Of a stretch of DNA of 64,000 bases, positions 1-64,000 are shown piece by piece. The position numbers were made by a program, and so were the translations under genes. The notes below the pieces were generated by a model. It saw only the letters and a list, made by a program, of their open reading frames with translations. It had not been told where the DNA came from and searched no databases. Each line of letters begins with the position of its first letter. Positions within the stretch are counted from its first letter, which is position 1. The stretch is taken from NCBI GenBank assembly GCA_020353155.1, contig CP070689.1, forward strand, positions 686,682-750,681. The letters are read 5' to 3'. This DNA is from Deltaproteobacteria bacterium. Lineage in GTDB: Bacteria > Desulfobacterota > Syntrophobacteria > BM002.

Positions 1-2
1 AT

Positions 3-599
3 TATGGGAAACTGGCCGCAGCACTGGACGGCCATGAGGGCATCGACGCGCTGGAGATTAACATATCTTGTCCAAACGTTAAGGCGGGGGGGATGGCATT
101 TGGCTCGGACCCTAAAATGGTATTCCAGGTGGTCTCCGCAGTCAGGTCTGAAACCAAGCTGCCGGTAATTACCAAGCTCACCCCTAACGTCACCGACATA
201 ACTGTTCCTGCCAAGGCAGCCGAAGACGCCGGCACCGATATCCTGTCTCTCATCAATACAGTTGCCGGCATGGCGGTCGATGCTAAGACCCGGAGGCCTA
301 GGTTAGCCAATGTGGTTGGGGGGCTCTCTGGGCCAGCCATCAAACCCATCGCCTTAAGAATGGTATGGCAAGTAATACAGGCAAGTAATCTGCCGGTTAT
401 CGGGCTGGGAGGAATAATCTCTGTGGAAGATGCCCTTGAATTCCTCATCGTCGGGGCTAGGGCTGTTCAGGTGGGCACGGCAAATTTCGTCAATCCACAG
501 GTTACTTTGGAAATTATCTCGGGGTTGGAAGACTACCTCCTCAGGCAGGGCCTAAAAGACATCAACGAAATAATCGGCACCCTTGAGCTTACCAGGTAA
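3..599 (+). CDS. pyrD: Dihydroorotate dehydrogenase catalytic subunit, class 1B-like. 5' partial; the ORF enters from the window edge.
   Basis: The frame is open from nt 3 ([30 protein letters not shown]...), continuing the listed 93..599 ORF. Motifs [19 protein letters not shown] and VIGLGGI are typical of PyrD/DHOD family 1. Confidence 0.85.
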
Positions 600-792
600 C
601 CCCCAAGCATTAGGCACTACTCAAAAGAATTACTCCGAGGTTCATGGTCCAGGTTCAAGTCCCAATTTTACCCCTCATATTTTCAGGGAAAAACTTAAAG
701 TTAATTATAAACTGAGAGCTAGTTTTATAAGTATTTTCTTGTTATTAATTAAATTCATTATCAGTGCCTAGTGCTTAGTGCTTAGTTCCCTA

Positions 793-822
793 AAAGCAGC
801 TCCTAATCGGACTGCTTTTTTT
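793..822. terminator. Possible bidirectional intrinsic terminator hairpin between convergent pyrD and selB.
   Basis: AAAGCAG-CTCCTAATCGGA-CTGCTTT stem-loop followed by TTTTTTT on the + strand. On the - strand the same stem is followed by TTTTA and overlaps the selB stop codon (TAG at 803-805). Confidence 0.45.
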
Positions 823-2752
823 GCCTCAAGCGACGGACATCCCCCACCCTTATAGTAAATCGAGTAGTATCCAAAAACTCAAGAAGTGGAATGGTGTATT
901 TGCGACTGGTTTGGGTTAATTCTTTGAACTGCGGAGTCGATATTTCTTCCTGTTTCTCGAACAAATCCAGCAGCTGCTGCTTGAGTTCATCAATGGCCCC
1001 AAAGTGGAAATACATATCCTCTTTAACTTTGATCAGTAAACCTTGCTCCAACATCCAAGTGAGTATTTGTCGGGCTTCGCCATCTGGGACTCCAAGGGAG
1101 TCTGCTACCTCTCTGAAAAATGGCGGTTGTAGGCCCGCCTCGCGATATATTGATTCTATCTTCTCGCGCACCTCATCTTGCTTTCCTGCAAGTGCTATTT
1201 GATGCGAGGAAAGTCGCACTAGATCCTTTTCTTGAATGATCTCACCTTGGCGAGTCAAGCGCTGAATTAATTCATTGAAAAGCTTGGCGTCAGCTCCCCG
1301 GGGCAACCGTCCAAACAACTCCTCCTTGTTAATCCCTGCCCGCAATGGCTCTTTGCGGTGGAATGCATCCAAGTGGCCGAGAAGTAGTTGCCTGAGGTTT
1401 TCAAAAGCTTCCCGGTGCACAAATCTGGGAATTTCCCGATCAAATTGGATCGCCTCGCCTCGGCTCATCATATCCTGAAGCAAACCGCGAAGCTCCTTCT
1501 GGCTAACATTGGCCAGTATGCTCAGAGCTCTCTCGCCAATCCCCCCTGATCCCCCCTCTTTGAGGTAGAGGTCTAACATCTCGCCGGACTCTCCCCTCTC
1601 CAGTACAGCTAGAGCCTCAAGAGTTTCGGCGACCATCCTTTTTCGCTTCTTGGGGGTGGGGTGCAATATCTGACCACCGCCGATGGTCTGCATGGGTGAA
1701 TAGCTTCGCAAAACAAAACGATCCCCATTGCGGACAACCACCTGCTTATCTAATCTCACCTGGGCGTAAGCGCTAGCGCCGGGCTTCAGCTCATCGGTGT
1801 CCAGAAGTATCAAGGTGCCGATTATCTCACTGGTTCCGGTATGGAAGCGGACCTTAGCCCTGTTTTTCAAAACCCGAGGAGCGTTTTCTAGGTGCTGCAA
1901 CCGCACGTCAACCATATACGAGGAAACCAGGCTGTCTGGAGTTGCCAGAACATTGCCACGCTCAAGAGCTGCCTTTTCTAGGCCTTGCAGATTAATGGCT
2001 GTGCGCTGACCGCTGACGGCTTTATTTACCTCCCGATTGTGTACTTGAATTCCACGCACCTTGGTTTTGACCATTTGAGGGTAGACGAGTAGGGTGTCAC
2101 CTGTCTCAGTTTTGCCGGAGATGGCGGTACCTGTTACTACCGTGCCAAATCCTTTCATGGTGAAAACTCGGTCTACTGCCAGGCGGAAATCTCCACTACT
2201 CGGGCGGGGCTCCACTTTTTCACTCAGAATCTGCAATTTTTCTAACAACTGCTCAAGACCTTCGCCCCTTGCCGCAGAAACTGGAATTATGGGTGCAGAA
2301 GCGAGAAACGTTCCCTGCAAAAAATCATGTATATCTTCTTGTACCAAGTCCAACCAATCTCCATCCTCTACCATATCGGTCTTGGTCAGGACCACCAGCC
2401 CCTGTTTAACTTTGAGAAGTTCGCATATCTCCAGGTGTTCCCGAGTCTGGGGCATAACCCCCTCGTCAGCGGCCACTACGAGAGCTACTATGTCTATCCC
2501 CGTCGCCCCTGCCACCATATGCCGTACGAACTTCTCGTGCCCGGGCACATCAACGATACCAAGTTCCTGACCGTTAGGAAGCGTGAGATGGGCAAAGCCT
2601 AACTCGATGGTTATACCCCTTTCCTTTTCTTCTTTGAGACGATCGGTGTCGATCCCGGTGAGGGCTTTGATTAGAGTCGTTTTCCCGTGGTCAATGTGTC
2701 CAGCCGTGCCCAGGATTATTTGTTTCATTAACTGCTTCTCCCCTGTCGCCAC
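803..2752 (-). CDS. selB: Selenocysteine-specific translation elongation factor SelB.
   Basis: 649 aa. N-terminal GTPase motifs [21 protein letters not shown] and LTKTDM. The long C-terminal winged-helix extension is typical of bacterial SelB. The true start may be the MKQ at 2728. Confidence 0.9.
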
Positions 2753-2870
2753 TTTTCAAATGGATCGGAATAGCAAACGGTAACCGCTTTAATGCTAATG
2801 CGGATTACGGAATCGAAAATAGTCTAGCTCCATGCTCTATGCCTTGTCGCTAGGCGCTTTGCCCTTTGCT

Positions 2871-3344
2871 CTATGCTTTATTCACATGCTTAACCATATA
2901 AGTAAAAACCCCTGTTGCCAGCAAGACTCCGTCTTCTGCGGAAATCTCCACCTGGCAAACAGCGATTTGCCTTCCGCTGTGCACTACTCTCCCGCGGGCT
3001 ATTAGGTCTCCACCCTTGGCTGGCCTCAAAAAGTTCAACTTGAACTCCACGGTCGGTATCACCACCTGCAGAGGATCAGTCATTACCGAGTAAAGGGAAA
3101 CTCCGCCTGCCACATCCGCCAACACCCCCAAAATGCCGCCCTGCAACAACCCCATGGAGTTGCGCAATTCTGCCCGGTATTTCATAGTGAGCGTGGCCTC
3201 ACCAATAGATACCTCCCTCAGCCCAATGGACATGAACTTCACCACAGGATTGTTTGCCAGCTTAGCTGCAATCCCATCTTTCTGAAGCCTGGTGAGTTTC
3301 CCCTGGCCGCGACCCGACCCCTCTTTTTCATCTAACATGTTCAT
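2871..3344 (-). CDS. PaaI/YbgC-type hotdog-fold acyl-CoA thioesterase.
   Basis: 157 aa. Hotdog-fold signature with a central GxV..HSGRQIAVCQVEI motif typical of PaaI-family thioesterases. Confidence 0.75.
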   Translation of the reverse strand: MNMLDEKEGSGRGQGKLTRLQKDGIAAKLANNPVVKFMSIGLREVSIGEATLTMKYRAELRNSMGLLQGGILGVLADVAGGVSLYSVMTDPLQVVIPTVEFKLNFLRPAKGGDLIARGRVVHSGRQIAVCQVEISAEDGVLLATGVFTYMVKHVNKA

Positions 3345-3434
3345 CTCAGATTTTGCGACCTAATGACGGCGAAGCCAAGTGACTCTTTGCTGCCCGCTGC
3401 ATGCTCGTCCTGAGCGAAGTCGAAGGACTGCCTG

Positions 3435-5651
3435 CTATTTTTTCCCCACTTGCCCGATGGGAGCAAAGGTTATGGTGATCATGATCTGACCACTATCGCC
3501 CCGGACAATATTAATTATTCCCCCATGTTTGTGAATCACCACCTTGGTCATGGGTAACTCCAGATCAGCTTCGTCCAGTTCCTCGGCCACAAAGGGATAG
3601 AAGAAGTGCTCCATATCATCATCTGCCAGGTGGATTCCAGGATAGGAGAGTCGAATCACCGATTCACCGTTCCTGGTAGTGCCAACCTTCAGGCGAGCTC
3701 TGTCTGGCATGTGCTTGCAGGTCTGCCGTAGAATTGTCTCCAGCGCGCGGCTCAGGTGGCTGCGGTCAGCAAGAATGAAAGGAGCCCTTTCATCCAGTTC
3801 CGCCTCAACTTGAATCCCACGACTGTGAAACTTCTCTTCGCAGTTCCTTATGGCGTCCAGCAAGAGTGCGTTCAAGTCCACCTCGAAAAATTCCAAGGGA
3901 ACCGGCCGCATGTAGGAGAGGATCATCTTGAGGATTTGCTCCAGTCTCCGAACCTCATGAACTATAATCTCAACCTTTTTCTTCTGAGAATTGTCCTCCT
4001 CCATCTCTTGCAGCAACCTTCGGGCAAAGCCGCCAGCCGAGGTGAGAGGATTGCGGATTTCGTGGGCCAGCCTGGCAGAGACATTACTTAGGGTCTTGAG
4101 CTCTTCGGTTTGAATGATCTGCTCTTGTAACCGCTTCCTCTCACTCACATCAACGATGATGCCATCCACCGCCTGCACCCTGCCCTCCCTGTCAGTTAAG
4201 GGCATCGCGTGGTTAAGCAGAAATAGCTCATGGCCGTCTTTGTGCTTACCTCGGTACTCAAGGAGAAATTCACTGGCCTCTTCAAGACAACCCTTAAGTT
4301 TTGCAGTAACTTCCTGCTGATCTCCCGGATGTGCGATTCTGGTCCAGAATTCTCTGTCTGCTATTACCTCTGTAGGTGTATATCCAAGTATATCCTCCAC
4401 AACCCTGTTAACATAAACTGTAGTTCCATCTGGTTCAATACGATAGACTACCAGAGGGGCATTTTCCACCAGTGCCTCATATTTCTCTTTCTCTTCCACG
4501 AGCTCCTGTGTTCTCGCCTCCACTCTCTCTTCCAGGGTGATGCAATATTCTTGGATCTCCTGCTTTGCCTTGTTGAGGGATTCGAGCATTTCATTAAGAG
4601 AATCGGCCAGGGTGCCGATCTCATCCCGCACTGGTACAGAAATTTCCCGAACCCGTTCACCCGCCGCTATCTCCCGGGCCGCCAAAACTATGTCGCGGAC
4701 AGGGCGGAGAAAGACGGTGACCACCCAAACAATAATAATGGAGGAGAACAGCAGAGCTGCCGCCATTACAGCAAACACTTCAAGTCTGTTTTCGGCTAAC
4801 TCCGCAAGAGTGGCAGATCTGTCAACACTGATTTCCACCACCCCGATACTGTTCCCGGAAAAATCCTTCAATGGTCCCAGGAAAATAGCCAGACCAGGGG
4901 CATTGGGCGGGCTAATCAGTATTTCCGGATTCTGTGTTCGAAACACCTTGCCGCAGATCTCATCACTCGATATCGGCAAGCTTGCCGAGGAAGCCGTAAG
5001 TGTATAAAAACCAGTAGTCCCGTGGATTTGAATGAGGAGGGCAAGATCCATGTCGTATCGGCGCTTGAGAGAATCCAGAAAAGGACGCTCTACTGAGTAC
5101 CCGATCTCAAAGGATCCGATAAATTTATCCTGATAAAAGACTGGTACCACACCCCTAACGCCGAATCCGGTAGAACCTCTTTCCAACCCGGCAATGCCTT
5201 GGCCCGTCTCCTCCACCCTATTAATGGTGTGACGAAAGGATGCCATTGCCTCGCCGGATTGATAGATTCGATGAAGCCGTAAAAAAGAGGTGGCTGGTTT
5301 GATGTGAAAGTGAAATTGTTTTACATCGAATTTCTCTTTCATAACCTCGTAAGAGGGTAATAACAGATAAAGAAGTGCTTTACTATCTCTCCGGGCAAAG
5401 GCCTCTTGCACTGTCGGCGACTTGGCTACCTGGTAGGCAAGACTCAGCGCCGAACGCTTCCGATCCTCAATCTGGTCAGAAAAGGCCCGGTAATAATCAT
5501 GCAGCTTTTTCTTTTCTTGGGACTCGATAAGTCTTTTCTGGTTATTCAAACCCAAAAGAGTGAGTGAGGTCGTCCCCACAAAAGAGAGAAACAAAAAGGG
5601 AATCAACAGCTTCCACTTTAGGCTGATGTCATGGATGCTTCTTAGATTCAC
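3435..5651 (-). CDS. Sensor histidine kinase: TM-anchored periplasmic (Cache-like) sensor, HAMP, PAS and HisKA/HATPase_c domains.
   Basis: 738 aa. N-terminal TM helix, a ~250 aa extracytoplasmic region, and a second TM (AVMAAALLFSSIIIVWVV). HAMP segment, PAS-like block, H-box HEIRNPLTSAGGFARRL and a C-terminal ATPase domain (HGGIINIV). Confidence 0.85.
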   Translation of the reverse strand: MNLRSIHDISLKWKLLIPFLFLSFVGTTSLTLLGLNNQKRLIESQEKKKLHDYYRAFSDQIEDRKRSALSLAYQVAKSPTVQEAFARRDSKALLYLLLPSYEVMKEKFDVKQFHFHIKPATSFLRLHRIYQSGEAMASFRHTINRVEETGQGIAGLERGSTGFGVRGVVPVFYQDKFIGSFEIGYSVERPFLDSLKRRYDMDLALLIQIHGTTGFYTLTASSASLPISSDEICGKVFRTQNPEILISPPNAPGLAIFLGPLKDFSGNSIGVVEISVDRSATLAELAENRLEVFAVMAAALLFSSIIIVWVVTVFLRPVRDIVLAAREIAAGERVREISVPVRDEIGTLADSLNEMLESLNKAKQEIQEYCITLEERVEARTQELVEEKEKYEALVENAPLVVYRIEPDGTTVYVNRVVEDILGYTPTEVIADREFWTRIAHPGDQQEVTAKLKGCLEEASEFLLEYRGKHKDGHELFLLNHAMPLTDREGRVQAVDGIIVDVSERKRLQEQIIQTEELKTLSNVSARLAHEIRNPLTSAGGFARRLLQEMEEDNSQKKKVEIIVHEVRRLEQILKMILSYMRPVPLEFFEVDLNALLLDAIRNCEEKFHSRGIQVEAELDERAPFILADRSHLSRALETILRQTCKHMPDRARLKVGTTRNGESVIRLSYPGIHLADDDMEHFFYPFVAEELDEADLELPMTKVVIHKHGGIINIVRGDSGQIMITITFAPIGQVGKK

Positions 5652-5729
5652 TATCCGCTCTCCTGCCTTATAGTCTCCATGCTGATCCTATCTGCAGCAT
5701 CTGTTCCTTCCCATCCCATACTTGATCCT

Positions 5730-5912
5730 CTATCCTTTTAACCCGACTATATCCCAAACCTTTGGCCTCACAAATACAATATCATAAACTAATGCCCACT
5801 GCTTCTTTACAGCTCCCTTAAACAGGTCAAATTCTCTGGCCTGGTCCCCAGACTCAGGAGGCTGGAAGTTCTCTTGTTCAGAGCTCACAGAATATTTTAG
5901 CTCCACAGGCAT
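5730..5912 (-). CDS. Hypothetical small protein, 60 aa.
   Basis: An ORF only; no recognisable motifs. It lies upstream of the sensor kinase on the same strand. Confidence 0.2.
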   Translation of the reverse strand: MPVELKYSVSSEQENFQPPESGDQAREFDLFKGAVKKQWALVYDIVFVRPKVWDIVGLKG

Positions 5913-6074
5913 CCTCCTATCTCATGAATATTTAGTTAAAATAATAGATTCGCCATGCTGGGGAACGGGTAGTTATAGCGTGTAATTTAGAAGCTTTAAC
6001 TGGGGTAATGATCTGGTGAAAAACAGGAGGATGGTATGTGGGAGATGAAAAATAGTCAAGGAGCAAAAGACTTT

Positions 6075-6106
6075 GGGGTTAGCGGCGATTCCGCTAACCC
6101 CTTTTT
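6075..6106. terminator. Intrinsic terminator-like hairpin next to the tRNA-Leu 3' end.
   Basis: GGGGTTAGCGG-CGATT-CCGCTAACCCC followed by TTTTT on the + strand. On the - strand it directly follows the tRNA 3' end with a U-rich AAAGUCUUUUG tail. It may act in both directions. Confidence 0.5.
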
Positions 6107-6112
6107 CTCACT

Positions 6113-6200
6113 TGGTGCCGGAGGGGAGAGTCGAACTCCCACGGGCGCAAGGCCCACTGGATTTTGAGTCCAGCGCGTCTACCAGTTTCACCACTCCGGC
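6113..6200 (-). tRNA. tRNA-Leu, anticodon CAA (class II, long variable arm, encoded CCA).
   Basis: The reverse complement reads GCCGGAG...CTCCGGCACCA, a 7-bp acceptor stem. The anticodon loop is CUCAAAA, giving CAA. A long variable arm precedes the T-arm GGTTCGACTCC-like motif (GAGTTCGACTCTC). Confidence 0.85.
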
Positions 6201-6276
6201 TATTTAGGTGGTGTGATTATAGCTAGGCCCGCTTTGAACTGTCAACGTCATTTCGCATAGCGCAGAGCGTCTGGGT

Positions 6277-7056
6277 CTAAAGCTCTCCTCGCTCAATCAT
6301 CTCCATGACCGTCTTGAGACGTTCTTCGCCGGGGTGAATATACCCCATTTCGTCATATTGGAAGTTGAGTTCAACAGCCAGGAATTGGTTGCCGTCGAAG
6401 ATCATCTCCACCGTCACATCGGAGAGACCACCTTGATTGGCGATGTTCTTCGCTAGGCTAATCGCGTCACTGGGCACTTCTTTTGTCTGCCATTCTCCAG
6501 CAAGGACCGACTTTTCCCTGTAATTGCCACGGGCAACCTTGCGCCAAGAGCCGAATACTCTATCGTAGTTTATAACAACCACCCGCAGTTCCATCTCTGG
6601 CGGGACGTACTCTTGAATGTAGGCTGGATTAACCTTCCCATTGTACCGCTCTAATTCGTCGCTTTCCTTTATAAAAAAAACGCCTCTCCCACCTCCTGAC
6701 CTAAAGGGTTTTTTTGCAATGAGCGGCAAGGTAAAGTCATCGAGAATTCTTTGCTTCTGCTTTTGACCATAATAGACGCGCGTCCGCGGATAAGGCACCT
6801 TCAGCATGCGGAGCAAGGCTACTTGTTTCAGTCTGTCCCCGTGCAAACGATAGCAGTTAACCGTTGGGTACGTCACTTTTCCAAGGGTGGCGAAAAGTTC
6901 TACAAATCTAGCTGTTGGGTAAAAAATGATTTCTGCAGTGCGGAGCAGTTCGAGTTCTTTTTCTGTGTAATCTCCTATTTGGGAGAGTACTCCGAGGGTA
7001 ACCACTCGGGGACATTTTTTTAATTGTTCGCCAATAGCCACTCTCAACCTACTCAC
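6277..7056 (-). CDS. ATP-grasp family ligase (RimK/YheC-YheD-like). Substrate unknown.
   Basis: 259 aa. ATP-grasp hallmarks are present: LIAKKPFRSGGGRGVFFI (the K/G-rich loop), YIQEYVP and VELNF...MGY near the C-terminus. Confidence 0.65.
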   Translation of the reverse strand: MSRLRVAIGEQLKKCPRVVTLGVLSQIGDYTEKELELLRTAEIIFYPTARFVELFATLGKVTYPTVNCYRLHGDRLKQVALLRMLKVPYPRTRVYYGQKQKQRILDDFTLPLIAKKPFRSGGGRGVFFIKESDELERYNGKVNPAYIQEYVPPEMELRVVVINYDRVFGSWRKVARGNYREKSVLAGEWQTKEVPSDAISLAKNIANQGGLSDVTVEMIFDGNQFLAVELNFQYDEMGYIHPGEERLKTVMEMIERGEL

Positions 7057-7098
7057 CGACTCTCCTCGCTATCATGCTAGAGCACTGGGCTCGAAGCT

Positions 7099-7133
7099 TC
7101 ATTTATCATTTCTCATTGCGCATTTATCATTTT
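7099..7133. repeat. Tandem heptamer array TCATTTN, 5 units.
   Basis: TCATTTA TCATTTC TCATTGC GCATTTA TCATTTT. It lies between the ATP-grasp start and the helicase 3' end. Confidence 0.7.
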
Positions 7134-7335
7134 ACACTAAAGAAGGACAGGGAAAGCGCTTTATCAAAATAACAAACGAAAAATGCGTCACCAGGGACCC
7201 GCTTGCGGGCCTGAGCGGAGCGGAGCGAGCGCAAAGAAATGTGGAATGATAAATTGCTAGGTGCCTGCTAGCCCAAATTTTAGTGACAGAACGGCGGAGC
7301 CAGAATGGTTTATATGCGATAGATCGAAGGATGGT

Positions 7336-8739
7336 CTACTCTGGTAGGGGAGCAGGTTTGGGTAGACGCAGTCCGTAAGCATAACTGCGCATGCGGAAGA
7401 AATTATCAAGGATGCTCACCTTACTGTCCACATAATCGTATACCTTGATCAAAGGCTGGCCATCATTGCGTCTCAACATCCCCTGAAACCAGCCTATTGT
7501 CCGACCTCTAAAATTGACAGGAGTAGTAAGAAACAGAGCCTCGAATCTTGTCTCAGGAATCATCTTCTGGAAAAATTGACGGTTAGCCAATACCACCTGG
7601 ATTTTCTTCTTTTTTAGCTGTTGGTCTAAACGTTTTTCTCCTTTGGCAATAAGGTCAGGGTCCAGTGATAGACTCGACACCCCCTCCTTGTCCAGCATGT
7701 TCTTCAGGGTGTTGTCCTGGGCTTCATCTTGGGTCAACACCAGCAGTGGAGCACCAGAGCCCTTGCTCATTTCACGGGAGACGTCATCCGCAATGAGCCG
7801 GTTTCGCTCGGGGTCCCTGGCCAGGGCCTCAAGCATGGCAGGATAGTCATCACTGCTTTCGTAAGGATATTCAAAGTCGGTTTCGCGAACCACTACATCA
7901 GCCTGGAATATTGCTCTTATTTCTGTTGCTTTGCGAGCGTCAATTTGATGAAGAATGTCTCCCACATAATAATAGATTAGGCGGGAGAGTCGGTCTCGCC
8001 GCTGATTGGTAGAAGACAAACCCAATAAAAAACGGCAGTCAAAATTACTAACCACCTGGGTAAAAGTGCGTGAAGGCGTACGGTGGCACTCGTCTACCAC
8101 CAGAAGCCCTACTTTGTCACGCACCTCGCGCACCCGGCGGTAGAGAGCACTTACATGGGCCACCGAGACCCGGGGGCCCACCTCAAACTTACCCTCGCCT
8201 ATGACACCCACTTCCTCCGGTGACACCTTGAGAAATCGAACAAGCTTTTCCTTCCAGTGACCCAAGAGGGCAACATTGGGCACAATTATCATTGTCGGCT
8301 GCTGACGCTGGGATATAAGATAGAGGGCGATGACCGTTTTCCCGCTCTTGGCACCACCAACCAAGGTGCCGAGATCTCTAGCTATCATCTCCTCATAGGC
8401 CAGTTCCTGATAATCTTTCAGGACGCCGTGAAACTGAAACTCAACCGGTTCGAGCTCACGTTGTCGGTCAATCAGTCGGTATTTGACCCCAAAATTTTGG
8501 CAGAGATCCTGTAACTGATAGAGAAACCCTCTTGGTATGAAGTAATGGCGCCTTTGTTCATACAGACAGTGAATTTGGGGAGGGATGTTACCCAGCCACT
8601 CCCCGCGACTCTGGCGAAACTCGTATTCGGGATTGATAAAGACAAGCCTTTCGGTAAGCTTCTTCTTAAGCATAGGAGGCAGAGAGGCAGAGGGTACCTT
8701 GATCCGCTCTGAGACAACTATGTTCACCGTTTTCTGCAT
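7336..8739 (-). CDS. Superfamily-2 helicase (ResIII/DEAD-like, XPB/Rad25-type layout). Function unknown.
   Basis: 467 aa. Walker A GGAKSGKT, motif II LLVVDECHR, and motif III-like LGLSST. Conserved helicase C-domain residues (QDEAQDN...VLANRQF). A ~110 aa N-terminal extension precedes the helicase core. Confidence 0.75.
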   Translation of the reverse strand: MQKTVNIVVSERIKVPSASLPPMLKKKLTERLVFINPEYEFRQSRGEWLGNIPPQIHCLYEQRRHYFIPRGFLYQLQDLCQNFGVKYRLIDRQRELEPVEFQFHGVLKDYQELAYEEMIARDLGTLVGGAKSGKTVIALYLISQRQQPTMIIVPNVALLGHWKEKLVRFLKVSPEEVGVIGEGKFEVGPRVSVAHVSALYRRVREVRDKVGLLVVDECHRTPSRTFTQVVSNFDCRFLLGLSSTNQRRDRLSRLIYYYVGDILHQIDARKATEIRAIFQADVVVRETDFEYPYESSDDYPAMLEALARDPERNRLIADDVSREMSKGSGAPLLVLTQDEAQDNTLKNMLDKEGVSSLSLDPDLIAKGEKRLDQQLKKKKIQVVLANRQFFQKMIPETRFEALFLTTPVNFRGRTIGWFQGMLRRNDGQPLIKVYDYVDSKVSILDNFFRMRSYAYGLRLPKPAPLPE

Positions 8740-9165
8740 TTACACTTTTGACCTTCAGGGGCTTAACCCCTTTATCTAATATCTGAGTGCAGGCTCAGTT
8801 TGGCGGATGGGTCATGTGCACCACCCATTGCTAATCGCCGGATCGCAAGTCGGAGGTTACTCCGTCCATTGCCCTATTTTGAGCAACGCAGATCGCAAGG
8901 AGCCGTCCACTTTTCAGCTACCGGCAATGTCCAAACGAGCCACGGATAAAAGGATAGAAGAAAGCTGAAATCTCGTCCGACAACTACAATCTAGAGCAAA
9001 AACACCCGGAAAGAAAGAATGGCATAAAGTATACAACTTCGTTCATTATTGCATTGCAAAAAAAGAAATTCAAGGGCAAAAACTGCTTGGCCACCGACCA
9101 TAGACCATTTACAATCGAGGCAACTGTTCCATACAGCCCAAAACAACCAGACAGGAGTTCTTTTT

Positions 9166-9489
9166 ATGAATGATCTGCCTCCCTTTGCTGAGCACCTCAA
9201 AACACTTGCCCAAGATTACCGAGAAACCTACCTAGCCTTGGAAGCAAGGTACCAAGAAATGCCACCGCCAGAGGAGTTCTTGCGTGAGCTCAAGCAGCGG
9301 GAGGCATCTCTAATAGACCGTTTCCGCCTGGTCCAGAAAGAGTTATTTTCGGTAATAAAAGCAGGAGAATTAGACAAGCTCCTGGAACTCTCAAGAATAT
9401 TCGACGAGATAAGGGTAATAAACCAGTTCATAATCCAGACTGTTATCGAAGCAGACAAATTTTCCCCTGATCAGGGGGAAGAAGAGTAG
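9166..9489 (+). CDS. Hypothetical protein (~107 aa from MNDLPPF...).
   Basis: An internal ATG at 9166 within the listed ORF 9049..9489. The protein is charged and coiled-coil-like, with no recognisable motif. Confidence 0.4.
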   Translation: MNDLPPFAEHLKTLAQDYRETYLALEARYQEMPPPEEFLRELKQREASLIDRFRLVQKELFSVIKAGELDKLLELSRIFDEIRVINQFIIQTVIEADKFSPDQGEEE

Positions 9490-9638
9490 AAATTACGCGA
9501 GGAAGTCGCAAGCGGAGTGCCGGAGGAAACGCACTAGGCCCTATTCCATTTCACATTGATCATTTTTAATCTCTCATTTAGCAATTCTGCTTTGTCTCCT
9601 GTGAGTTGAGCTAGAGGCAGGAATCTTACCAGAATTTA

Positions 9639-9680
9639 AAATGACAAATGCCAAATGCGAAATGTTAAATGAAAAATGTG
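9639..9680. repeat. Tandem heptamer array AAATGNN, 6 perfect-phase units.
   Basis: AAATGAC AAATGCC AAATGCG AAATGTT AAATGAA AAATGTG. It is followed at 9696-9727 by TGCCTAG-type and CCTATGC-type units, just downstream of the mltA 3' end. Confidence 0.8.
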
Positions 9681-9728
9681 CGCCGTGCCTACTTTCTAGT
9701 GCCTAGTTGCTTTTTGCCCTATGCTATT

Positions 9729-10940
9729 TTACTCCTTGAGGAGTAAGAAATAAAGAGAACCAGGGTGTTTCAGGTGCCCGGCGGCAATGCGGCTGAAAGG
9801 GCCGCTACCCCAGAAAAGATCCACCCGTCCTGGACCGCGTATGGCCCCCCCGGTATCTTGATTGAGTACAAAACGGCCGAAGGGAGCCCATCCCAGAATA
9901 ACGCCATCCCTGGCAAAAACCGGTTTCTGGCATTCAATAAAAGCAAGGGCTCCTTTGGGAAAAATAGAAGAATCGGTTGCAATTGATCGCCCGGGCGTCA
10001 GCGGCACAGCTATGTTGCCGAAAGGACCTCCATTTTCGGTTTGAAAGAATACATAGCTCGGATCGTAAGAAAAAATATCAGGCATTTTCTCAGGATTTTG
10101 CTTCAGATAGCGGCGAATGGCCTGCATGGACATGGCCTCTTTTGGTATGAGCCCTTCCTCGATCATCAATCTTCCGATAGGACGCCACGGCCATCCATTC
10201 TTGGCAGCATATCCCAACCGAATAGACTCTCCATTGAGCAATCGTATGCGCCCGGATCCTTGAATCCTGAGAAAAAAACGTTCCACTGGATCAGCCACCC
10301 ACACTAACTCATAGCCCTTCCCAGCCAACTTGCCGTAGGAATCGATTGCTTCTCTATTGTAGTAAGGAACCACCCGTTTTCCCTCTGAGCGTCCAACCAG
10401 CTTCACCCCCCGATACTCGTCTCTAAAGAGCCCCAAATCGATATTGACAAGATCATCGGGAACACCATAAATGGGATAACGGAAGTGTTCGTCCGGTGCA
10501 AGGCTGCCCTGGATGATGGGCTCGAAGTAACCAGTAAATAGAACTTCCTGCTCCGCGTTCCGGCCGACGGACCGATAGATAACAAAGTTCTCTCTGACTC
10601 TGTCTGCGAGTTCCTCCCAGGAGGTAGTTTCATTCAGTAAAGTAAGAAAAGTCCTCAAAGATCGCTTGACGCGCCCTACTTGAACTTCCTCGGGACCGAA
10701 TCTGAAGGTTGTCTCCTCGGGAAGCCGCTCGTAATAGCTCAGGCTATGATTAAGTGCTTCTTCCAAGAGACTTCGGGCCAGGTCGTCTCTTTCTAGCGGT
10801 ACCGAAAAAGGATCAACTACCCTTAGAAACTCTTCTTGCTCAGTAACGGGTGTGACCACCCTCGAGGGTGCGCATGCTGCAGCAACCATTAAAGTCAGAG
10901 AGAAGAGGAACACCAATAGCCTGTCAACATTGATATTCAT
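9729..10940 (-). CDS. mltA: Membrane-bound lytic murein transglycosylase A (MltA-like).
   Basis: 403 aa. Signal peptide with lipobox-like AAACAPS. The MltA domain is followed by a 3D domain (TGGAIRGPGRVDLFWGSG). Confidence 0.7.
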   Translation of the reverse strand: MNINVDRLLVFLFSLTLMVAAACAPSRVVTPVTEQEEFLRVVDPFSVPLERDDLARSLLEEALNHSLSYYERLPEETTFRFGPEEVQVGRVKRSLRTFLTLLNETTSWEELADRVRENFVIYRSVGRNAEQEVLFTGYFEPIIQGSLAPDEHFRYPIYGVPDDLVNIDLGLFRDEYRGVKLVGRSEGKRVVPYYNREAIDSYGKLAGKGYELVWVADPVERFFLRIQGSGRIRLLNGESIRLGYAAKNGWPWRPIGRLMIEEGLIPKEAMSMQAIRRYLKQNPEKMPDIFSYDPSYVFFQTENGGPFGNIAVPLTPGRSIATDSSIFPKGALAFIECQKPVFARDGVILGWAPFGRFVLNQDTGGAIRGPGRVDLFWGSGPFSRIAAGHLKHPGSLYFLLLKE

Positions 10941-11078
10941 CGCTATATTTCGCCGGCGTTTTTACTACCTTTGGGGCAGGTTTCTGTAGGAAGGAGTCAG
11001 TAGCCATAAATTGACCGGGAATTTATCTTTATCCTGTAAATTATATCTTCTGACTCCTCTGCTTATACTTAAATTTGC

Positions 11079-11102
11079 AATCCGAATCCGAAATCCGAAA
11101 TC
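11079..11102. repeat. Tandem AATCCGA heptamer array, ~3.5 units.
   Basis: AATCCGA ATCCGA AATCCGA AATC, immediately 3' of ahcY. It is preceded by CTGACTC-type units at 11047-11062. Confidence 0.7.
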
Positions 11103-11103
11103 T

Positions 11104-12366
<1,263 letters not shown>

Positions 12367-12419
12367 CTAGTCCTCCTGGAAAACAGGCCCAGTCTCAGTA
12401 ATTTTAAATTTTCGGGTTG

Positions 12420-12449
12420 CCCTATGCCCTATGCTCTATGCTCTATGCC
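12420..12449. repeat. Tandem CCTATGC/TCTATGC heptamer array, 4 units.
   Basis: CCTATGC CCTATGC TCTATGC TCTATGC C. It lies between the ahcY start and the metK stop codon. Confidence 0.8.
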
Positions 12450-13619
12450 TCAAGTCCCCGCCTTCTCCCTTAGCTCATCTACTCTGTCAGTATACTCCCA
12501 GGTGAAATCGGGATCATTGCGGCCAAAATGCCCGTAGCACGCCGTTTTTTTAAAGATCGGCCTTAGCAGTCTCAGATGTTTTATCATATCAGCCGGCTTG
12601 AAGCTGAAAGTCTCCCGAACTATTTCGGCAATTCGGTCCGGAGGAATCTTACCGGTACCGAAGGTGTCAATCATCAAACTCACTGGCTCGGCCACACCAA
12701 TGCAATAAGCAACCTGAACCTCGCACTTTTCCGCCAGTCCGGCAGCAACAATGTTCTTGGCCGCGTATCGAGCCATGTACGAGCCGCTCCGGTCCACCTT
12801 GGAGGGATCCTTTCCGGAAAAACAGCCACCGCCGTGGCTCCCCTGGCCACCGTAAGTATCGACGATTATCTTACGACCGGTGAGGCCACAATCTCCCATG
12901 GGGCCACCGATTACAAATCGACCTGTGGCATTGATAAAGTACTTGGTCTTATCATCGAGCATATTCTCTGGTATAGCCTTGCGGATCACCTCCTCGAGAA
13001 TACCCTCCCGGATGGTATCGTACTTCACTTGAGGAATATGTTGAGCCGCTACAACTACGGTGTGAACTCGCCTGGGCGTGCCGTTTATGTATTCCACGGT
13101 CACCTGCGATTTACCGTCCGGGCGAAGGAAGTCCAAAATCCCGCTTTTGCGAGCCTCCGCCAGCCGTCGGGTTACCCGGTGGGCATAATAGATCGGCATG
13201 GGCATGAGAACCGGAGTCTCAGTGCAGGCATAGCCGAACATGAGCCCTTGGTCTCCAGCACCCTGCTCTTCGAAGAGACCCTCGCCTGCAGTTACTCCCT
13301 GAGAAATATCTGGCGATTGTTTGTCAATGGAGGTCATGACCGCGCAGGTTTCCCAATCGAATCCCATCCCGGAATTGTTGTATCCAATCTCCTTGATTGT
13401 GTCTCTAACGATCTGCGGCATGTCCACCCAGCAGGTTGTGGTTATTTCACCTGCAATTATGGCCATCCCTGTGGTCACCAGTGTTTCGCAAGCCACCCGA
13501 CAATGCTTGTCCTCAGCCATGATAGCGTCCAGAATGCCATCTGAAATTTTGTCGGCTACCTTGTCTGGGTGTCCTTCGGCAACCGACTCAGAAGTGAAAA
13601 GGTACTCGGTTGTAGACAT
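12450..13619 (-). CDS. metK: S-adenosylmethionine synthetase.
   Basis: 389 aa. Signatures [18 protein letters not shown] and GGGAFSGKDP-like ([16 protein letters not shown]). Confidence 0.95.
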
Positions 13620-13715
13620 TTAATTGTCCTCCTTATTTCAACTATCAGCCCCAAGCTCATCGTCTCAAGCTGAATCTTTGTTTTATAGCCTGCTTGTTTG
13701 GCTCTCTAGGCAAGC

Positions 13716-14564
13716 TTATTTTTCAGGCAAATCTCTATCCCCTTCAGTGCCGGCTCTCGTCCGATTCTTGCCAGCGGGCCTGAGGGAATTGTCCCCAGAT
13801 TGTTCCTTCATTTTCTCCGCCTCTTCAGGCTGGTCTCCAGATAGCCCTGAGCCTGCGGCAGAGGTTTCAAGCTCTCTCTGTTGCGCCAGCATCTGCTCCA
13901 TTCTTGCATTCCGTTGCCTCCTGCCGAATGGAAATTGAGGTATCCTGCCTCCAGGCTCGACAACCCCACCGGAGATCAGTAATTTAAAGGCATCTTCAAC
14001 ACTAATATCCAGCGGGATGGTGTCCTCTTCAGGAATTACCAAATAGAACCCCGAGGTAGGATTAGGTGTGGTGGGCAAGAAGACATTTATCGTTTTGTTC
14101 TCCGTCTTATCCTCTATTTCACCATAAGTCTTTCCGGTTACAAAGGCTATGGCCCATACTCCCTTGCGGGGATATTCAACAAGAATAGCACGTTTGAAAG
14201 CATAGGGTGTGTCACCAAACATTGCCTGGATGACCTGTTTGACCGCCACATATACCGGTCGCACCAGAGGAATACCGGAGAGGATGTACTCTCCGAAAGC
14301 CACCACCCGACGCCCGATGTAGTTCTTTACCAAAATCCCGGTGATCATGATAAGAACAATGGCGAGGACAAGCCCGAGACCGGGAATCTTGAAGTGCAAA
14401 TAGGTGTGGGGGTGAAACTTCGGGGGGATTATGATTAGCAAGCGATCGATCAGCCTGAGAATAGCCGTGATCACAAACACGGTTACGCCCAGCGGTACGA
14501 TGACGAGGAGACCGGCCAAAAAGTAGCCACGAATTTGGGCTTTAAACCACTTGAACATACTCAT
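13716..14564 (-). CDS. DUF502 family membrane protein with a C-terminal Gln/Glu-rich extension.
   Basis: 282 aa. The N-terminal ~200 aa match DUF502 (FKWFKAQIRGYFLAGLLVIVPLGVT..., two TM helices). The C-terminal ~70 aa are low-complexity (QQRELETSAAGSGLSGDQPEEAEKMKEQ). Confidence 0.6.
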   Translation of the reverse strand: MSMFKWFKAQIRGYFLAGLLVIVPLGVTVFVITAILRLIDRLLIIIPPKFHPHTYLHFKIPGLGLVLAIVLIMITGILVKNYIGRRVVAFGEYILSGIPLVRPVYVAVKQVIQAMFGDTPYAFKRAILVEYPRKGVWAIAFVTGKTYGEIEDKTENKTINVFLPTTPNPTSGFYLVIPEEDTIPLDISVEDAFKLLISGGVVEPGGRIPQFPFGRRQRNARMEQMLAQQRELETSAAGSGLSGDQPEEAEKMKEQSGDNSLRPAGKNRTRAGTEGDRDLPEK

Positions 14565-14567
14565 CTA

Positions 14568-14933
14568 TTATGCAGCCCCACCACTTGTCCGAGGTCGATT
14601 TTCTTCGTCCACCAAAAGGACCTTAGGCTGATGGGTTGCTAACTCCTCTTCATCAAGCAGAGCGTAAGTTGCAATAATAATCAGATCACCCGGCTGGCCT
14701 TTGCGGGCAGCCGCACCATTGAGGCTGACTTCCCCTGATCCCTCTGGCGCGGCAATGGCATAAGTATCGAACCTTTCCCCGTTTGCAAGGTTGTAAACTC
14801 CCACCTGTTCGTGCGGGGCAATGTCTACTTCTTTCATTAGACGCCTGTCGATACTTAAACTGCCTTCGTAGTCCAAGCGGGTGGCCGTAACCCGTGCCCG
14901 ATGAATCTTGGCTTTCAGGAAAATGCGCTGCAT
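14568..14933 (-). CDS. panD: Aspartate 1-decarboxylase, a pyruvoyl-dependent proenzyme.
   Basis: 121 aa. KAKIHRARVTATRLDYEGSLSID contains the G-S self-cleavage site, and the PanD core is conserved. Confidence 0.9.
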   Translation of the reverse strand: MQRIFLKAKIHRARVTATRLDYEGSLSIDRRLMKEVDIAPHEQVGVYNLANGERFDTYAIAAPEGSGEVSLNGAAARKGQPGDLIIIATYALLDEEELATHQPKVLLVDEENRPRTSGGAA

Positions 14934-15175
14934 GACTCCATGACCTCCGTGCCCTCAAAAGTTCAATCTCCATTTACTGAACTTCAACACGGTAGACAGC
15001 CATGCAAAAAGCCTCCAAGACGACTGTCCAGAAGGCTTCACCACTCTCCGGATTGGGCTGCGCTCTTTAACCGCGCACTTGCGTCGGCCTGATCAACTGG
15101 CACACTACCGTCTCAGTCCACTAAATGGATCCAAGCGGATTATAATCTAACTTGAACCTATTATTGCTATCATTT

Positions 15176-16051
15176 CTATTTTTCTTCGTCAACCAGTTTT
15201 GTCCGCCCTCCCCCTTCTAGCCCTTTTGCCAGCCGCAAGAAATCCTCGAGAGTCAGACTCTCTGCCCTCCGACTCCCTTCAATGGAGGCCTCTTGCAAAA
15301 CTTTACTGACGCAATCTGGGGTCAGATTGCCGAGCTTGCTCTCCAGCAAACTATTCCTCAAGGTCTTCCGCCTGTGAGAAAAAGCCGCCTTTACCGTTTG
15401 CACCAGCCAAGATGGTTCCACCTTGGGCGTTAGCGGGCAGTCCCTAAACGACAGACTTATGACCTGGGAATCCACTTTGGGAGGGGGATGGAACTGGGAT
15501 GGCTTGACCCGCATAAGCCGCCTGCGCTCACTGTGGTAGGCGACTATTACCGAAAGAATTCCATAATCCCTATTACCCGGACCGGCAAGAACTCTCTCTG
15601 CCACCTCATCTTGCAGCATGAGAACCGCCTCTTTCAGGTAATCTGCCGCTTCCATCAGCTTGAACAGAACGGGGCTACTTATATTGTAAGGCAAGTTGCC
15701 AATGATTTTCATTTTCCTCTGGAACTGCTCATGCAGGCCGATGAGATCCAGCTCCAGTATATCCATACACTCAATTTTCACCCCCTTGCCATTCCTCTTC
15801 TCAAGTTCTTTGCGTAAAAATGTTGCCAGCTCTGCATCGATTTCAACCGCAATCACCGAGGCACCGCTTTTGCTCAACGGTAAAGTCAAAGCCCCCAGTC
15901 CCGCCCCGATTTCAACCACTACATCACCTGGCCCCGGATGAATTGAGGCGGCTATCTTATCCGCAGTTGCCTGATGAATGAGAAAGTGCTGTCCCAGACC
16001 TTTGGCCGGCCTTCTGCCGAGAATCTTCAGTGCTTGTTTGGGTGAAATCAT
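15176..16051 (-). CDS. rsmA: 16S rRNA (adenine1518/1519-N6)-dimethyltransferase RsmA/KsgA.
   Basis: 291 aa. LGQHFL, the SAM motif VVEIGAGLGALT and NLPYNISS. Confidence 0.9.
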   Translation of the reverse strand: MISPKQALKILGRRPAKGLGQHFLIHQATADKIAASIHPGPGDVVVEIGAGLGALTLPLSKSGASVIAVEIDAELATFLRKELEKRNGKGVKIECMDILELDLIGLHEQFQRKMKIIGNLPYNISSPVLFKLMEAADYLKEAVLMLQDEVAERVLAGPGNRDYGILSVIVAYHSERRRLMRVKPSQFHPPPKVDSQVISLSFRDCPLTPKVEPSWLVQTVKAAFSHRRKTLRNSLLESKLGNLTPDCVSKVLQEASIEGSRRAESLTLEDFLRLAKGLEGGGRTKLVDEEK

Positions 16052-16082
16052 TTTATAACTTCTTTAGCCTACAAAGAAATGC

Positions 16083-16559
16083 TCACTGTGATTCTCCCTG
16101 AAAACGACGGGAACTGGTGAATTTGTAGGTGAGAAAATAAGCCAACAGACCTGGCAAAATTCCCAAAAGTACACCTCCATGCAACATTGCCACCGTCACA
16201 TGCTTGCCCAGTTTCATTAGAGAAATCACGGAGTAGTCAGCAGGGAGGACCAGATGGGGATACCCTAAAACAAATCTTCCCAGGCGATAACTGCCGTAAT
16301 AGAAAAAAGGGATGGTCAGGGGATTGCTCACCCAGACTCCCAAGGCCGCAGCCAGTTTGCTGCCTCGCAGGAGTGCTGCCAGGGCTACGGCCAGCACTGT
16401 GTGAAAAGGAATGGTGGGAGTGATGGCAATAAAAACTCCAATGGCCATGCCTAAAGATATCTCATGGGGTTTACCGCGCAGCTCTTTGAGCTGTCGGCAA
16501 AACTCCTGCCACCAATAACGGGGACTTAACAGTTCTTTTCCGCTTTTAGGGAGTGACAT
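16083..16559 (-). CDS. DUF2062 family membrane protein.
   Basis: 158 aa. GMAIGVFIAITPTIPFHTVLAVALAALLRGSKLAAALGVWVSNP is typical of DUF2062. Confidence 0.6.
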   Translation of the reverse strand: MSLPKSGKELLSPRYWWQEFCRQLKELRGKPHEISLGMAIGVFIAITPTIPFHTVLAVALAALLRGSKLAAALGVWVSNPLTIPFFYYGSYRLGRFVLGYPHLVLPADYSVISLMKLGKHVTVAMLHGGVLLGILPGLLAYFLTYKFTSSRRFQGESQ

Positions 16560-16603
16560 AAGAGAGTTACTTGTAATTCATTTTGACCTGAGTGCGGCCG
16601 GCA

Positions 16604-16645
16604 TATTTATCATTTCACATTTTCTATTTCGCATTTCGTATTGTG
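16604..16645. repeat. Tandem CATTTCN heptamer array, reverse-complement orientation of the AAATGNN family.
   Basis: TATTTAT CATTTCA CATTTTC TATTTCG CATTTCG TATTGTG. A second short array in AAATGAG orientation sits at 16686-16710 (AGATGAC AAATGAG CAATGAG AAAT). The two form an inverted pair. Confidence 0.7.
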
Positions 16646-16714
16646 ATTAAATGTCTTATCACCTTGTCCTCTAATGTGCATTGAGAGATGACAAATGAGC
16701 AATGAGAAATTACT

Positions 16715-17590
16715 CTAGGCCTCTTGCACCATTGGTCCAAAAACAGTGTGTTCCAGGGTAGTGGATACATCTTCAAGTTTAAAGACAACAGCGTAAAGCT
16801 CCTCAGTGGACTGACCTGGATTGATGCAGATCGTCTTTCCGATGCGATCCCAATATCGCCCGCTTATCTCAGATGACTCATGAATATGACCGTGCAGGGT
16901 CAAATAGGGTTGGTGGTTTTCGATAAACATCCTTATGGCACGGCTTCCAATCCAGCGGCCGTCGAATAGTCTGTCCAGATTTGTGCCGAATGGCGGAGAG
17001 TGCATCACATAGACAGCACTGTGTGGCTCCCGAGGAGTTGGCAGCTCTTCCAGTTCCTCCTCAATGGATTTCATCCGGACAAGGTGCTGCCGCGGATCAA
17101 CTACAATGATTTTTTCTCCCAGGCTGCAGCAGGCAGTGCAGCGTTGCTGCTCAGTAGAATCTATTCGGAGATCTCGACGTTCACCGTCTTTTATAATGAA
17201 AGGTGTAGGTGGCACGTGAGCATAACCAATCAAATCATATCTATCACCTAGCGCATACCTTCGACCATGAAGTAAGCGCAGTATGCCCTGTCCTTCTAGA
17301 TTTTTAAGGTAGGCATTGCTCGCACCCCAGTCATCGTTGCCAAGCATAGCATATATTGTGGCTTGCCGAGCTTTGGCTAGAAAACCACTGAGCTTGGATT
17401 CTAGATAAGAAAGAATGAAATCCTTTTGCTCTTGAAGAGAGTATTGAAAAGAGCCCCCCATGGGAAGCATGTCGCCCCCAATAATGACAGCCTGGGCTCT
17501 TCTCTTTTCGGCCAGTTCAAATAGTTCTGCATAGAGCTCCTTATTCCCATGAAGATCGGAGGCGTAAACAACAATCATCTCCACTTCCAA
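16715..17590 (-). CDS. Calcineurin-like metallophosphoesterase.
   Basis: 291 aa. DLHGN, GGDMLP, GNDD and the GHIH motif (HGHIHESS). Confidence 0.7.
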   Translation of the reverse strand: MEVEMIVVYASDLHGNKELYAELFELAEKRRAQAVIIGGDMLPMGGSFQYSLQEQKDFILSYLESKLSGFLAKARQATIYAMLGNDDWGASNAYLKNLEGQGILRLLHGRRYALGDRYDLIGYAHVPPTPFIIKDGERRDLRIDSTEQQRCTACCSLGEKIIVVDPRQHLVRMKSIEEELEELPTPREPHSAVYVMHSPPFGTNLDRLFDGRWIGSRAIRMFIENHQPYLTLHGHIHESSEISGRYWDRIGKTICINPGQSTEELYAVVFKLEDVSTTLEHTVFGPMVQEA

Positions 17591-17672
17591 AGGTGAGTTT
17601 GCTCATCTGGGGTTTGTTAAATCTATGTCGAAAACCTATTTAACCTGCTCGCTGCCGGCTGCCTGCTTCACC

Positions 17673-18578
17673 CTAGAGCTCCAGCATCCTTTCCACCGCT
17701 GCCAGAGCTCGCCGTCTTATAGGCTCTGGAATCTTTATTCGAGGTTGCATCTCCTCCATGGACCAGAGAACTTTTTCCAGGGTGATGAGCTTCATATTGG
17801 GGCAGACGGAGCGCTCGGTTACCGGAACATAAGCCACTGCAGGATTTTCTTTTCGTAATCGGTGGAGAATCCCGGTCTCAGTACCAACAATTAGAGTATT
17901 TCCCTGGTATGATCTTGCATAACGAATTATACCACTGGTGCTGAGAGCTTCATCCGCCTCGTCGATCACATCGGGCCGACACTCGGGATGAACCACAACC
18001 TTAGAGTCAGGGTAGCGGGCCTTTTGTCTTCTCACATCCGCAACCCCTATTTTTACATGGGTTGGACAGTAACCAGGCCACAGATGCATTTCTCTGCCTG
18101 TCCTGCCCATGGCGTAGTGCCCAAGGTATTGGTCCGGCACGAAAAGAATTGGTCGATTTTTTTTCACCGCTTCTACAACTTGTACCGCGTTGGCAGAGGT
18201 GCAGCAGATGTCTGAGCCCGCCTTTACCGCAGCACTGGAATTCACATAGCACACTACCTGGACCCCGGGGTACTTAGCCTTCTCCTTCTCCAATTGTTCT
18301 GGAGTGATCATATCCGCCATGGGACAGCCGGCTTCCTCGTCAGGGAGCAGCACAGTCTTTTCCGGCGAGAGAATCTTCGCGGTTTCGGCCATGAAATGGA
18401 CCCCGCAAAAAACAATTACCTCAGCATCGGTCCCCGCTGCCTTGCGACTCAACTCGAACGAGTCCCCAGTGAAATCTGCAATGTCCTGCACTTCAGGCCG
18501 CTGGTAGTTGTGGGCGAGAATGATCGCCTTCATACTCTTTCTAAGATTATCAATCTGTTCTATTAGTTTAGAGCTCAT
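17673..18578 (-). CDS. nadA: Quinolinate synthase A.
   Basis: 301 aa. ILAHNYQ, the FCGVHFMAET motif and three conserved Cys positions. Confidence 0.9.
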   Translation of the reverse strand: MSSKLIEQIDNLRKSMKAIILAHNYQRPEVQDIADFTGDSFELSRKAAGTDAEVIVFCGVHFMAETAKILSPEKTVLLPDEEAGCPMADMITPEQLEKEKAKYPGVQVVCYVNSSAAVKAGSDICCTSANAVQVVEAVKKNRPILFVPDQYLGHYAMGRTGREMHLWPGYCPTHVKIGVADVRRQKARYPDSKVVVHPECRPDVIDEADEALSTSGIIRYARSYQGNTLIVGTETGILHRLRKENPAVAYVPVTERSVCPNMKLITLEKVLWSMEEMQPRIKIPEPIRRRALAAVERMLEL

Positions 18579-18622
18579 TCTTACTCCATAACAGAATTTC
18601 GCTGGGATTCTAATCGCAAAGT

Positions 18623-18651
18623 AGTGAAATAGTCAAATAGTTGAGATAGTC
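18623..18651. repeat. Tandem 8-mer array AGTNAAAT.
   Basis: AGTGAAAT AGTCAAAT AGTTGAGAT AGTCAAAAAAAA. It lies between the PilZ terminator and the nadA start. Confidence 0.6.
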
Positions 18652-18695
18652 AAAAAAAATCCCCATCGGCTCAACCACACCAAAGCCGATGGGGG
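18652..18695 (-). terminator. Rho-independent terminator downstream of the PilZ gene at 18927..19280.
   Basis: The minus strand reads GUCCCCCAUCGGCU-UUGGUGUGGUUG-AGCCGAUGGGG followed by UUUUUUUU. Confidence 0.6.
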
Positions 18696-18926
18696 ACAGA
18701 GAAAAGGGAGGGAACATTATGGGAGCGATATGCTCACTTCTTTTCGCATGCAAACAAGGTGCCAAGTACAAAAGGAGTTGGTAGATAATTTCTCTTTCAC
18801 CGCTTCTTTGTAAAGAAATCCCCCACTGGCCTAGCCCAAAGGTGGGGAAGAGGATGCTGAGAAAAAGCTTGTTCTGTTTGCCGGTTGGCCTCTGTTGGGA
18901 ATGAATCAGTAGGTGCTTACTGGTAC

Positions 18927-19280
18927 TTATCCTTCCTCATCTCCGTGGTACTCGGCCATGGCTTCCTGGAGGACCCTCAAATCACTCTCGGAGATTTCTG
19001 TGAATTGTATACCCACGCCTAACTTTGCTCCACTCTCAGTGGCATCAATAATGGTCGACCATATAACCTTGCCAGCAACATTCATGGTCGGGCGGCCGGG
19101 CACCTTAATGACTAGTCTTAAAATGCCCTCCGAAGGCGGCACTTCAGCGCAGGAGACAAATAACCCTTTAGGGGTGAAATTATCTATCTCTCCTTCAATT
19201 TGAGACTCAGGTGTAATTAAAGTCACTGGCCATTTAACTTTAGCCCTGGCGTATTCGCGTCTCTCCGACTGGTCAGACAT
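18927..19280 (-). CDS. PilZ domain protein, a putative c-di-GMP receptor.
   Basis: 117 aa. RREYAR...V (the RxxxR motif) and a D/NxSxxG-like DNFTPKGLFV. Single-domain PilZ. Confidence 0.7.
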   Translation of the reverse strand: MSDQSERREYARAKVKWPVTLITPESQIEGEIDNFTPKGLFVSCAEVPPSEGILRLVIKVPGRPTMNVAGKVIWSTIIDATESGAKLGVGIQFTEISESDLRVLQEAMAEYHGDEEG

Positions 19281-19570
19281 AGCTAAAATCCTTTCTCATC
19301 CTGCGCCGCATCGAAGTTCGAGAAATCTCTAAGGCCCTGTGACGACTCTTATCTCAGTTTATCTGTCGCCCTAGCACACCAATGATGATTTTTGCCCGCC
19401 AGTGAATAAACCACGAGAGCTCAGTGTAAGTCAACACTTAACCCTTTAAGTCTACTATAAGAAAACCCCACCGCCCGGTGTTGCTCCCTTGAACATGACG
19501 AGCCTGACGCTGGGGAAAAGAGGCGAAGTTGTTCTTGTCTGATAAGGGGTTAAGGAGTTAGGGGGTCACC

Positions 19571-20116
19571 CTATTTGGGAATATACTGGAACTTCTGACC
19601 GCCCACAGTGGCCTCTGCCATTAAGCCGCTCTTAGGCATGGTAAAAACAGCCACTCCACGGTCGTAACTTGCGTCTTTGGAAGCCCCTGATTTCACCAGG
19701 ATTACCGATGCCTGAGCGTCGAGTTCCCAATTTCCCCTCTTGAAATCATCCAGCCTTGATTTATCCGCAAAGAAAATTATCTCACTGAAAGACTGGCCAC
19801 CGATCTGAGCTCCTACCGTTAGTTCCGTCACGGTGGCACGGCCAATATGTCTGCCTTTTTCATACACCCATCCATCCCCGTGGCCACCACCAATGATAAA
19901 GCCACCTTTGCCGATTGATGGGAAGACAACATAACCGTAAGCCTTAGCAAAAAACACTTTCATACTAGGGTCTGCTTGCTTGAACTTGACGATGGTTTCC
20001 TCGACGAGTGTTCTTTCCTTCTGCTCCCGAGCCGGGTCCCACCCTGCCCATGTCGACATATGGAGCAAGACTATTAGACAAATTGTGACGAGACCATAAA
20101 TAGGCGCTTTTCGCAT
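19571..20116 (-). CDS. SYLF (DUF500/Ysc84-like) domain lipoprotein.
   Basis: Internal start MRKAPIYG (ATG at 20116), with a signal peptide plus TM. The SYLF core is GYVVFPSIGKGGFIIGGGHGDGWVY ... GAQIGGQ. Confidence 0.6.
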   Translation of the reverse strand: MRKAPIYGLVTICLIVLLHMSTWAGWDPAREQKERTLVEETIVKFKQADPSMKVFFAKAYGYVVFPSIGKGGFIIGGGHGDGWVYEKGRHIGRATVTELTVGAQIGGQSFSEIIFFADKSRLDDFKRGNWELDAQASVILVKSGASKDASYDRGVAVFTMPKSGLMAEATVGGQKFQYIPK

Positions 20117-20301
20117 AATAAGTCTCCCTCTTTTGCTTTGTGGATTGAGTCTTTTGTTGCCAAGAACCAAAAACGGTTCTCACTATTGGCTTAGAGGCAA
20201 TTTTAAGGGTGGCACAAGCTTTGTCAATAGGAAAACTGCTCAATCTCTGTGTTTAGAAAGAATCCACTAGCTCTTTCTGCAACCTGGCCCCTTTCCCTGC
20301 G

Positions 20302-21465
20302 CTAGCCCCCGAAGAGCGATCTTATTTTCATTAGAAGAGTTATGTCGCCCTTTATCTTATATTTCCTTGTCATGAAGGCCCATCGACCACTAATCTCGCC
20401 CCTAGCGACGGCAAGCCACACCTTGGCTGGGGTCTTGATAACCACATCGGGGTTTTCCACGGCCCCCTCATGGAAGGTGGCCTCTTGATCTGCAATTCTA
20501 ATGTGGGCGGTGAATTGCTCGTCTCCAGAAACCTCAAATTGATAAGTAACCTTCAACCCCTCTGCTTCCCTGGGGTTGAACCGTTGCGGCATACTCTTCA
20601 AGAGCTCAAACACAGTGGTTTCACTCGGGATGGCAGAAGCGTCTGACTTCATCGCCGCTTCTGGCTCTCCTGGGATAAAAACCCCTTCCTTCTGCTCCTG
20701 CATCATCTCCTCAATCCAGGCTTCCCTGACCCCAGGGTCCATGCTCGGCGGGGCCGGAGTCTGGCCGACATACGCCTCAAAGCCATCATAGAGGCCCATC
20801 TTCTGCCAATGCTCGTAGTCCGACTTCATGAACTCCCGATTTTCGCTCACCAGATAACCCATGAACTGCCAGAATCGAAGATCCAAATCAGTGGCGGGAT
20901 AACGACGTCCCTCCTCCACAGCCTTAACCAGGTCACGGGCCAGGTCCGCAGCCCTGGTCTCGACAGCTTCCTTGCCAACAAATTCGCCCGGTCCTACAGC
21001 AATTGCAGTTAAAGCCCCTACGGGAAAGGCCCCAAATGTTCTAATCACATATTTGAGATATTCAGCTACCGAGGTCTCACCAGACCCTGCTGAAACGCTA
21101 ACGGCAAGGCCAGGCTTCCAGGTTCTCCTAGGCTTGTGGCCGTAAGTGAGGGACCGGTCCAGAAAAGTCTTCATCTGGGCAGTTACGTTGAAAAAATATA
21201 CCGGGGAAGCCAGGATTATGGCATGGGCCTCCAATACCTTTCTGCTGAGACTTTTGTAGTCGTCTTTGATCCAGCAACTACCTTTTTCTATGCAGACGGC
21301 ACAACCAATACAGTAGACGATTTTATGCTGACTCAAGAATATCTCTTCGAACTCAAAACCCTCTTTCTCTACATGCCTCCTCAGCATGGCAAGCATCTGC
21401 GAGGTATTCCCTAGACCTGCATGGGGTGAACCATTGATGGCCACTGCTTTTTTTGGCTTGGACAT
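20302..21465 (-). CDS. Isf-like iron-sulfur flavoprotein (NADPH-dependent FMN reductase fold) fused to a C-terminal SCP2 sterol-carrier domain.
   Basis: 387 aa. The N-terminus (AVAINGSPH..., compact Cys motif CIGCAVCIEKGSC) matches the flavodoxin-like Isf family. The C-terminal ~100 aa (FNPREAEGLKVTYQFEVSG...YKIKGDITLLMKIRSLFG) match SCP2. Confidence 0.65.
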   Translation of the reverse strand: MSKPKKAVAINGSPHAGLGNTSQMLAMLRRHVEKEGFEFEEIFLSQHKIVYCIGCAVCIEKGSCWIKDDYKSLSRKVLEAHAIILASPVYFFNVTAQMKTFLDRSLTYGHKPRRTWKPGLAVSVSAGSGETSVAEYLKYVIRTFGAFPVGALTAIAVGPGEFVGKEAVETRAADLARDLVKAVEEGRRYPATDLDLRFWQFMGYLVSENREFMKSDYEHWQKMGLYDGFEAYVGQTPAPPSMDPGVREAWIEEMMQEQKEGVFIPGEPEAAMKSDASAIPSETTVFELLKSMPQRFNPREAEGLKVTYQFEVSGDEQFTAHIRIADQEATFHEGAVENPDVVIKTPAKVWLAVARGEISGRWAFMTRKYKIKGDITLLMKIRSLFGG

Positions 21466-21660
21466 GTCTAACTCTCCTTATGGATCTGCACTTCCAGAGA
21501 ATAAAAAGGATAGACACCAGGATACTGCATTCCTATCAGTGCTAGCAATTGATTTCAAATAAAGAATCCTGGCCCGACTCAGATCCCGCTCAGTGGGGGA
21601 GGACCTACCTTTGAGCAACTCCGATGAGGCAAATAGCTTGGTGCATAGTGCAAAGCGTTT

Positions 21661-21727
21661 GGTAAACAGTAAACGGTGAACGGTAAACCGATCATTCACT
21701 GGCTCCATAACTGTTTACCGTTTACGC
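21661..21727. repeat. GTAAACG/GTGAACG heptamer array arranged as an inverted repeat.
   Basis: GGTAAACAGTAAACGGTGAACGGTAAACCG ...(spacer)... AACTGTTTACCGTTTAC. The arms are reverse complements and can form a ~15-bp hairpin. Confidence 0.65.
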
Positions 21728-21842
21728 CTTTTCTGGCTATGGACCATGCGCTATGCTCCTCTTTGTCTTCAGAATGGCATTTCTGTTGCATGTGTAAGGA
21801 AATGAATAGCAAAAATGCGCATTTTGTCTGGGGCAATAATCT

Positions 21843-22076
21843 ATGGCAGATAACATTCTTTCTATAAATAACCTTTTTGAGCGGAAAGAAGACCCTCGCT
21901 ACGCGGACGGCTACACCTATTTTTGTCAAAAGTGTGGTCTGGAGTGCAATGTGGGGGAAGCATCGTTTAACTGCCAGGAAGGAAGGATTTTACCAGTCTA
22001 CATCAAATGTCGCTATGGCTGTGGTCGGTCTTGGCACCTAAAAATTTTTCCCTCAGGCAAGGTGGATCTTCATTAA
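21843..22076 (+). CDS. Hypothetical Cys-rich small protein (77 aa). Possible zinc ribbon.
   Basis: Eight Cys, including CQKCGLEC...C and C...YGCGRS. No clear RBS. An ORF only. Confidence 0.3.
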   Translation: MADNILSINNLFERKEDPRYADGYTYFCQKCGLECNVGEASFNCQEGRILPVYIKCRYGCGRSWHLKIFPSGKVDLH

Positions 22077-22109
22077 GGGATCTTAGATCCAAGAGAAGAA
22101 TAGAAACTA

Positions 22110-22306
22110 TGGCGGATTTTAAGCCCATAACGATTGACACCGTGTCAATTAAAGTCAGGATGACAAAAGACACCATGGAGCTGTTTTCCGTTCCGGTGCC
22201 CGCACGACAGCTTGAGTTTTCTTTTCAAGATCCGTCTGGGGTTCGCGTCCTCGACAACCCGCTGGAGGACAATTTAAGGAATTACGTTGCCTGGGGCAGG
22301 CTTTAG
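22110..22306 (+). CDS. Hypothetical small protein (65 aa from MADFKPI...).
   Basis: Internal ATG of ORF 22007..22306. No motif. Confidence 0.25.
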
Positions 22307-22433
22307 AGCTACCAAGATCCCAAAAGTCCTTAGCTAAGGCGCACTACTTTTTAATCTTCGCTTCTCTCAACAAAATTACCAAGGCTCAGCAAGATTACAG
22401 AGAACATCCCACTTCTTGCCAAGGCTTCTCACC

Positions 22434-22835
22434 TTAGGGTATGGTCTTACCTCCCTTACGTTTCTTCTGGGCAATGACATTCCCTATGAACTGAACGTCT
22501 GCTTCCGATATGTATTCAAACTCTGCACCTATTATGAAAAGACTGGAATCTTCTTGAGGGACCCGTTCCATCGCCCATATTGATTTTACTGATACCAGTA
22601 TGGGTTGATGGCTGGGAGGTTGGATTTCCAGCCGAAATTCTTGCCCTATGGGGGGCAACTCACGACAGTAAAAAGATGCTCCAACCTGACTGAGGCTCTT
22701 GGGTTCTCCCGTAAACTGTCCGTCGGAGGTGATGACAGTTGTGGGCCATTTGACCTCTATTCGCTCAAATCTGCGTCTATCTCTCTCGAAAACCATGATG
22801 CGCACCCTATTGCTAAAGCATTTGTAGACCGTCAA
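22434..22835 (-). CDS. PilZ domain protein, a putative c-di-GMP receptor.
   Basis: 133 aa. RRFERIEV (RxxxR) and a DGQFTGEPKSLSQVG (DxSxxG-like) motif. Confidence 0.65.
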   Translation of the reverse strand: MTVYKCFSNRVRIMVFERDRRRFERIEVKWPTTVITSDGQFTGEPKSLSQVGASFYCRELPPIGQEFRLEIQPPSHQPILVSVKSIWAMERVPQEDSSLFIIGAEFEYISEADVQFIGNVIAQKKRKGGKTIP

Positions 22836-22858
22836 AAAGGATGCTTAAAAAAAATAGG

Positions 22859-23047
22859 TTAACCATCAAGCACCAATTTTTGTTGGTTCCCCTTTGGGGA
22901 CACGCTTTGATGCCTTCCGAGGAAAAACATGCAGACCAAACACAACAGAGGAACAATCAGATACTCATTAGGGACATCATAAAGTACAGCGTAGCCAGCA
23001 AAAAGGGCCAAGAAGAGCTGAAAAAGCAGCAAGGTTATCCGTCTCAT
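22859..23047 (-). CDS. Hypothetical small membrane protein (62 aa).
   Basis: Two hydrophobic segments (LLLFQLFLALFAGYAVL, LIVPLLCLVCMFFL). It lies directly upstream of the PilZ gene on the same strand. Confidence 0.2.
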   Translation of the reverse strand: MRRITLLLFQLFLALFAGYAVLYDVPNEYLIVPLLCLVCMFFLGRHQSVSPKGNQQKLVLDG

Positions 23048-23326
23048 TAGATTTCCTCCTCAGATTATTGGTTGCACGTACGGCTCTGCAAATAATGGAA
23101 AAAATATGCCACATCTCTATAAATGATATTTTTTTCTTGTTTTCTCATATATTTAAACAAGAAATAACGTCCAGTCATAGTCGGCTAATCAGTCAAATTA
23201 AGCCGCTGCCGTATCCAAAAATGCATGTTTGGGGAATTTTTAAATACAGGTGGAGACACTTTTAGGAATGACGATTTAAAAACAAATCCTTCACAAGCAG
23301 ATCGCTGTTCCGCCTAAATGGTATCG

Positions 23327-23770
23327 TCAGGACTGACTAATCTCCTGGTACAGGGGGAGCACTGTCGTGTCTTTTGATTTGGACTTTGTAAGTTTGCCTG
23401 CCAACTTCCCCCCTGATTCTATGGAAAGTCTTCCGTAAGCTATCTCTCCAATTACTGTCCCTGTGCTTAATATGTTTAACCTGCCATTGCAGATCATCTC
23501 ACCTTGGAATTTTCCTGCCACACTTATGTTCTCTGCCTCCACATTCGCATCTACATCGCCTTCTTGTAGAATTTCAAGAGAGCCGCACTTTATCGTTCCT
23601 GTCACTGAACCATGCACAATGAGAGTGCCCTCTGTCTCTATGTTACCCTTAAAATTACTACTGTCAGAAATGATAGTAGTCTCTACAGTTTTGAATGGAC
23701 TTCTGAAAATCTTGCCTTTGGAAGGGCTATCATTTTGTTCCGGCGGTTTTTCCTTTGTTCTCTGCCACAT
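23327..23770 (-). CDS. Bactofilin (DUF583/CcmA-like polymer-forming cytoskeletal protein).
   Basis: 147 aa. Repetitive beta-helix pattern: FKGNIETEGTLIVHGSVTGTIKCGSLEILQEGDVDANVEAENISVAGKFQGEMICNGRLNILSTGTVIGEIAYGRLSIESGGKLAG. Confidence 0.75.
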   Translation of the reverse strand: MWQRTKEKPPEQNDSPSKGKIFRSPFKTVETTIISDSSNFKGNIETEGTLIVHGSVTGTIKCGSLEILQEGDVDANVEAENISVAGKFQGEMICNGRLNILSTGTVIGEIAYGRLSIESGGKLAGKLTKSKSKDTTVLPLYQEISQS

Positions 23771-23845
23771 GGTTTATCCTTGTCTGGGTTAAGATGTTTT
23801 CTGGATTACCAACAGTCAAAAAAAATGCAAAGTTTATGCCCATCC

Positions 23846-24049
23846 TCAGAGAATTCCTCCACAGTCGTTCTGGCAAAGTAGTAATTGTGCGCTCCGCCAT
23901 CCTGTAATCGGCCCCCAGTCTACTCCCAGCCAGTTACTTATGTAGCCTATGACTACGTTTACTTTTTCTCGAAATCCTGGGTACATTAGCGTGAGTAAAA
24001 CAAACAAGATCACTAACGCCAGCAATATAGGTATGATTTTCTTTTTCAT
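23846..24049 (-). CDS. Hypothetical small membrane protein (67 aa).
   Basis: Single TM (IIPILLALVILFVLLTLM). It lies between the thioredoxin-like gene and the bactofilin gene on the same strand. Confidence 0.3.
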   Translation of the reverse strand: MKKKIIPILLALVILFVLLTLMYPGFREKVNVVIGYISNWLGVDWGPITGWRSAQLLLCQNDCGGIL

Positions 24050-24065
24050 CCCGCGATCCCCACTG

Positions 24066-25034
24066 CTAGTTTTGCTTGTTGTAGCTGTGTACCCGGACCA
24101 TGTAGTCTATATTTTCAATGAAATCATCGGGTGACCTTCTGTCGGCGACTTGTATTATTGTCTCACCGCTATAATCAAGGAAAAAAACTGATGGTATATA
24201 TCTTACTTCGTATTCTTTGACTAATTGCCTTTTAGCTTTATCTACATCTATATATATGTTAACTAGCTGAGTTGATGCGTTTGCTACATCGTCATGAGAA
24301 AATACATTTTTGACCATTTGTTTACATGCACCACACCAAGAAGCAGAAAAAACAAGCATAACCGGTCTGCCAGATTTTAACGCTGCATCAAGTCCTTTAT
24401 CATAATCTGTGTAAAAGGATATTTTGCCTATGGTTTTTTCTTCAGCTACATTTTTGTAAGCAAATAATGTAACTCCTGCCAAGAATAGAATAACCAAAAC
24501 TGTAGAAAAGCTAATAAACCACCGTTGTACTCCTCTGAAACCGACGAGGTCTGCCTCAGGACCACCTGGCCTTGCTTCAGCCGTTGGTGCATGAGGTCTT
24601 TGATAAAATTTACTTACAACTATTCCGCAGCGAAGACACTCCTCAGATTCCTCCTGTTCAAACTGGCATTTAGGACAAATCATAATGTCCTGCTGCCTCG
24701 GTTCTTCCTTCTCTTTTTCCATCATGAGGGGCTGTTCCAGGCCAACATGAGCCTCCAATTCTTCCACCTTACATACGGCTCCTGCCCTCTCAAAGGCCTG
24801 CAAGTATTTCATTGCTGTCTCATGATCCACATCCTTTTTTATCGCTAACCTTTTACCGGAAAAAAACCGCTCGATTTGCGCCTCATTGGCCCTAAAAAGA
24901 GTGGCCAGTCCTCTTTTCACCTCCTCAACTTGCATTCCGTCGAGAATCTCTCCCTCAAATACCACCCTGTAACGCCGCTCCGTCATGATCTTCTTCCATG
25001 TCGTGAGACGGGACACCTTAGTTGCGGTGCCCAA
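24066..25034 (-). CDS. Membrane-anchored thioredoxin-fold protein with a cytoplasmic zinc-ribbon.
   Basis: 322 aa. N-terminal soluble domain, CPKC...CLRC zinc-ribbon, one TM helix (FISFSTVLVILFLAGVTLFAY), and a C-terminal thioredoxin-like domain with the WCGAC active site. Confidence 0.65.
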   Translation of the reverse strand: MGTATKVSRLTTWKKIMTERRYRVVFEGEILDGMQVEEVKRGLATLFRANEAQIERFFSGKRLAIKKDVDHETAMKYLQAFERAGAVCKVEELEAHVGLEQPLMMEKEKEEPRQQDIMICPKCQFEQEESEECLRCGIVVSKFYQRPHAPTAEARPGGPEADLVGFRGVQRWFISFSTVLVILFLAGVTLFAYKNVAEEKTIGKISFYTDYDKGLDAALKSGRPVMLVFSASWCGACKQMVKNVFSHDDVANASTQLVNIYIDVDKAKRQLVKEYEVRYIPSVFFLDYSGETIIQVADRRSPDDFIENIDYMVRVHSYNKQN

Positions 25035-25237
25035 TGATCAGACCCCCTTGTCCTTACTTCAAAAGGAGGCCTTGTCTGAGTTACCGCGACTAATTTATGC
25101 AAAATCCGTCCCAGAAGCGGGAGGTGGTGTGCATTTTCCCCATTTCAGAGCATTTAGGGGTAACCGTGAAGTGACAACTTCTTGCTGGAGATTTTAGGGT
25201 AGGTGACCCTCTGGCTGAATAACTGGCGGGGACCGGG

Positions 25238-26575
25238 CTAGGCCCTGATCACATTAGGCTCACCACTTCTGTACACCCCACGGGTGTCCACGATTAGGTC
25301 TGCATGAGCACCGATGAGATCGTAGGGAAAGTCGTCGTGGTCTGTTACCAGAAGAACAGAGTCGACCTTTTTGAGCAAATCGGGGGTTAACTCCTGGGAT
25401 GTCAAATCGAATTTGTGTTTTCGCATGGGGGGGAACACCGGGACATGGGGATCGCTGTAGCTCAGCTCAGCACCTTTGCTCCTCAGAATTTCCATGATCT
25501 CCATGGCTGGTGACTCCCGGGGATCATCGACATTTTTCTTGTAGGCAAGACCCAGCACTAGGATCTTTGCCCCTTTGACCGATTTACCCTTTTCATTCAA
25601 ACCGTCCGTCAACTTGCCCACCACCCATTGGGGCATAGCGGCGTTGACCTCCCCGGCCAGTTCGATGAAGCGAGTGTTGATTCCGTACTCCCTAGCCTTC
25701 CAGGTTAGATAGAAAGGGTCAATGGGAATACAGTGTCCTCCTAACCCAGGTCCCGGATAAAATGGGGTGAAACCGAACGGTTTTGTGGCAGCAGCGTCAA
25801 TAACCTCGCGGATGTCGATTCCCATGCGGTCCGCCACGACTTTGAGTTCATTTACCAGCCCAATGTTCACTGCCCGATAGATGTTTTCCAGAAGCTTGGT
25901 CAACTCGGCTGCCCGGGTGGAGGACAAGGGCACCACCTGCTCCACCACTTCACCGTAAAGGGCCCGGCCGACTTCCGAACAAGCAGTTGTTGAGCCCCCA
26001 CATACCTTCGGGATGTTCCGGGTATTGTATAAGGGGTTGCCCGGATCCTCTCGCTCCGGGGAATAGACTAAAAAAATGTCCTTGCCCACAACAAAGCCGA
26101 CCTCTTCGAGTCTGGATCGGACTTCTTCCTCAGTTGTGCCAGGATAGGTAGTGCTCTCGAGGCTGATTATCTGGCCACGACGCAATTGGGGCAGAAGTGA
26201 ATTCACCGTGTTGCGCACGTAGGATAGATCCGGTTCCCGGTTTCTGTTTAGCGGGGTTGGAACGCAGAGGATCAGAACATCCGTTTCTGAAGCACGGCTG
26301 TAATCGTTTGTGGCCTCGAAAAGAGGCACGGTTTTGCCCTCTGCAATTTGAACCCGCTCCTTGCTCCTCTCGGCAATGGCGGCCGAAGGGATATGGCCAA
26401 TATAACTTTTGCCCTTTTTGAGCTTGGCCACCTTAGCTTGATCTATGTCAAAGCCCAGCGTGGGAAACCCCACTTCGGCAAAACGCAGCATCAGTGGGAG
26501 CCCAACATAGCCAAGCCCCACGATCCCAACAACAGCCTTATGGTCTTTGATCTTCAGGATTAGTTGCTCTTTCAT
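25238..26575 (-). CDS. Nucleotide-sugar dehydrogenase (UDP-glucose/UDP-N-acetyl-mannosamine/glucosamine dehydrogenase family).
   Basis: Start MKEQ (ATG at 26575). The NAD-binding motif is [11 protein letters not shown]. The catalytic region carries the GGHCIPID-type Cys, and a C-terminal UDP-binding domain is present. Confidence 0.85.
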
Positions 26576-26692
26576 CAGATTCCTCTTATGTGTCGAAGCC
26601 AAGAGAAGCAAAGTGTATGCCGTATTTTCAATAACACCGACTCTTTTAACAACTTCAAACAACCAAGAACTTAGTTAATTGCATACTACGTA

Positions 26693-26822
26693 AAGCACAG
26701 AGCATGAAGCATAGCGTCAAGTTCAAAGTTTCAAGTATGATCTGTCCTTTGATCTCTGACCTCCGACCTCTGACTTCTATCTCCTGTATTCTGTCTTCTC
26801 TCCTCTGCCCGCTGCCTGCTGG
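26693..26822. repeat. Composite heptamer array (AGCATNN, then CAAGTT, then an 11-unit CTCTGAC/CTGTCCT family) in a divergent promoter region.
   Basis: AAGCACAG AGCATGA AGCATAG ... GATCTGTC CTTTGAT CTCTGAC CTCCGAC CTCTGAC TTCTATC TCCTGTA TTCTGTC TTCTCTC CTCTGCC CGCTGCC TGCTGG. Confidence 0.8.
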
Positions 26823-26898
26823 AAATAGGCGGTTGCATTCTACCTCACCAGTGGTTATAGTTCCACTACCGTTTGTACATACCAACTAGGAGGATATT

Positions 26899-27120
26899 AT
26901 GAGGGAACAAATTGAACAGGCTTTAGACAAAATTCGGCCTGCTCTTCAGCGTGACGGTGGCGACATAGAGCTGGTAGAAGTGGAAGAAAGTGGCATAGTG
27001 AAAGTTAGGCTCACCGGCGCTTGCGGTGGCTGTCCCATGTCTCAAATGACTCTCAAGCAAGGTGTGGAGCGTATCGTCAAGCAATTAGTACCTGAAGTAA
27101 AGTCGGTGGAGTCCGTATAA
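26899..27120 (+). CDS. NifU-like Fe-S cluster scaffold/carrier domain protein (Nfu C-terminal domain type).
   Basis: 73 aa. CGGCPMS, a CxxC motif in the NifU C-terminal context. A strong SD (AGGAGG) lies 5 nt upstream of the ATG. Confidence 0.8.
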
Positions 27121-27133
27121 CCTTCCAAACAGT

Positions 27134-27604
27134 TTACTTGTGGTACTTCTCCCCTCGCATAATAGTGCGGGCCCGGTAAAGTTGTTCCAAAAGAATCAGC
27201 CTGCTCATTTCGTGGGTAAAGGTCATTTTTGAAAGGGAAAGCAGGGTCTGGGCCTGACTCCTCAGCTCATCCGTAAACCCAAGAACCCCCCCTACAGCAA
27301 AGCACAGTCTACGGCAGCCCTCCCTCTCTAGTTTTCTCCACCACCTAGCCAGGGATACTGAGCTGAACTGTCTTCCCAGCCGATCTAGGACCACCAAATG
27401 GGATTGGTCGGGCACGGCAGCCGCTACCCTTCCGCTCTCGGTGGAGACTACCCGGGCCGCCTGATCGTCTCGAGTCAGCCTCTCAGCACGGACAATTTTA
27501 ACCTCCACCGGCAGATATCGCCGCAATCGGGTCAGGAAGTCCTCGATACCTTCCCGCAGATAAGGCTCGCGGGTCTTACCCACGAATATCAATTGGATTT
27601 TCAT
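27134..27604 (-). CDS. rlmH: 23S rRNA (pseudouridine1915-N3)-methyltransferase RlmH (SPOUT).
   Basis: Start MKIQLIFVGKT, with a 4-nt overlap of the tlyA stop. The SPOUT C-terminal knot region is GGVLGFTDEL-like. Confidence 0.85.
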   Translation of the reverse strand: MKIQLIFVGKTREPYLREGIEDFLTRLRRYLPVEVKIVRAERLTRDDQAARVVSTESGRVAAAVPDQSHLVVLDRLGRQFSSVSLARWWRKLEREGCRRLCFAVGGVLGFTDELRSQAQTLLSLSKMTFTHEMSRLILLEQLYRARTIMRGEKYHK

Positions 27605-28344
27605 TGGTCGGATTTCACTGCGCAAATAAAAAACTCACGATTTCCTTTGGGGCCAAGTAAGCTCGATTCTTTCACCCCCCGAACCTCCATCCCCTGATTC
27701 TGACAGAATTGCTCTATCTCTCTCACCACTTGCCTATGCAGCTCGGGGTCGCGCACAACGCCACCTTTGCCCACCTGGCCCCTTCCCACCTCAAATTGAG
27801 GTTTTATCAGCGCCAGTAGCTGACCGCCCCCTTTGACAAACTCGAGAACTTTTGGGATTACTTTTGTGAGGGAAATAAAAGAGGTGTCAATAACTGCCAG
27901 GTCTACGAGCTCTGGAACTTGCTCACTGGTCAGGTAGCGCACATTACATCTTTCCAATATCACCACCCGCGGATTTTGCCGAAGCTGCCATGCCAGTTGG
28001 CCGTAGCCTACATCAATTGCATAGACTTTTTTCGCCCCCCGCCGCAAAAGGCAATCGGTGAAACCACCAGTGGATGCGCCCACGTCCATAGCCACCGAAT
28101 CGGCCACTTCCATTGAAAAACTATCCAAGGCTGAGGCTAATTTGAGACCGCCACGGCTAACGTAGGTCTCGTCCTGATCGATAAGTTCGACATGAGCGTC
28201 TACCGCTACCTGTTGACCCGCCTTGGAGGCCTGGCAGCCGTCAACTTGCACCTTGCCAGCTAGAATCAATGCCACTGCCCGCTGGCGGCTTTTAGCCAAA
28301 CCTCTTTCTACCAGCAGAATGTCAAGACGTGAGCGATCAGCCAT
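27601..28344 (-). CDS. tlyA: TlyA-family rRNA 2'-O-methyltransferase (hemolysin A-like).
   Basis: 247 aa. An N-terminal S4 domain (RLDILLVERGLAKSRQRA) and an FtsJ-like MTase with DVGASTGGFTD. Confidence 0.85.
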   Translation of the reverse strand: MADRSRLDILLVERGLAKSRQRAVALILAGKVQVDGCQASKAGQQVAVDAHVELIDQDETYVSRGGLKLASALDSFSMEVADSVAMDVGASTGGFTDCLLRRGAKKVYAIDVGYGQLAWQLRQNPRVVILERCNVRYLTSEQVPELVDLAVIDTSFISLTKVIPKVLEFVKGGGQLLALIKPQFEVGRGQVGKGGVVRDPELHRQVVREIEQFCQNQGMEVRGVKESSLLGPKGNREFFICAVKSDQ

Positions 28345-28360
28345 CAGCTATCGGCTAAAC

Positions 28361-30298
28361 CTAAAACGCGGCTTTTTGGACGCCTTCGCCTGCAACCATG
28401 CTACGGGCGGCCTGGACGATTGCCGGAGTATCAATGGAACACATGGCCCGCTGTACTCGTTGAGAAGCGTGTTCAATGAACTGGTCACCGATGCCCAACC
28501 GGACAACCCTGATCCCAGTCAAGCCCTCTTCAGCCAACAGTTCGAGCACTGCACTTCCGAAGCCTCCCTCCAGAACATTTTCTTCCACGGTGATCACACG
28601 ATCGCTTTGTTTGACCGTCTCCAGAATGAGTTCTTTGTCCAGCGGTTTTACGAAACGGCAGTTAACAACCGCTGCCCGCACACCCTCTTTTTCAAGCTCC
28701 TTGGAAGCCTCGACCGCTGGCCAAACCCTGTTACCTATGGCCAGGATGGCCAGATCATCGCCTTCACGCAAGAGCTTACCTTTGCCGATGTCCATTGACC
28801 GAATTTCAGAATCCAGGGGTACCCCCTCAGCCGCTCCGCGCGGATAGCGCAGAGCTGCTGGGCCATCATGTTCCAGGGCGGTTTTGAGCATTCGCTGCAG
28901 CTCATTTTCATCAGCAGGGGCCATTAGCACCATGTTTGGCACGTGGCGGAGGTAGGAGAGATCGAAAACCCCGTGATGAGTGGGACCGTCCTCACCCACC
29001 AACCCCCCTCTATCCATCACAATGGTCACGGGCAGATTTTGTAGGCATATATCATGAACCACCTGGTCATAGGCCCGCTGCAAAAAGGTACTGTAGATGG
29101 CTGCCACAGGCTTAAAGCCCTCCAGAGCCAATCCGGCAGCAAAGGTTACCGCATGCTGCTCGCAGATTCCCACATCAAAAAAACGTTCCGGATAGAGAGC
29201 GGCAAATTGACTCAAACCGGTGCCCTCGGGCATGGCAGCTGTTATGGCAACTATTTTCTCGTCCTCCCCGGCCAATCTCACCATGGTCTGTCCAAATATC
29301 TTCGTATAGGAAGGTGCTCCCGGTTTCTTTATGGGTTCTCCCGTACTCACTTCAAACCTTCCCAGACCGTGAAACTTGGAAGGATCGCATTCCGCCGGCC
29401 TGTAACCCTTACCTTTTGTAGTCAGGGCGTGCACCAGCACCGGCCCTCCATGGTTTTTGGCGTTGGTGAAGGCCTCGATGAGACGGTCCAACCGATGCCC
29501 TCTTATTGGGCCGATATAGTTGAACTTCAGGGCCTCAAAGAGCATACCTGGTGTAAAAAAACTCATCAGTGAGTCCTCGCCCCTTTTTGCCAGTTGCACA
29601 ATGTCGTCACCAATTCCAGGTATACTGGTGAGCAGGCTCCTCACATCCTTCCTGATACGCACCGCCAGCTTACTGGTCTTCTTGCGGCTCAAGAAGGATG
29701 AAAGAGCGCCAACATTAGGAGCGATAGACATCTCATTGTCGTTCAAGACCACTATGAGATCGCGCTCCAAATGGCCAGCCTGGTTCAGTCCCTCGAAAGC
29801 CATACCCCCGGTCATGGACCCGTCGCCAATAACGGCGATTACCCTGTTTTTGTCGCCTTTGATATGTTTGCCCGAGGCGAAACCCAGGGCCGCTGAAATG
29901 GAGGTGCTGGCATGGCCAACACCAAAGGCATCGTAAGGACTTTCGCTCCTCTTGGGAAAACCGCTTATTCCTCCGTGTGTTCTAATGGTGTGGAACTTTT
30001 CTCTTCTACCGGTAATCAATTTATGGGCATAAGCCTGATGGCCCACATCCCAGATAATCACATCATCGGGTGCATCGAACACATAATGTAGAGCCAGAGT
30101 AAGTTCCACCGCCCCGAGGTTGGGAGCCAAGTGCCCGCCGGTTTGGGAAACTGTACATACGATCTCGTCCCTGATCTCCTCGGCCAGTTGATAGAGCTCT
30201 TCGATTGTTAAGGACTTGAGATCTTGGGGGCCGTCAATGCGAGGCAGAAGTGATTCCTTCTGTTCCTCTGAGTTGGAACTTTGTTTGCTGGTTTCCAT
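28361..30298 (-). CDS. dxs: 1-deoxy-D-xylulose-5-phosphate synthase.
   Basis: Likely start METSKQ (ATG at 30298). The listed ORF extends to 30337. The TPP motif GDG(X)n[11 protein letters not shown] and a transketolase-like C-terminal region are present. Confidence 0.95.
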
Positions 30299-30322
30299 GT
30301 GCAACCTAGGACTCCTTTCACC

Positions 30323-30341
30323 TCGCGCAGAGCGCATAGGG
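30323..30341. repeat. Short CTATGCG/CTCTGCG-family element upstream of dxs.
   Basis: CGCGCAGAGCGCATAGGG is the reverse complement of CCCTATGCGCTCTGCGCG. The same motif recurs at 54409-54424 and 57485-57513. Confidence 0.5.
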
Positions 30342-30483
30342 TCAAAAAATAAAGGTTATGTCTTAAGTGGTTGTGTATTCAAGTTTGTTGCACTCTAAAG
30401 TCAGAATTCGAAGTCTCAAGCGCTGGACCCTCTTTGGCCAGCTTTGACTTGAAATAACTGCCGGCAGGCAACTCCGCGCCAGG

Positions 30484-31377
30484 TTATTTTTTCCTGGTTA
30501 TTATGTAACTTGCCAGTGCACGCAAGGGGTCAGCTTTGTGATCAAATCTCTCCAAGGCTGCCAAGGCATGGTCTACCTGCTTTCGAGCCGCTTCTCGCGA
30601 GCCCTCCAAGCCCACTGCAGCAGGGTAGGTCACCTTGCCCCTGGCCACATCAGAGCCTGCTGTCTTGCCAAGGACCTCAGTATGGCCTTCAATATCTAGA
30701 ATATCATCTGCTATCTGAAAGGCTAGCCCGATAGCTCTGCCATATCTAGCCAGAGCTTCCACCTGGTCATCTGTTCCACCACCAGCCAGCGCTCCCGATT
30801 CAGCCGCTGCTGAAATGAGGGCGGCAGTCTTGCGACTGTGCATCTGCTGCACAGTTTCAAGATCGGCCGGCTTGTTCTGTGAGAGCATATCCACCACTTG
30901 ACCACCCACCATTCCACGGTAGCTTGCCGCCCTGCCAATGACACCAATCAGCTTGAGAGCCCTTTCCGGCAGCAAAGTGTGATAATCACTGAGAAGCACG
31001 AAAGCCTCGGTGAGTAAGCCGTCCCCAGCAAGAATAGCTATGGCTTCCCCAAAAACCACGTGGCTTGTGGGCTTACCACGGCGCAGATCGTCGTCATCCA
31101 TGGCAGGGAGATCGTCGTGAATGAGTGAATAGGTGTGAATCATTTCCAGGGCGCAGGCTGCAGGCATGGCAGCCGCAATCTCACCACCCACTGCTTCAGC
31201 CGCGGCCAGACAGAGGATAGGACGAAGTCGTTTTCCGCCGGCAAAGAGGCTGTAGCGCATAGCTTCAACAACCCTAGCTTCTGGCCCCTCATTCTCTGGC
31301 AGGGCAGCCTCCAAAGACTTTTCAACTATTAAACGCTGCCTCTCCAGATATTGCTTTAGGTCCAGGTCAGGAGTCAT
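30484..31377 (-). CDS. ispA: Farnesyl-diphosphate synthase (geranyltranstransferase).
   Basis: Start MTPDLDLKQYL (ATG at 31377, overlapping the xseB stop). Two Asp-rich motifs, LIHDDLPAMDDDD and IADDILD, are present. Confidence 0.9.
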   Translation of the reverse strand: MTPDLDLKQYLERQRLIVEKSLEAALPENEGPEARVVEAMRYSLFAGGKRLRPILCLAAAEAVGGEIAAAMPAACALEMIHTYSLIHDDLPAMDDDDLRRGKPTSHVVFGEAIAILAGDGLLTEAFVLLSDYHTLLPERALKLIGVIGRAASYRGMVGGQVVDMLSQNKPADLETVQQMHSRKTAALISAAAESGALAGGGTDDQVEALARYGRAIGLAFQIADDILDIEGHTEVLGKTAGSDVARGKVTYPAAVGLEGSREAARKQVDHALAALERFDHKADPLRALASYIITRKK

Positions 31378-31609
31378 CTCCCTCCTCACTGAATGGGGCG
31401 GTTTGTATTTTGCCCCCTTGGTCACGAATGAGCTTCTCCACCTTACGCTCTGCCTCGTCCAGTTTGGAGGTGCAGAATTTTGCCAGCCTCACCCCTTCCT
31501 CAAAGGCTTTGAGTGCTTCCTCCAGAGGAAGATCTCCTTCCTCCATCTTGGCGACAATCGCCTCGAGCTTTTGCAGAGCCTCTTCAAATTTTTCTTTCTT
31601 CCTTGCCAC
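31367..31609 (-). CDS. xseB: Exodeoxyribonuclease VII small subunit.
   Basis: 80 aa. FEEALQKLEAIVAKMEEGDLPLEEALKAFEEGVRLAKFC is a canonical XseB helix-turn. Confidence 0.85.
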   Translation of the reverse strand: MARKKEKFEEALQKLEAIVAKMEEGDLPLEEALKAFEEGVRLAKFCTSKLDEAERKVEKLIRDQGGKIQTAPFSEEGDDS

Positions 31610-31618
31610 TTTGTCCTC

Positions 31619-32494
31619 TCATTCAGCTGTCGCCCGCATAAGGGCGAAAGGATCTACTCTTGCTCCTCCCAACCGGACACCCCAGTGTAAATGGGGGCCA
31701 GTGGCTCGCCCGGTAGAGCCAGCAAGACCAATGACGTAATTTTTACCCACCAAATCACCTTCAGCTACATTTGCCTTTGAAAGGTGAAAATACATGCTAT
31801 ACAGGCCCCAACCGTGATCTATCACCACCGCCGTCCCGTGGAAGAAAAAATCTCCCACCAAAACGATTCGGCCGTGATTGGCTGCCCTCACCGGTTCACT
31901 CAACTTGGCACGCAAGTCCACGCCTGAGTGAGGACTTCGTGGTTCTCCATTGAGGATTCTCCCGAGCCCGAAAGGGGTAGAAAGTTCTCCCGGCACTGGA
32001 CGGACAAAATTGTCATGCCAGTATCGCTTGGGCGTATATATGTCCCATAGCCTCCTGAACTCGGCGGATTCTTTTCTGACCCTTTTGAGTGTGGCCGCAT
32101 CCAGAGTTACCATGTTTTCCGGTAGGGTTAAACTTTGTTTACCAAATTCTTTCTTCTCAACTTCTATATTGGTTCTGTAAGTGAATGGACTATTACCCGG
32201 GGTGGAGATTTGCACCTCTAAGGGATAGGTCCCGGGATTTAGCCTGAAATCTATACCCAACAGAGATCTATATTCTTTCTCCTCTGCTTCAAAAAACTCA
32301 AGGGGTTGCCCCTGCCACAAACCCTTCACCTTGGAGCCGTCCTGGGGCCCAGTGAGAAAAATCTGCACCACTTCACCCTGGGAAACGGGTCCAGTGGGGC
32401 CGATCAGCTTGGTGGATCCCCCTGCAATCTGCGTCAACAGAAAAAAACTCATGCCTATAAACGCGGCCAGCAGTGGTTTGCGCAAGAGTTTCAC
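31619..32494 (-). CDS. M23 family metallopeptidase (LytM-type).
   Basis: 291 aa. Signal peptide present. HSGVDLRA ... HGWGLYSMYFHLS ... GSTGRATGPHLHW are the M23 HxxxD/HxH motifs. Confidence 0.8.
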   Translation of the reverse strand: MKLLRKPLLAAFIGMSFFLLTQIAGGSTKLIGPTGPVSQGEVVQIFLTGPQDGSKVKGLWQGQPLEFFEAEEKEYRSLLGIDFRLNPGTYPLEVQISTPGNSPFTYRTNIEVEKKEFGKQSLTLPENMVTLDAATLKRVRKESAEFRRLWDIYTPKRYWHDNFVRPVPGELSTPFGLGRILNGEPRSPHSGVDLRAKLSEPVRAANHGRIVLVGDFFFHGTAVVIDHGWGLYSMYFHLSKANVAEGDLVGKNYVIGLAGSTGRATGPHLHWGVRLGGARVDPFALMRATAE

Positions 32495-33861
32495 TCCTCT
32501 ACATGCACTACATTGCAGCGCAATGAACCCTCATGCAAGCGGACTTTAACCGTATCATCCTCTCTCACCTGCCTGGCCGAGCTAATCACCTTCCCTTTAG
32601 GCCAGGTGGTAGTAATGGAGTAGCCACGGGCAAGTATCCCCAGTGGACTCAGGCCATCCAATTGAATTAAACCCCGCTCCAAGTTCTGACGTTTTTTCTG
32701 AAAAATCTGGCCCAAAAAAAGCTCAAGACGGTGCCAAGACTGCCCCAACAACCCCTGCGCCTCACTGATCCTTCGGCTCGGGCTGAGGTGAAGCAAATTG
32801 TCTCTCAACCGCAGAAACATCTGATTTTCGGAGCGCAATCTCTGGCGGGCGGCAAACTCCAATCGTTGGGCTTGCTCGTCCAAACGCAGCCTAAGATCGG
32901 CCAGCCGCGCGGCAGGATGGCGTAGCCGCTTCTTTCTGCTGTCCAAACGTTCTCCGGCTAGGTTAAAAATCTGACCAATGCGCCCTTCCAGCCGCTGGTT
33001 TAAGTTAGCCACGAGTGATTCCAATGCTTCCTTGTGTTGAGCCACCATTTCCGCTGCAGCCGAAGGCGTCGGTGCGCGCACATCTGCCACTAAATCGGCC
33101 AGGGTAACATCAATTTCGTGACCAACTGCGGAAATTACTGGAATGTGCGAGCGAAAAATAGCGCGGACTACAGCTTCCTCATTGAAAGCCCAAAGGTCCT
33201 CCCAAGATCCACCACCCCGACCGACTATCAGCACGTCTACGGGAAACTCTTCATTAAAAGTGTCTATTCCTCTGGCGATCTCAGCTGCAGCCCCTTCACC
33301 CTGAACCTTTGCAGGATAAAGGTAGATCTCCAGATTGCTATAGCGCTCCCTCACGACTCTGATTATGTCTCGAATGGCAGCCCCTGTGGCAGAAGTTACT
33401 ACGCCCAGACGTTGGGTAAGAAATGGAATTGCTCTCTTATGCTCAGGGTCAAAGAGCCCTTCTGCTTCCAGTCGCTTTTTCAGCTGCTCGTAGGCAAGCT
33501 GCAAGGCCCCTACACCCCGGGGTTCCATAAAATCTACCAACAGCTGGTATTCACCCCGTGGTTCGTAGACACTGACCCTGGCCTGGCACAGCACCTTTAA
33601 GCCGTCCTCAGGCTGAAAGCGCATCCACCTCTGCTGGGAGCGGAACATCACACCTCGAATCTGACTGTCTTCGTCCTTCAATACGAAGTAATAGTGGCCG
33701 GATGCGGGTACCCTGAAGTTGGAGATTTCACCTTCTACCCAAAGGAAGGGGAAATGATCCTCCAGCAGGCCCCGTATTTCCCCGGTTAGCTCACTGACCG
33801 AGTAAATACGGCGCTGGGGAGGTTCCTCCAGTGCGTATGGGGTTTTCTCGCTGGAATTCAT
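32491..33861 (-). CDS. xseA: Exodeoxyribonuclease VII large subunit.
   Basis: 456 aa. An N-terminal OB-fold (SELTGEIRGLLEDHFPFLWVEGEISNF) and a catalytic core with VGHEIDVTLADLVAD. Confidence 0.9.
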   Translation of the reverse strand: MNSSEKTPYALEEPPQRRIYSVSELTGEIRGLLEDHFPFLWVEGEISNFRVPASGHYYFVLKDEDSQIRGVMFRSQQRWMRFQPEDGLKVLCQARVSVYEPRGEYQLLVDFMEPRGVGALQLAYEQLKKRLEAEGLFDPEHKRAIPFLTQRLGVVTSATGAAIRDIIRVVRERYSNLEIYLYPAKVQGEGAAAEIARGIDTFNEEFPVDVLIVGRGGGSWEDLWAFNEEAVVRAIFRSHIPVISAVGHEIDVTLADLVADVRAPTPSAAAEMVAQHKEALESLVANLNQRLEGRIGQIFNLAGERLDSRKKRLRHPAARLADLRLRLDEQAQRLEFAARQRLRSENQMFLRLRDNLLHLSPSRRISEAQGLLGQSWHRLELFLGQIFQKKRQNLERGLIQLDGLSPLGILARGYSITTTWPKGKVISSARQVREDDTVKVRLHEGSLRCNVVHVEE

Positions 33862-34080
33862 AAGTTAAATGTCTAAATTGAGCTAAAATGCACCAAAATT
33901 CATAAAATTCTAAAAGCAAAACACCTAAATAGATCGACTACTTATTTAGAGTCTTCCCACTATATTTCGAAGCCCCCTAGTAACACATTTCGTTCGCAAG
34001 ATCAAATAAAGCCAACTGGCAGCTAGCAGGACCCAGCTGGCAGAAAATTTTAGCCTCAAGCTTTGAGCTGCCTGCTGAGC

Positions 34081-35082
34081 CTACCGTCCCAGCACCTTCC
34101 AACAGCGGACGAAATGGTTGCCAGTCCCACTTACATCATAGAACTCAATCTGCCCTTTCCTGCAACGGTCCTCGACTAAAGGGCAACGATGCTGGAATTT
34201 GCAGCCCGGCGGGGGATTGAAGGGACTCGGCACATCACCGGCCAGAGGTGTCCAAGAACGCTTGGCCGAAGGCTCTGGCACCGGAGCCGCTTCCAACAGG
34301 GCGGAAGAATAGGGATGGAGATGTTGGCTGTAGACGTCCTCTGCGGGGCCATATTCCATGACATGACCAAGATACATGATAGCCACAGCGTCACTGACAA
34401 ACTTAACTACATGCAAATCATGGGCAATAAAAAGATAGCTTAGACCCAATCTTCGCTGCAAATCTTGAAGAAGGTTTAAAATCTGAGCCTGAATAGAAAC
34501 GTCCAGTGCTGAGACTGGTTCGTCACAGATTATCAGCTCTGGCTCCACGCTAAGTGCCCTGGCAATACCAATCCGCTGTCGCTGACCACCACTGAATTCA
34601 TGAGGATAGCGCTGTGCTGCCCAGCCAGGGATTCCCACCATTTCCAATAGTTCAGCTACCCGGGTCTGCCGCTGCTCACGTCCCCCCTTGTTTATGGTGC
34701 GCAACCCTTCCGCAATCGATTGCCCCACCGTCATTCTGGGATTTAGGGAGCCAAAGGGATCCTGGAACACGATCTGCATCCTGCGACGGTAGGACTTCAT
34801 ATCAGCTCGAGAAATTCCGGTGATATCTTCACCTTTGAAAAGGATTTTTCCTTCATCGGGCTCCATTAGCTTGAGAATGAGTCGCGCCAGAGTAGACTTG
34901 CCGCAGCCACTCTCGCCTACTAGACCTAGCGTTTTGCCGGCGGGCAGTTCCAAATCCACTCCGTCAACCGCTTTTATCCAACCAATCACTCGCTGGAAAA
35001 AACCACGCTGCACAGGGAAATATTTCTTTAGCCCCTGCACCTCTAAAATTACTTTATTGTTTGCTTTGCTGTCTTTACTCAT
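34081..35082 (-). CDS. oppF: Oligopeptide/dipeptide ABC transporter ATP-binding protein (OppF/DppF type).
   Basis: Start MSKDSKANNKV (ATG at 35082). Walker A GESGCGKST, the signature LSGGQRQR, and a C-terminal oligopeptide-ABC Cys-containing tail. Confidence 0.85.
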   Translation of the reverse strand: MSKDSKANNKVILEVQGLKKYFPVQRGFFQRVIGWIKAVDGVDLELPAGKTLGLVGESGCGKSTLARLILKLMEPDEGKILFKGEDITGISRADMKSYRRRMQIVFQDPFGSLNPRMTVGQSIAEGLRTINKGGREQRQTRVAELLEMVGIPGWAAQRYPHEFSGGQRQRIGIARALSVEPELIICDEPVSALDVSIQAQILNLLQDLQRRLGLSYLFIAHDLHVVKFVSDAVAIMYLGHVMEYGPAEDVYSQHLHPYSSALLEAAPVPEPSAKRSWTPLAGDVPSPFNPPPGCKFQHRCPLVEDRCRKGQIEFYDVSGTGNHFVRCWKVLGR

Positions 35083-35112
35083 CTCTCTCAGAGTGGCCTT
35101 TGCCCACCCTTC

Positions 35113-35184
35113 CACTAGGCAGTATGCACTAGGCACCATTTCCCCTGTCGCGGTGCTTAGTGCCTAGTGTTTAGTGCCTAGTAG
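35113..35184. repeat. Inverted composite array of the TGCCTAG family between oppD and oppF.
   Basis: CACTAGGCAGTATGCACTAGGCACC (reverse orientation) ... GGTGCTTAGTGCCTAGTGTTTAGTGCCTAGTAG (forward). The arms can pair into a long imperfect hairpin. Confidence 0.75.
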
Positions 35185-36171
35185 CCTTGAGGAGCGCTCT
35201 GCGTGAATAATTGGACATCTGGCCACATGATTGTCGCCAAAATTACACATCTGCGGAAATTGATCCCGGCAACTCTCTTGGACATAGGTGCAGCGAGGAT
35301 GGAATGGGCAACCCGGAGGTTTCATGGTGGGATCAGGAACCGCCCCCGGGATGGTGGCCAGTTCTTGTCCTTTTTCCCTGCGCCCTGGCAAGGATTCCAA
35401 CAACCCCATTGTGTATGGATGACAAGGGTCTTGGAATATTTGCCAGACTGAGCCCTCCTCCACCACTATTCCCGCATACATCACATAGATCCGATCGGCC
35501 ACGCCTGCAACCACGCTAAGATCATGGGTTATCTGCAGGATGGCCATCCCCCTTTTTTCTTGGAGCTCTCGAAAGAGGTTGAGAATTTGGGCCTGAATTG
35601 TCACATCCAGTGCAGTAGTGGGCTCGTCTGCAATGACCAAATCGGGGTTACAGGCCAGTGCCATGGCGATCATCACCCTCTGCCGTTGTCCACCGCTGAG
35701 ATTATGGGGGTAGTCGTGGATGCGTTCTTCGGGGGAGGGAATGCCCACATCGTGAAGTAATTTGAGGATTCTCTCCTCAGCCTGTTGGTGACTCGCACCC
35801 TCGTGGTGGGTAATCACTTCCTCTATCTGGTGCCCGATGGTAAAAACCGGGTTGAGGGAAGTCATGGGCTCCTGGAAGACCATGGATATTTCCCGCCCCC
35901 TGACTGACTGCAAGTCGTCTTCATCCGATTCCAGGAGATTCCTTCCTTTGAAAAACACTGCGCCGCCAGCTACTTGTGCCGGTGGCTGTGGCAGCAGACC
36001 AAGTATGCTTAGTGCTGACACCGTTTTGCCGCAGCCCGACTCTCCCACCAAGCACACCGTCTCCCCTCTATGCACCTTGTAGCTCACCCCATCCACCGCC
36101 TTTGCCAAACCCAGGTCAGTGTAGAAGTAGACCTTCAAATCATTGACGATCAATAGAGGCTCAGATGTCAT
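35164..36171 (-). CDS. oppD: Oligopeptide/dipeptide ABC transporter ATP-binding protein (OppD/DppD type).
   Basis: 335 aa. Walker A GESGCGKT, signature LSGGQRQR, and a C-terminal Cys-rich oligopeptide-ABC domain. Confidence 0.85.
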
Positions 36172-36180
36172 TGTCTTTTA

Positions 36181-36256
36181 CCCTATGCGCCATGCTCCAT
36201 GCCCTCTGTCTCCTGACTCCTGACTCCTCACTCTATGCTCTATGCGTCCTAGTGTC
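36181..36256. repeat. Composite heptamer array (CTATGC, CTGACTC, CTATGC) between oppC and oppD.
   Basis: CCCTATGCGCCATGCTCCATGCC CTCTGTC TCCTGAC TCCTGAC TCCTCAC TCTATGC TCTATGC GTCCTAGTG. Confidence 0.8.
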
Positions 36257-37406
36257 TTTCCCTCAGCTTGGGATTGAGAATATCCCTTAGTCCCTCACCA
36301 AATAGATTAAAAGACAACACCACCACCAGAATGGCCAGCCCGGGTATTATAGTGAGCCACGGCGCGTCAAAAAGGTAGTTCTTGCCATCGGAGAGAATGT
36401 TGCCCCAGGTAGCGTGGGGAGGCGGCACCCCAAAGCCGAGGAAGCTGAGGCCCGCTTCGGTCAGGATTGCGCCGGCGATGCCGATGGTGGCTGAGACCAG
36501 TACTGGAGCGATGGCATTGGGCACCATATGCCGAAAAATGACCCGCCAGTCCGAAACCCCTAGAGCCCTGGCTGCGGTAACGAAATCCTGCTCTCGCAAA
36601 GAGAGAAACTCGGCCCTCACAAACCTCGCCGCCCCCATCCAGCTGGTGAGACCGATGATAATCATAATGTTGTAGATGCTCGCCGGCAGTAGGGCAACCA
36701 CAGTCAGAATCAGGAAAAAACTGGGGAAGCAGAGCATGATATCGATGAGACCGGTAATTAAAGCGTCGACTGAAAGAAGTTGAGCATTCAAAAGAGAAAG
36801 CAGCCCACGGGATCTTTCCCTGCCCTGGAGCAGCATTGCCATCAAAACAATCATTACTACAACACCGAGGATGACAAGATAGAGGCTGGATAGTCTGGAC
36901 CACCCCACTACCATCCAAATCGCCAGAAACAAGAGGAGAACCTGGCCTAGTCGAATGGGGTTCTGCCCGTAATAACCGGACAACCCACCCAAGAAGACAC
37001 CTATGACCACCGCTATTCCAACCGCCACAAAACCCACAGTCAGTGAGACCCAGGCTCCCTGCAGCATGCGGGCGAACACATCCCGCCCAAGTTCATCTGT
37101 ACCCAGCAAATAGACACCTAAAGGTGGCACCTCCTCTGGGAGCAATGACTCCAGGTTCGGTCCGGATAAGGGTGGTCGAAGCTTTTCCTGAAGCCTAACC
37201 AAGCTAGGGTCTAGAAAGGGGGAGGTCCCGCTAGTGAGGAGCATGCCGACCACCGCCACCACTAAGAAAAAACCAAATATGACCATGCCCGCCAGGGCCA
37301 GACGGTTTTTGCGTAGCTGAACCCAGAACTCCTCCAGTCTGGTTTGCTGCGGTGGCAGCTCAAATGTTTCACCTGACATGGTATGTTCAGAAGCCGAATC
37401 CTGCAC
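36249..37406 (-). CDS. oppC: Oligopeptide/dipeptide ABC transporter permease (OppC/DppC type).
   Basis: 385 aa. The BPD_transp_1 EAA-like loop (ARALGVSDWRVIFRHMVPN) and six TM segments. Confidence 0.85.
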   Translation of the reverse strand: MQDSASEHTMSGETFELPPQQTRLEEFWVQLRKNRLALAGMVIFGFFLVVAVVGMLLTSGTSPFLDPSLVRLQEKLRPPLSGPNLESLLPEEVPPLGVYLLGTDELGRDVFARMLQGAWVSLTVGFVAVGIAVVIGVFLGGLSGYYGQNPIRLGQVLLLFLAIWMVVGWSRLSSLYLVILGVVVMIVLMAMLLQGRERSRGLLSLLNAQLLSVDALITGLIDIMLCFPSFFLILTVVALLPASIYNIMIIIGLTSWMGAARFVRAEFLSLREQDFVTAARALGVSDWRVIFRHMVPNAIAPVLVSATIGIAGAILTEAGLSFLGFGVPPPHATWGNILSDGKNYLFDAPWLTIIPGLAILVVVLSFNLFGEGLRDILNPKLRERH

Positions 37407-37434
37407 CTTGCACCTGGTCCTGTGGGTTATACAT

Positions 37435-37550
37435 TAGTAGTTAGTAGCCAGTAACCAGTAGGATAAATTGCCCTTGTCTTTGTGCCTTTCTCCTGAATTC
37501 TGGATTCTGACTCCTGTCTCCTTACGCCATGCTCCATGCCCTATGCCCTG
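37435..37550. repeat. Composite heptamer array (TAGTAGT family, then CTGAATT/CTGACTC, then CCATGCT/CTATGCC) between oppB and oppC.
   Basis: TAGTAGT TAGTAGC CAGTAAC CAGTAGG ... CTGAATT CTGGATT CTGACTC CTGTCTC CTTACGC CATGCTC CATGCCC TATGCCC TG. Confidence 0.8.
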
Positions 37551-38513
37551 TCAAATCTTAATCCTCGGATCCACCACCATATAGAGTAGGTCCGAAAGGA
37601 AGGTTCCCACCAATACCAAGATTGCCGAGATGAAATTCACCGTGATAATTACCGGATAGTCCCGGGCAAGGATAGCCTCGTAGGCCATGCGCCCGATTCC
37701 GGGCCAGGAAAATATGGACTCGATGATTACCGACCCACCTATAAGCCCAGGCAATACCAGGCCGAACATGGTGACAAAAGGCAGTAGAGCATTGCGCAGG
37801 GCGTGCTTGTAATGCACTTGCTCCTCGGGGAGCCCTTTGGCTCTGGCTGTTCTAACGTAATCTTGACCCTCCACCTCGAGCATCTGATTGCGCACGTAAC
37901 GGGAGAGCACGGCGATACCCGCTGTGGCCCCTAAAATCGAAGGGAGAAGCAGGTGCCAGACCCTATCCATAATCCGTGTGAGGTAGCCGGCTCCGCTGAG
38001 ACCAAAGGTGGTCATGCCAATGACCGGCACCTGGAAGGTGCTTACCACGAATATTATAAGTACATAGGCAAAGAAGAATCCGGGTATGGAGATGAGAAGA
38101 TAAGCCAAGAAGGTTGTGGTACGATCGTATTTGCCCCCGCGCTTTATGGCCGCCTGAATGCCTACCGGGAACGAAAGTGTCCAGGTAATCAAGGTACCGA
38201 CGATAAAAAGGGGCAGGCTGTTGATAAAACGGTCGCAAATCTTGCCCAGTACGGAACGACCGTCTTTCCATGAGGTGCTTTTCCCGGCGAATAGATCTCG
38301 ATAAAACAATAGATACTGCTGGTAAAGAGGCTTGTCCAGGTGAAATTGCTGACGAAATCGCTCCACCACTTCCTTGGTGAACTTGGGATTCAAAGGATCC
38401 ACTTGGCTGGGCTCACCTGGAGCCAAATGAACGACCGCAAAGGAAATTACCGAGACAAAAAACAGGGTGATGGTTTTTTGCACCAGGCTGCGCCCCAAAA
38501 ACGGTATCATCAA
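37551..38513 (-). CDS. oppB: Oligopeptide/dipeptide ABC transporter permease (OppB/DppB type).
   Basis: 320 aa. EAA loop VRTARAKGLPEEQVHYKHALRNALLP. The start overlaps the oppA stop. Confidence 0.85.
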   Translation of the reverse strand: MMIPFLGRSLVQKTITLFFVSVISFAVVHLAPGEPSQVDPLNPKFTKEVVERFRQQFHLDKPLYQQYLLFYRDLFAGKSTSWKDGRSVLGKICDRFINSLPLFIVGTLITWTLSFPVGIQAAIKRGGKYDRTTTFLAYLLISIPGFFFAYVLIIFVVSTFQVPVIGMTTFGLSGAGYLTRIMDRVWHLLLPSILGATAGIAVLSRYVRNQMLEVEGQDYVRTARAKGLPEEQVHYKHALRNALLPFVTMFGLVLPGLIGGSVIIESIFSWPGIGRMAYEAILARDYPVIITVNFISAILVLVGTFLSDLLYMVVDPRIKI

Positions 38514-40643
38514 TCAACCCTCCGCTGCAAAAGTTGGCATTTCGGGCAGTTTGATCCATTTGTTGAAATAGAAAGTGTAATTGCCAGTCTTGGTAGGCTT
38601 GATCTTCTCGTAATGCACCTGACCATCCTTGTCCCTCTCCATGATAACGATGCGCTTGTCCAGGAGGGCTGTCCACTTCCCCACGTAAAGAAAAGTGTAG
38701 GGTTGCTCTTCGGCGATAATTTGGTGCAGTCGGTGGCAATAGGCAACCTGCTGCTCACGGTTGTATTCCTGCCTGATTTTGATGATTAATTCATCCGCCT
38801 CCCTATTTTTAAAGCCCACGAAGTTGAGCTGATAGGGACCTATCTGGCTAGAGTGCCAGATCTGGTAAAGGTCCGGCTCGATCCCCATTGCCCAGCCCAA
38901 AACCAGGGCATCAAAGTCCAGCTTGTTAACCCGTTCTTGAATGAATACAGCCCATTCCAGCAAATCCGTTCGCACATCTACGCCGATCTTGCGCCAGGAG
39001 TCTTGCACAATGGAGAGTATGGCTTTACGTATATTGTTGCCCTGGTTAGTAATCAGGGTAAACTCCAAGCGCTTGCCGTTTTTCTCGAGCCATCCTTGTT
39101 TGTTACGCTTCCAGCCCGCTTCAGCTAACAACCGCAAAGCACCCTCTGGGTCGCATGGGAGTGGCTGAATCGCATGCTCATAGAAGTCAGTCTGCTTTGG
39201 AAAAGGTCCAGTGATCCGTTCTCCTTGACCATAGAGAACATAGCGGATGATCTTATCCACATCTACGGCCATGCCCAAGGCCTCTCGCACCCTTACATCA
39301 TCGAAGGGCTCGCGGCGCAGGTTGTAACCTATGTAGGTGTAACCAAAGCTCAAGCCAGAAAAACTCTGGTACCTGGGATCGTCCTTGAGGCGCTGGACTT
39401 GATGGGGCTGTACTCCATAGCTGTCCACCGTGCCAGCATAGAATTCCATCTCTTGGGTAAGCACGTCTGGCACTATGCGATAACCATACTTCAGATAGTT
39501 GGCCGGGCCGTCCCAGTAATCATTGAAACGATCCAGCAGGATGTACTGATCGGATTTCCACTCACGGAAAGCAAAGGGGCCGCAACCTATGGGATTTCGG
39601 TTAAAACTGCTCTGCCTTATCGACATTTTTTCGGGATCCAAACCCCGCCGCCGGGCTTCTTCACCTAGGGCTTTGCCATTTAACAAGTGCTCCGGCAAGA
39701 TCCCCATCATCCAGGTACCCAGGGCGGGTGAGTACAACCGTTTATAAACGATGCGTAGAGTGAGCGGATCCAGGACTTCCACCGATTTGATTGGTTCATA
39801 ATCGGGCAAACGTGGTGAAACATTGGCCGGGTCCATGATGGAGTCGTAGGTAAACTTGACATCGTGGGCATTGAAGACGTGACCATCTTGAAATTTGACC
39901 CCGGGTCTGAGATTGAAAATTATTACTGGATTATGTTCCGTGGCGGGCAGGTAGGATTGTGCGTATTCTTTCTTCTTCACCTCTAATTCCGCTGGCTCGA
40001 CCACAATGTACTGCTCGGCTCGAAAGGAAGGAAAATACCCTGGCCCCAGGAGTTGGGCCAGATTATTAAATAGATCTTGATCTACACCATACAGGGTCAG
40101 CTTGATTCTCGCTGGCGCTGATATGCGTAATCGCACCTCAGTTTTATTTCCCTCAGATGAGGCCTCTGAAATCTGGCGCTGGAACTGGCGCGGAGGCAGC
40201 GACTCGACTGCCTCGATATTGGACAGGGATCTGGACAAAGGGTCCTCTCGGGCAGCGTGCTCTTCCCTGGCCTGGTTGATAAGTCGCACAAGAACCCGAG
40301 CATCCACCTTACCGACTCCGGGAACTGCTGCCTCCTCATTCACGTAAAAATAGGCCTCTTCGTATATTTCCCAGCTGGTCGCTAAGCGTGGTCGGAAGTT
40401 CAGATTTTCATCATAGTCAAGCAGCCCCTCAAATACCAATCCATTGATATCACTGCTGGCGCTGTCTGCTGATAGAGTGGGATTGAGTAACTGAGCGTCA
40501 CCAATGGAGGCTGCCACATATTCTACAAGCCGCTGCGGATTACCCCGGGTCTGCTCTTCATAGGTGGGCACCCAGAAGTAGGACTGCAAAAGGAAGAGGA
40601 GGACAATTATAGGGAGAGCTATGAGTAATCGTCTGGTGGTCAA
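38514..40643 (-). CDS. oppA: ABC transporter substrate-binding protein, family 5 (OppA/DppA-like), unusually long.
   Basis: 709 aa. Signal anchor LLIALPIIVLLFLL. The SBP_bac_5 core contains a ~170 aa insertion (YFYVNEEAAVPG...EHNPVIIFNLRPGVKF). Confidence 0.8.
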   Translation of the reverse strand: MTTRRLLIALPIIVLLFLLQSYFWVPTYEEQTRGNPQRLVEYVAASIGDAQLLNPTLSADSASSDINGLVFEGLLDYDENLNFRPRLATSWEIYEEAYFYVNEEAAVPGVGKVDARVLVRLINQAREEHAAREDPLSRSLSNIEAVESLPPRQFQRQISEASSEGNKTEVRLRISAPARIKLTLYGVDQDLFNNLAQLLGPGYFPSFRAEQYIVVEPAELEVKKKEYAQSYLPATEHNPVIIFNLRPGVKFQDGHVFNAHDVKFTYDSIMDPANVSPRLPDYEPIKSVEVLDPLTLRIVYKRLYSPALGTWMMGILPEHLLNGKALGEEARRRGLDPEKMSIRQSSFNRNPIGCGPFAFREWKSDQYILLDRFNDYWDGPANYLKYGYRIVPDVLTQEMEFYAGTVDSYGVQPHQVQRLKDDPRYQSFSGLSFGYTYIGYNLRREPFDDVRVREALGMAVDVDKIIRYVLYGQGERITGPFPKQTDFYEHAIQPLPCDPEGALRLLAEAGWKRNKQGWLEKNGKRLEFTLITNQGNNIRKAILSIVQDSWRKIGVDVRTDLLEWAVFIQERVNKLDFDALVLGWAMGIEPDLYQIWHSSQIGPYQLNFVGFKNREADELIIKIRQEYNREQQVAYCHRLHQIIAEEQPYTFLYVGKWTALLDKRIVIMERDKDGQVHYEKIKPTKTGNYTFYFNKWIKLPEMPTFAAEG

Positions 40644-40841
40644 AGACTCACCCCTTTATTTAAGCAGATCAGATGTATCTGTCTTCATTGCCTAGGCTGA
40701 ATTTTGTATTCTAATCGGTTTTTAGAACAATAGTCCAGACCCCCGTGTTCTTACAGACGCGTTGATAGGGTGACGCGGCAACACGGCGAGGTCGAAGAAA
40801 ATTACCAAGGTTTTTTCGCTGTGCACTCTGCTCTCTGCGCT

Positions 40842-41486
40842 TTACGGATTCCGCATCGCCCGTTTGGAACTCACTTTGATGAGCCAGAATCCCAAGATTA
40901 ACAAAACTATAAAAATAATGCTGAGGATATTGAAGTAGCGAGAGATGAACTTGTTTATGGTGGGACCAAAGAAGTAAAAAAGCCCAGCTACCAGGAAAAA
41001 TCTGGCACTGCGGCTCAGGATGGATGCAATGACAAAGCGGATAAAGTCCAGTAGAAAAACGCCCGCACTGATAGTAAAAACTTTGTAAGGAATAGGGGTA
41101 AACCCTGCCACAGCCACAGCCCATACATCCCAACGTTGATAATGACGCTGCACTAACTGAATACGCTCGACAGAAACCCAGCGTTCGAGCAGGGGGCGGC
41201 CACCGATTCGCCCCAGCCCGTAGCCGAAGATGCCCCCAAGAACAGATCCCAGACTACAGAGCACAGCATACCAAAGTGACGCAGGTGGATTTGCCATGCA
41301 AAGGGGAATAAGAAGAGCATCAGGAGGAATGGGAAAAAAAGATGACTCGCAAAAGGCCAATACAAAAAGGGCCAGTCCCCCATAGGGGGTCTGGGCCCAG
41401 TGTATAACCCAGAAGCTCAGGTCTTTGATCCAACCCGCAAGTTCCATAAAAGCCTCGAATACCAGGAGCCAGAAGTCAGAATCCAA
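40842..41486 (-). CDS. DedA/VTT-domain family membrane protein.
   Basis: 214 aa. The FFPIPPDALLIP and GYGLGRIGGRPLLERW motifs are typical of the DedA (SNARE-associated) family. Confidence 0.7.
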   Translation of the reverse strand: MDSDFWLLVFEAFMELAGWIKDLSFWVIHWAQTPYGGLALFVLAFCESSFFPIPPDALLIPLCMANPPASLWYAVLCSLGSVLGGIFGYGLGRIGGRPLLERWVSVERIQLVQRHYQRWDVWAVAVAGFTPIPYKVFTISAGVFLLDFIRFVIASILSRSARFFLVAGLFYFFGPTINKFISRYFNILSIIFIVLLILGFWLIKVSSKRAMRNP

Positions 41487-41616
41487 GAGTCAGCTGGCAG
41501 CTGCTAGCTAGAAAAAGTGCCTAGTGCTTAGTTCCTAGTGCCTAGTTGAAGCGGCTACTAGCTGTCCTCTGTCGTCCGTCCTCTGTCCTCTAACTTCTCA
41601 ACTCTCATCCCCGTCT
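41468..41616. repeat. Large composite heptamer array (GTCAGAA/GGCAGCT, then TGCCTAG family, then CTGTCCT family).
   Basis: GCCAGAA GTCAGAA TCCAAGA GTCAGCT GGCAGCT GCTAGCT ... AGTGCCT AGTGCTT AGTTCCT AGTGCCT AGTTGAA ... CTGTCCT CTGTCGT CCGTCCT CTGTCCT CTAACTT CTCAACT CTCATCC CCGTCTC. It lies between the dedA 5' end and the cheR 3' end. Confidence 0.8.
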
Positions 41617-41631
41617 CGCCAACAACTATGA

Positions 41632-43080
41632 CTAGCCCTTATTCTCCAGGGCCCTGATCCTACTCAGGCAAGTGTCGATGAGTACGGCCGGAGAAAAGCC
41701 TCCGGCAAATCTCTCGTCTAGCGACTCCGGCATTTTTTTCAGGAGCCGCACCACATTTGCATATTCGAGTCTTGCCTCATCAAATTGCCCCACCTGGCTG
41801 TAGAGGTCGCCCAAATTGAATCGGGCCAGGGCATGCTCCGGCTGCAGATACAATACCTTTTTGAATTCTTCCATGGCTCTGGCGTCATCTTCCCATGTTA
41901 GATAAATGACCCCCAGCAGGTAGTGGCCGGCAACAGATAGAGGCTCCCTCTCAACGATCCTCTCACAGAGCTGTACCGCTTTCTCCAGCTCGCCCTGGTT
42001 GAGGGCAATTTCTGCCTGAAGCAGGAGTATACTTTCTGGCGCGCTTGACTCCCTCAGATATGGGCTCAAGATTTCACCGGCCTCTTGGGGTTTCCCCCTC
42101 TCTAGAAGTTCCTTTGCCCTGGCGCAGATTTGCGCAATCTCATCCGACTTTGTCCCAGCAACAGCCTTCGGTCCCTGCTTCCTGGACCTGCGGGTAGTAG
42201 TTCTCCGCCGACCCCTGATTTTTCTGTCTTTTTTTCTGACCTCTTTTTTCGGCACTCCTTTTCGATAAAAAAACGCCCCTTCTTGCTGAAGGGTGTCAAA
42301 TTCATCGGAGATATAGCGTAAGCTCTCTGAGTAACCGGCAAAAAGGTAGCCACCCTCACGCAAACTTCGGTAAAAATTGTGTATTACTTTCCTAGTGGCC
42401 TCTGCTTGGAAATAAATAGTCACATTGCGGCAAAAAATTATGTCCCAGCCAGACATCTCTATCAGTGGATAGGGCTCGGTTACCAGATTGAAGTAACGAA
42501 ATTCCACCATCTGCTTAATCGACTCGTCAAGCAAGTAGTGATTCCCTTTTCTAATAAAAAAACGGTTTAGATAGTCCTGCGGCACGTCGCGGACGGAACG
42601 GGCCGTATAGATTCCCTCACGAGCCGCCTTCAGCGCATCTTGACTTACATCGGTGGCTAGAATCTGGATTGGCCTATCCACTGTTCCTGCCGCCAAAATC
42701 ATGGCAATGGTGTAAGGCTCCTCTCCGGTAGAACAGCCCGCGCTCCATATTCGCAGTGATGCTCCCGGATAAGATTTCTTTTTAACTATCTCTGGAATCA
42801 CAAAACGTTCGAGGGCCCTGAACTGTGCTCGATCTCGGAAGAAATGAGTTTCTGGGATTGTTATCAAGTTGAGCAAATGGTCGAATTCTTTGGTACAAGC
42901 CGGAGACAAAAGGAGATTGAAATATTCGGCAAAATTACTGAGACCGCAATCTGCCATTCTTTGCAGAAGATTATCCTTGAGCAATTCTTGTTTCTCGGGC
43001 TCGAAATAAATTCCGGACCTCTCTGCAATCAGATCCCGAAAACTGCGGAAATCATTCTCACTGAGTGATAATTCGTTCAT
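41632..43080 (-). CDS. cheR: Chemotaxis protein methyltransferase CheR with C-terminal TPR repeats (FrzF-like).
   Basis: Start MNELSLSENDFRSFRDLIAERSGIYF (ATG at 43080). The CheR SAM-MTase has RIWSAGCSTGEEPYTIAMIL. The C-terminal ~150 aa are TPR (AGHYLLGVIYLTWEDDARAMEEFKKVLYLQPEHALARFNLGDLYSQVGQFDEA). Confidence 0.85.
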   Translation of the reverse strand: MNELSLSENDFRSFRDLIAERSGIYFEPEKQELLKDNLLQRMADCGLSNFAEYFNLLLSPACTKEFDHLLNLITIPETHFFRDRAQFRALERFVIPEIVKKKSYPGASLRIWSAGCSTGEEPYTIAMILAAGTVDRPIQILATDVSQDALKAAREGIYTARSVRDVPQDYLNRFFIRKGNHYLLDESIKQMVEFRYFNLVTEPYPLIEMSGWDIIFCRNVTIYFQAEATRKVIHNFYRSLREGGYLFAGYSESLRYISDEFDTLQQEGAFFYRKGVPKKEVRKKDRKIRGRRRTTTRRSRKQGPKAVAGTKSDEIAQICARAKELLERGKPQEAGEILSPYLRESSAPESILLLQAEIALNQGELEKAVQLCERIVEREPLSVAGHYLLGVIYLTWEDDARAMEEFKKVLYLQPEHALARFNLGDLYSQVGQFDEARLEYANVVRLLKKMPESLDERFAGGFSPAVLIDTCLSRIRALENKG

Positions 43081-43260
43081 TTGATTTGATCTTCTGGTCC
43101 GACCCACCAATTGGACAGCCAAAATGCAAACCCCGGTGAAACTAGCCCTTCCTGTGGAATTTAGCTCTAGGCGAGTCCGCAAGGCTGCATTCCACAAGGC
43201 GAGAATTACACCGGGTATATCTCGTCAATTTTGCCGCCGACCTTCAGGAAGCGGTATAGT

Positions 43261-44370
43261 TTATTTTTCTGTATCTTCCTGTTCAGAAATCCATTCCATT
43301 ATCTGAGGTCCAATCTCATCCAGCGGCAGCACTATTTCGGCTGCATCGAGTTCAATTGCGGCCTTCGGCATCCCAAAGATTATGCTGGTCTGTTCATCTT
43401 GAGCTATGGTGTGCCCACCACAAAGTCGAAGACTTTTCAGCCCCTCCGCCCCGTCGGATCCCATGCCGGTGAGGATGACACCAATCCCTCGCTTCCCATA
43501 ATTGTTGGCCACTGAATCAAAAAGCAACTCAGCCGACGGTCGGTGGCCATTGATTGGCAGGGATCTGTTGAGACGCACACTGTCCAGCTCGGTGACCATC
43601 ATATGGTGATCCCCAGGAGCAACCAGAACTACTCCAGCCTCGAGCAAATCTCCTTCCTGCGCCTTCCTCACCTCAAGCTCCACTTCGTTATCTAGCCAGC
43701 GGACCAAACCTTCCAGAAATCCCGTACTCATATGCTGAACAACAAGGAAGGCGGCGCTTACCTGAGGTGAAATTCCCCTTAAAACCCTTACAAGTGCGGT
43801 CGGCCCTCCGGTGGAAGCCGCGATTGCTACCACCAGAGGGGACTCTGCTAGTCTTGGCTGAGGGCGGCGGAAAGTAAAGAGCGGTTCAGGCTCAGCAGGG
43901 ACGTATTCCACCACCCGCTTCACCTTGGTAGAGGCCAGAGTGCGCAATCTGCGCAAAAAGCTGTTTCTGATCTCCGGCCGAGTGCGCCATAGGTAGAGCT
44001 CCTGCTTGTCAAGAACGTCCAGAGCGCCGGCCGTTATGGCGCGAAAGAGCTTTTCCTCCTGTTTACTCATAGAAGCGGTGATCATTACAATGGGAACTGG
44101 GAATACAGCCAGAATACGCTCCACCGCCTGAAAACCGTCAATCCCGGGAAGTCGTATGTCCATAGTAACCAGATCGGGCCTCATTTTTAAAGCGGAGGCC
44201 ACAGCCTCCAATCCATCCCCCACCGCTCCCACCACTTGAAATCGTGGGTCGGTGGTCAGGATTTCTTCAAGCAAGTCCCGGGCGCTTTTTACATCATCTA
44301 CGATCAGTACCCGGATGGGCTCGCTGCCCTCGGTATCCCTCATATTTTGCTTTTCCCGTTCAGCTGTCAT
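43261..44370 (-). CDS. cheB: Protein-glutamate methylesterase/response regulator CheB.
   Basis: 369 aa. N-terminal REC (VLIVDD...MDIRLPGIDG) and a C-terminal CheB methylesterase (GASTGGPTAL, catalytic S/H/D). Confidence 0.9.
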   Translation of the reverse strand: MTAEREKQNMRDTEGSEPIRVLIVDDVKSARDLLEEILTTDPRFQVVGAVGDGLEAVASALKMRPDLVTMDIRLPGIDGFQAVERILAVFPVPIVMITASMSKQEEKLFRAITAGALDVLDKQELYLWRTRPEIRNSFLRRLRTLASTKVKRVVEYVPAEPEPLFTFRRPQPRLAESPLVVAIAASTGGPTALVRVLRGISPQVSAAFLVVQHMSTGFLEGLVRWLDNEVELEVRKAQEGDLLEAGVVLVAPGDHHMMVTELDSVRLNRSLPINGHRPSAELLFDSVANNYGKRGIGVILTGMGSDGAEGLKSLRLCGGHTIAQDEQTSIIFGMPKAAIELDAAEIVLPLDEIGPQIMEWISEQEDTEK

Positions 44371-44415
44371 CTTGTCGTTTGGGCATGCTTTTAGAGATGT
44401 TGGTGCCTAGTTCAG

Positions 44416-47004
44416 TTATTGCTTACTGCCTTCCCCGAGCAAGGTCTCTATGGTTTCAATCAAGTTTTTTTGATCAAAGCTGCTTTTGACTAAATAGGCG
44501 TTGGCGCCTGCCTCCAGTCCCCGTCGCTTGTCCTCCTCACTCTCCATAGAGGTTACAACCACCACTGGCAAATCTTTGGTTCTCTCATTGGACCTGATTT
44601 TTCTGGTGAGGGTGAAACCGTCCATCTTCGGCATTAGTACATCTGTAAGCACCAAGTCAAAATCCTGTTGTCCCAATCTGTTCAGAGCATCCATTCCGTT
44701 CTCCGCAGTAACTACTTGATAGCCGGCCGCTTCCAAGATGCTCTTTTCCATCTGCCGGGTCACCACCTGATCTTCCACCACTAAGATCAACTGACCGTGT
44801 GTCGAGATGACCTTTTCTTCTGGTGCCCTCTCCTTCTTTCTTACCTCAGGATGCCCGCGCCATAATAGCTGGGGTACATCTAGAATGATAGCCACCTCGC
44901 CTGAACCTAGAATGGTGGCGCCGGCCACGTAGTCTACTTTCTTGAGATGGGTCCCCAAGTCTTTGCTGACAATCTCGAGCTCTCCCAATATATCCTCCAC
45001 CAGGAAGCCTACCTTGCGCTCCCCAGCTTGAAGGATCACAACCAGAACCTTGCCCTCCTTCGGTGGGCTGCCATTCCTCTCTTTCCAGCCCAAAGTGGCC
45101 GCAAGGCTTCGCACCGGCAGAATCTCTTCCTGATGCACCACTGCCTGCCGTCCCTGAATTGATTTGATCTCCTGCAGAGGGACTTGAAAGGTCTTGGCCA
45201 CAGAGAAAGCGGGAACGGCCAGGACTTCGCCAGCGCACCGGACCATGAGTGCATGGACTGTTGCCAGGGTGAGGGGCAGAGATATGGTAAAAGTAGTTCC
45301 TTTGCCCAGTTCCGAAGCGATCTCCACCTGACCTTTAAGCCGATCCACATTGGCTCGCACTACATCCATGCCCACTCCACGACCTGAGACATCAGTGACC
45401 AGGCCACTCGTGCTCAAACCCGGGAGAAAGATGAGCTCTAGAAGTTGAGCTTCGCTCCAACCCGCAATCTCCCTTTCATCCACTAGCCCTTTGTCTAAGG
45501 CCGCTTTTTTAAGGAGTTGGGAGTCAATACCCTGACCATCGTCTTCCAGGATGATAAGTACTTTGGCTCCCTCTTGCTTTGCCTCGAGTCTGATTGTTCC
45601 GAGCTCTGGCTTCCCAGCGCTTCGTCTGACATCGGGTGCCTCCAGACCGTGGTCCAGAGCGTTGCGCAGCAAATGAATCAGAGGATCGCCTATCTGCTCG
45701 AGGATGCGCTTGTCGATAGTTGTCTCTTCTCCCTTTACTGTAAAAGCAACCTTCTTGCCGAATTGCCGGCTGAGATCACGCACGGCCCTGGGTAAAGTGT
45801 TCAAGACCAGGGCCAGAGGCAGCATACGAATCTCCATACTGCGATGCTGCAAGTTCTCAATGTGACGACCGGCATTTTCTGCGGCATCTTGCAAACGACG
45901 GCCCATATCCTCTAGGGAGTCTCCAAACTCAAAGAGTTTGCTTACCAAGCCCGTCTCTCTCGCTGGCTCAGCTGAATGGACAGCATCGTAGTCATGAATA
46001 CGCAGATGCCGCCACTTGTCTCTGATTTGCATGAGCCCATCAATTTCGCTTGCAAGATGTTGTTGAGCCACAGCCGCCTCGGCTGCCAGGTTGACAAGTT
46101 CATCCAGTTTGGTTGTGGTCACCCGAACAGTATCCATGGTCGAAACGCTGGTCTCACTGACCGGAACCGATTCAGTGACTGGTCTAACCGGCTCTGTCAC
46201 TATGGCGCCTACTGCGGGCTGAAGCTCAGGCAGTAAATTGGCTAGCCGCGCCATGGTGCTTTCCGCGTCGACTCTAATCCTTTTGCTGGCCGCAAGGGTA
46301 TCCAGCATTACCGTAAGAGCATCATTGGTCTCGTACAGGGCGTCGCACGCTTCCGTCGTTACCGGGAGTTGGCTCTTTTGCAGGGCCCGAAGGACGTCCT
46401 CCATGTGGTGAGCCAGCTTTCCCATCCGCTCAAATCCCATGGTCATGGCCGAACCTTTGAGACTATGGGCGTTTCTATAGACTTCCTGTAAAATCTCATT
46501 GTTTGCTGGTTCTTTCTCCAGAACTGCCAGGCCACGGTTGATTGCCTCCACATTGTCACGAGCAGCGGCAATAAAATCTGGTAGGAGAGCCTCCATATCC
46601 TCGGGGGCTCTTTCCTCTTCTATTTCTATGGCAGTGAAGAGGAGAGGCTCCAATTCCTCAACCAGATCGGCTACCCTGCTGGAGTCCACTTCTCTGGTTC
46701 GCAGGTATTGAACAAAGAGATCTATTCCATCGAAGAAAAGGTTGGCGAGATATTCATCGAAAGGTAAGCGGCCCGCATCTACTGCCACCAGGACGTCTTC
46801 AAATATATGGGCCAACTGGCCAAGAGTCGGTGCCCTCAGCCGATTGGCAAATCCTTTTATGTTGTGCAGCTGCCGGCTTGCCCTTTCAAGCGAATCATGA
46901 GCTTTAGGATCGGTTTCAAGCCTCAGCAAAGCATCATTGAACTGCTCGAGAGCTTCCCGATAATCATCTTTCAAGGTCAAAAACAGGTCGGTATCTTCGC
47001 TCAT
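44416..47004 (-). CDS. cheA: Chemotaxis histidine kinase CheA with two Hpt domains and a C-terminal CheY-like receiver (FrzE-like hybrid).
   Basis: 862 aa. Hpt1 H in QLHNIKGFANRL and Hpt2 H in NAHSLKGSAMTMG. P3 dimerisation, HATPase N-box LLRNALDHGLE, G1 DDGQGID and G2 GRGVGMD. A CheW-like P5 domain follows. The REC domain has VVEDQ...LTDVLMPKMDG...VKS. Confidence 0.9.
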   Translation of the reverse strand: MSEDTDLFLTLKDDYREALEQFNDALLRLETDPKAHDSLERASRQLHNIKGFANRLRAPTLGQLAHIFEDVLVAVDAGRLPFDEYLANLFFDGIDLFVQYLRTREVDSSRVADLVEELEPLLFTAIEIEEERAPEDMEALLPDFIAAARDNVEAINRGLAVLEKEPANNEILQEVYRNAHSLKGSAMTMGFERMGKLAHHMEDVLRALQKSQLPVTTEACDALYETNDALTVMLDTLAASKRIRVDAESTMARLANLLPELQPAVGAIVTEPVRPVTESVPVSETSVSTMDTVRVTTTKLDELVNLAAEAAVAQQHLASEIDGLMQIRDKWRHLRIHDYDAVHSAEPARETGLVSKLFEFGDSLEDMGRRLQDAAENAGRHIENLQHRSMEIRMLPLALVLNTLPRAVRDLSRQFGKKVAFTVKGEETTIDKRILEQIGDPLIHLLRNALDHGLEAPDVRRSAGKPELGTIRLEAKQEGAKVLIILEDDGQGIDSQLLKKAALDKGLVDEREIAGWSEAQLLELIFLPGLSTSGLVTDVSGRGVGMDVVRANVDRLKGQVEIASELGKGTTFTISLPLTLATVHALMVRCAGEVLAVPAFSVAKTFQVPLQEIKSIQGRQAVVHQEEILPVRSLAATLGWKERNGSPPKEGKVLVVILQAGERKVGFLVEDILGELEIVSKDLGTHLKKVDYVAGATILGSGEVAIILDVPQLLWRGHPEVRKKERAPEEKVISTHGQLILVVEDQVVTRQMEKSILEAAGYQVVTAENGMDALNRLGQQDFDLVLTDVLMPKMDGFTLTRKIRSNERTKDLPVVVVTSMESEEDKRRGLEAGANAYLVKSSFDQKNLIETIETLLGEGSKQ

Positions 47005-47014
47005 AAGAACTTAT

Positions 47015-47037
47015 CGGGCGGGGGTCAACCCCGCCCC
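47015..47037. other. GC-rich perfect hairpin in the mcp-cheA intergenic spacer.
   Basis: GGGCGGGG-GTCAA-CCCCGCCC, an 8-bp G/C stem. It is not followed by a U-tract on either strand. Confidence 0.4.
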
Positions 47038-47096
47038 TACTGACTAGCTCACTGTTCCGTTGTAGTCAGCAAAAATATAATCTCTAATTATTTGAA

Positions 47097-47134
47097 AATT
47101 TTAGACATTTTAGCGCATTTTAGTACATTTTAGG
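47097..47134. repeat. Tandem CATTTTAG-type 8-10-mer array.
   Basis: ATTTTAGA CATTTTAG CGCATTTTAG TACATTTTAG GCAG. It lies between the mcp 3' end and the cheA start. Confidence 0.65.
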
Positions 47135-47137
47135 CAG

Positions 47138-49303
47138 TTACTCTATCTTAAACTCACTAACCCTTGATCTGAGCTCCTCCGAGAGTCGGTTGAGATCGCT
47201 TGCTGAGGAGATGGTGTTCTTAGAAGCAGCCGCAGTTTGCTGTGCCACTTTAGAGATTTCTCTCATGGTGTTGACCACCTGTTCGCTTGCCTCTTTCTGT
47301 TGGTTTGTGGCCACAGAAATCTGCCTCGCCGATTCCGCAGTTTGCTCAGCCATGGCAATAATGTTTTCCAAGGCGTCCCGCACCTTGTTCAGGCGTACTT
47401 CCCCTTCCTCAACTCCCTTGACATTCTCCTCAGCTGCAAGAACCGAAGCATTTGCGGCCGACTGAATCTCCAAGAGCACATCCCGGATGGTACCCGTGGA
47501 TTTCACTACATCTTCGGCAAGGCGGCGAATCTCTCCGGCCACCACGGAGAAACCTTTACCTGCCTCCCCTGCTTTTGCCGCTTCAATGGCCGCGTTGAGG
47601 GAAAGCATTTTGGTTTCTATGGCTATTTCATTGATTATATCAATAATTTCACCTATTTGCTGGCTTTTTTGCCCCAGCCTGAGAATCTTCTCAGCGCTTT
47701 CTTCGGTTTTGCTTCGAATCAGGACCATGCTCTTGGTACTCTCTTCCATGAAATCCTGTCCTTCTTCGGCGCTCTTCAAGGTCTCTTCGGCCACAGCGGT
47801 TACGGCGTTACTGTTTTCGGCGATCTGCCGGGCAGTTGTGCTGAGCTCCTCCATAGTTGCGGTAGTCTCACTTACCGAAGCCGCTTGCTGTGCCGCGCCA
47901 CTCGCCTGCTGCTGAGCTGCCGACACGATCTCGCTGGAGGAGTTGCCTATGCGAGACGCTGCCTCCTGACTCTGGCCGGTCATCTCCCTAAGATTGTTCA
48001 CCATAGCGTTGATTGCCTTGCCGAAAGGGCCTGGGAAAATCACCCGCTGGCTGAAGTCTCCACCGGCAATTTTCTGTGCCTGTCCGGCAAGCAAAGTAAA
48101 GTTCTGGTGCATGGAGTCAAAGGCCTCAGCTAGCATTCCCACTTCATCGCCCGATGCGAGGGCGACCTTCTCGGAGATCTCTCCCTCAGAAATCTTTCTG
48201 GCATATCGCCCCAGTTTGCTCAGGGGCTTGGTAAAATTACCGGCAAGAATATAGGCAAGGTAAAATCCGATAAGTAGGATTAGCAAGCAGGCAAGGCTAG
48301 TCATCCAGAAAACATTTCTCAGGGGTGAAAAGAATCCGCTGCTGTCTGCTTCACTGACCAAAAATCCGTTCAAGTCTTCTATCTTATGGAAGGCGTAGAT
48401 CTTGCCCTGAAGTTTGTCCACATAGGTGCCGAAAGGTGTCCGAGCCAACTCGCTCATCAGCCCCTCCGGTAGCACAGGACTCGATCCTTGCGGGTGGCTA
48501 GCAATCAAGGATCCAGTGGAGGCAAGCAAATAGGTCGAAGTGGAACCACCAACTCTTAACTTTCCCAGCACCTCCTCTAGCCTCTCTATTTTCTTGTGCT
48601 CGGCTAAATTTCTCCAGTTTTGGGTGCTGGAAACCAGGTCAAGCTTGATACGCTGAGCTTCTATTGCCTGACTTTCTAAAGCTTTCTTACTTTCCACATA
48701 GCTGATGGAACTCACAAAAAGAACGGCAATGAGAACCAGCGAACCACAAGTGACCCACAGCTTTTGAGAAAGACTCATGCCCTTTAGGGACACCCGTTCC
48801 GGCAAGCTGCTCATAAACTCTGCCATCGCCGGAAGAGTGATAGCCTCCATAGTAAAAAGGCTAAAAATAGAGTAGAGCAAACAAATAACAAGTCCTGCCA
48901 GAAGGCTCTGGAGAGTCTGAGCTAGGCTGAAATGAGCCATCAACCTCATCGCCAGAGTTCCCAGTAAAAAGATTCCATATCCGGCCGCAAAGAGGCCTAG
49001 GGCCAGACGTCCTGGCAATTTAGCACCCAATTGCAGAGTAGCGGCCGCTTCCTGGAAATCCAACTCGCCATCAGTAGAAATGGCTCTCTCGAGTGAAAGG
49101 AGTTGTCGACCGTACTGCATGGGCAAAAGCATAAAGAGGCCAAGCAGTAAAACCGCTTCAACAAAGTAAATAGCCAGAAAAGACCGGACCTGACCACCAG
49201 CCAAGTCAACGCTGAGCCAGAGGTAGGGCAGCCCAAGGATTAGAACTACATAGACAAACAACATAGCCTGGTTCCAAACGATCTTTTTCTTGAGTCCACT
49301 CAT
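47138..49303 (-). CDS. Methyl-accepting chemotaxis protein with a multi-TM N-terminal sensor module.
   Basis: 721 aa. About 5 N-terminal TM helices, a ~150 aa extracytoplasmic region, a sixth TM, then HAMP. The MCP signalling domain follows, including the highly conserved hairpin region ETKMLSLNAAIEAAKAGEAGKGFSVVAGEIRRLAE. Confidence 0.9.
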   Translation of the reverse strand: MSGLKKKIVWNQAMLFVYVVLILGLPYLWLSVDLAGGQVRSFLAIYFVEAVLLLGLFMLLPMQYGRQLLSLERAISTDGELDFQEAAATLQLGAKLPGRLALGLFAAGYGIFLLGTLAMRLMAHFSLAQTLQSLLAGLVICLLYSIFSLFTMEAITLPAMAEFMSSLPERVSLKGMSLSQKLWVTCGSLVLIAVLFVSSISYVESKKALESQAIEAQRIKLDLVSSTQNWRNLAEHKKIERLEEVLGKLRVGGSTSTYLLASTGSLIASHPQGSSPVLPEGLMSELARTPFGTYVDKLQGKIYAFHKIEDLNGFLVSEADSSGFFSPLRNVFWMTSLACLLILLIGFYLAYILAGNFTKPLSKLGRYARKISEGEISEKVALASGDEVGMLAEAFDSMHQNFTLLAGQAQKIAGGDFSQRVIFPGPFGKAINAMVNNLREMTGQSQEAASRIGNSSSEIVSAAQQQASGAAQQAASVSETTATMEELSTTARQIAENSNAVTAVAEETLKSAEEGQDFMEESTKSMVLIRSKTEESAEKILRLGQKSQQIGEIIDIINEIAIETKMLSLNAAIEAAKAGEAGKGFSVVAGEIRRLAEDVVKSTGTIRDVLLEIQSAANASVLAAEENVKGVEEGEVRLNKVRDALENIIAMAEQTAESARQISVATNQQKEASEQVVNTMREISKVAQQTAAASKNTISSASDLNRLSEELRSRVSEFKIE

Positions 49304-49330
49304 GGGAAACAGATCCCTCCTTGACCGTTT

Positions 49331-49747
49331 TTAGCCCTCATATTGAAGATCTACTAGCAGGACCAACTCATCATTCCATTGGCAGACACCCCACAGTTGC
49401 TTCCATTGCTTCTGAACATCGAGCAAAGGTGGTAGCTTCCATACCTGTCTGGTCATGTCGACTGATATGAGATCGCCTACCTTGTCGACTTTATAACCCA
49501 TCTTTTCCTCACCCCGATCTATGATTAGGATTTGCCGGTGATTTTCACTTGGCGCTGGGGGCAGACCGCACGCCGTCCTCAAGTCCAGTATGGGTAAATG
49601 ATCAGCTGATCCAATGTCTGGAGTAGGTGACATCTGCCGGGATGGAGGGGGCAGTCTGAGTACCTGATGGGCCTCTACACCTAAGAGGAATGGACCAACC
49701 CAAAAGGTGAGAATCGCCAGGGTAGCAGCCTCGTCGGTACCTACCAT
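49331..49747 (-). CDS. cheW: CheW-like coupling protein (divergent, FrzB-like position).
   Basis: 138 aa. The CheW fold pattern (ILTFWVG...LPILDLR...ILIIDRGEEKMGYKVDKVGDLISV) is recognisable but diverged. Confidence 0.7.
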   Translation of the reverse strand: MVGTDEAATLAILTFWVGPFLLGVEAHQVLRLPPPSRQMSPTPDIGSADHLPILDLRTACGLPPAPSENHRQILIIDRGEEKMGYKVDKVGDLISVDMTRQVWKLPPLLDVQKQWKQLWGVCQWNDELVLLVDLQYEG

Positions 49748-49750
49748 GAT

Positions 49751-50287
49751 TTATCCTCGCTCTGAATACATATCTTTTGACCCAAAGATCCCTTCAAGTT
49801 TGATGATACTCAAAAGGATATCACCCCAGTGTGTCGCCCCCTCAAAAAATACACGTTGCAACTCACCCGCGGTAATTGCCTCCTCACTCAAATCATCCGG
49901 GGCCAGTTCTATTAGGTCACCGATCTCGTCTACCAATAAACCCGTCTGCATCTCACCCTGTTCCACCACAACGATGGCCTGGTCAGCCGTTGATTCGCTC
50001 TGAGCCAACCCGAATAATTTCTTTAAATCAACGGCCGATAGCACTTCCCCTCTGAAATTCATGACCCCGAGGATGTGATCGGGGACACTGGGTACCCGGG
50101 TAATCTTGGGTATCGGCAGTACCTCCACCAGTTGGTAGACGCTCAAACCGTACCATTCAGCGTTGAGACGGAAAGTGAGATATTGTTGTTGGGGGGTATC
50201 TAAGGTATCTTGGGCAAGATGATTTTGCTGAGCCCGGCGGACCTGCTCAATAACATTTTTCCCTGGTCCGGTTGGGGAATCTGGCAT
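49751..50287 (-). CDS. cheW: CheW coupling protein (FrzA-like position).
   Basis: 178 aa. YLTFRLNAEWYGLSVYQLVEVLPIPKITRVPSVPDHILGVMNFRGEVLSAVDL is a canonical CheW. Confidence 0.8.
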   Translation of the reverse strand: MPDSPTGPGKNVIEQVRRAQQNHLAQDTLDTPQQQYLTFRLNAEWYGLSVYQLVEVLPIPKITRVPSVPDHILGVMNFRGEVLSAVDLKKLFGLAQSESTADQAIVVVEQGEMQTGLLVDEIGDLIELAPDDLSEEAITAGELQRVFFEGATHWGDILLSIIKLEGIFGSKDMYSERG

Positions 50288-50374
50288 GCAATAAACTCCT
50301 CACTTCCATATAGCCATCTACGCCAGCGCCAAAAAAATGCAAGTATCCGATGTGGGCTAGCTCCTTACCCCTCA

Positions 50375-52540
50375 CTACTGTTCCCGGCCGTAAATGGATA
50401 GCACCCGGTTGATTCTGGCTAGCAGCAGGTTGGCAACAATTGGTTTGGGAATATAATCATCGGCGCCAGCCTCCAGACCCTCCACCTCATTTTCTACCTC
50501 GTCCATAGAAGTGAGAAGAATCACCGGTATTATACTGGTCTGCAAATGACCTTTGAGCTTTTTAACCAGGGAAAGACCATCGAGTTTGGGCATAACCACA
50601 TCGGAGATAATCAGATCGGGCCTCTCCCTATAGACCTTCTCCAAGGCTTCCTCCCCATCGGTGGCTAGCACCACATCGTATTGGGCTTCAGTCAATACCT
50701 TTTCCAGCATCTTGCGGATGAAGGGATCGTCGTCCACTGCCAAAATCCGCAGCTGATCCCTAGATGGCTCAGGAACTTTATCTTCCGCCAACCCTACAAC
50801 TGCCTCCTCCACTGGGGCCACAATGCCTTTTACCTCCGGCGGTGGCGCCACCCTCATCAACTCTTCAACCGAGGTTACTCCCTTAAGAAGCTTGTCTCGA
50901 CAGTCACCAAACATGTCGTCGATTCCTCGCTCTCTGGCATTTTCTGCAATCTCGGTATCCGAAGCTCCTTTGACAATAAGTTTCCTCAATTCATCATCGA
51001 CCCTGAGTACCTCGTAGATCCCGATTCGCCCCATGTAGCCTGTAAACTGACAGGCTTCACAACCCTGACCTTTCTTGATTTTATTTTCAAAGTTTTTCGT
51101 ATCGGAGAAGCCAAATCGGGTGAGTAGCTTTTTGTCCACCTTGTCAGACATCAGGCAATGGGGGCAGTTTTTCCTAACCAGCCGCTGTGCCAGAACGCAA
51201 AGGAGCGATGAGGCGATAACATAAGGGTCGACGCCCAAGTCCACCAGTCTAGTCACTGCCGAGGAGGCATCGTTGGTGTGCAAGGTTGTCAAGACCAGGT
51301 GGCCTGTGTTTGCTGCCTGGAAAGCTATTTTTGCTGTCTCCGCATCTCGGATCTCCCCCACCATGACCACGTTGGGATCCTGTCGCAGGATGGAGCGCAG
51401 TCCGGAGGCAAATGTTATTCCTGCTTTCTCGTTTACCTGGACCTGACTGATACCTGGCAGCTGATACTCCACGGGGTCTTCTACAGTTACGATGTTTATC
51501 ACCTCTGATCTCAAACGGTTGAGAGATCCATAAAGAGTTGTACTCTTGCCGCTACCAGTGGGTCCTGTGACCAGAACTATACCTTGCGGCCTGGTGAGCA
51601 TGGAGGTGTAGACTGACAGGTCGTCAGATTTGAAACCAAGTTCTTCGAGATCAATGAATGCCTTGGACTGGTCTAATATGCGGATTACCACCTTTTCGCC
51701 AAAGATAGTGGGCAGGGTGGATATACGCATATCAAATTGATTCTTGCCGACCTTGAGTTTGGTGCGGCCGTCCTGTGGGCGCCGCTTAACCGAAATGTCC
51801 ATATCGCCGATGATTTTGATTCTGGAGACCAGTGGGGCCAAAGCTGGTAGGCCAACTTTGAAGATGTTTTTCATCATCCCATCGATACGGTAACGCACGG
51901 ACACCTCTTTTTCATGGGGCTCGATGTGGATGTCGCTAGCGCTTAGTTTAATGGCGTCGGCAAGAATTGCATTGGTCAACCTGACAATGGGAGCTATCTC
52001 AGATTGACGGATGAGCTCGTCTACGTCGTATTCGTTGTCTTCCCTTTCCTCGGCGAGAACTTCCACCTCCTCCGTGGGAACCATGGTGGCGAACATATCG
52101 AAGTCAAAATCATCCCCGTATTTCTCGTCTATGGCCTCACGGATATCTTCTTCGGCAGCAACCGCTACTGACACATCAAGTCCCGTCTTGAATTTGACCT
52201 CGTTAATAGTGCCATAATCCAGCGGATTGGCCATGGCAAGACGGAGACGTCTTCCTGTCTTTTCATAAGGAAGGATGAGCCTTCTGTTCGCCTGCTTTCT
52301 AGAGATGGTTTCGAGGACCTCCTCCGGGATTTCCAGATTTTTAAGTTTGACGTGAGGGATATTTAGCTGTTTGGACAGGGCCTGGCAAATATCCTCATCC
52401 TTGGCCCACTGCTTCTCAACGATGATTTTACCGAGATGTTTCTTTGTTCCCTTTTTCTGTTCTTCCAGTGCTGTAACCAGTTGATCCTCGCTGATCAATC
52501 CAGCTTCCACTAGAATCTGACCAAGTTTTTTCCGTCGCAT
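50375..52540 (-). CDS. MshEN (c-di-GMP-binding N-domain) plus GspE/PilB/MshE-type secretion/pilus ATPase plus a C-terminal CheY-like receiver. A three-module fusion.
   Basis: 721 aa.
- Residues ~5-50 carry two tandem MshEN 24-mers: KLGQILVEAGLISEDQLVTALEEQ and HLGKIIVEKQWAKDEDICQALSKQ.
- T2SSE N1 region (RLILPYEKTGRRLRLAMANPLD).
- ATPase core with Walker A LVTGPTGSGKSTT, Asp box/Walker B VMVGEIRD, His box TGHLVLTTLHTND, and the tetracysteine CPHC...CEAC.
- The C-terminal REC has LAVDDD, ISDVVMP (the phospho-Asp), LLTS and IPKP. Confidence 0.85.
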   Translation of the reverse strand: MRRKKLGQILVEAGLISEDQLVTALEEQKKGTKKHLGKIIVEKQWAKDEDICQALSKQLNIPHVKLKNLEIPEEVLETISRKQANRRLILPYEKTGRRLRLAMANPLDYGTINEVKFKTGLDVSVAVAAEEDIREAIDEKYGDDFDFDMFATMVPTEEVEVLAEEREDNEYDVDELIRQSEIAPIVRLTNAILADAIKLSASDIHIEPHEKEVSVRYRIDGMMKNIFKVGLPALAPLVSRIKIIGDMDISVKRRPQDGRTKLKVGKNQFDMRISTLPTIFGEKVVIRILDQSKAFIDLEELGFKSDDLSVYTSMLTRPQGIVLVTGPTGSGKSTTLYGSLNRLRSEVINIVTVEDPVEYQLPGISQVQVNEKAGITFASGLRSILRQDPNVVMVGEIRDAETAKIAFQAANTGHLVLTTLHTNDASSAVTRLVDLGVDPYVIASSLLCVLAQRLVRKNCPHCLMSDKVDKKLLTRFGFSDTKNFENKIKKGQGCEACQFTGYMGRIGIYEVLRVDDELRKLIVKGASDTEIAENARERGIDDMFGDCRDKLLKGVTSVEELMRVAPPPEVKGIVAPVEEAVVGLAEDKVPEPSRDQLRILAVDDDPFIRKMLEKVLTEAQYDVVLATDGEEALEKVYRERPDLIISDVVMPKLDGLSLVKKLKGHLQTSIIPVILLTSMDEVENEVEGLEAGADDYIPKPIVANLLLARINRVLSIYGREQ

Positions 52541-52837
52541 AGTCCGAGTTTACCGTTTGTCATCCATTGCAGAAATAAGCTCACCCCTTGGCGAAACTGA
52601 AAGCAAAAAGCGGTTAGGGGTGATTTCGCCTTTGCAGTTCATTAGCATATCCTTGATATATTTACAATAGATATGCAGCTGACTCAAAATCTCTCTGGTG
52701 CCGCACTAGACAGGGTTTAACTGCTCTCGTATAATTATTATTCAGCCGGAACAACTTAGTAGTTAAGTAAGCATCATTTATGATTTTAGATTGCAGATTG
52801 GGGCTGAATCCATTCCTTGAGACTTGGTTCTGACACC

Positions 52838-52873
52838 TTAAATCTGAAATCTACACTCTAAAATCTAAAATCG
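52838..52873. repeat. Tandem TNAAATC heptamer array in the tilS and che-operon divergent region.
   Basis: TTAAATC TGAAATC TACACTC TAAAATC TAAAATC G. Confidence 0.7.
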
Positions 52874-52905
52874 CTGGACTCCAATACTCCGCAACAAAGG
52901 TTTCC

Positions 52906-54300
52906 ATGCTGCTTAAAAAGGTCCAAGATACGCTGACAACCTACCGTATGCTCCAAGCAGGTGACCGCGTGCTTGTGGCCGTATCCGGCGGCCCTGATTC
53001 GGTAGCTCTCTGTCACGTCCTTTATCAACTTCGCCAGACCTACCCTGTCGAATTGCTGGTGGCTCATGTCCACCATGGTCTGCGTGGCAGTGAAGCTGAC
53101 CAGGACGCTTCATTTGTCCAAGACCTTGCCCGCCAACTAGGGCTGCCAGCTGTGGTGCAAGAAGTGAATGTCCGCAGCTGGCAAAAAGAGCATGGTGGTT
53201 CACTGCAAATGGCTGCCCGGGCACTGCGCTACCAATGTCTGCACCAGATTATGGCCAATGAGGGAGCCAGCAAGCTCGCCCTAGGCCACAATGCTGATGA
53301 TCAGGCGGAAGAGATCCTGCTCCGAATCTTCCGCGGTGCAGGTCAGCGCGGTCTTACCGGCATGCCGCCCTGCAACCGCAAAGGAGTCATTAGACCGCTG
53401 CTAGAATGCCACCGCCATGAAATTACATCCTATCTGGAAAACCGGAGCCTTGCCTACAGGCAAGATGAGTCCAATTTAAAGCCCTGGTGCCAGCGCAACT
53501 TATTGCGGCTAGAATTACTGCCCCGGCTCCAACAAAATTTTAATAGCAATTTAAGTGCCACCTTACTGCGGACCAGCAATATCTTTCGTGAGGAAGAGGA
53601 ATTCTGGGACGCCCTACTATCTGCGTGGTTGGATCAATATGCTATTGAAGGCGAAGGCGGTGGGCTGCGTCTCCCTCTTGGGCCGCTCCTGGAGACTCAC
53701 CCTGCCATGCAAAAACGTTTGCTCCGTCGGGTGGTGGAAAGGGTCAAGGGGGACCTCAGAAGCTTTGGTTTTCATCATACGGAAATTCTCATGCAATTAT
53801 GCCGCTCTGCTGCAGCCAATAGCCAGATTGACCTGCCAGGAGAGGTTAAAGCGGAGAAGAATTATAGCTGGTTGACCATTGGATTGCGCCAGCAGACCCC
53901 CGAAGATTTCTATTACGAAATCGCTGGACCAGGCAACTACCCCTTTCCCCGCTTGAATCACAGGATGTTGCTGGAAAAAGTTCCTGCGGATCTGGCCAGC
54001 GAGTTAAGTCGTCACCCCACCGAAGCCCTGATGGACCTGGACAGGGTATCTTTTCCCCTCGTGCTAAGGTCTAGCAAGGCCGGAGACCGCTTCCGCCCCT
54101 TAGGCCTGGGTGGTGGCAAAAAGCTTAAAAAATTCTTCATCGATGCCAAAATTCCGAGAGGCCAGCGTCGTAGAATTCCAATTCTTTGCAGCGGAGAACA
54201 AATTATCTGGGTTGTCGGCCACCGGCTGGACGATCGCGTTAAGGTTACCGTAAACACCAGTCGGCTCTTACGACTCTTGTATGTAGAGGGGTTAGAGTAA
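52906..54300 (+). CDS. tilS: tRNA(Ile)-lysidine synthetase.
   Basis: 464 aa. The PP-loop SGGPDS in VLVAVSGGPDSVAL, plus the C-terminal TilS substrate-binding domain. Confidence 0.9.
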   Translation: MLLKKVQDTLTTYRMLQAGDRVLVAVSGGPDSVALCHVLYQLRQTYPVELLVAHVHHGLRGSEADQDASFVQDLARQLGLPAVVQEVNVRSWQKEHGGSLQMAARALRYQCLHQIMANEGASKLALGHNADDQAEEILLRIFRGAGQRGLTGMPPCNRKGVIRPLLECHRHEITSYLENRSLAYRQDESNLKPWCQRNLLRLELLPRLQQNFNSNLSATLLRTSNIFREEEEFWDALLSAWLDQYAIEGEGGGLRLPLGPLLETHPAMQKRLLRRVVERVKGDLRSFGFHHTEILMQLCRSAAANSQIDLPGEVKAEKNYSWLTIGLRQQTPEDFYYEIAGPGNYPFPRLNHRMLLEKVPADLASELSRHPTEALMDLDRVSFPLVLRSSKAGDRFRPLGLGGGKKLKKFFIDAKIPRGQRRRIPILCSGEQIIWVVGHRLDDRVKVTVNTSRLLRLLYVEGLE

Positions 54301-54327
54301 GCAGTTCTCAGCTTGCAGCCTTCTCAA

Positions 54328-54424
54328 CTAGGCAGTAGGCACTTAGCACTACTAGTTCTTAGGTTAAATTCGCTGCCTAGTGCTTAGTCCCTAGTGCCTA
54401 GTTGCTTATTCGCTCTGCGCACAG
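54328..54424. repeat. Inverted composite TGCCTAG-family array plus a CGCTCTGCGC element, 3' of tilS.
   Basis: CTAGGCA GTAGGCA CTTAGCA CTACTAG TTCTTAG (reverse orientation) ... GCTGCCTAG TGCTTAG TCCCTAG TGCCTAG TTGC (forward) ... TTCGCTCTGCGCACAG. Confidence 0.8.
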
Positions 54425-54619
54425 ACTTTACCGGTGGGTTACCCGGTCTGGCACAACTTTCGCAGGCTCTATATCTTCGATTCATTCTCTTTTGTTTTCT
54501 AAGCCCTTATATGCCCAACGGAATCGCCGTTGACATTTACTTTGCAATGACTAATTTGATATGCTAGTACTACAAATTGAAAACTAAAGACTCGACCTCA
54601 AGGTCTGAGGAGAGAAGAA

Positions 54620-56575
54620 TTGAGCCCTTTCTACAAAAATTTAGCTCTCTGGCTGGTTATCAGTTTGATGGTAATTTTGCTGTTCAACATGTTTAACCAT
54701 CCTGGCCAAAGCAAGCAGGAAACGAGCTACAGCGAGTTTATCGCCGCCGTTTCCGACGGTGAAGTGAGTCAGGTAACCATTCAGGGAAATGACATCTACG
54801 GCAAGTTCAAGGACGGTACCTCCTTTAGGACTTTCGTTCCCAATGATCCTAACCTTATTCAGGAGCTGAGGGACAAGGGAGTACAAATTTCCGCCAAAGC
54901 GGTGGAAGAGTCCCCTTGGTTTATGACCATCCTCATCAGCTGGTTTCCCATGCTCCTCCTGATAGCCGTATGGATTTTCTTCATGCGGCAAATGCAGGCC
55001 GGTGGCGGCAAAGCTATGTCATTCGGCAAAAGCCGAGCAAGGTTGATCTCAGACTCGGCCCGCAAGGTGACCTTCGAGGATGTGGCCGGCATTGAGGAGG
55101 CCAAAGAAGAACTCGAGGAAGTTATCGAATTCTTACGTGATCCTAAAAAATTTACCAGATTAGGAGGGCGAATACCCAAAGGTGTACTTCTCGTCGGCCC
55201 TCCCGGTACTGGCAAAACCCTGCTGGCCCGAGCTATTGCAGGTGAGGCAGGAGTGCCTTTTTTCAATATCAGCGGCTCCGATTTCGTCGAGATGTTTGTG
55301 GGTGTTGGTGCTTCTCGGGTCCGAGATCTCTTCGTTCAGGGCAAGAAGCATGCCCCCTGCATCATCTTCATCGACGAGATCGACGCTGTGGGTAGGCACC
55401 GCGGGGCCGGTCTTGGAGGTGGCCACGACGAACGCGAACAGACCTTGAATCAGCTCCTGGTGGAAATGGACGGCTTTGAGTCCAACGATGGTGTTATTCT
55501 AATTTCTGCGACCAACCGCCCCGATGTCCTCGATCCTGCCCTCCTGCGTCCAGGCCGCTTCGACCGTCAGGTAGTTGTTCCCCTGCCAGATCTCAGAGGC
55601 AGAGAGGGAATACTCAAAGTTCATGTTCGCCAAACGCCTCTGGCCTCTGATGTGGACCTCCGCGTGGTCGCCCGCGGTACCCCCGGCTTTTCCGGGGCTG
55701 ATTTGGAAAACTTGGTTAACGAGGCCGCCTTGCTCGCAGCTCGCCTGGATAAAGACCAGGTGGAGATGATCGACCTTGACTTGGCCAAAGACAAGGTCCT
55801 CATGGGCACCGAGCGCAAAAGCATGATAATGAGCGAAAAGGAAAAGCGCAACACAGCCTACCATGAGGTGGGCCACGCCCTCGTAGCCAAATTTCTTCCT
55901 GGAACAGACCCGGTTCACAAGGTAAGTATTATCCCTCGGGGTCGCGCCTTGGGAGTGACAATGACCCTGCCCATCGAGGACCGGCTCTCTTACGATCAGG
56001 AATACATGAAAAGTACCCTGGCCAAACTCATGGGCGGCAGGGTCGCCGAAGAGCTCGTTTTCAATCACCGCACCAGTGGTGCCAGTGATGATATAGATAA
56101 AGCCACTAACATAGCTCGCAAAATGGTAACGGTTTATGGCATGAGTGAATCTCTTGGGCCAATAGCTTTCGGTCAGAAAGAGGAGGCTATTTTTCTCGGA
56201 CGGGAGATTGCCCAGCATCGAGACTACAGTGAGCAGACTGCCATCAAGATTGACGAGGAAGTGCGCCGCATAGTCGAAGAGGCTTATGAAACCGCCAAGA
56301 GTATTCTTCAGGAACATGAGGACCTTCTCCACAAAATCGCTGAGACCCTTATCGACAAGGAGACTCTAGACGGCAAAGAAATCGACGCCATCATTGTGGC
56401 CACCAAACCCGGCCAAGAGTTTACCCGAACCGTGACCGCTGAGGATGTCGTTGCGGGGGAACGGGCCCAAAAAGAGATCAGCCAGCCTCAAGCGGAACCC
56501 AAGAAAAAGAGGGATCCTGTTGCTGCCAAAGAAAGAGACCTTCCCAAGGACAAACTCGGAGAGACTCAGGCGTGA
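54620..56575 (+). CDS. ftsH: ATP-dependent zinc metalloprotease FtsH.
   Basis: 651 aa. Two TM helices. AAA+ Walker A GPPGTGKT, Walker B IIFIDEID and the SRH. Zn protease HEVGHA motif. Confidence 0.95.
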
Positions 56576-57420
56576 ACCGGGCGCGCTTTACCCTTCGCTG
56601 CGGTGATCATACACTGGAGTTGGGCGGACGGACCCTGCTCATGGGGACCATTAACGTTACTCCCGACTCATTTTCTGACGGCGGCCGCTTTTTCCAAACA
56701 GACCACGCCATCAAACAAGGGGAGTTGCTTGCCGCTGAGGGAGCGGACATCCTGGATGTGGGCGGCGAGTCTACCAGGCCGTTTTCCGATTCGGTGGCTA
56801 TTGAAGAGGAGCTGCGGCGGGTCATCCCAGTTGTGGGCGAACTGGTCAAGCGAACTTCCCTGCCCATATCAATCGATACGCATAAGAGTCAAGTTGCCAG
56901 AGCAGCCCTGGATGCAGGTGCCACAATGATCAACGACATCAGTGGGCTCCGCTATGACCCGGAATTGGCTCAACTGGCTGCGACCTCACAGGTAGCACTA
57001 GTTCTCATGCACATGCAGGGATCCCCCCGCACCATGCAACTCGAGCCTCATTATGGATCGCTGCTTTCCGAAATAATAGGATTTCTTGAAGAACGGATTC
57101 AATTTGCCTGCGAGGCGGGTGTTTCCCGAGACCAGATCATCGTTGATCCTGGCATTGGTTTTGGCAAGACTGTTCACCACAATTTACTCCTTATTAAAAA
57201 TTTAAACTCCTTTGCCACCCTGGGGCGGCCTATACTTCTAGGGACTTCTCGCAAGTCATTTATTGGTGCCGTATTGGAAAAGGAGGTAACTGAGCGTGAG
57301 CCTGGTAGCTGGGCCACGGTCTGCGCCGGCATTATTAAAGGAGCCCACATTGTCCGGGTCCATGAAATCACCACCTGCCGGCAAATGGCAGATATGGTCG
57401 ACGCCATTATTAACGCATAG
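56572..57420 (+). CDS. folP: Dihydropteroate synthase.
   Basis: 282 aa. [14 protein letters not shown] and DVGGESTRP pterin-binding motifs. It overlaps the ftsH stop by 4 nt. Confidence 0.9.
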
Positions 57421-57484
57421 CGCTAAGCGTTTAAGTTTGCTATAATAGATATTCTTTAAATTATTTAAATAACTAATAATTTCT

Positions 57485-57513
57485 CTATGCGCTCTGCGCC
57501 ATGCGCTATGCGG
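57485..57513. repeat. Tandem CTATGCG/CTCTGCG heptamer array upstream of glmM.
   Basis: CTATGCG CTCTGCG CCATGCG CTATGCG G. It is preceded by an AT-rich stretch containing TATAAT at 57451-57456. Confidence 0.75.
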
Positions 57514-57527
57514 TCAAGAGGGACGCC

Positions 57528-58877
57528 ATGGGAAAGATATTCGGGACAGATGGAGTGAGGGGCGTAGCCAATGTGTACCCTATGACCACCGAGATGGCTA
57601 TGCAGCTTGGAAGAGGTGTTGCGTACGTTTTCAAAAACGACAAGCGCCGCCACAAGATTGTTATAGGTAAGGACACCCGACTGTCTGGCTACATGATCGA
57701 GAATGCAATAGCCTCCGGTATCTGTTCCATGGGAGTGGATGTGCTCCTAGTTGGCCCACTACCAACTCCAGGTATCGCCTTTATCACCACTAGCATGCGA
57801 GCCGATGCCGGTGTAGTCATATCTGCCTCCCATAATCCCTTCCAAGACAACGGCATCAAATTTTTCTCCCGCGACGGTTTCAAACTCGATGATGAAATTG
57901 AGGAAAAAATCGAAGAGCTTATATTCTCTAATGATATCGACCATCTTCGTCCCACTGCGGAGGAAGTGGGTAAGGCCTTCCGAGTGGATGATGCCGTGGG
58001 CCGTTACGTGGTTTTCCTGAAAAACACCTTTTCCAGGGATCTCACTCTTGACGGCATAAAAATAGCAATGGACTGTGCCAACGGAGCCGCTTACAAAGTT
58101 GCGCCGGCCGTGTTCGAGGAATTGGGTGCCAATCTGGTTCTGACAGGGGTAAAACCCAACGGTTACAACATTAATGAAGGCTGCGGCAGTGTCTACCCCC
58201 AAGTCACGGCTGAATTGGTAAAGGAATCGGGTGCTCATCTGGGCATTGCCTTTGACGGAGACGCAGACCGTTTGATCTGTGTTGATGAAAAGGGAACGGT
58301 GGTAGACGGTGATCAATTAATGGCCATATTTGCTTCCCGTATGCTCAAGGATAAAACCTTGAAAAACTCTACTTTGGTCACCACCGTTATGAGTAACATG
58401 GGACTTGAAATAACTCTGAAATCAATGGGTGGCAAACTTGTCCGTACCGCGGTTGGCGACCGATATGTGGTAGAAAGAATGTTAGCTGAAGACCACAATT
58501 TAGGTGGTGAACAGTCTGGCCACATTATTTTTCTTGACCACAACACCACTGGAGACGGCATCCTCTCCGCCTTGCAGCTCTTGGAGGTGATGGTTACTGA
58601 AGATAAGCCCCTGTCTGAACTGGCCTCAATCATGGAACGCTACCCCCAGCACTTGGTGAACGTCCGGGTTAAGGAGCGCAAGCCTCTGGAGGATTTCCCC
58701 GAGATCACCCGCACGGTGGAACAGGTCAAAGAGAAGCTTGGCGACGAGGGCCGCCTTCTTATTCGGCCTTCTGGAACCGAGCCTGTGATAAGGGTTATGA
58801 TCGAAGGAAAGGACCAGCATAGAGTGGTCGAAATGGCTGAGGAGACCGCAGCTGTTATTGGCCGGGTTATGTCTTGA
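57528..58877 (+). CDS. glmM: Phosphoglucosamine mutase.
   Basis: Start [12 protein letters not shown] (ATG at 57528). Active-site SASHNP, with the phosphoserine in [12 protein letters not shown]. Confidence 0.95.
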
Positions 58878-58960
58878 TTATTCCATTATTTCAAGAGAGC
58901 TTTGTTGCTTCTTCAGGATTGCCAGCCATGTATCAAAAATTTTTGAGGTAAATTTATTTA

Positions 58961-59746
58961 ATGCTACTTGCTATCGACATCGGCAACACCAATACGGTCC
59001 TCGGCCTGTACCGCGGCTCTGAGTTAATCACTGATTGGCGTATCAGGACAGAACAGGATATGACTGCCGACGAGTACGGCATTTTGATGAACAACCTTTT
59101 TGCCGCCAAGAATGTCCGGTTTAGCGATGTGACTCACATGGTGACCTCCTGTGTCGTGCCACCAATGCTCAATACTGTGGTGGAATTTGCTGACAAATAC
59201 TTCGATCTTGAACCACTCATTGTGGGACCAGGAATCCGCACTGGCATGCCAATTTATTACGACAATCCTAAAGAGATTGGAGCCGACCGGATAGTCAACG
59301 CTGTAGCTGCATACGAGAAGTATAAAACCAGCGTTATTGTTGTGGATTTCGGCACCGCCACAACTTTCGATTATGTCTCTCCAAAGGGTGAATACCTGGG
59401 AGGAGTCATTAGCCCAGGAGTCCTGATCTCCTGCGAGGCACTCTTTCAAAAGGCCTCCAAGCTACCAAGGGTAGAGATCTTTGCTAAACCTAAGAGTGTG
59501 CTCACCAAAGACACCATTAGTGCAATGAACGTCGGTATCGTCTACGGTTACGCTGGTCTGGTGGACGGTATCGTGCGTAGGATCAAGGGCGAGGCTGGAA
59601 CCGATCCCATGGTCGTGGCCACCGGTGGTTTGGCACGCCTGATTGCGGCTGAGTCTCAAGAGATTGAATTAGTGGACGACGATCTTACCCTGGAAGGTCT
59701 CAGAATCATTTTCGAGCGGAACCAGGAAGAAAAAAATAAAACTTGA
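58961..59746 (+). CDS. coaX: Type III pantothenate kinase.
   Basis: 261 aa. [11 protein letters not shown] and GADR...DFGTATT motifs (ASKHA fold). Confidence 0.9.
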
Positions 59747-59763
59747 TTTAGCCTGGATATTTA

Positions 59764-60675
59764 ATGCTAACTCTCATCAAGCCACCCTCGCTTAGACCCG
59801 GAGATCGGGTGGGAGTGTTGTCGCCAGCTAGCCCATGCCCGGCCCACGAGCTTGAGGCGGGCTGTGCCATCTTAAAGAAACTGGGCCTGGATGTGGTTTC
59901 TCATGCTGCTGACGAGTCATCCCAGCCCGACTACCTTGCCGGGAGTGATGAATTTCGGGCCTCACACTTCAACGAGCTTGTCCAGGATCCAGAGATAAAG
60001 GGTCTTTTCTGCGCCCGGGGCGGCTATGGCTCCTTACGTATTCTGCCGAACATTGCCTATGAACAGCTTCGGGCTACACCTAAGTCTTTAGTGGGATTCA
60101 GCGATATAACCGCCCTCTTACTCGCCTGTCATGTCAAAACAGGCTTGGTTTGTTACCATGGTCCAACCGTCTCGACCCTGGCCACATCTGACCAGGAAAC
60201 CATAGAATCATTCTGGACCGCCCTCACTAGCAGTGCGCCCGTGGAGTTATTATTTGCCGAAGCAGTTTGCCTTAGGGCAGGGAAATGCGAGGGATCGGTT
60301 CTCGGCGGCAATCTAACCACCCTTATTCACCTTATGGGAACTTCTTTCCTGCCCTCCCTTTCTGGAGCCATTCTTTTGCTCGAGGACAGGGGTGAACGAT
60401 TATATAGGATCGACCGGATGCTCACCCAGTTGATCCATAGCGGCCTTGCAGAAGAGATCTCCGGCCTTATTTTGGGTGACTTCTCCGAAAATGGCCCCCG
60501 GGATGAACTCAACGACCTGGTGCAAGAGCGGTTTGCCCCCAATTCCTTTCCGATACTCTCAGGGGCTCCCGTTGGGCATGGACGGCGGAATCTTACCCTT
60601 CCCCTTGGCCTTCCTGCCACTCTGGATGCTGAGGCGGGTACCCTAACCTATCATCAAACAGCCACGGCACCATGA
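59764..60675 (+). CDS. ldcA: LD-carboxypeptidase (muramoyltetrapeptide carboxypeptidase, peptidase S66).
   Basis: 303 aa. GVLSPAS, the catalytic Ser context GFSDITAL, and the E/H triad region. Confidence 0.8.
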   Translation: MLTLIKPPSLRPGDRVGVLSPASPCPAHELEAGCAILKKLGLDVVSHAADESSQPDYLAGSDEFRASHFNELVQDPEIKGLFCARGGYGSLRILPNIAYEQLRATPKSLVGFSDITALLLACHVKTGLVCYHGPTVSTLATSDQETIESFWTALTSSAPVELLFAEAVCLRAGKCEGSVLGGNLTTLIHLMGTSFLPSLSGAILLLEDRGERLYRIDRMLTQLIHSGLAEEISGLILGDFSENGPRDELNDLVQERFAPNSFPILSGAPVGHGRRNLTLPLGLPATLDAEAGTLTYHQTATAP

Positions 60676-61769
60676 GCGCGGAGAAAAGGATCCTGGATTT
60701 ATTACTCAGTGCTGTCTCTGATGGGATATTTCCCGGTGGCGTTCTCCTCGTTGCCCACAGGAAGAAAACCGTTTTTTTCGAAGCAGTGGGAAACAGCGGT
60801 TTAGTTCCTGTGCCACGACCCATGTCCCGTCAGACCCGCTTCGATCTGGCCTCACTCACCAAGCCTCTGGCGACATCTCTGGCTATAGTATGTCTAGTAA
60901 GCCAGGGCAAAGTTCGGCTGGACGATTCACTTGCAAAACTTCTTCCTTCCACTACGGTACCAAAGGACAAAAAAGAAATCACCCTTAGACAGCTCCTCAG
61001 CCACTGTTCTGGTCTGCCCGCCTGGAAGCCCTACTATCTCTCTCTCGAATCCTTGCCCCAAACGGCCCGCAAGGCCCAGATACGTCGGCAAATTCTTGAA
61101 GAACCCCTTGAATACCTTCCCACAACCAGCACCATCTATAGTGATCTGGGCTTTATTGTCATCGAGTGGCTTCTTGAGGAGAACAGTGGACAAGATCTCT
61201 ACCATTTCACCCGGGAAAAACTCTTTGATCATCTTAATTGTACTGCTCCGGGTTTTATTCCCCTTGATCAGAAGACAGATGTTGACCATAGCCAATTTGC
61301 CGACACCGAATACTGTCCTTGGAGGGGCCGCATCCTTTGCGGAGAGGTCCACGACGAGAATGCTCATGCTCTAGGCGGTGTAGCTGGCCACGCAGGATTA
61401 TTCGGCACCGCCCAGGAGGTTAAATGCGTCCTCGATTGTATTTTGGACACAATTGCTGCCGAAAACATCTCGGCTCCCTGGTCTCGGGAACATTTGACCG
61501 AGTTCTTACAGCCGGCGCGGTTACATCCTTCCAGCACTTGGGCCTTGGGCTTCGACACCCCAGCCTCCTCGGAGTCCAGTGCCGGCCGCTATTTCTCAAG
61601 CAACAGCGTTGGCCATCTCGGATTTACTGGCACTTCCTTTTGGCTTGACCTAGAGAAAGAGATGGCAGTAATACTGCTCAGTAATCGAGTACACCCCAGC
61701 CGGGACAATGAAAAAATCAAGGAATTTCGACCCTTGCTCCATGACGCGGTGATGGAAGAATTCGCCTAG
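60672..61769 (+). CDS. Serine hydrolase of the beta-lactamase/PBP4-AmpH family.
   Basis: 365 aa. SxxK ASLTK, an YxN-like YSD, and an HxG-like HLGFTG. It overlaps the ldcA stop by 4 nt. Confidence 0.75.
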   Translation: MSAEKRILDLLLSAVSDGIFPGGVLLVAHRKKTVFFEAVGNSGLVPVPRPMSRQTRFDLASLTKPLATSLAIVCLVSQGKVRLDDSLAKLLPSTTVPKDKKEITLRQLLSHCSGLPAWKPYYLSLESLPQTARKAQIRRQILEEPLEYLPTTSTIYSDLGFIVIEWLLEENSGQDLYHFTREKLFDHLNCTAPGFIPLDQKTDVDHSQFADTEYCPWRGRILCGEVHDENAHALGGVAGHAGLFGTAQEVKCVLDCILDTIAAENISAPWSREHLTEFLQPARLHPSSTWALGFDTPASSESSAGRYFSSNSVGHLGFTGTSFWLDLEKEMAVILLSNRVHPSRDNEKIKEFRPLLHDAVMEEFA

Positions 61770-61803
61770 TTAGCCGCTGTAAGCAACCCTCTTAGGCTAT
61801 CTT

Positions 61804-63234
61804 ATGAATCAGGAACGATTTGACAACAGGCAGATTCGAACCATACATTTCATCGGCATCTGCGGTACCGGCATGGGAACCCTGGCGGCAATGCTTCAGG
61901 AAGCCGGCTACCAGGTACAGGGTTCGGACCAGAATGTTTACCCGCCCATGAGCACCTTCCTCAGTTCCAGAGGAATTCCTATCATAGATGGATATGGGGC
62001 GGAAAACCTCAAGCCCCCTCCTGATCTTGTGGTGGTGGGCAATGTTATTCGTCGCGACAACCCGGAAGCGGTGGCTGCCCTCGAGGGCGGTCTCAACTAC
62101 TGTTCCATGCCCCAGGCTCTCCACCGTTTTTTCCTCAATTCGTCTCAGTCGGTGGTTGCGGCGGGAACGCACGGCAAGACGACTACTGCCGCACTACTCG
62201 TCTGGCTACTCACCGTGGCCGGCATGGACCCAGGCTGCCTGGTGGGTGGACTGCTGGCCAATTTCCACCAAAGCTATCGTCTTGGCAAGGGAACTTACTT
62301 TGTGGTTGAGGGTGACGAGTACGACACCGCTTTTTTCGACAAGGAACCTAAGTTTCTTCATTACCAGCCCAAAATATGTGTTCTGACCAGCGTGGAATTC
62401 GATCATGCCGACATCTTTCCCGATCTGCAAGCGGTGGAAAATGCTTTCGCTAAATTAATGAAAAGCATTCCTGGCGACGGGCTATTGATTGTCAACTCTG
62501 ATGATCCCGGGGCCTCCCGCCTCAGCCGGGGAGCTAGTTGCCGGCTCGTCACTTACGGTTTCAAGGATCCAGCTCAATACAGGGTGGAAAAAGTTGACTA
62601 TGGCGTAGGTGCCACCCGCTGCAGTGTTTGCGGCCCACAAGGATTTAAGGTCACTTTCGACTCTCCCCTTGCGGGAGCCCACAATTTGAGCAACACTATG
62701 GCCATGGTGGTTCTGGGGCGCGAGCTGGCTCTGGAGACTGGTATCATTCAACAGGCCCTCAGCACTTTCAGGGGCGTTCGCCGGCGCCAAGAGGTAAGGG
62801 GCGAACCTAATGGCGTCACGGTTATTGATGATTATGCCCACCATCCTACGGCGGTGCAGGCCACTCTCGAAGCGCTGCGTCCCTTCTATGGCAACAGGCG
62901 CCTCTGGGCAATCTTCGAGCCCCGAACTAATTCAAGTAAAAGACGAGTCTTCCAAGAGCGGTATGCCACCGTTTTCGACGGCGCCGATCTGGTGCTTATC
63001 AAGGAGCCCCCGGGATTGGACCGCATTGATCCTGAGGAACGGTTGTCCGCGCGGCAACTGGTGGCAGACATCAAAGCCCGGGGGGTGAATGCACATTATT
63101 TCGCTATCGTGGATGAGATGCTGCCATTCATCTTGTCCAGAGTCGAATCTGGGGATGTACTCCTGGTTATGTCCACCGGCTCTTTCGACACCCTGATAGA
63201 CAAAATTTTGGAGGGACTTAGCAGGTTAGCATAG
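61804..63234 (+). CDS. mpl: UDP-N-acetylmuramate:L-alanyl-gamma-D-glutamyl-meso-diaminopimelate ligase (murein peptide ligase).
   Basis: 476 aa. Mur ligase N-terminus IHFIGICGTGMGTLA, P-loop AGTHGKTTT, DEYDTAF, and the C-terminal domain. Confidence 0.9.
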   Translation: MNQERFDNRQIRTIHFIGICGTGMGTLAAMLQEAGYQVQGSDQNVYPPMSTFLSSRGIPIIDGYGAENLKPPPDLVVVGNVIRRDNPEAVAALEGGLNYCSMPQALHRFFLNSSQSVVAAGTHGKTTTAALLVWLLTVAGMDPGCLVGGLLANFHQSYRLGKGTYFVVEGDEYDTAFFDKEPKFLHYQPKICVLTSVEFDHADIFPDLQAVENAFAKLMKSIPGDGLLIVNSDDPGASRLSRGASCRLVTYGFKDPAQYRVEKVDYGVGATRCSVCGPQGFKVTFDSPLAGAHNLSNTMAMVVLGRELALETGIIQQALSTFRGVRRRQEVRGEPNGVTVIDDYAHHPTAVQATLEALRPFYGNRRLWAIFEPRTNSSKRRVFQERYATVFDGADLVLIKEPPGLDRIDPEERLSARQLVADIKARGVNAHYFAIVDEMLPFILSRVESGDVLLVMSTGSFDTLIDKILEGLSRLA

Positions 63235-63386
63235 GGCATGGAGCATGGCGCATAGGGTAAAATACAACTGTCGTCTGTCCTCCGTCCTCTGATCTCCGAC
63301 TTCTGACCTCTGTCTTCTGGCTGTCCGCTGTCTGCTGTCCGCTGCCTACTGGCTCCTTACTCTATGTTCCATGCCCTATGTCCCGC
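63231..63386. repeat. Largest composite array: inverted CTATGCC-family flanks around a CTGTCCT/CTCTGAC core.
   Basis: ATAGGGC ATGGAGC ATGGCGC ATAGGGT (reverse orientation; contains the mpl TAG stop), then CTGTCGT CTGTCCT CCGTCCT CTGATCT CCGACTT CTGACCT CTGTCTT CTGGCTG TCCGCTG TCTGCTG TCCGCTG CC, then CTCTATG TTCCATG CCCTATG TCCC (forward). Confidence 0.85.
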
Positions 63387-64000
63387 GCACTGCCCGCTGA
63401 ACCGCTAGGTGGGCCTGGCGGATGGGTTCAGGAAGACGATATTTTGAGCAGCATCGCATCACCAGCCAGCGGCTGCTTTCAAAGTCAGCCAAATGCCCGG
63501 GCGATACGTACAGAGGCTTGACCTCAGTCCTGGTGCGCAGTACCACCCCAACCCGCTCATGGCGGTGCATGAGTGAGCGATACTGGCCTTTTTTAGGTCC
63601 CAACTTGCCGTGGGCCCCCACCAATCTAGTTTTGGCACAGCCAACTGTTGGCAAATCAAGCCAGAGACCCAGGTGGCTGGCAAGACCAAGCCTCCTGGGG
63701 TGAGCTATCCCCTGGCCGTCGCATAAAACTACATCAGGCTGTCCCTGCAGGAGCTGAAATGCTTCTAAAAGCAGAGGGATTTCGCGAAAGGACAGAAGCC
63801 CGGGCCTGTAAGGGTAAGCAATCTCGCCACTAAATTGGACAAGCTCTCTAAACTCAAGACTTGGATAGGTATAAGTAGCCAAGGCTGCAACAGCTGTCTG
63901 GTAGCGGCTAGAATAACCCACATCGGCCCCGGCGACCAAAGTGATTTGTTCAGGCAGAGGTTTGACTACAACTCGAGAAGCCAGCTGTTTCTGTAGGTTT
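63376..64000 (-). CDS. nfi: Endonuclease V (deoxyinosine 3'-endonuclease). 5' partial; it runs off the window edge.
   Basis: VAGADVGYS is the catalytic DxG context. The frame stays open upstream of the TTG at 63939 to the window end (...LASRVVVKPLPEQITLVAGADV), matching the Nfi N-terminus. Confidence 0.8.
   Translation of the reverse strand, partial: NLQKQLASRVVVKPLPEQITLVAGADVGYSSRYQTAVAALATYTYPSLEFRELVQFSGEIAYPYRPGLLSFREIPLLLEAFQLLQGQPDVVLCDGQGIAHPRRLGLASHLGLWLDLPTVGCAKTRLVGAHGKLGPKKGQYRSLMHRHERVGVVLRTRTEVKPLYVSPGHLADFESSRWLVMRCCSKYRLPEPIRQAHLAVQRAVRGT

Follow-up and report, generated by a model that had tools for sequence, protein, structure and literature searches.

Heptanucleotide arrays in the intergenic spacers

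The window, which denotes the whole 64-kb stretch of DNA that was analysed, belongs to an uncultured deltaproteobacterium (Thermodesulfobacteriota) with an 87%-coding genome. All genes of the window are housekeeping genes, and the spacers between them contain tandem arrays of 7-nt units (Table 1). The host is not a cyanobacterium, as the preliminary description had judged from the gene content; the closest genomes are MAGs of Deltaproteobacteria, Desulfobacteraceae and Syntrophobacterales, with MetK 90-92% identical.

Period-7 tests were carried out on the 64-kb window and related loci. In an autocorrelation test set beforehand, the lag-7 identity of the window's intergenic DNA was 0.325, versus 0.257 ± 0.005 in 200 dinucleotide-preserving shuffles of that DNA (z = 14.7), with harmonics at lag 14 (z = 10.4) and lag 21 (z = 5.8). 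The remaining intergenic lags from 1 to 24 each gave |z| ≤ 2.2, and the lag-7 excess was not found in the window's coding DNA (identity 0.240). TRF assigned a period of 7, 14 or 21 to 30 of 42 rows for the window. Under one scoring scheme, 19 period-7 arrays were detected, 18 of them intergenic, and periods 4-13 other than 7 gave 0-2 arrays each; of the 38 spacers that are 40 nt or longer, 19 contained period-7 segments. The heptamer-array observation, including the 7-nt periodicity first proposed for this DNA, is confirmed.

For 16 of the 19 heptamer sites listed in the preliminary description, the best period is 7. Two were rejected as heptamer arrays (47097-47134, period 10; 18623-18651, period 8), and 11047-11102 mixes periods 6 and 7. 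Arrays at 17645-17667, 40816-40841, 28332-28357 and 6254-6275 were absent from that list, as were inverted partners at 597-618, 7238-7254, 10992-11058 and 52776-52799. Since assemblies made independently from other samples (L081, L082, L084-L092, L130) contain the same arrays, an assembly artefact is ruled out; the mosaic beside the nifU-like gene is identical in five other independent samples, and the hairpin between the ABC-transporter ATPase genes is identical in the independent assembly of L130.

Table 1. Repeat arrays and array hairpins of the window (window positions; identity, lag-7 identity).
Position	Feature and context	Strand	Evidence
597-618	Left arm, CTAGGCA-type units, pairs with 763-784; convergent spacer before selB		Inverted repeat I5, 22 nt, 82% complementary
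763-786	TGCCTAG/TGCTTAG array, 3.4 units, 16 nt from selB stop codon		TRF period 7, 94% matches; identity 0.77; dispersed family D2
2823-2881	Degenerate CTATGCN/CTTTGCN array overlapping thioesterase gene stop codon (gene 2871-3344, minus strand)		TRF period 7, 71% matches; identity 0.67; scoring-scheme array 2857-2881
6254-6275	Short CATTTCG/CATAGCG/CAGAGCG array beside ATP-grasp gene stop codon		Period-7 segment; dispersed family D9
7099-7133	CATTTNN array, 5 units; inverted partner 7238-7254		TRF period 7; inverted repeats I13, I24
9639-9727	Convergent-spacer mosaic: AAATGNN x6, then TGCCTAG and CTATGCN units, reaching mltA stop codon		TRF periods 7, 14, 21; identity 0.63 across 89 nt
10992-11058	ahcY-mltA spacer hairpin, arms AGGAGTCAG / CTGACTCCT	-	Inverted repeat I8; RNA fold -22.5 kcal/mol, z = -4.2
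11079-11102	AATCCGA array (transcript: CGGATTT), immediately 3' of ahcY stop codon		TRF period 7, 94% matches; copy number strain-variable
12418-12449	CTATGCN array (transcript: GCATAGR), 4.6 units, begins 1 nt past metK stop codon		TRF period 7, 92% matches; copy number strain-variable
16604-16710	Metallophosphoesterase-DUF2062 spacer: CATTTNN array and inverted AATGAGN array		TRF 16612-16642 (period 14), 16682-16710 (period 7)
17645-17667	CTGCNNG array (transcript: GGCAGCN), just 3' of nadA stop codon		Period-7 segment; family D6
18617-18654	Period-8 array, CAAATAGT; earlier-listed, not heptamer		TRF period 8; best lag 8
21661-21727	Divergent-spacer hairpin: GGTAAAC x4 and inverted copy GTTTACC		TRF period 7; inverted repeat I20; fold z = -3.3
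26693-26822	130-nt mosaic, CTGACCT/CTGTCTT/CTGCCNG units; divergent spacer between UDP-sugar dehydrogenase and nifU-like genes		TRF 26741-26807; identity 0.63
28332-28357	AGCNATC array across dxs stop codon and rlmE start codon		TRF period 7
35113-35184	CACTAGG/CCTAGTG hairpin between two ABC-transporter ATPase genes	-	Inverted repeat I2, 23 nt, 87% complementary; RNA fold -41.1 kcal/mol, z = -6.9
36172-36256	opp-like operon intercistronic spacer, heptamers throughout; transcript order GCATAGA x2, GTCAGGA x3, GACAGAG, then GCATGGA/GCATGGC/GCATAGG	-	TRF 36206-36245; identity 0.65
37434-37550	Intercistronic mosaic, TTAGTAG/TTCTGAN/CCATGCN units, ends 1 nt from upstream permease gene's stop codon	-	Arrays 37434-37460, 37493-37549
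40816-40841	CTCTGCN array abutting VTT-domain gene stop codon		Period-7 segment; family D7
41468-41616	149-nt mosaic: GTCAGAA, TGCCTAG x4, CTGTCCT x4	-	TRF 41516-41546, 41562-41591
47098-47133	Period-10 array, ATTTTAGCAC x3.7; earlier-listed, not heptamer		TRF period 10; best lag 10 (0.71), lag 7 = 0.26
52776-52872	Divergent spacer, inverted GATTTTA/TAAAATC array pair		Inverted repeats I3, I10; TRF 52840-52872, period 7; fold weak, z = -1.3
54325-54404	CTAGGCA/TGCCTAG hairpin, begins 25 nt past tilS stop codon	+	Inverted repeat I1, 27 nt, 89% complementary; RNA fold -37.1 kcal/mol, z = -4.9
57485-57513	CTATGCG/CTCTGCG/CCATGCG array over predicted start codon, phosphoglucosamine-mutase-like gene		TRF period 7; identity 0.77
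63229-63386	Convergent spacer, Mur ligase gene to endonuclease V, heptamers throughout: GCATRGN (from within Mur ligase TAG stop codon), CTGTCCT, CTCTGAC, CTGTCCG; inverted GCATRGN arm at endonuclease V stop codon		TRF 63228-63344; identity 0.63 over 156 nt; outer arms inverted repeat I11, 94% complementary; fold z = -3.0

Hairpins, gene context and strain variation

The arrays take two forms: single runs without structure, and inverted pairs that fold into strong hairpins. Most are unpaired; the metK array region and the opp-like spacer are unstructured as RNA (fold z = +1.3 and -0.35, respectively). Among the 25 longest local inverted repeats, 8 consist of heptamer arrays, and the hairpin-forming pairs have fold z-scores of -3.0 to -6.9. 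The pairs at 16600-16714 and 41487-41631 folded no better than shuffles (z > 0), and canonical terminator-like sites were not enriched (20 found versus 20.2 expected). Strain L082 keeps the outer stem of the ahcY-mltA hairpin and carries three substitutions, none compensatory, across 10986-11064. Judging from sequence, the hairpin subset is probably RNA 3'-end or intercistronic structure.

Arrays were located within 16 nt of a stop codon more often than expected in the window (8 versus 4.2, P ~ 0.02), in close relatives (5 versus 2.2, P 0.02) and in distant lineages (15 versus 9.3, P 0.001), and no enrichment was found at start codons. Relaxed constraint would by itself be enough to account for this proximity to stop codons. 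Arrays 3' of the metK stop codon are also present in Geobacteraceae loci, where a canonical hairpin-plus-T terminator follows the array, which places it inside the transcript. The window arrays show a sense-strand purine and G>C bias (skew 0.28 versus 0.03), which was not replicated in relatives.

Modules recur at unlinked sites, oriented alike with respect to the genes around them. A 38-nt module of the opp-like spacer is 95% identical to 63230-63267, and 22 nt of the mosaic beside the permease gene are 100% identical to 63229-63250. The 149-nt mosaic contains a 31-nt TGCCTAG module 97% identical to 54374-54404 and a 44-nt module 82% identical to 63268-63311.

Strains L081 and L082 are 99.7% and 99.0% identical to the window, and their only indels relative to it, of -7 nt (GCATAGG, at 12434) and -13 nt (7+6, at 11099), both fall within arrays. 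Each strain has one GCATAGG unit fewer in the metK array, and the 13 nt are missing from L082 exactly at the ahcY array. Copy-number variation between related strains, proposed earlier as a check, was thus found as whole-unit indels, and such change is slipped-strand mispairing or unequal exchange. At about 96% gene identity, more distant relatives have a DUF2062 spacer that is 88-92% alignable; in L122 and L123 (about 93% gene identity) it consists of wholly other heptamer families. In the metK-ahcY spacer of four relatives, an array directly follows the stop codon, with different units in each. In L083 the nifU spacer block is swapped for other heptamer families between conserved flanks, and at the dxs-rlmE array about 106 nt are added, opening with a heptamer array. 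The L122 ortholog of the nadA array has one unit more and an extra inverted partner.

Distribution and known relatives of the repeats

The period-7 signal is clade-structured: at least two delta clades show it strongly, and Syntrophobacteraceae lack it. Twelve unit classes are common to lineages, versus 4.2 expected under a composition-matched null (P < 0.0005), and GCATRGN, ATTKCGR, AAATGNN and GGCAGCN are unit families found in several lineages above chance. The GGTAAAC unit of the divergent-spacer hairpin also occurs in L001 at 4213-4236. Furthermore, the exact 22-mer GCATGGAGCATGGCGCATAGGG, embedded in GCATRGN arrays, was found in 26 metagenome contigs (GC 0.45-0.62) without megablast match to the window. 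Considering these contigs, the Geobacteraceae metK loci and the signal in two or more additional delta clades, the earlier suggestion of a lineage-specific repeat system does not hold. The other origin suggested there, replication slippage, agrees with the whole-unit indels between strains, but alone it leaves the unlinked near-identical modules and the cross-lineage unit sharing unexplained.

Like cyanobacterial STRRs, to which they had been likened from the start, the arrays are tandem intergenic heptamers at many unlinked sites with several unit families. The accompanying statement that the units differ from cyanobacterial ones is correct for canonical STRR1-3, TAACTGA and GGGAATC, but not for ATTGCGA, a repeat of Nostoc PCC 7120 (PMC2408588) that is found in the close relatives L001 and L083. 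Nor are the arrays without a named match, as had been stated, because heptanucleotide precedents are published: the annotated heptanucleotide elements of Geobacter metallireducens include MTYCTGA (PMC2700814), a unit present in the window at 36206-36233. Heptanucleotide SSRs are over-represented across many bacteria according to Mrazek 2007, as cited in PMC4692102. As such, the arrays are an already known, STRR-like kind of bacterial repeat, now in a new lineage.

Origin and possible role of the arrays

We lean, at slightly better than even confidence, towards heptanucleotide minisatellite-like arrays of the STRR or long-SSR kind, which arise by slippage and are spread and homogenised between loci within transcribed spacers. 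Slippage would start and enlarge arrays where a spacer is least constrained, and ectopic recombination or gene conversion, suggested by the sequence identity of the modules, may copy and homogenise them between loci. Through such copying the arrays would evolve in concert, which would give each genome its favourite units. The arrays are presumably transcribed as 3'-UTR or intercistronic RNA, in which inverted pairs would form stable hairpins, probably 3'-end, terminator-like or mRNA-stabilising by analogy with the REP/BIME elements of enterobacterial operons, and single purine-rich arrays would be unstructured, often Shine-Dalgarno-like filler. If the arrays came from slippage and evasion of mismatch repair, periods 5, 6 and 8 should also occur; these are absent under array scoring, so that the slippage account lacks an essential piece of the mechanism.

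It is unlikely that the arrays are instead cis-regulatory, with their 7-nt register read by a trans-acting protein, such as a cold-shock-domain, S1 or CsrA-kind RNA binder or a nucleoid protein (IHF/HU), although comparable proposals have been published for Beggiatoaceae (PMC4679880), Nostoc (10.1101/2022.06.06.494920) and G. metallireducens (PMC2700814). Such a protein would set the mRNA stability or translation of the flanking cistrons, and its conserved specificity would keep the unit families in existence, in line with the cross-lineage unit sharing, the 22-mer in dissimilar metagenome contigs and the persistence of the same spacer as an array while its sequence turns over. Some arrays also have a 5-nt core plus two free positions (AAATGNN x6, 9639-9679), and many units contain GGA or GGAG (36206-36233, 41562-41591). 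However, no candidate protein was found among the window's genes, and the unrelated families in one genome (GCATRGN, CTAGGCA, AAATGNN, CGAAATC, GTAAACN) would require either a large number of factors or one of very loose specificity. Both array orientations occur, with an orientation bias that was not replicated; the free swaps of unit families in orthologous spacers are hard to fit with gene-specific regulation, and a test of positional conservation on metagenome flanks was weak.

A purely mutational by-product, in which a lineage-specific replication or repair quirk favours 7-nt slippage and functionless arrays gather where selection is weakest, seems quite improbable to us. The whole-unit indels, the fast turnover with no sequence conservation between species, and the enrichment after stop codons, where constraint on a spacer is lowest, agree with it. 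The clade-structured distribution fits a heritable property of the replication/repair machinery, and a polymerase-footprint hypothesis has been proposed for heptamer SSRs (Mrazek 2007, as cited in PMC4692102). Hairpins and shared units would then be incidental, yet the identical multi-unit modules at unlinked sites, the units shared among lineages and with window-dissimilar contigs, the over-representation of long inverted array pairs in the set of best local hairpins and the persistence of arrays in so densely coding a genome are left unexplained.

We consider it very unlikely that the arrays, above all the inverted pairs, are non-autonomous elements (REP/REPIN, BIME, MITE or cyanobacterial small dispersed repeats) whose copying enzyme, such as a RAYT-like transposase, would be encoded at another place in the genome and whose own sequence would give the periodicity: the 64 kb lack a transposase or RAYT gene, neither target-site duplications nor sharply defined ends common to the elements were observed, module boundaries vary between sites, strains differ by single units within arrays and not by element presence or absence, and the majority of arrays are unpaired. 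In its favour are the near-identical unlinked modules of 22-43 nt that include non-periodic flanks (GGGTAAAAKACAA; CAGCTNGNAGCC..TTCAA), the REPIN-like hairpin architecture, the replacement of whole spacers between conserved flanks, and the fixed distance from paired tandem-repeat sites at which IS elements insert in G. metallireducens (PMC2700814).

Period-7 arrays in the intergenic DNA

Genes were mapped as non-overlapping ORFs no shorter than 100 aa, and all maps reported here are ORF-based; 87% of the window was coding, and the remaining 8.3 kb served as the intergenic set. When identity between positions at a fixed lag was measured in this set and compared with that of 200 dinucleotide-preserving shuffles, the lag-7 identity was 0.325 against 0.257 ± 0.005 (z = 14.7), with harmonics at lag 14 (z = 10.4) and lag 21 (z = 5.8), and all other lags in the range 1-24 stayed at |z| ≤ 2.2. 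The coding DNA of the window showed no lag-7 excess (0.240). The 7-nt periodicity claimed in the preliminary description, which had itself named shuffled controls as the decisive comparison, therefore withstood it. The arrays are a real feature of this DNA and a statistically very strong one, and an assembly artefact was ruled out by identical arrays in independent assemblies from other samples.

Period 7, 14 or 21 accounted for 30 of the 42 rows given by Tandem Repeats Finder for the window. Under a single scoring scheme applied to every period, 19 period-7 arrays were counted, 18 of them intergenic, and each of the other periods from 4 to 13 gave 0-2 arrays. Period-7 segments were present in 19 of the 38 spacers of at least 40 nt, and heptamer mosaics ran from end to end across 63231-63386 (lag-7 identity 0.63 over 156 nt), 26693-26822 (0.63 over 130 nt) and 41468-41616 (0.55 over 149 nt). 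The similarity between units faded within about 4-5 units. Long-range phase coherence was rejected, the lag-7k identity being at background by lag 28-35; the one-phase look of whole spacers goes no further than a lag-7 identity of 0.55-0.65 over 130-156 nt and inspection by eye. Among the 19 sites listed in the preliminary description, 16 had 7 as their best period, whereas 47097-47134 had a period of 10, 18623-18651 a period of 8 and 11047-11102 a mixture of 6 and 7. The list was also incomplete, since further arrays or inverted partners lay at 17645-17667, 40816-40841, 28332-28357, 6254-6275, 597-618, 7238-7254, 10992-11058 and 52776-52799.

The period-10 array (ATTTTAGCAC, 3.7 copies, 47098-47133) is outside the heptamer family; it lies in front of cheA, just 3' of the stop of a minus-strand MCP gene (47138-49303), and overlaps a sigma-70-like match, TAGACA-16-TACATT, at 47102-47129. 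The period-8 array (CAAATAGT, 4.5 copies, 18617-18654) occupies the spacer beside nadA and is followed by a GC-rich hairpin, CCCCATCGGC...GCCGATGGGGG.

To obtain expected positions, each array was placed randomly inside its own spacer. On this model, 4.2 of the 19 arrays of the window would be expected no more than 16 nt from a stop codon, and 8 were observed (P ~ 0.02); start codons showed no enrichment in the window (2 observed, 3.4 expected). Relatives repeated this pattern of enrichment near stops and none at starts: the close ones had 5 arrays near a stop where 2.2 were expected (P 0.02), and the distant lineages had 15 where 9.3 were expected (P 0.001), the latter set being partly tied to one position because all of its loci are metK-centred. 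Several arrays take in the stop codon itself, as does the GCATAGG unit containing the TAG at 63232-63234, and in the opp-like operon (35113 to 37550) every intercistronic gap carries arrays. A sense-strand purine and G>C bias was present in the window but was not reproduced in relatives, and it was dropped as a rule. The idea that the 7-nt unit supplies stop codons in all three frames was likewise rejected as a general rule, since several families have no stop triplet. A GGA or CsrA-like motif occurred in about 5 of 11 arrays of defined sense, a count confounded by purine richness, and reading it as CsrA-like is speculation. The second ABC ATPase gene (34081-35139, minus strand) is predicted to start within the 3' arm of the hairpin at 35113-35184. 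Considering that the ABC_tran domain of its product begins at residue 59, compared with residue 27 for the paralogue, translation may actually begin further downstream; the gene call made independently on L130, an assembly from another sample with the same arrays, chose the same start.

By RNA folding, the arrays fell into two architectural classes, namely inverted pairs, which are predicted to form strong hairpins, and single, mostly purine-rich arrays, which are predicted to be unstructured. When the local inverted repeats of the window were ranked by length, 8 of the top 25 consisted of heptamer arrays. In the strain contig L082, no compensatory substitutions were seen in the hairpin at 10986-11064, and covariation thus lends no support to a hairpin role. 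Canonical hairpin-plus-T terminators were not enriched in 44001-64000, where 20 were found against 20.2 expected in shuffled sequence, and the lineage may rely little on hairpin-plus-U terminators. A tRNA-Leu at 6116-6200 was the sole match to the Rfam 15 covariance models in the window, with no known RNA family among the arrays.

The preliminary description had stated that unit families recur at unlinked sites. We found that not only units but also multi-unit modules are nearly identical at such sites, and that module copies share their orientation relative to local genes. Considering that the same order of unit variants appears at unlinked sites, slippage acting separately at the individual sites would not regenerate the modules.

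Predicted folding of representative arrays and pairs of modules at unlinked sites
Feature	Coordinates	Length, identity	Folding energy (kcal/mol)	z	Remark
Hairpin	35108-35188		-41.1	-6.9	
Hairpin	54318-54412		-37.1	-4.9	
Hairpin	10986-11064			-4.2	
Hairpin	21655-21732			-3.3	
Hairpin	63228-63377			-3.0	
Unstructured single array	36172-36256			-0.35	
Unstructured single array	12361-12452			+1.3	
Module pair	36171-36208 and 63230-63267	38 nt, 95%			includes non-periodic tail GGGTAAAAKACAA
Module pair	41518-41548 and 54374-54404	31 nt, 97%			
Module pair	37525-37546 and 63229-63250	22 nt, 100%			
Module pair	41562-41605 and 63268-63311	44 nt, 82%			

Turnover between strains and distribution among lineages

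For strain comparison, we used two contigs from other samples that encode an identical AhcY, L081 and L082, whose DNA is 99.7% and 99.0% identical to the window (alignments of 2.5 kb and 1.7 kb). Both contigs had lost one GCATAGG unit (-7 nt) at 12434, and L082 had lost 13 nt (7+6, two units) at 11099; these losses were the only indels in the two alignments, and both lie inside arrays. Copy number therefore varies between related strains by whole units, a variation for which a check had earlier been proposed. Less perfect arrays were unaltered in five samples and one further sample.

When the flanking genes were about 96% identical, the spacer upstream of the DUF2062 gene was 88-92% alignable. 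In the relatives L122 and L123, whose flanking genes are about 93% identical, the entire 155-nt DUF2062 mosaic was swapped for GCATAGG, CAGCTTG, GGCAGCN and TGTCNGN families with the flanks conserved. In the nifU spacer of the close relative L083, a 165-nt block was exchanged for ATTGCGG/CGCAATT and CTGCCNG arrays. An array lay directly 3' of the metK stop in the metK-ahcY spacer of all four relatives compared, the window included, and its units differed: the window had GCATAGR, L001 and L002 both had GGCAGCN, and L003 had AGCATAG with ATTTCGR. Since spacers are replaced and arrays recur in them, the sequence is ephemeral and the heptamer-mosaic state persistent.

A Ysc84-like gene and an FMN reductase-SCP2 fusion gene (19571-21465) are absent from the syntenic contig L001, which has a 288-nt heptamer-mosaic spacer (4010-4297) in their place; a GTAAACN array stands on both sides of the boundary of this indel. 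In the spacer between the UDP-sugar dehydrogenase and thioredoxin genes, L083 carries an insertion of about 190 nt (860-1290) relative to the window and to L084, an assembly from another sample. The insertion has inverted ends, CCCGGATATTTCATGAAT ... ATTCATGAAATATCCGGG, on either side and is MITE-like in appearance.

The distribution was sampled at 80 deltaproteobacterial metK loci, with the signal placed on the MetK tree, and the intergenic period-7 signal proved to be clade-structured. It was strong in the cluster of the window (z = 5-14; 4.0 in the neighbouring L016), in a second group (L028, L076, L044, L040, L048 and L042; z = 4.5-6.7) and in L072, and among these 80 loci it was absent from Syntrophobacteraceae and from most Desulfobacterales and Desulfuromonadales. 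In Geobacteraceae loci, the overall signal was weak. At 11 of the 80 loci, Geobacteraceae among them, the 42 nt immediately 3' of the metK stop had a lag-7 identity of 0.5 or more; by chance, our own binomial estimate gave less than one such locus. The Geobacteraceae array lies between the metK stop and a canonical terminator, which places it inside the transcript.

Exact unit classes common to lineages numbered 12 against 4.2 expected, and the lineage pairs sharing them 18 against 4.3 (P < 0.0005, composition-matched null); the shared classes sit at non-orthologous positions. An exact metagenome search with the 22-mer GCATGGAGCATGGCGCATAGGG gave 26 contigs with a GC content of 0.45-0.62, and megablast found no match between these contigs and the window. 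In them, the 22-mer was embedded in longer GCATRGN/GCAGAGN arrays, often as inverted pairs, and in the flanking GCATRGN units, positions 1, 2, 3 and 6 were only weakly enriched for G, C, A and G, respectively. Fifteen contigs longer than 5 kb were examined: 11 had arrays of period 7 only, and the other four also carried 1-3 arrays of period 6, 8 or 9. Two metagenome contigs without a megablast match to the window are L098, with a 124-nt GAGCATA/GAGCAGA array at 2552-2675, and L101, with G-quadruplex-capable GGGGTCA/GGGTTCA arrays at 8667-8709 and 9723-9767.

Comparison with known heptanucleotide repeats

Cyanobacterial heptanucleotide repeats, of which the STRR are the classic case, have been on record since 1990, and to our knowledge neither a function nor a reason for the period of 7 has been established. 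The arrays of the window resemble STRR in that they are tandem 7-nt units in intergenic DNA at many unlinked loci, with several unit families per genome. However, the STRR host is a heterocystous cyanobacterium, whereas the host here is a deltaproteobacterium. For each known unit, the whole window was searched on both strands and in any rotation, a tandem copy being two units with at most one mismatch. The units STRR1 to STRR3, reportedly given by Mazel in 1990 as CCCCAGT, TTGGTCA and CAACAGT, had no tandem copy in the window. The earlier proposal of an STRR-like organisation with different units was thus right as to dispersed intergenic heptamers and the absence of STRR1-3, but it needs amendment in that ATTGCGA, the csR4 unit of Nostoc (PMC2408588), was also found in the close relatives L001 and L083. 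The Nostoc plasmid pCC7120alpha carries mixed AATTGCG, CCTCTGC and ATCAGTC arrays and an inverted pair (L095, 25923-25990), and the arrays of the window are likewise mixed and inverted-paired. A unit repertoire common to Nostoc is not claimed, as 2 exact classes against 1.0 expected over 150 kb of this plasmid was not significant.

That the gene content is not cyanobacterial was confirmed by the closest genomes, three MAGs labelled Deltaproteobacteria, Desulfobacteraceae and Syntrophobacterales with MetK 90-92% identical. Synteny between the contig L001 and the window extends over about 21 kb, with aligned blocks 77-89% identical in nucleotide sequence. The genes are ordinary housekeeping and signalling genes, including selB, metK, ahcY, dxs, nadA, panD, ksgA, xseA, the opp-like ABC operon and a che cluster with cheA; also present are tilS, ftsH, folP, a glmM-like gene, coaX, a Mur ligase gene and nfi.

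Heptameric SSRs are over-represented in many bacteria, according to the passage of PMC4692102 that cites Mrazek 2007. The window agrees with the long SSR class (LSSR 5-11) in its excess of period 7 over chance and over other unit lengths and in its whole-unit strain polymorphism. In G. metallireducens, Aklujkar 2009 (PMC2700814) describes GGGACCG repeated four times at 49 sites and a class 3 of paired sites with five MTYCTGA repeats; the elements there belong to a few discrete families of fixed 4-5 units, some inside genes, and are read as sites of global regulators (IHF/HU) or as RNA elements. Both systems are deltaproteobacterial and consist of multicopy tandem heptanucleotides, often in opposite-strand pairs with variable spacing. 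MTYCTGA-type tandems occurred in the window as CTCCTGA at 36206-36233 and 37507 and as ATTCTGA at 37493, with 3-4 units per site, and the sole inverted match to 37493-37522 lay 3.9 kb off, at 41464-41493. In the Geobacteraceae loci L029 and L054, GGGACCN arrays lie 3' of metK. Unlike G. metallireducens, the window has many families, a variable number of units, whole spacers made of units and none inside a gene, and the Geobacteraceae loci sampled showed, unlike the window, little overall period-7 enrichment.

TAACTGA direct repeats are found in marine Beggiatoaceae, some Cyanobacteria and a few Bacteroidetes, in 2-6 copies and longer in some species (MacGregor 2015, PMC4679880); their cross-phylum spread is patchy, no mechanism is known, and a post-transcriptional role was proposed (PMC4679880). 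They are, like the window arrays, abundant intergenic heptamer direct repeats, but they have a single dominant unit a few nt upstream of starts, whereas the window arrays are enriched 3' of stops, and TAACTGA had no tandem copy in the window. The heptamer SSRs of Xanthomonas (GGGAATC/GGGNATC) and Nostoc (GGGGAYT) form inverted pairs and change fast in length and sequence (Rehm 2015, PMC4692102). The window shares with them the over-representation of period 7 among intergenic SSRs of 4-11 nt, conserved and free unit positions, convergent inverted pairs, and much variation in length and sequence at the same loci among close relatives. Their units are G-tracts capable of forming G-quadruplexes, whereas most window units (GCATRGN, CTAGGCA, AAATGNN) are not; GGGAATC and GGGGATT had no tandem copy in the window, where the dominant units lack G-tracts.

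The REP elements of enterobacteria are imperfect palindromes of about 35 nt with a species consensus, a link to RAYT transposases and no 7-nt tandem substructure. In outline, REP/BIME and the window are alike, being mosaic, hairpin-forming, intergenic or intercistronic, after stops and inside ABC-transporter operons, here the opp-like one, and stable hairpins are predicted at 35108-35188, 54318-54412 and 10986-11064. The window has many unit families instead of one REP-like consensus. Phase-variable loci, such as V. cholerae ctxAB with its TTTTGAT repeats, share with the window a copy number that changes by whole 7-nt units through slippage. The 7-bp repeats of H. influenzae hmw1A/hmw2A are phase-variable as well (PMC8262952). 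The SSRs of contingency loci in general sit in the promoter or reading frame of a surface, virulence or restriction gene and switch its expression. However, the hmw and ctx examples are single loci of host-adapted pathogens, where long perfect tracts occupy the promoters of genes for surface or virulence factors, while the window arrays are dozens, short, imperfect, mostly 3' of stops and beside housekeeping genes (metK, ahcY, dxs, nadA, opp, tilS); the hmw and ctx units had no tandem copy in the window. In the literature searched, we found no description of genome-wide heptamer arrays in these deltaproteobacterial clades. The kind of repeat is already known, and what is new is its occurrence in these uncultured Thermodesulfobacteriota clades.

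Possible origins and the restriction to period 7

Any explanation is constrained by the strict period of 7, the preference for positions after stops and whole-unit slippage between strains, and further by complete spacer turnover at about 7% gene divergence with the mosaic persisting and by unit families common to lineages and metagenomes. We lean slightly towards an account in which heptamer slippage is combined with copying or homogenisation between loci, the arrays are transcribed, and a hairpin subset has an RNA role. It was observed that arrays change length by whole units, that identical modules are dispersed, that unit families recur, that the stop side is preferred and that inverted pairs have hairpin potential. 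The arrays would originate and grow through slipped-strand mispairing in the least constrained part of the spacer. Copying or homogenisation among loci may proceed by ectopic recombination or gene conversion, as suggested by identical tracts of 22-43 nt. The arrays would be transcribed as 3'-UTR or intercistronic RNA, and the inverted pairs probably act as 3'-end or stabilising hairpins, similar in function to REP/BIME.

This account leaves the period of 7 unexplained, because MMR escape or generic slippage would also give periods of 5, 6 and 8, and these are absent. Two rivals stay in play on account of this gap: a protein reading the sequence in a 7-nt register, and an activity dedicated to copying. 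That the arrays are a binding platform for a register-reading protein is an unlikely alternative; all genes in the window are housekeeping, and no candidate repeat-associated gene was found among them. It seems rather improbable that the arrays are purely a functionless by-product. Similarly improbable is a dedicated machinery spanning phyla, either a protein reading nucleic acid in steps of 7 nt or an enzyme writing or copying 7-nt units, which would be present in the signal-bearing deltaproteobacterial clades, cyanobacteria, Beggiatoaceae and the organisms of the 26 metagenome contigs. If true, it would explain the restriction to period 7, the recurrence of GCATRGN-like families in contigs without detectable mutual similarity, and the survival of the mosaic state through complete sequence replacement of a spacer. 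A mobile element of REP/MITE type, to which the dispersed modules might point, is very unlikely, and no transposase-like gene lies within the 64-kb window.

The clade-structured presence of the arrays invites phylogenetic profiling for a responsible gene, and such a search is feasible. As VNTR markers, the arrays lend themselves naturally to the typing of strains in metagenomes, and contig breaks are likely to arise from them.

Several other features of the window were recorded. The selB gene at 803-2752 (minus strand) encodes a selenocysteine-specific elongation factor (TIGR00475, E = 1e-116), and its presence indicates that the organism uses selenoproteins. At 50375-52540 (minus strand), a type II/IV secretion ATPase (T2SSE and MshEN) is fused to a C-terminal response-regulator receiver domain, and this fusion gene heads a cheW-cheW-MCP-cheA-cheB-cheR cluster. 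On the plus strand, GC skew is below zero over nearly the entire window, in parts where minus-strand genes predominate; only at 54-60 kb, a stretch with plus-strand genes, does it come near zero or turn positive. The skew thus runs with the direction of transcription.

Follow-up and report, generated by a model that had tools for sequence, protein, structure and literature searches.

What does a chemosensory pathway control when its gene cluster is headed by an ATPase of the pilus-motor family that carries its own receiver domain? The question is raised by seven co-directional genes on the minus strand (41632-52540) of the window, the 64-kb stretch of DNA analysed here, whose host is an uncultured Syntrophobacterales bacterium. 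In 5' to 3' order the genes encode a PilB-type ATPase with a C-terminal receiver (ATPase-REC), CheW, a divergent CheW (CheW2), a chemoreceptor (MCP), a CheA-REC hybrid with two Hpt domains, CheB, and CheR with a TPR tail. The likely output of the cluster is the receiver-bearing pilus ATPase instead of a free CheY. [quoted passage not shown]

Organization of the gene cluster

All seven ORFs are present in the ORF map (Table 1), and in a Pfam profile search each protein matched the families proposed for it in an earlier note on this DNA, with scores that exceed the curated cut-offs by a wide margin. That note is right about which genes are present, their order, and their domains. The intergenic gaps measure 87, 3, 27, 133, 45, 180 (or 63), and 145 nt and none contains a terminator-like site; those of 87 and 133 nt could leave room for internal promoters. 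The presumed promoter region of the cluster, upstream of the ATPase-REC gene, holds one weak sigma-70-like site on the minus strand (52766-52737) and no sigma-54-like match.

Table 1. Features of the chemosensory cluster and its upstream region.
Feature	Position	Strand	Basis
Intergenic region, 365 nt, between the cluster and divergent tilS	52541..52905		ORF map
PilB-type ATPase with C-terminal REC, 721 aa	50375..52540	-	Pfam, NCBIfam, PDB, AF2, family alignments
MshEN-type N-terminal domain, candidate c-di-GMP site	52112..52528	-	Pfam MshEN 67 bits
REC of ATPase-REC, proposed phospho-acceptor Asp647	50411..50746	-	Response_reg 101 bits
CheW coupling protein, 178 aa	49751..50287	-	Pfam CheW 114 bits
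Short divergent CheW-like protein (CheW2), 138 aa	49331..49747	-	Pfam CheW 41 bits
Membrane chemoreceptor, 721 aa	47138..49303	-	HAMP 57 bits, MCPsignal 115 bits; hydropathy
CheA hybrid kinase, 862 aa	44416..47004	-	Pfam Hpt (two), H-kinase_dim, HATPase_c, CheW, Response_reg
CheB methylesterase with N-terminal REC, 369 aa	43261..44370	-	CheB_methylest 209 bits, Response_reg
CheR with C-terminal TPR, 482 aa	41632..43080	-	CheR_N, CheR 187 bits, several TPR families

The 178-aa CheW occurs in every version of the cluster that we found, including reduced ones. CheW2 matches the Pfam profile only in part (profile positions 48-131), is 27% identical to CheW over 134 aa, and is weakly similar to 121-aa proteins at the equivalent position in two unrelated clusters (L022 and L023). 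A hydropathy scan of the receptor finds six transmembrane segments (aa 14-32, 42-60, 100-118, 134-152, 182-200, and 337-355), as expected from the earlier description of a membrane-integral receptor with about six helices. Five of these lie at the N terminus and are followed by a loop of ~135 aa (aa 201-336), the sixth segment, a HAMP domain, and the signalling domain; residues 1-350 have no Pfam match. With a hairpin tip at E580, a C-terminal arm of 141 aa, and a signalling domain of ~40 heptads, the receptor appears to be roughly of class 40H, and it has methylation-consensus motifs in two places (aa 461 and 481).

CheA, 100% identical to UCG21673.1, consists of Hpt1 (His47), Hpt2 (His180), dimerisation, HATPase_c, and CheW-like P5 domains and a C-terminal receiver; both Hpt domains carry HxxKG motifs and a P2 domain is absent. 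CheB scores 344 bits with the NCBIfam model PRK12555, over its cut-off, and has the catalytic Ser, His, and Asp motifs. The cheR ORF reaches upstream to a TTG at 43197, but translation probably starts from the ATG at 43080 ("MNELS...") because orthologue alignments begin there. The two Hpt domains, the CheA-REC hybrid, and the TPR-tailed CheR of the earlier description were thus all borne out.

Assignment to the ACF class

ACF pathways are marked by a CheA-REC without P2, CheR-TPR, a 40H receptor, two CheWs, and a multidomain response regulator, and Frz is a small subfamily within this class (PMC3441718, PMC3447774, PMC5907407). By its predicted domain content the cluster is an ACF-class pathway, for which the label "Frz-type", as first applied, is too narrow. 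The order does match frzA-B-CD-E-G-F, and the cluster shares with Myxococcus xanthus Frz the succession CheW, CheW-like, MCP, CheA-REC, CheB, CheR-TPR, ACF membership, and an ultimate tie to type IV pilus behaviour. However, ACF clusters in general have this order and these domains, and three Frz-specific features are missing. The same gene order occurs in three unrelated clusters (L021, L022, and L023), and FrzB has been reported only from Cystobacterineae (PMC4546325). FrzCD is cytoplasmic, whereas the receptor here spans the membrane; Frz has the dual-receiver FrzZ, which this cluster lacks; CheA here has two Hpt domains; and Frz acts through the FrzZ/FrzX/RomR/MglA polarity module rather than a fused ATPase-REC.

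The placing of the ATPase in the "response-regulator output position" holds only as a loose analogy to Frz, since frzZ is divergently transcribed. In the outgroup ACF clusters the slot of the ATPase-REC gene is taken by a single-domain REC, upstream and in the same orientation (L021), or contains no response regulator (L022 and L023).

The ATPase-REC protein

The ATPase-REC protein (GenBank UCG21677.1) matches T2SSE with 454 bits (E 5e-136) in addition to MshEN and Response_reg, confirming the fusion that had been proposed. It comprises the MshEN domain (~aa 1-143), the ATPase core (aa 180-563), a disordered, non-conserved linker (aa 565-597), and the receiver (aa 599-710). "Secretion/pilus" ATPase, its original description, names the right family but is too generic: against PDB structures it is PilB-like (491 bits for PilB, 398 bits for GspE), and the 491-bit alignment with Geobacter PilB (5tsg) runs end to end over the ATPase. 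The NCBIfam PilB model TIGR02538 gives 626 bits, under its trusted cut-off of 676, and the GspE model gives nearly as much (584 bits). Because the score falls short of the PilB equivalog cut-off, we regard the protein as a PilB paralogue and not necessarily a working pilus motor.

Over aa 1-565 it is collinear at full length with canonical PilB (Geobacter 5tsg and 5zfr, M. xanthus 3jc8) and MshE-type ATPases, with which it shares an MshEN domain in which the motif occurs twice in tandem, along with the Zn tetracysteine and the Walker A/B, Asp, and His boxes. It differs from them in its additional 33-aa linker and receiver and in the location of its gene apart from pilT, pilC, and pilMNOPQ, and its scores are higher with other ATPases fused to a receiver (555-602 bits) than with PilB in the PDB. 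We found no description of a receiver-fused PilB in the literature. In the ATPase-REC family (57-108 homologues aligned) the His box, the Walker A/B motifs, the four-Cys Zn motif, and receiver residues D604, D647, and K699 are invariant; among 108 members, D603, D604, D647, T677, and K699 of the receiver show little or no variation. The AF2 model has confident domains (pLDDT 80-95), linkers at ~30, and a pTM of 0.55, and it places the receiver in no defined position against the ATPase.

The MshEN domain contains two tandem 24-residue motifs (aa 5-28 and 35-58) of the form [KR]LGxxLVxxGLIxxxxLxxxLxxQ, kept across the family. Relative to the motif in PMC5013675, motif 1 has Lys and motif 2 has His in place of the first-position Arg, with a spacer of 6 instead of 5 residues. 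Binding of c-di-GMP is uncertain because this Arg is replaced in both motifs.

Distant orthologues and pilus context

In other Thermodesulfobacteriota we found ATPase-REC orthologues at 45-49% identity, none of them beside che genes. At four loci (L013-L016) the gene lies directly downstream of a gene for a stand-alone Hpt protein and at two (L002 and L017) directly downstream of an HK-REC-Hpt hybrid kinase, neighbourhoods that fit a receiver serving as the terminal phosphorelay acceptor. In the latter two loci the ATPase-REC gene precedes genes for a conserved Zn-ribbon/TM protein of 191 aa and for a prepilin-like protein with the motif G|F[ST]LLE. Some distant orthologues lie among c-di-GMP signalling genes (GGDEF, HD-GYP, and REC-PilZ). 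No pilC, pilin, pilMNOPQ, pilT, or T2SS genes were found within the window or adjoining any che-linked ATPase-REC copy.

This orphan position, with no platform or pilin genes beside any che-linked locus, would also suit a protein that is phosphorylated by CheA but, instead of being a type IVa extension motor, has a signalling or regulatory role or drives another machine (a different filament or a T2SS-like pseudopilus); its output might then be, for example, exopolysaccharide/matrix control or secretion. The sub-threshold PilB score with a nearly equal GspE score and the c-di-GMP neighbourhoods point the same way, and M. xanthus PilB is reportedly a signalling protein for EPS (PMC5544727). We nevertheless think this unlikely: the motor motifs, Zn tetracysteine included, are invariant family-wide, the nearest solved structures are bona fide PilB motors, and a prepilin-like gene follows some of the distant orthologues.

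Conservation and reduction of the cluster in Syntrophobacterales

The cluster is kept in at least seven Syntrophobacterales assemblies. At least seven ATPase-REC matches and CheA matches come from contigs of equal length, and we take each such pair to lie on one contig. Five independent MAG or metagenome contigs (L003, L004, L006, L008, and L012) have the identical seven genes in the identical order, so the genes have not come together by accident in a single assembly. Housekeeping genes that flank the cluster (tilS, ftsH, VTT, and opp) are likewise conserved in these relatives, and synteny within this single clade, taken alone, is therefore weak evidence for functional linkage.

Two loci carry reduced clusters. 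In a complete genome (L001, CP070692.1) ATPase-REC, CheW, MCP, and CheA-REC are retained, while CheW2, CheB, and the catalytic domain of CheR are gone and a 151-aa TPR remnant of CheR is left. In L020 only ATPase-REC, CheW, MCP, and a REC-less CheA remain between the same flanking genes; CheW2, CheB, and CheR are missing, and the receiver of the ATPase is the sole receiver of the cluster. The receiver residues of the ATPase are intact in both. Loss of the CheA receiver correlates with decay of the Hpt1 phospho-site, with Hpt2 unchanged: in all six independent REC-less CheAs the Hpt2 motif AH[SR]LKGS is invariant and the Hpt1 site is degenerate, its His being replaced by Gln or Arg in four, whereas both sites are kept in REC-bearing CheAs.

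If the adjacency were incidental or loose, the ATPase receiver would be served by another kinase or Hpt protein, or act as a mere phosphate sink, and the che genes would work through an unlinked regulator or the CheA receiver. The equally syntenic flanks are compatible with this, as are the non-Che phosphorelays at distant orthologues, the finding of the che association only in the Syntrophobacterales clade, and the spacing from the ATPase gene to cheW, 87 nt here and up to 368 nt in L004. But gene loss, in two independent rounds, has stripped the cluster of all other receivers and left the core of ATPase-REC, CheW, MCP, and CheA in place, and the genes of the cluster all run in one direction, uninterrupted by terminator-like sites. 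Hpt2 is invariant after loss of the CheA receiver and CheB, which argues that an acceptor for Hpt2 remains, and we consider an incidental association quite improbable.

A proposed phosphorelay onto a PilB-type ATPase

Our preferred account, a phosphorelay acting directly on the PilB-type ATPase, is supported by the reduction series and by the Hpt and hybrid-kinase genes that lie beside distant orthologues. The six-TM receptor would sense an envelope or periplasmic cue and control CheA via CheW; CheA would autophosphorylate on Hpt2 (His180), from which the phosphoryl group would move to the ATPase receiver at Asp647. Phosphorylation may then alter how active the ATPase is, the state of its hexamer, or whether it is recruited to a platform (pilus or pseudopilus) that would be encoded elsewhere in the genome. 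Hpt1 (His47), the CheA receiver, CheB, CheR-TPR, and CheW2 could serve relay, phosphate-sink, and adaptation functions as an accessory layer that some lineages have lost while keeping the core, and the MshEN domain might add a c-di-GMP input. The earlier note had suggested a phosphorelay acting directly on a pilus or secretion motor; with no structural genes nearby, we likewise infer from sequence the transfer from CheA to the ATPase, its effect on the ATPase, and the identity of the filament or machine. If correct, the system would represent a so far uncharacterised direct wiring of a sensory array to a pilus motor.

Signals might instead flow in reverse, with the state of the ATPase or pilus as input to the array and the receiver used for feedback. 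Pilus-derived signals have been proposed to be sensed by PilJ in Pil-Chp (as cited in PMC11656802), and the unusual multi-TM module of the receptor could sense a membrane component. A receiver with all phospho-acceptor residues is, however, a phosphoryl acceptor by definition, the reduced clusters offer CheA no other acceptor, and a contact between receptor and ATPase is without supporting evidence; we regard reverse flow as very improbable.

The proposed relay onto the ATPase has counterparts in two groups of known systems. Like the ACF systems Pseudomonas Wsp and Halomonas cluster 2, the cluster has a CheA-REC without P2, a TPR-tailed CheR, a 40H-type membrane receptor, two CheWs, one of them divergent, and, as its proposed output, a multidomain response regulator with an enzymatic domain that phosphorylation switches (PMC3447774, PMC5907407, PMC10782961). 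Wsp consists of WspA-F and WspR (REC-GGDEF), whereas the proposed output domain here is a PilB-type hexameric ATPase with its receiver at the C terminus on a disordered linker; the two Hpt domains of CheA and the gene order also set the cluster apart from wsp.

With the Tfp systems, Pseudomonas Pil-Chp and Synechocystis Tax1 (PixJ/PixL/PixG/PixH), it shares chemosensory control of a type IV pilus extension motor, as proposed here, and a CheA with more than one Hpt and a C-terminal receiver. Their CheR lacks the TPR tail, and they use free single-domain or PATAN-REC regulators (PilG/PilH and PixG/PixH), whereas the cluster here has no gene for a free CheY and the receiver lies within the ATPase polypeptide. 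There are precedents for such control in trans. DrdR binds and stimulates PilB and PilT (PMC13507683). In the chemotaxis-like Tax1 system, phosphorylated PixG binds PilB1 directly (PMC11181946), and by analogy the ATPase-REC fusion is the covalent equivalent of the PixG-PilB1 pairing.

A chemosensory cluster headed by a receiver-fused PilB-type ATPase

Seven co-directional minus-strand ORFs lie in the ORF map of the window exactly where the earlier note had placed a chemosensory operon, and every domain that it assigned to them was recovered by Pfam and NCBIfam profiles (table below). [quoted passage not shown] What is new is the output domain; the components and logic are otherwise familiar. 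Both Hpt His sites of CheA (His47 and His180), the CheB catalytic triad and the CheR SAM motif are present, and the receptor carries two methylation-consensus sites. The start of cheR is likely the ATG at 43080, because the orthologue alignments begin there. No terminator-like hairpin was found in any intergenic gap of the cluster, and a sigma-54 promoter search matched nothing in the intergenic region upstream of it, with a chance-level total across the window. CheA and ATPase-REC are 100% identical to GenBank entries UCG21673.1 and UCG21677.1, respectively, both from the same 3.21-Mb 'Deltaproteobacteria bacterium' MAG contig. Judging from how homologous proteins are named, the host belongs to Syntrophobacteria/Syntrophobacterales.

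Features of the chemosensory cluster and other features noted in the window
Feature	Position	Strand	Domains and matches
ATPase-REC	50375-52540	-	MshEN + T2SSE (E 5e-136) + Response_reg
CheW	49751-50287	-	Pfam CheW
CheW2	49331-49747	-	CheW match weak, partial (41 bits)
MCP receptor	47138-49303	-	HAMP + MCPsignal
CheA	44416-47004	-	Hpt x2, H-kinase_dim, HATPase_c, CheW-like, Response_reg
CheB	43261-44370	-	REC + CheB_methylest
CheR-TPR	41632-43197	-	CheR_N, CheR, TPR_19/8/16/17 matches
Low-GC stretch (0.44)	21500-24100		small ORFs only
PilZ-domain protein	22434-22835	-	41 bits
Bactofilin	23327-23770	-	83 bits
738-aa sensor kinase	3435-5651		dCache_3-HAMP-PAS-HisKA
SelB	803-2752		selenocysteine elongation factor
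tRNA-Leu(CAA)	6113-6200		sole Rfam/ARAGORN match in window

A hydropathy scan of the receptor predicted six TM segments, with a loop of ~135 aa between TM5 and TM6; a Pfam search with the five-TM module and this loop returned no match, and a single-sequence AF2 model of residues 1-410 had a pLDDT of 47, too low to use. From the hairpin-tip Glu580 the protein runs another 141 aa to its C-terminus, as fits a receptor of roughly 40 heptads.

The rest of the 64 kb consists of housekeeping genes. Upstream of the cluster and divergent from it are tilS, ftsH, folP and glmM, downstream are a VTT/DedA protein and an Opp-type ABC transporter, and selB, metK, ahcY, dxs and xseA are among the others. The PilZ-domain protein and the bactofilin both lie within the low-GC stretch; in other bacteria both families are connected with c-di-GMP and with the polarity of pili. 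The sensor kinase has ~155 residues after HisKA, in which HATPase_c was not matched at E <= 1e-5. From the SelB gene we conclude that the host uses selenoproteins.

Assignment to the ACF class

Published hallmarks of ACF pathways are a CheA with a receiver and without P2, a CheR-TPR, a 40H-type receptor, two CheWs and a multidomain response regulator (PMC3447774, PMC10782961, PMC5907407). [quoted passage not shown] The named distant matches of CheA (36-37% identity) are a 'gliding motility regulatory protein', which is a FrzE-type name, and Halomonadaceae hybrid kinases.

The operon had been described in the earlier note as Frz-type. The gene order behind that description (CheW, CheW-like, MCP, CheA-REC, CheB, CheR-TPR) is indeed common to the cluster and Frz, but it is undiagnostic, since three non-Frz ACF clusters used as outgroups (L021-L023) have the same order. 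The label itself proved too narrow. FrzCD is cytoplasmic and without TM segments, whereas the receptor here has six, and Frz clusters are adjoined by a FrzZ-type dual-receiver output, whereas no such ORF exists at 41-54 kb of the window, where the upstream neighbour of the ATPase-REC gene is the divergent tilS. CheW2 is short and divergent and can be set beside FrzB, a CheW without the CheA-binding region, by description only; FrzB is reported only from Cystobacterineae (PMC4546325), and Frz as a whole is a small subfamily within the ACF class (PMC3441718). With a cytoplasmic receptor and a FrzZ-type protein both absent, 'Frz-type' overstates the case, and a specific Frz orthologue is rejected on the same grounds. 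The Tfp class (Pil-Chp/Tax1) resembles the cluster in having a CheA with multiple Hpt domains and a C-terminal receiver, a combination also found in ACF-class CheAs (PMC10782961). It differs in encoding single-domain or PATAN- CheY-like PilG/PilH proteins, which are absent here, the only receivers that Pfam detects in the cluster being those of the ATPase, CheA and CheB.

The ATPase and its receiver

Residues 1-565 of ATPase-REC can be aligned over their whole length to PilB motors of known structure in the PDB, scoring 491 bits with Geobacter PilB (5tsg/5zfr) and 465 bits with M. xanthus PilB (3jc8), as compared to 398 bits with GspE. Its score against the PilB equivalog model TIGR02538 (625.7 bits) is under the trusted cut-off of 675.65, and we therefore regard it as a PilB-type paralogue. 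GenBank names the protein 'Flp pilus assembly complex ATPase component TadA' (UCG21677.1), an identity that is ruled out by its MshEN domain and Zn motif, PilB being a far better match than TadA/Flp. The names given to its homologues vary among PilB, GspE, 'response regulator' and 'CheY-like', and this inconsistent annotation hides the receiver fusion.

Across 108 full-length homologues the Walker A, Walker B, His box and tetracysteine Zn sites are invariant or nearly so, and the receiver residues D603/D604, D647, T677 and K699 are conserved in 102-108. By these sequence criteria the domain qualifies as a phosphorylatable two-component receiver. An AF2 model built from a 57-sequence alignment shows each domain with confidence, residues 145-172 and 571-594 as disordered, and a pTM of 0.55, which together indicate that the receiver is flexibly tethered; the interdomain linker is unconserved even between close relatives.

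The N-terminal MshEN/GSPII domain was compared with the reference pattern of two tandem RLGxx(L/V/I)(L/V/I)xxG(L/V/I)(L/V/I)xxxxLxxxLxxQ motifs separated by a 5-residue spacer (PMC5013675). Both motifs are recognisable, with Arg replaced by Lys in motif 1 and by His in motif 2, a Gly replaced by Gln44, and a spacer of 6 residues. Binding of c-di-GMP is thus plausible but uncertain, given the substituted first-position Arg and the longer spacer.

Genes for a cognate machine were not found nearby. No pilus, secretion or flagellar genes occur within the 64-kb window, a six-frame search of the window for a prepilin motif gave no match, and pilT, pilC, pilMNOPQ and pilin genes are absent from the window and the che-linked loci. 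This gene content speaks for a reading in which ATPase-REC has a non-motor signalling role, or drives a different secretion or filament machine; the end-to-end PilB alignment and the conserved motor motifs speak against it, and we consider it unlikely.

Conservation and stepwise reduction in relatives

All seven genes of the cluster are found between the same flanks in five independent assemblies (L003, L004, L006, L008 and L012), at 72-96% ATPase identity. The flanking housekeeping genes are just as syntenic in these relatives, and the che association of ATPase-REC is restricted to one clade. These two observations speak for the possibility that the adjacency of ATPase-REC and the che genes is incidental, or that the receiver is a phosphate sink; reduced clusters speak against it. 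In the complete genome CP070692.1 (L001) the cluster comprises ATPase-REC, CheW, MCP and CheA-REC, with CheW2, CheB and the CheR catalytic domain lost. L020 retains only ATPase-REC, CheW, MCP and CheA; this CheA, 736 aa long, stops after P5 and leaves no space for a receiver of its own before the VTT gene, and the ATPase receiver is the sole receiver remaining in the cluster. The receiver residues are kept in L001, L012 and L020. Taken with these loci, we judge incidental adjacency or a sink to be improbable.

After the CheA gene of L001 there is a 151-aa ORF (17955-18410) that corresponds to the CheR TPR tail only (64% identical to window CheR residues 348-482) and may be either a remnant in decay or a TPR protein that has been kept on its own.

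REC-less CheAs of the L020 type were found in six independent cases. Receiver-bearing CheAs keep both phospho-His motifs. In the REC-less proteins the Hpt2 motif 'AH[SR]LKGS' is invariant (6/6) and the Hpt1 site is degenerate (6/6), its His being replaced by Gln or Arg in four. The pattern suggests that the essential P1 domain, the one that serves the ATPase receiver, is Hpt2; Hpt1 appears to be tied to the accessory layer of CheA receiver and CheB.

A proposed route from receptor to motor

We infer both phosphotransfer to the ATPase receiver and its downstream effect. In the scheme that we favour, and hold to be somewhat probable on the sequence evidence, the receptor would signal through CheW to CheA, CheA would phosphorylate Hpt2, and Hpt2~P would pass its phosphoryl group to Asp647 of the ATPase receiver. 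Phosphorylation of Asp647 would alter the activity, assembly or recruitment of the PilB-type motor, which would act on a platform, for a pilus or pseudopilus, whose genes lie elsewhere. CheB, CheR-TPR, CheW2, Hpt1 and the CheA receiver would supply adaptation and relay or sink functions. Information might instead flow in reverse, from the state of the ATPase or pilus into the chemosensory array, which we regard as very improbable.

A T2SSE/PilB ATPase is missing from the published lists of ACF output domains (PMC3447774), a receiver-fused PilB goes unmentioned in a review of PilB control from 2024 (PMC11656802), and targeted literature searches yielded no description of a receiver-fused PilB, GspE or MshE beyond the generic statement that MshEN can co-occur with REC (PMC5013675). 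The nearest precedents are phosphorylated PixG of the Synechocystis Tax1 system, which binds PilB1 (PMC11181946), and DrdR of Xanthomonas, which binds and stimulates PilB and PilT (PMC13507683). Both act in trans, whereas the receiver here is fused to the ATPase.

There is continuing debate over how chemosensory systems communicate with type IV pilus motors and over the roles of PilG/PilH, PixG, FrzZ and polarity proteins. A natural fusion of a receiver with a PilB-type ATPase is Rosetta-stone-style evidence for receiver-PilB contact as a direct control point, and CheA with ATPase-REC offers a simple two-protein biochemical system without diffusible intermediates. The T2SSE/PilB ATPase would be a new type of output domain for ACF pathways and for the response-regulator repertoire. 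The fusion and its reduction series are notable to specialists and directly testable.

The organisms that carry the che-linked cluster are Syntrophobacterales that have not been cultured. A relative in culture, S. fumaroxidans, expresses or induces chemotaxis genes and a full T4aP set during early aggregation with methanogens (PMC10787695), and the system could therefore bear on the establishment of syntrophic partnerships; such aggregation is a plausible ecological setting for the cluster.

Distant orthologues and outgroup clusters

In other Thermodesulfobacteriota, ATPase-REC orthologues (45-49% identity) are found without che genes. In L013-L016 the gene directly follows a stand-alone Hpt protein, and in L002 and L017 it follows HK-REC-Hpt hybrid kinases and c-di-GMP enzymes. 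Because the ATPase core scores 555-602 bits with these distant receiver-fused proteins and only 491 bits with canonical PilB, receiver-fused PilB-like ATPases look like one broad, uncharacterised family, amounting to dozens of clusters at 50% identity. Among the 150 best cluster representatives at this identity, roughly 35-55 carry ATPase and REC, a rough count since the query was the last 292 aa and multi-receiver proteins contaminate the matches. A scan of GTDB genomes with the ATPase returned close relatives only, none a cultured host, and three loci matching the receiver domain alone.

A family-wide scheme, in which a chemoreceptor-CheA array directly phosphorylates a pilus-type motor ATPase through a fused receiver and without a diffusible CheY, is possible, and we put it forward tentatively. 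If direct phosphorylation is correct, these proteins would form a family of phospho-regulated, possibly c-di-GMP-regulated PilB paralogues across Thermodesulfobacteriota, fed by Che arrays or Hpt phosphorelays, and through them syntrophic anaerobes may control contact or aggregation mediated by pili.

Downstream of ATPase-REC, L002 (12688-14125) and L017 (10237-11462) share a conserved module that pairs a B-box-like Zn-ribbon/TM protein of 191 aa with a prepilin-like protein, which carries the motif G|F[ST]LLE; the L002 module also has a 140-aa protein with MshEN-like repeats. A profile search found 52 members of the 191-aa family, all ~191 aa and all from sources named as Thermodesulfobacteriota or Deltaproteobacteria MAGs. 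The 3.21-Mb and 4.70-Mb Syntrophobacterales contigs encode none of them (0/52), so the che-linked clade goes without this partner module. A tblastn search of the window with the pilin-like and 191-aa proteins of L002/L017 gave chance-level matches only (E >= 0.15).

The outgroup clusters L021-L023 were found via CheA (34-45% identity). ATPase-REC is replaced by a single-domain REC in L021, and L022 and L023, which have no MCP gene, contain no response regulator. In both of the latter (L022 8057-9011, L023 699-1582) CheW is followed by a 121-aa protein without a Pfam match and with weak likeness to window CheW2 (E ~2e-4 to 7e-4); a canonical CheW with a short divergent one behind it may go far back in this ACF subgroup. 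Beside the L021 che cluster, on the opposite strand (16165-21852), lie genes for a 373-aa PilT-like ATPase and a Peptidase_A24 prepilin peptidase, which may represent an independent link between che and pilus genes. L018, a Desulfobacterales-type contig, encodes a second regulated PilB-like ATPase (GAF-MshEN-T2SSE, 773 aa; 15983-16435) ~7.5 kb from its ATPase-REC gene, and sensor-fused PilB paralogues may be common in the phylum.

Follow-up and report, generated by a model that had tools for sequence, protein, structure and literature searches.

A PilB-type ATPase fused to a C-terminal receiver domain at the head of a chemosensory gene cluster in an uncultured deltaproteobacterium

Organization and affinities of the fusion protein

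The window analysed here, a 64 kb stretch of DNA from an uncultured Syntrophobacterales-type deltaproteobacterium, carries on its minus strand a complete gene (50375..52540) for a protein of 721 amino acids with an ATG start, identified from the list of open reading frames and from matches to the Pfam models T2SSE, Response_reg and MshEN. The protein begins with an MshEN_N helix bundle, followed by an N1 domain and a PilB-type ATPase; a disordered linker then leads to a receiver (REC) domain at the C-terminus. A sequence-only reading of the same DNA had delineated this open reading frame and proposed that an MshEN-type N-terminus, an ATPase of the PilB/GspE type with an intact core and a full receiver domain are united in one polypeptide. 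Profile searches and a residue check bear this out, and every residue that it had named in the Walker A motif, the tetracysteine and the receiver (Asp, Thr and Lys) was located in the 721-residue sequence.

The ATPase core, comprising the N2 and C-terminal domains (residues 180-563; 50852..52003, minus strand), matches T2SSE (PF00437) with an E-value of 4.8e-136 and a score of 453.7 bits (cutoff 24.9) over positions 3-370 of the 370 in the profile. It displays a Walker A motif, GPTGSGKS, at 326 (K332), and a zinc-binding tetracysteine formed by CPHC at 459 and CEAC at 494 (C459/C462/C494/C497). In the family alignment K332, E396, R398, D399, H414 and H421, representing the Walker A motif, the GEIRD Walker B/Asp box and the His box, are invariant; across 108 full-length relatives the Walker A lysine never varies and the zinc-binding cysteines are conserved. 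With all these elements in place the core is catalytically intact by sequence, as had been claimed for it.

A Pro/Glu-rich flexible linker of about 35 residues (residues 564-598; 50747..50851, minus strand) begins where canonical PilB ends. It is the least conserved segment of the protein (0.47-0.59), ranges in length between 32 and 56 residues across the family, and is predicted to be disordered by AF2, with a pLDDT of about 31-35 whether the full-length or the truncated construct is modelled. The receiver that follows (residues 599-710; 50411..50746, minus strand) matches Response_reg (PF00072) with an E-value of 5.7e-29 and a score of 101 bits (cutoff 30.2) over positions 1-110 of the 111 in the profile, and is modelled as a (beta-alpha)5 fold with a pLDDT of about 90 in both constructs. 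Its characteristic residues are the acidic pair D603/D604, the phospho-acceptor D647 (ISDVVMP), T677 (LLTS) and K699 (IPKP). This quintet reads D/E, D, D, T/S, K in 108/108 relatives, with D604, D647 and K699 invariant, and the receiver as a whole is among the best-conserved segments (0.82-0.89, with 0.89 in the alpha4-beta5 region). The profile match and the full quintet thus agree with the initial assignment of the C-terminal ~120 residues to a complete receiver, which is predicted to be phosphorylatable.

Comparison with PilB from Geobacter metallireducens/G. sulfurreducens (5tsg, 5tsh, 6olj, 5zfr) and Myxococcus xanthus (3jc8) shows the fusion to be collinear with these proteins from the MshEN_N bundle through the ATPase (residues 1-565), and to have the Walker A, GEIRD, His-box and tetracysteine zinc sites in common with them. 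The alignment to Geobacter PilB runs end to end over this region at 491 bits, and that to M. xanthus PilB reaches 465 bits; Thermus PilF is also collinear, and GspE scores lower, at about 398 bits. In Foldseek searches the modelled core superposes on Geobacter PilB (5tsh/5tsg) with a target-normalised TM of 0.94, an rmsd of 1.9 Å and 48% identity. Whereas canonical PilB ends at about residue 565-588, the fusion continues into the 35-residue linker and the receiver. It also differs in scoring below the cutoff of the NCBIfam PilB equivalog TIGR02538 (625.7 bits against 675.65, with positions 1-561 of the 564 in the model aligned), and likewise falls below that of the GspE model TIGR02533 (583.5 bits against 630.25). 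Since it lies under both equivalog cutoffs, the protein is, on these scores, to be placed in a divergent paralog class rather than called a certified PilB. A further difference from PilB is that no pilus, secretin, platform (PilC) or pilin genes were found in the 64 kb window or beside any relative examined, and over the same scope the fusion gene was found in no association with pilC, pilT, pilMNOPQ, pilin or gsp genes. Given that genes for type IVa pili (T4aP) lie scattered through the genomes of Syntrophobacterales and Desulfobacterales (PMC6060248), the absence of pil neighbours is expected and is weak evidence.

The sub-threshold scores and the lack of pil or gsp neighbours are what would be seen if the protein were an accessory signalling ATPase, i.e. 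a sensor-fused PilB/GspE paralog serving another filament or secretion system, or a regulatory ATPase acting beside a canonical PilB, and not the main extension motor. Consistent with this, further sensor-fused paralogs are encoded beside relatives (GAF-MshEN-T2SSE at locus L018 and TPR-MshEN-T2SSE at L019), the representative clusters hold a range of other fusions (N-terminal REC, tandem ATPase domains, zinc ribbon-REC and REC-GAF), and as many as 22 MshEN genes occur in one genome (Wang 2016). We nevertheless regard an accessory role as unlikely, in view of the full-length collinearity with T4aP PilB, the preference for PilB over GspE by both sequence and NCBIfam models, the superposition of the core on PilB and the scattering of T4aP genes in this lineage. 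Moreover, identity in the core is about 55% with PilB-like proteins that lack a REC, the same figure as with distant members of the fusion family.

The fusion is a widespread family

The sequence-only reading had considered the architecture unusual, and here it has to be corrected. PF00072 and PF00437 occur together in 117 of the 120 best database clusters (44-94% identity), which were drawn from four independent sources, namely NCBI, JGI, ENA and Logan assemblies. Among the 150 best 50%-identity representatives the receiver is C-terminal to the ATPase in about 85, as against about 6 with an N-terminal receiver. Members of the family span several phyla, and the fusion is common in uncultured bacteria. 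The same reading had proposed a check on whether a frameshift or an assembly error had joined two genes. These would be a pilB gene and a separate cheY gene, a possibility for which the low-complexity linker offers the sole ground. Such a join is refuted by the recurrence of the same continuous open reading frame in those 117 clusters, i.e. in more than 100 independent ones; large or complete contigs (4.7 Mb and 8.2 Mb) carry this frame too, and the GC content along the gene is unremarkable, leaving an artefact with practically no chance of being the explanation. Thus, by its recurrence across clusters and several phyla, the fusion is neither rare nor an artefact of assembly.

The N-terminal bundle and c-di-GMP

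The N-terminus of the fusion aligns to the PilF, PilB and MshE structures, and AF2 predicts for it a four-helix bundle (helices at residues 6-12, 18-29, 36-42 and 48-59; pLDDT about 70-85). It contains two 24-residue repeats, K5-Q28 and H35-Q58, which lie outside the coverage of the Pfam MshEN model; this model omits the c-di-GMP site (Wang et al.). The bundle is followed by the N1 (MshEN_C/T2SSE_N1) domain (residues 59-143; 52112..52366, minus strand), which matches PF05157 with an E-value of 1.2e-18 and is modelled as a beta-alpha fold with a pLDDT of 82-90. A two-repeat bundle followed by N1 is likewise present in Vibrio cholerae MshE (5htl) and in the GSPII-B/C domains of Thermus thermophilus PilF, proteins that differ from the fusion in having no receiver.

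The repeats were compared with the pattern [R/K/L]LGxx(L/V/I)(L/V/I)xxG(L/V/I)(L/V/I)xxxxLxxxLxxQ, with the second motif expected 5 residues after the first. Motif 1 (residues 5-28, KLGQILVEAGLISEDQLVTALEEQ; 52457..52528, minus strand) fits the Wang 2016 pattern in its relaxed form as well as the extended (R/K/L)LG consensus from the PilF study. Motif 2 (residues 35-58, HLGKIIVEKQWAKDEDICQALSKQ; 52367..52438, minus strand) is degenerate and departs from the relaxed pattern at two positions, 1 and 10: the former is H where the pattern has R/K/P/N, and the latter, the helix-turn position, is Q in place of G/A/S, the turn Gly being absent. In addition, W and A stand at sites where L/V/I are expected, and the spacer between the motifs is 6 residues, as opposed to 5 in the consensus and in MshE and PilF. 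Hence, of the earlier claim of tandem c-di-GMP motifs, the two repeats stand where they had been placed and the first fits, but the second is degenerate and wrongly spaced.

This bears on a model, favored by that reading, in which c-di-GMP at the N-terminus and phosphorylation at the C-terminus jointly set the output of the motor. Motif 1 is fully compatible with binding, published binding data indicate that K, L or P can each be accommodated at position 1, and K is also found there in PilF GSPII-B, which binds c-di-GMP at 6 nM (PilF study); the predicted four-helix bundle, the retention of both motifs with a 5-residue spacer in distant relatives, and the location of some of these among GGDEF, HD-GYP and PilZ genes also favor it. 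On the other side stand the defects of motif 2 and the pattern of its conservation. While K5 is kept in 70 of the 74 close-clade members, motif 2 has H/Q/R/Y at position 1 and E/G/Q/K at position 10 in the close clade versus K/R and G in the distant clade, and the motif pair is kept in none of 73 close-clade members versus 18 of 34 distant-clade members. In P0148, which belongs to another che-linked lineage, the LG signature is wholly lost. Furthermore, the motif pattern of the fusion is nearer to that of PilF GSPII-A, which combines one good and one degenerate motif and does not bind c-di-GMP (PilF study), than to that of GSPII-B/C. The MshEN_N bundle is an ancestral c-di-GMP site, kept intact by distant relatives but half-degenerate in this protein. 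Because motif 2 is degenerate and no close-clade member has the full motif pair, c-di-GMP sensing by the fusion and its clade appears doubtful, and we consider joint control of the motor by both inputs somewhat improbable, even though a second input via c-di-GMP is possible for the protein.

Across the wider family, che-linked members have a decayed c-di-GMP motif, and members that keep the motif adjoin Hpt, GGDEF or HD-GYP genes. This distribution suggests that the c-di-GMP and phosphorylation inputs can replace one another.

A downstream chemosensory cluster lacking CheY

The fusion gene is followed, after a gap of 87 nt in which no terminator-like site was found, by a series of genes on the same strand. 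The first is cheW (49751..50287, minus strand; Pfam CheW, E 5.8e-33), and next to it lies a second, degenerate cheW-like gene, cheW' (49331..49747, minus strand), with a partial CheW match (E 1.9e-10). Then come a gene for a membrane chemoreceptor or MCP (47138..49303, minus strand), with MCPsignal and HAMP matches and hydrophobic segments visible in its translation, and one for a CheA hybrid kinase, cheA-REC (44416..47004, minus strand), in which Pfam recognizes two Hpt, dimerisation, HATPase, CheW-like and C-terminal REC domains; the HxxKG motifs of the two Hpt domains read LHNIKG and AHSLKG. The series ends with cheB, encoding a REC-methylesterase (43261..44370, minus strand; CheB_methylest and Response_reg), and a cheR-TPR methyltransferase gene (41632..43197, minus strand; CheR, CheR_N and TPR repeats). 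By Pfam, an MCP, CheW and CheA core and a CheB/CheR adaptation system are thus encoded together on one strand at 41632-50287. CheR-TPR genes are given as markers of non-flagellar clusters with alternative functions (PMC3447774).

Neither the list of open reading frames nor Pfam revealed a CheY-like single-domain protein in the che cluster, and the only REC domain there besides those of CheA and CheB is the one fused to the ATPase. With the fusion gene at the head of a chemotaxis-like operon that offers no CheY, the adjacent sensory pathway probably phosphorylates the motor directly, and the operon also points to the likely phosphodonor. This genomic setting, the most telling feature of the locus, had gone unremarked in the sequence-only reading. 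As CheA and CheB each carry a REC of their own, the flow of phosphate is not uniquely fixed by this arrangement.

The linkage to phosphodonor genes is conserved. In all 8 close-clade loci with a readable downstream side (71-96% identity) the order from the fusion gene into the che genes is kept; cheW is syntenic in 8/8 of these and the degenerate cheW-like gene in 7/8, and the MCP and cheA-REC genes are also syntenic in related loci. An independent contig from the Mariprofundaceae has the fusion gene, a 3-nt gap, cheW, MCP and cheA-REC, with the fusion 42% and CheA 30% identical to those in the window. The four-gene module pilB-REC, cheW, MCP, cheA-REC is conserved in both Syntrophobacterales-type deltaproteobacteria and Mariprofundaceae. 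Elsewhere a standalone Hpt gene lies directly upstream of the fusion gene in some relatives, and others have hybrid kinases with Hpt domains, along with REC-HD-GYP, GGDEF and PilZ genes. Together with the two Hpt domains of the downstream CheA, these Hpt genes and Hpt hybrid kinases provide genomic support for phosphorylation of the receiver. Many relatives with a C-terminal receiver are orphans with no recognizable signalling neighbors.

A proposed motor with a built-in CheY

Taken together, these observations favor a reading in which the fusion is a type IVa-pilus-class (PilB-family) hexameric assembly ATPase with a receiver tethered at its C-terminus, serving as the output regulator of the adjacent chemosensory pathway; we would give this about an even chance (roughly 0.5). 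The fusion protein would be the response regulator of a pathway comprising the MCP, CheW, the CheW-like protein, CheA-REC with its two Hpt domains, CheB and CheR-TPR. CheA would autophosphorylate under control of the receptor, and the phosphoryl group would pass from an Hpt histidine of CheA to D647 of the motor's receiver. The phosphorylated receiver might then alter the output of the motor, through its ATPase activity or hexamer conformation, or else its engagement or location at the pilus platform. Filament extension, if the machine powered is a type IV pilus, would in this way respond to sensory input without a diffusible CheY-like intermediate. Our proposal, tentative but plausible, is that a chemosensory array phosphorylates a pilus extension motor, with PilB-REC as a "motor with a built-in CheY" and the pilB-REC, cheW, MCP and cheA-REC genes as a self-contained sensory-motor unit that would convert receptor state into extension without a diffusible regulator or a polarity adaptor.

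The receiver could alternatively be a phosphate sink for CheA, in the manner of PixH or a second CheY, or an anchor at the chemosensory array or cell pole, with no allosteric control over the ATPase. Its long disordered tether would suit such a role, AF2 predicts no docking surface for it (no confident REC-ATPase interface appears in the monomer models, with a pTM of 0.51 for the full-length and 0.61 for the truncated construct), and sink regulators, namely PixH and the REC of PixL, are documented in che systems controlling type IV pili (PMC11181946). However, no other candidate for an output regulator is encoded in the cluster, and a sink would have no need of fusion to a motor of 560 residues; the fusion is nonetheless maintained across phyla, and the alpha4-beta5 region of its REC is highly conserved at 0.89. 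REC proteins supplied in trans do, moreover, act on PilB: in Synechocystis, where the CheA-type kinase PixL of the chemotaxis-like Tax1 system also has a C-terminal REC, the Tax1 response regulator PixG binds the motor PilB1 only when phosphorylated (PMC11181946), and in Xanthomonas DrdR (REC-REC) binds PilB and PilT and boosts their ATPase activity (PMC13507683). A mere sink or anchor thus seems quite improbable.

Relation to known systems

Che-type control of the extension motor through a CheA-REC hybrid kinase and a response regulator, as proposed for the fusion, is seen in trans in Tax1 (PixJ, PixL, PixG, PixH), Pil-Chp (ChpA, PilG, PilH), Frz and DrdR. The fusion differs from all of these in that the receiver is covalently joined to the motor and the cluster has no free CheY-like regulator; nor was an adaptor of the PATAN, MglA or FimX type found in the che cluster. 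The order cheW, degenerate cheW, MCP, cheA-REC, cheB, cheR-TPR appears to resemble that of frzA, frzB, frzCD, frzE, frzG and frzF. FrzCD is cytoplasmic, whereas the MCP here has a HAMP domain and hydrophobic segments; as no gene for a FrzZ-like dual-REC protein lies in the window either, the cluster does not belong with the Myxococcus Frz system, and the likeness is one of gene order alone.

No paper describing or characterizing a PilB-type ATPase with a C-terminal receiver was found in the searchable literature, in agreement with the sequence-only reading, according to which this architecture is not known from characterized PilB, MshE, GspE or PilT proteins. Wang et al. 2016 (Supplementary Table 4) tabulated the orders REC-MshEN-T2SSE, MshEN-REC and MshEN-T2SSE-cNMPbind, and did not list MshEN-T2SSE-REC; no experimental study of the three tabulated forms was found in the searchable literature. 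REC-MshEN-T2SSE, as in Gmet_3473 of Geobacter metallireducens, has the same three domain types with the receiver at the N-terminus, whereas in the fusion it is C-terminal and behind a flexible linker. MshEN-T2SSE-cNMPbind, which like it comes from the deltaproteobacteria, embodies the same idea as the fusion, a C-terminal sensor on the ATPase.

Work is still under way on how chemotaxis-like systems influence the motors of type IV pili, as in PilG/PilH of Pseudomonas, Frz of Myxococcus and PixG/PixH of cyanobacteria, in all of which the regulator is a separate protein whose contact with PilB is difficult to define. With a phospho-switch and a motor in a single polypeptide, and a likely kinase encoded next door, the fusion offers a compact experimental system, and it supports the idea that direct regulation of PilB by REC domains is widespread. 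If the proposed role is correct, the REC-PilB contacts that have been inferred for the Pil-Chp, Tax1 and Xanthomonas systems would have their Rosetta stone in this fusion. The family would also point to control of surface behavior or adhesion in syntrophic and iron-oxidizing uncultured bacteria. Recognition of this large cross-phylum family should also improve annotation: its members are annotated merely generically, as "PilB", "GspE" or "response regulator".

Architecture of the fusion protein

The gene at 50375-52540 (-) appears in the ORF list of the window as a single unbroken ORF with an ATG start, encoding 721 aa, and its GC content (~0.50) is like that of the remaining window. The sequence-only reading had described its product as a three-domain protein that joins an MshEN-type N-terminus, a GspE/PilB-type ATPase and a CheY-like receiver, and these are the domains assigned by Pfam: MshEN (PF05157, aa 59-143, E 1.2e-18), T2SSE (aa 180-563, E 4.8e-136) and Response_reg (aa 599-710, E 5.7e-29), the last of which upholds in a profile search the identification of the C-terminus as a receiver. 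Every residue named for the ATPase and the receiver (REC) is likewise found at its motif, namely the Walker A GPTGSGKS at 326, CPHC at 459 and CEAC at 494 in the former, and D603/D604, D647, T677 and K699 in the latter.

Residues 1-565 are collinear with solved type IVa PilB proteins, and the C-terminal end of canonical PilB coincides exactly with the start of the linker of the fusion protein. The ATPase part scores 491 bits with Geobacter PilB, 465 with M. xanthus PilB and ~398 with GspE; the protein is PilB-like by length and score, though it falls below the TIGR02538 (PilB) cutoff. Within each domain the AlphaFold2 (AF2) model, for which a 64-sequence family alignment was used, is confident (mean pLDDT 80.7). 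Superposed on Geobacter PilB, its ATPase core gives a TM-score (target-normalised) of 0.94 and an rmsd of 1.9 Å.

Spread and conservation of the family

PF00437 and PF00072 occur together in 117 of the 120 best 90%-identity clusters, which range in identity from 94% down to 44%, with sequences drawn from NCBI, JGI, ENA and Logan and source names that include Syntrophobacteria, Syntrophobacterales, Thermodesulfobacteriota and Desulfobacterales. Such wide recurrence of the ORF rules out an assembly artefact or a frameshift, one of the outcomes that would have refuted the sequence-only reading. At the positions of the REC quintet, 108 full-length relatives read D/E, D, D, T/S, K; none of them departs from the Walker A lysine, and their zinc-binding cysteines are conserved. 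The receiver is among the most conserved segments in this set (0.82-0.89); the linker, of 32-56 residues, comes last in conservation (0.47-0.59).

HMMER, run exhaustively on 1.84 billion representatives, recovered 18,945 proteins at E <= 1e-30. Among the best 150 of these, ~85 have a receiver C-terminal to the ATPase (hereafter C-REC), 6 have an N-terminal one, and 14-15 contain tandem T2SSE domains, e.g. P0125 and P0129-P0132, which are about 1000 aa long. The fusion is genuine but not rare, contrary to the initial impression of an unusual architecture. One of the same 150 proteins (P0121, 1081 aa) has three C-terminal REC domains. Named family members come from Omnitrophota, WOR-3, Mariprofundaceae and Thiohalorhabdus, and database labels are generic ("PilB", "GspE", "response regulator", "TadA").

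A scan of a genome collection with the single fusion protein as query returned six close MAG relatives along with unrelated REC matches. In a metagenome scan with the family alignment ~70 of 80 loci were ordinary PilBs, because the chosen patterns were universal ATPase motifs; seven new C-REC loci also emerged, whose neighbors were uninformative. Two other domain orders came up as well, T2SSE, double zinc ribbon, REC (L026 7896-10298, 800 aa) and T2SSE, REC, GAF (L077 7896-10607, 903 aa).

In a neighbor-joining tree of ATPase cores, which is crude and in which some leaves lacking REC may be truncated proteins, the C-REC proteins cluster strongly. They fall into a small number of large and almost pure clades (94% C-REC in one of 53 leaves, 86% in the window's own of 21 leaves), yet with 19 Fitch changes they do not make up a single clean clade.

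Wang et al. 2016 list the architectures REC-MshEN-T2SSE (Gmet_3473), MshEN-REC and MshEN-T2SSE-cNMPbind; MshEN-T2SSE-REC is not among them, and the receiver comes first in Gmet_3473 whereas it comes last in the window protein. The literature searched, which covered subscription journals thinly, yielded neither a characterised PilB-REC or GspE-REC fusion nor a che operon headed by a C-REC PilB. The sequence-only reading had set the architecture apart from those of characterised PilB, MshE, GspE or PilT proteins; in keeping with this, the literature searched contained no description or test of a PilB with a C-terminal receiver.

A chemosensory cluster downstream of the fusion gene

Directly downstream of the fusion gene and on the same strand (-) lie cheW (49751-50287), a second, degenerate cheW (cheW'; 49331-49747), an MCP gene with a HAMP domain (47138-49303), a hybrid cheA whose product has two Hpt domains and ends in a REC (44416-47004), cheB (43261-44370) and cheR-TPR (41632-43197). 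Both Hpt domains of CheA contain an HxxKG motif, and no CheY-sized REC ORF is present in the cluster. The gap between the fusion gene and cheW is 87 nt, with GGAG upstream, and no terminator-like site was found in it. Next after cheR comes a gene for a VTT/DedA membrane protein, and upstream of the fusion gene lie the divergent tilS, ftsH and folP. Outside the cluster the window contains housekeeping genes, and no pil or gsp genes are found in the 64 kb. A published survey of CheR-TPR proteins does not mention a cluster type headed by PilB-REC. Membership as a Frz orthologue was considered and rejected, as the likeness is one of gene order alone and the receptor here is membrane-bound.

Rfam and tRNA scans gave nothing relevant near the fusion locus, the sole Rfam or ARAGORN match in the window being a tRNA-Leu(CAA) at 6113-6200 (-). 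Elsewhere in the window are selB, for the selenocysteine elongation factor (803-2752, -), and, where GC drops to 0.44 at 22-24 kb, ~27 kb away from the fusion gene, genes for a small PilZ-domain protein (22434-22835, -; PF07238, E 2.5e-10) and a bactofilin (23327-23770, -; PF04519, E 1.9e-23). In Myxococcus, bactofilins aid the positioning of pilus motor regulators.

Gene neighborhoods of relatives and a possible phosphorelay to the motor

The fusion gene is followed by che genes in all eight loci of the window's own clade with a readable downstream side (71-96% identity), one of which has lost cheW' and cheB. This is the locus of a 78%-identical relative (P0049; L001 12201-18410, in the complete genome CP070692.1, assembly GCA_020353215.1), where cheR is moreover reduced to a 151-aa TPR remnant; it retains PilB-REC, cheW, the MCP gene and cheA-REC, and therefore these four genes appear to be the conserved unit. 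An independent Mariprofundaceae contig shows the fusion gene, a 3-nt gap, cheW, an MCP gene and cheA-REC, at 42% (PilB-REC) and 30% (CheA) identity to the window proteins.

Phosphodonors also neighbor the fusion gene in the distant, Desulfobacterales-type clade, though they are not those of the che cluster. A standalone Hpt gene lies immediately upstream of the fusion gene in L003/L004, L005 and L021, and other loci of this clade encode hybrid kinases with Hpt at the C-terminus, close to REC-HD-GYP, REC-GGDEF, GGDEF and PilZ genes. Some family members are orphans, with no recognisable signalling neighbors. Further sensor-fused PilB paralogs lie near the distant-clade fusion genes at L018 (GAF-MshEN-T2SSE, 15983-16435) and L019 (TPR-MshEN-T2SSE, 13973-16339), which suggests the presence of several PilB-type ATPases under different control in these Desulfobacterota. 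In two distant-clade genomes (L003/L004 2723-9634; L021 12253-18363) the Hpt and PilB-REC pair is flanked by giant multidomain signalling proteins of 2036-2303 aa, whose domains include Ser/Thr-kinase, AAA_16, GAF and PAS. An ORF of 191 aa that matches no Pfam family stands directly 3' of the fusion gene at L002 (12688-13263) and L017 (10237-10812), followed in L017 by an ORF with a weak FIMAH match.

The simplest interpretation makes the motor-borne receiver the output of the phosphorelay next to it; in the window an Hpt domain of CheA would pass the phosphoryl group to D647. The key point, absent from the sequence-only reading, is a CheY-less chemosensory operon that would feed the motor's own receiver; the interpretation offered there is partly supported. 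That REC proteins can act directly on PilB in trans is known from two published systems: in Synechocystis only phosphorylated PixG binds PilB1, and its kinase PixL likewise has a C-terminal REC (PMC11181946), while DrdR of Xanthomonas, which binds PilB and PilT, stimulates the ATPase activity of both (PMC13507683). The linker of the fusion protein is predicted by AF2 to be disordered, and the AF2 monomer models give no confident docking of REC on the ATPase, their pTM being 0.51 (full protein) and 0.61 (C-terminal half of the ATPase with REC). The high conservation of α4-β5 of the receiver suggests a functional surface, which might mediate REC-REC pairing around the hexamer or docking on the ATPase. 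Judged by sequence, the powered machine would be a type IV pilus; T4aP genes are reported to be scattered in Syntrophobacterales and Desulfobacterales (PMC6060248).

Degeneration of the c-di-GMP motifs

The Pfam match to MshEN starts only at residue 59 because the c-di-GMP site was left out of the then-current model (Wang et al. 2016). The same authors give a relaxed search pattern, against which the proposed tandem of c-di-GMP motifs stands only in its first half. [quoted passage not shown] Motif 2 (H35-Q58), after a spacer of 6 residues, fails twice, with H at position 1 and Q44 in place of the helix-turn Gly, and carries W45/A46 instead of the expected L/V/I; the observations of the sequence-only reading are otherwise confirmed. 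Close-clade proteins have H/Q/R/Y at position 1 of motif 2 and E/G/Q/K at the turn, and the 45-50%-identity clade retains K/R and G. By regular expression the motif pair is found in 0 of 73 close-clade proteins versus 18 of 34 in the distant clade, where P0097 is one example with canonical motifs. A four-helix bundle is still predicted by AF2 at the N-terminus, and PilF GSPII-A, in which one motif is good and the other degenerate, does not bind c-di-GMP. Binding by the window's protein is thus at most possible, and c-di-GMP sensing in the close clade as a whole doubtful. In both che-linked lineages (the window's clade and that of P0148, at L022) the motifs are degenerate, single or absent, and, in raw counts from a small sample that ignore phylogeny, the canonical pair is kept more often where the fusion gene is linked to genes for Hpt, hybrid kinases, GGDEF or HD-GYP.
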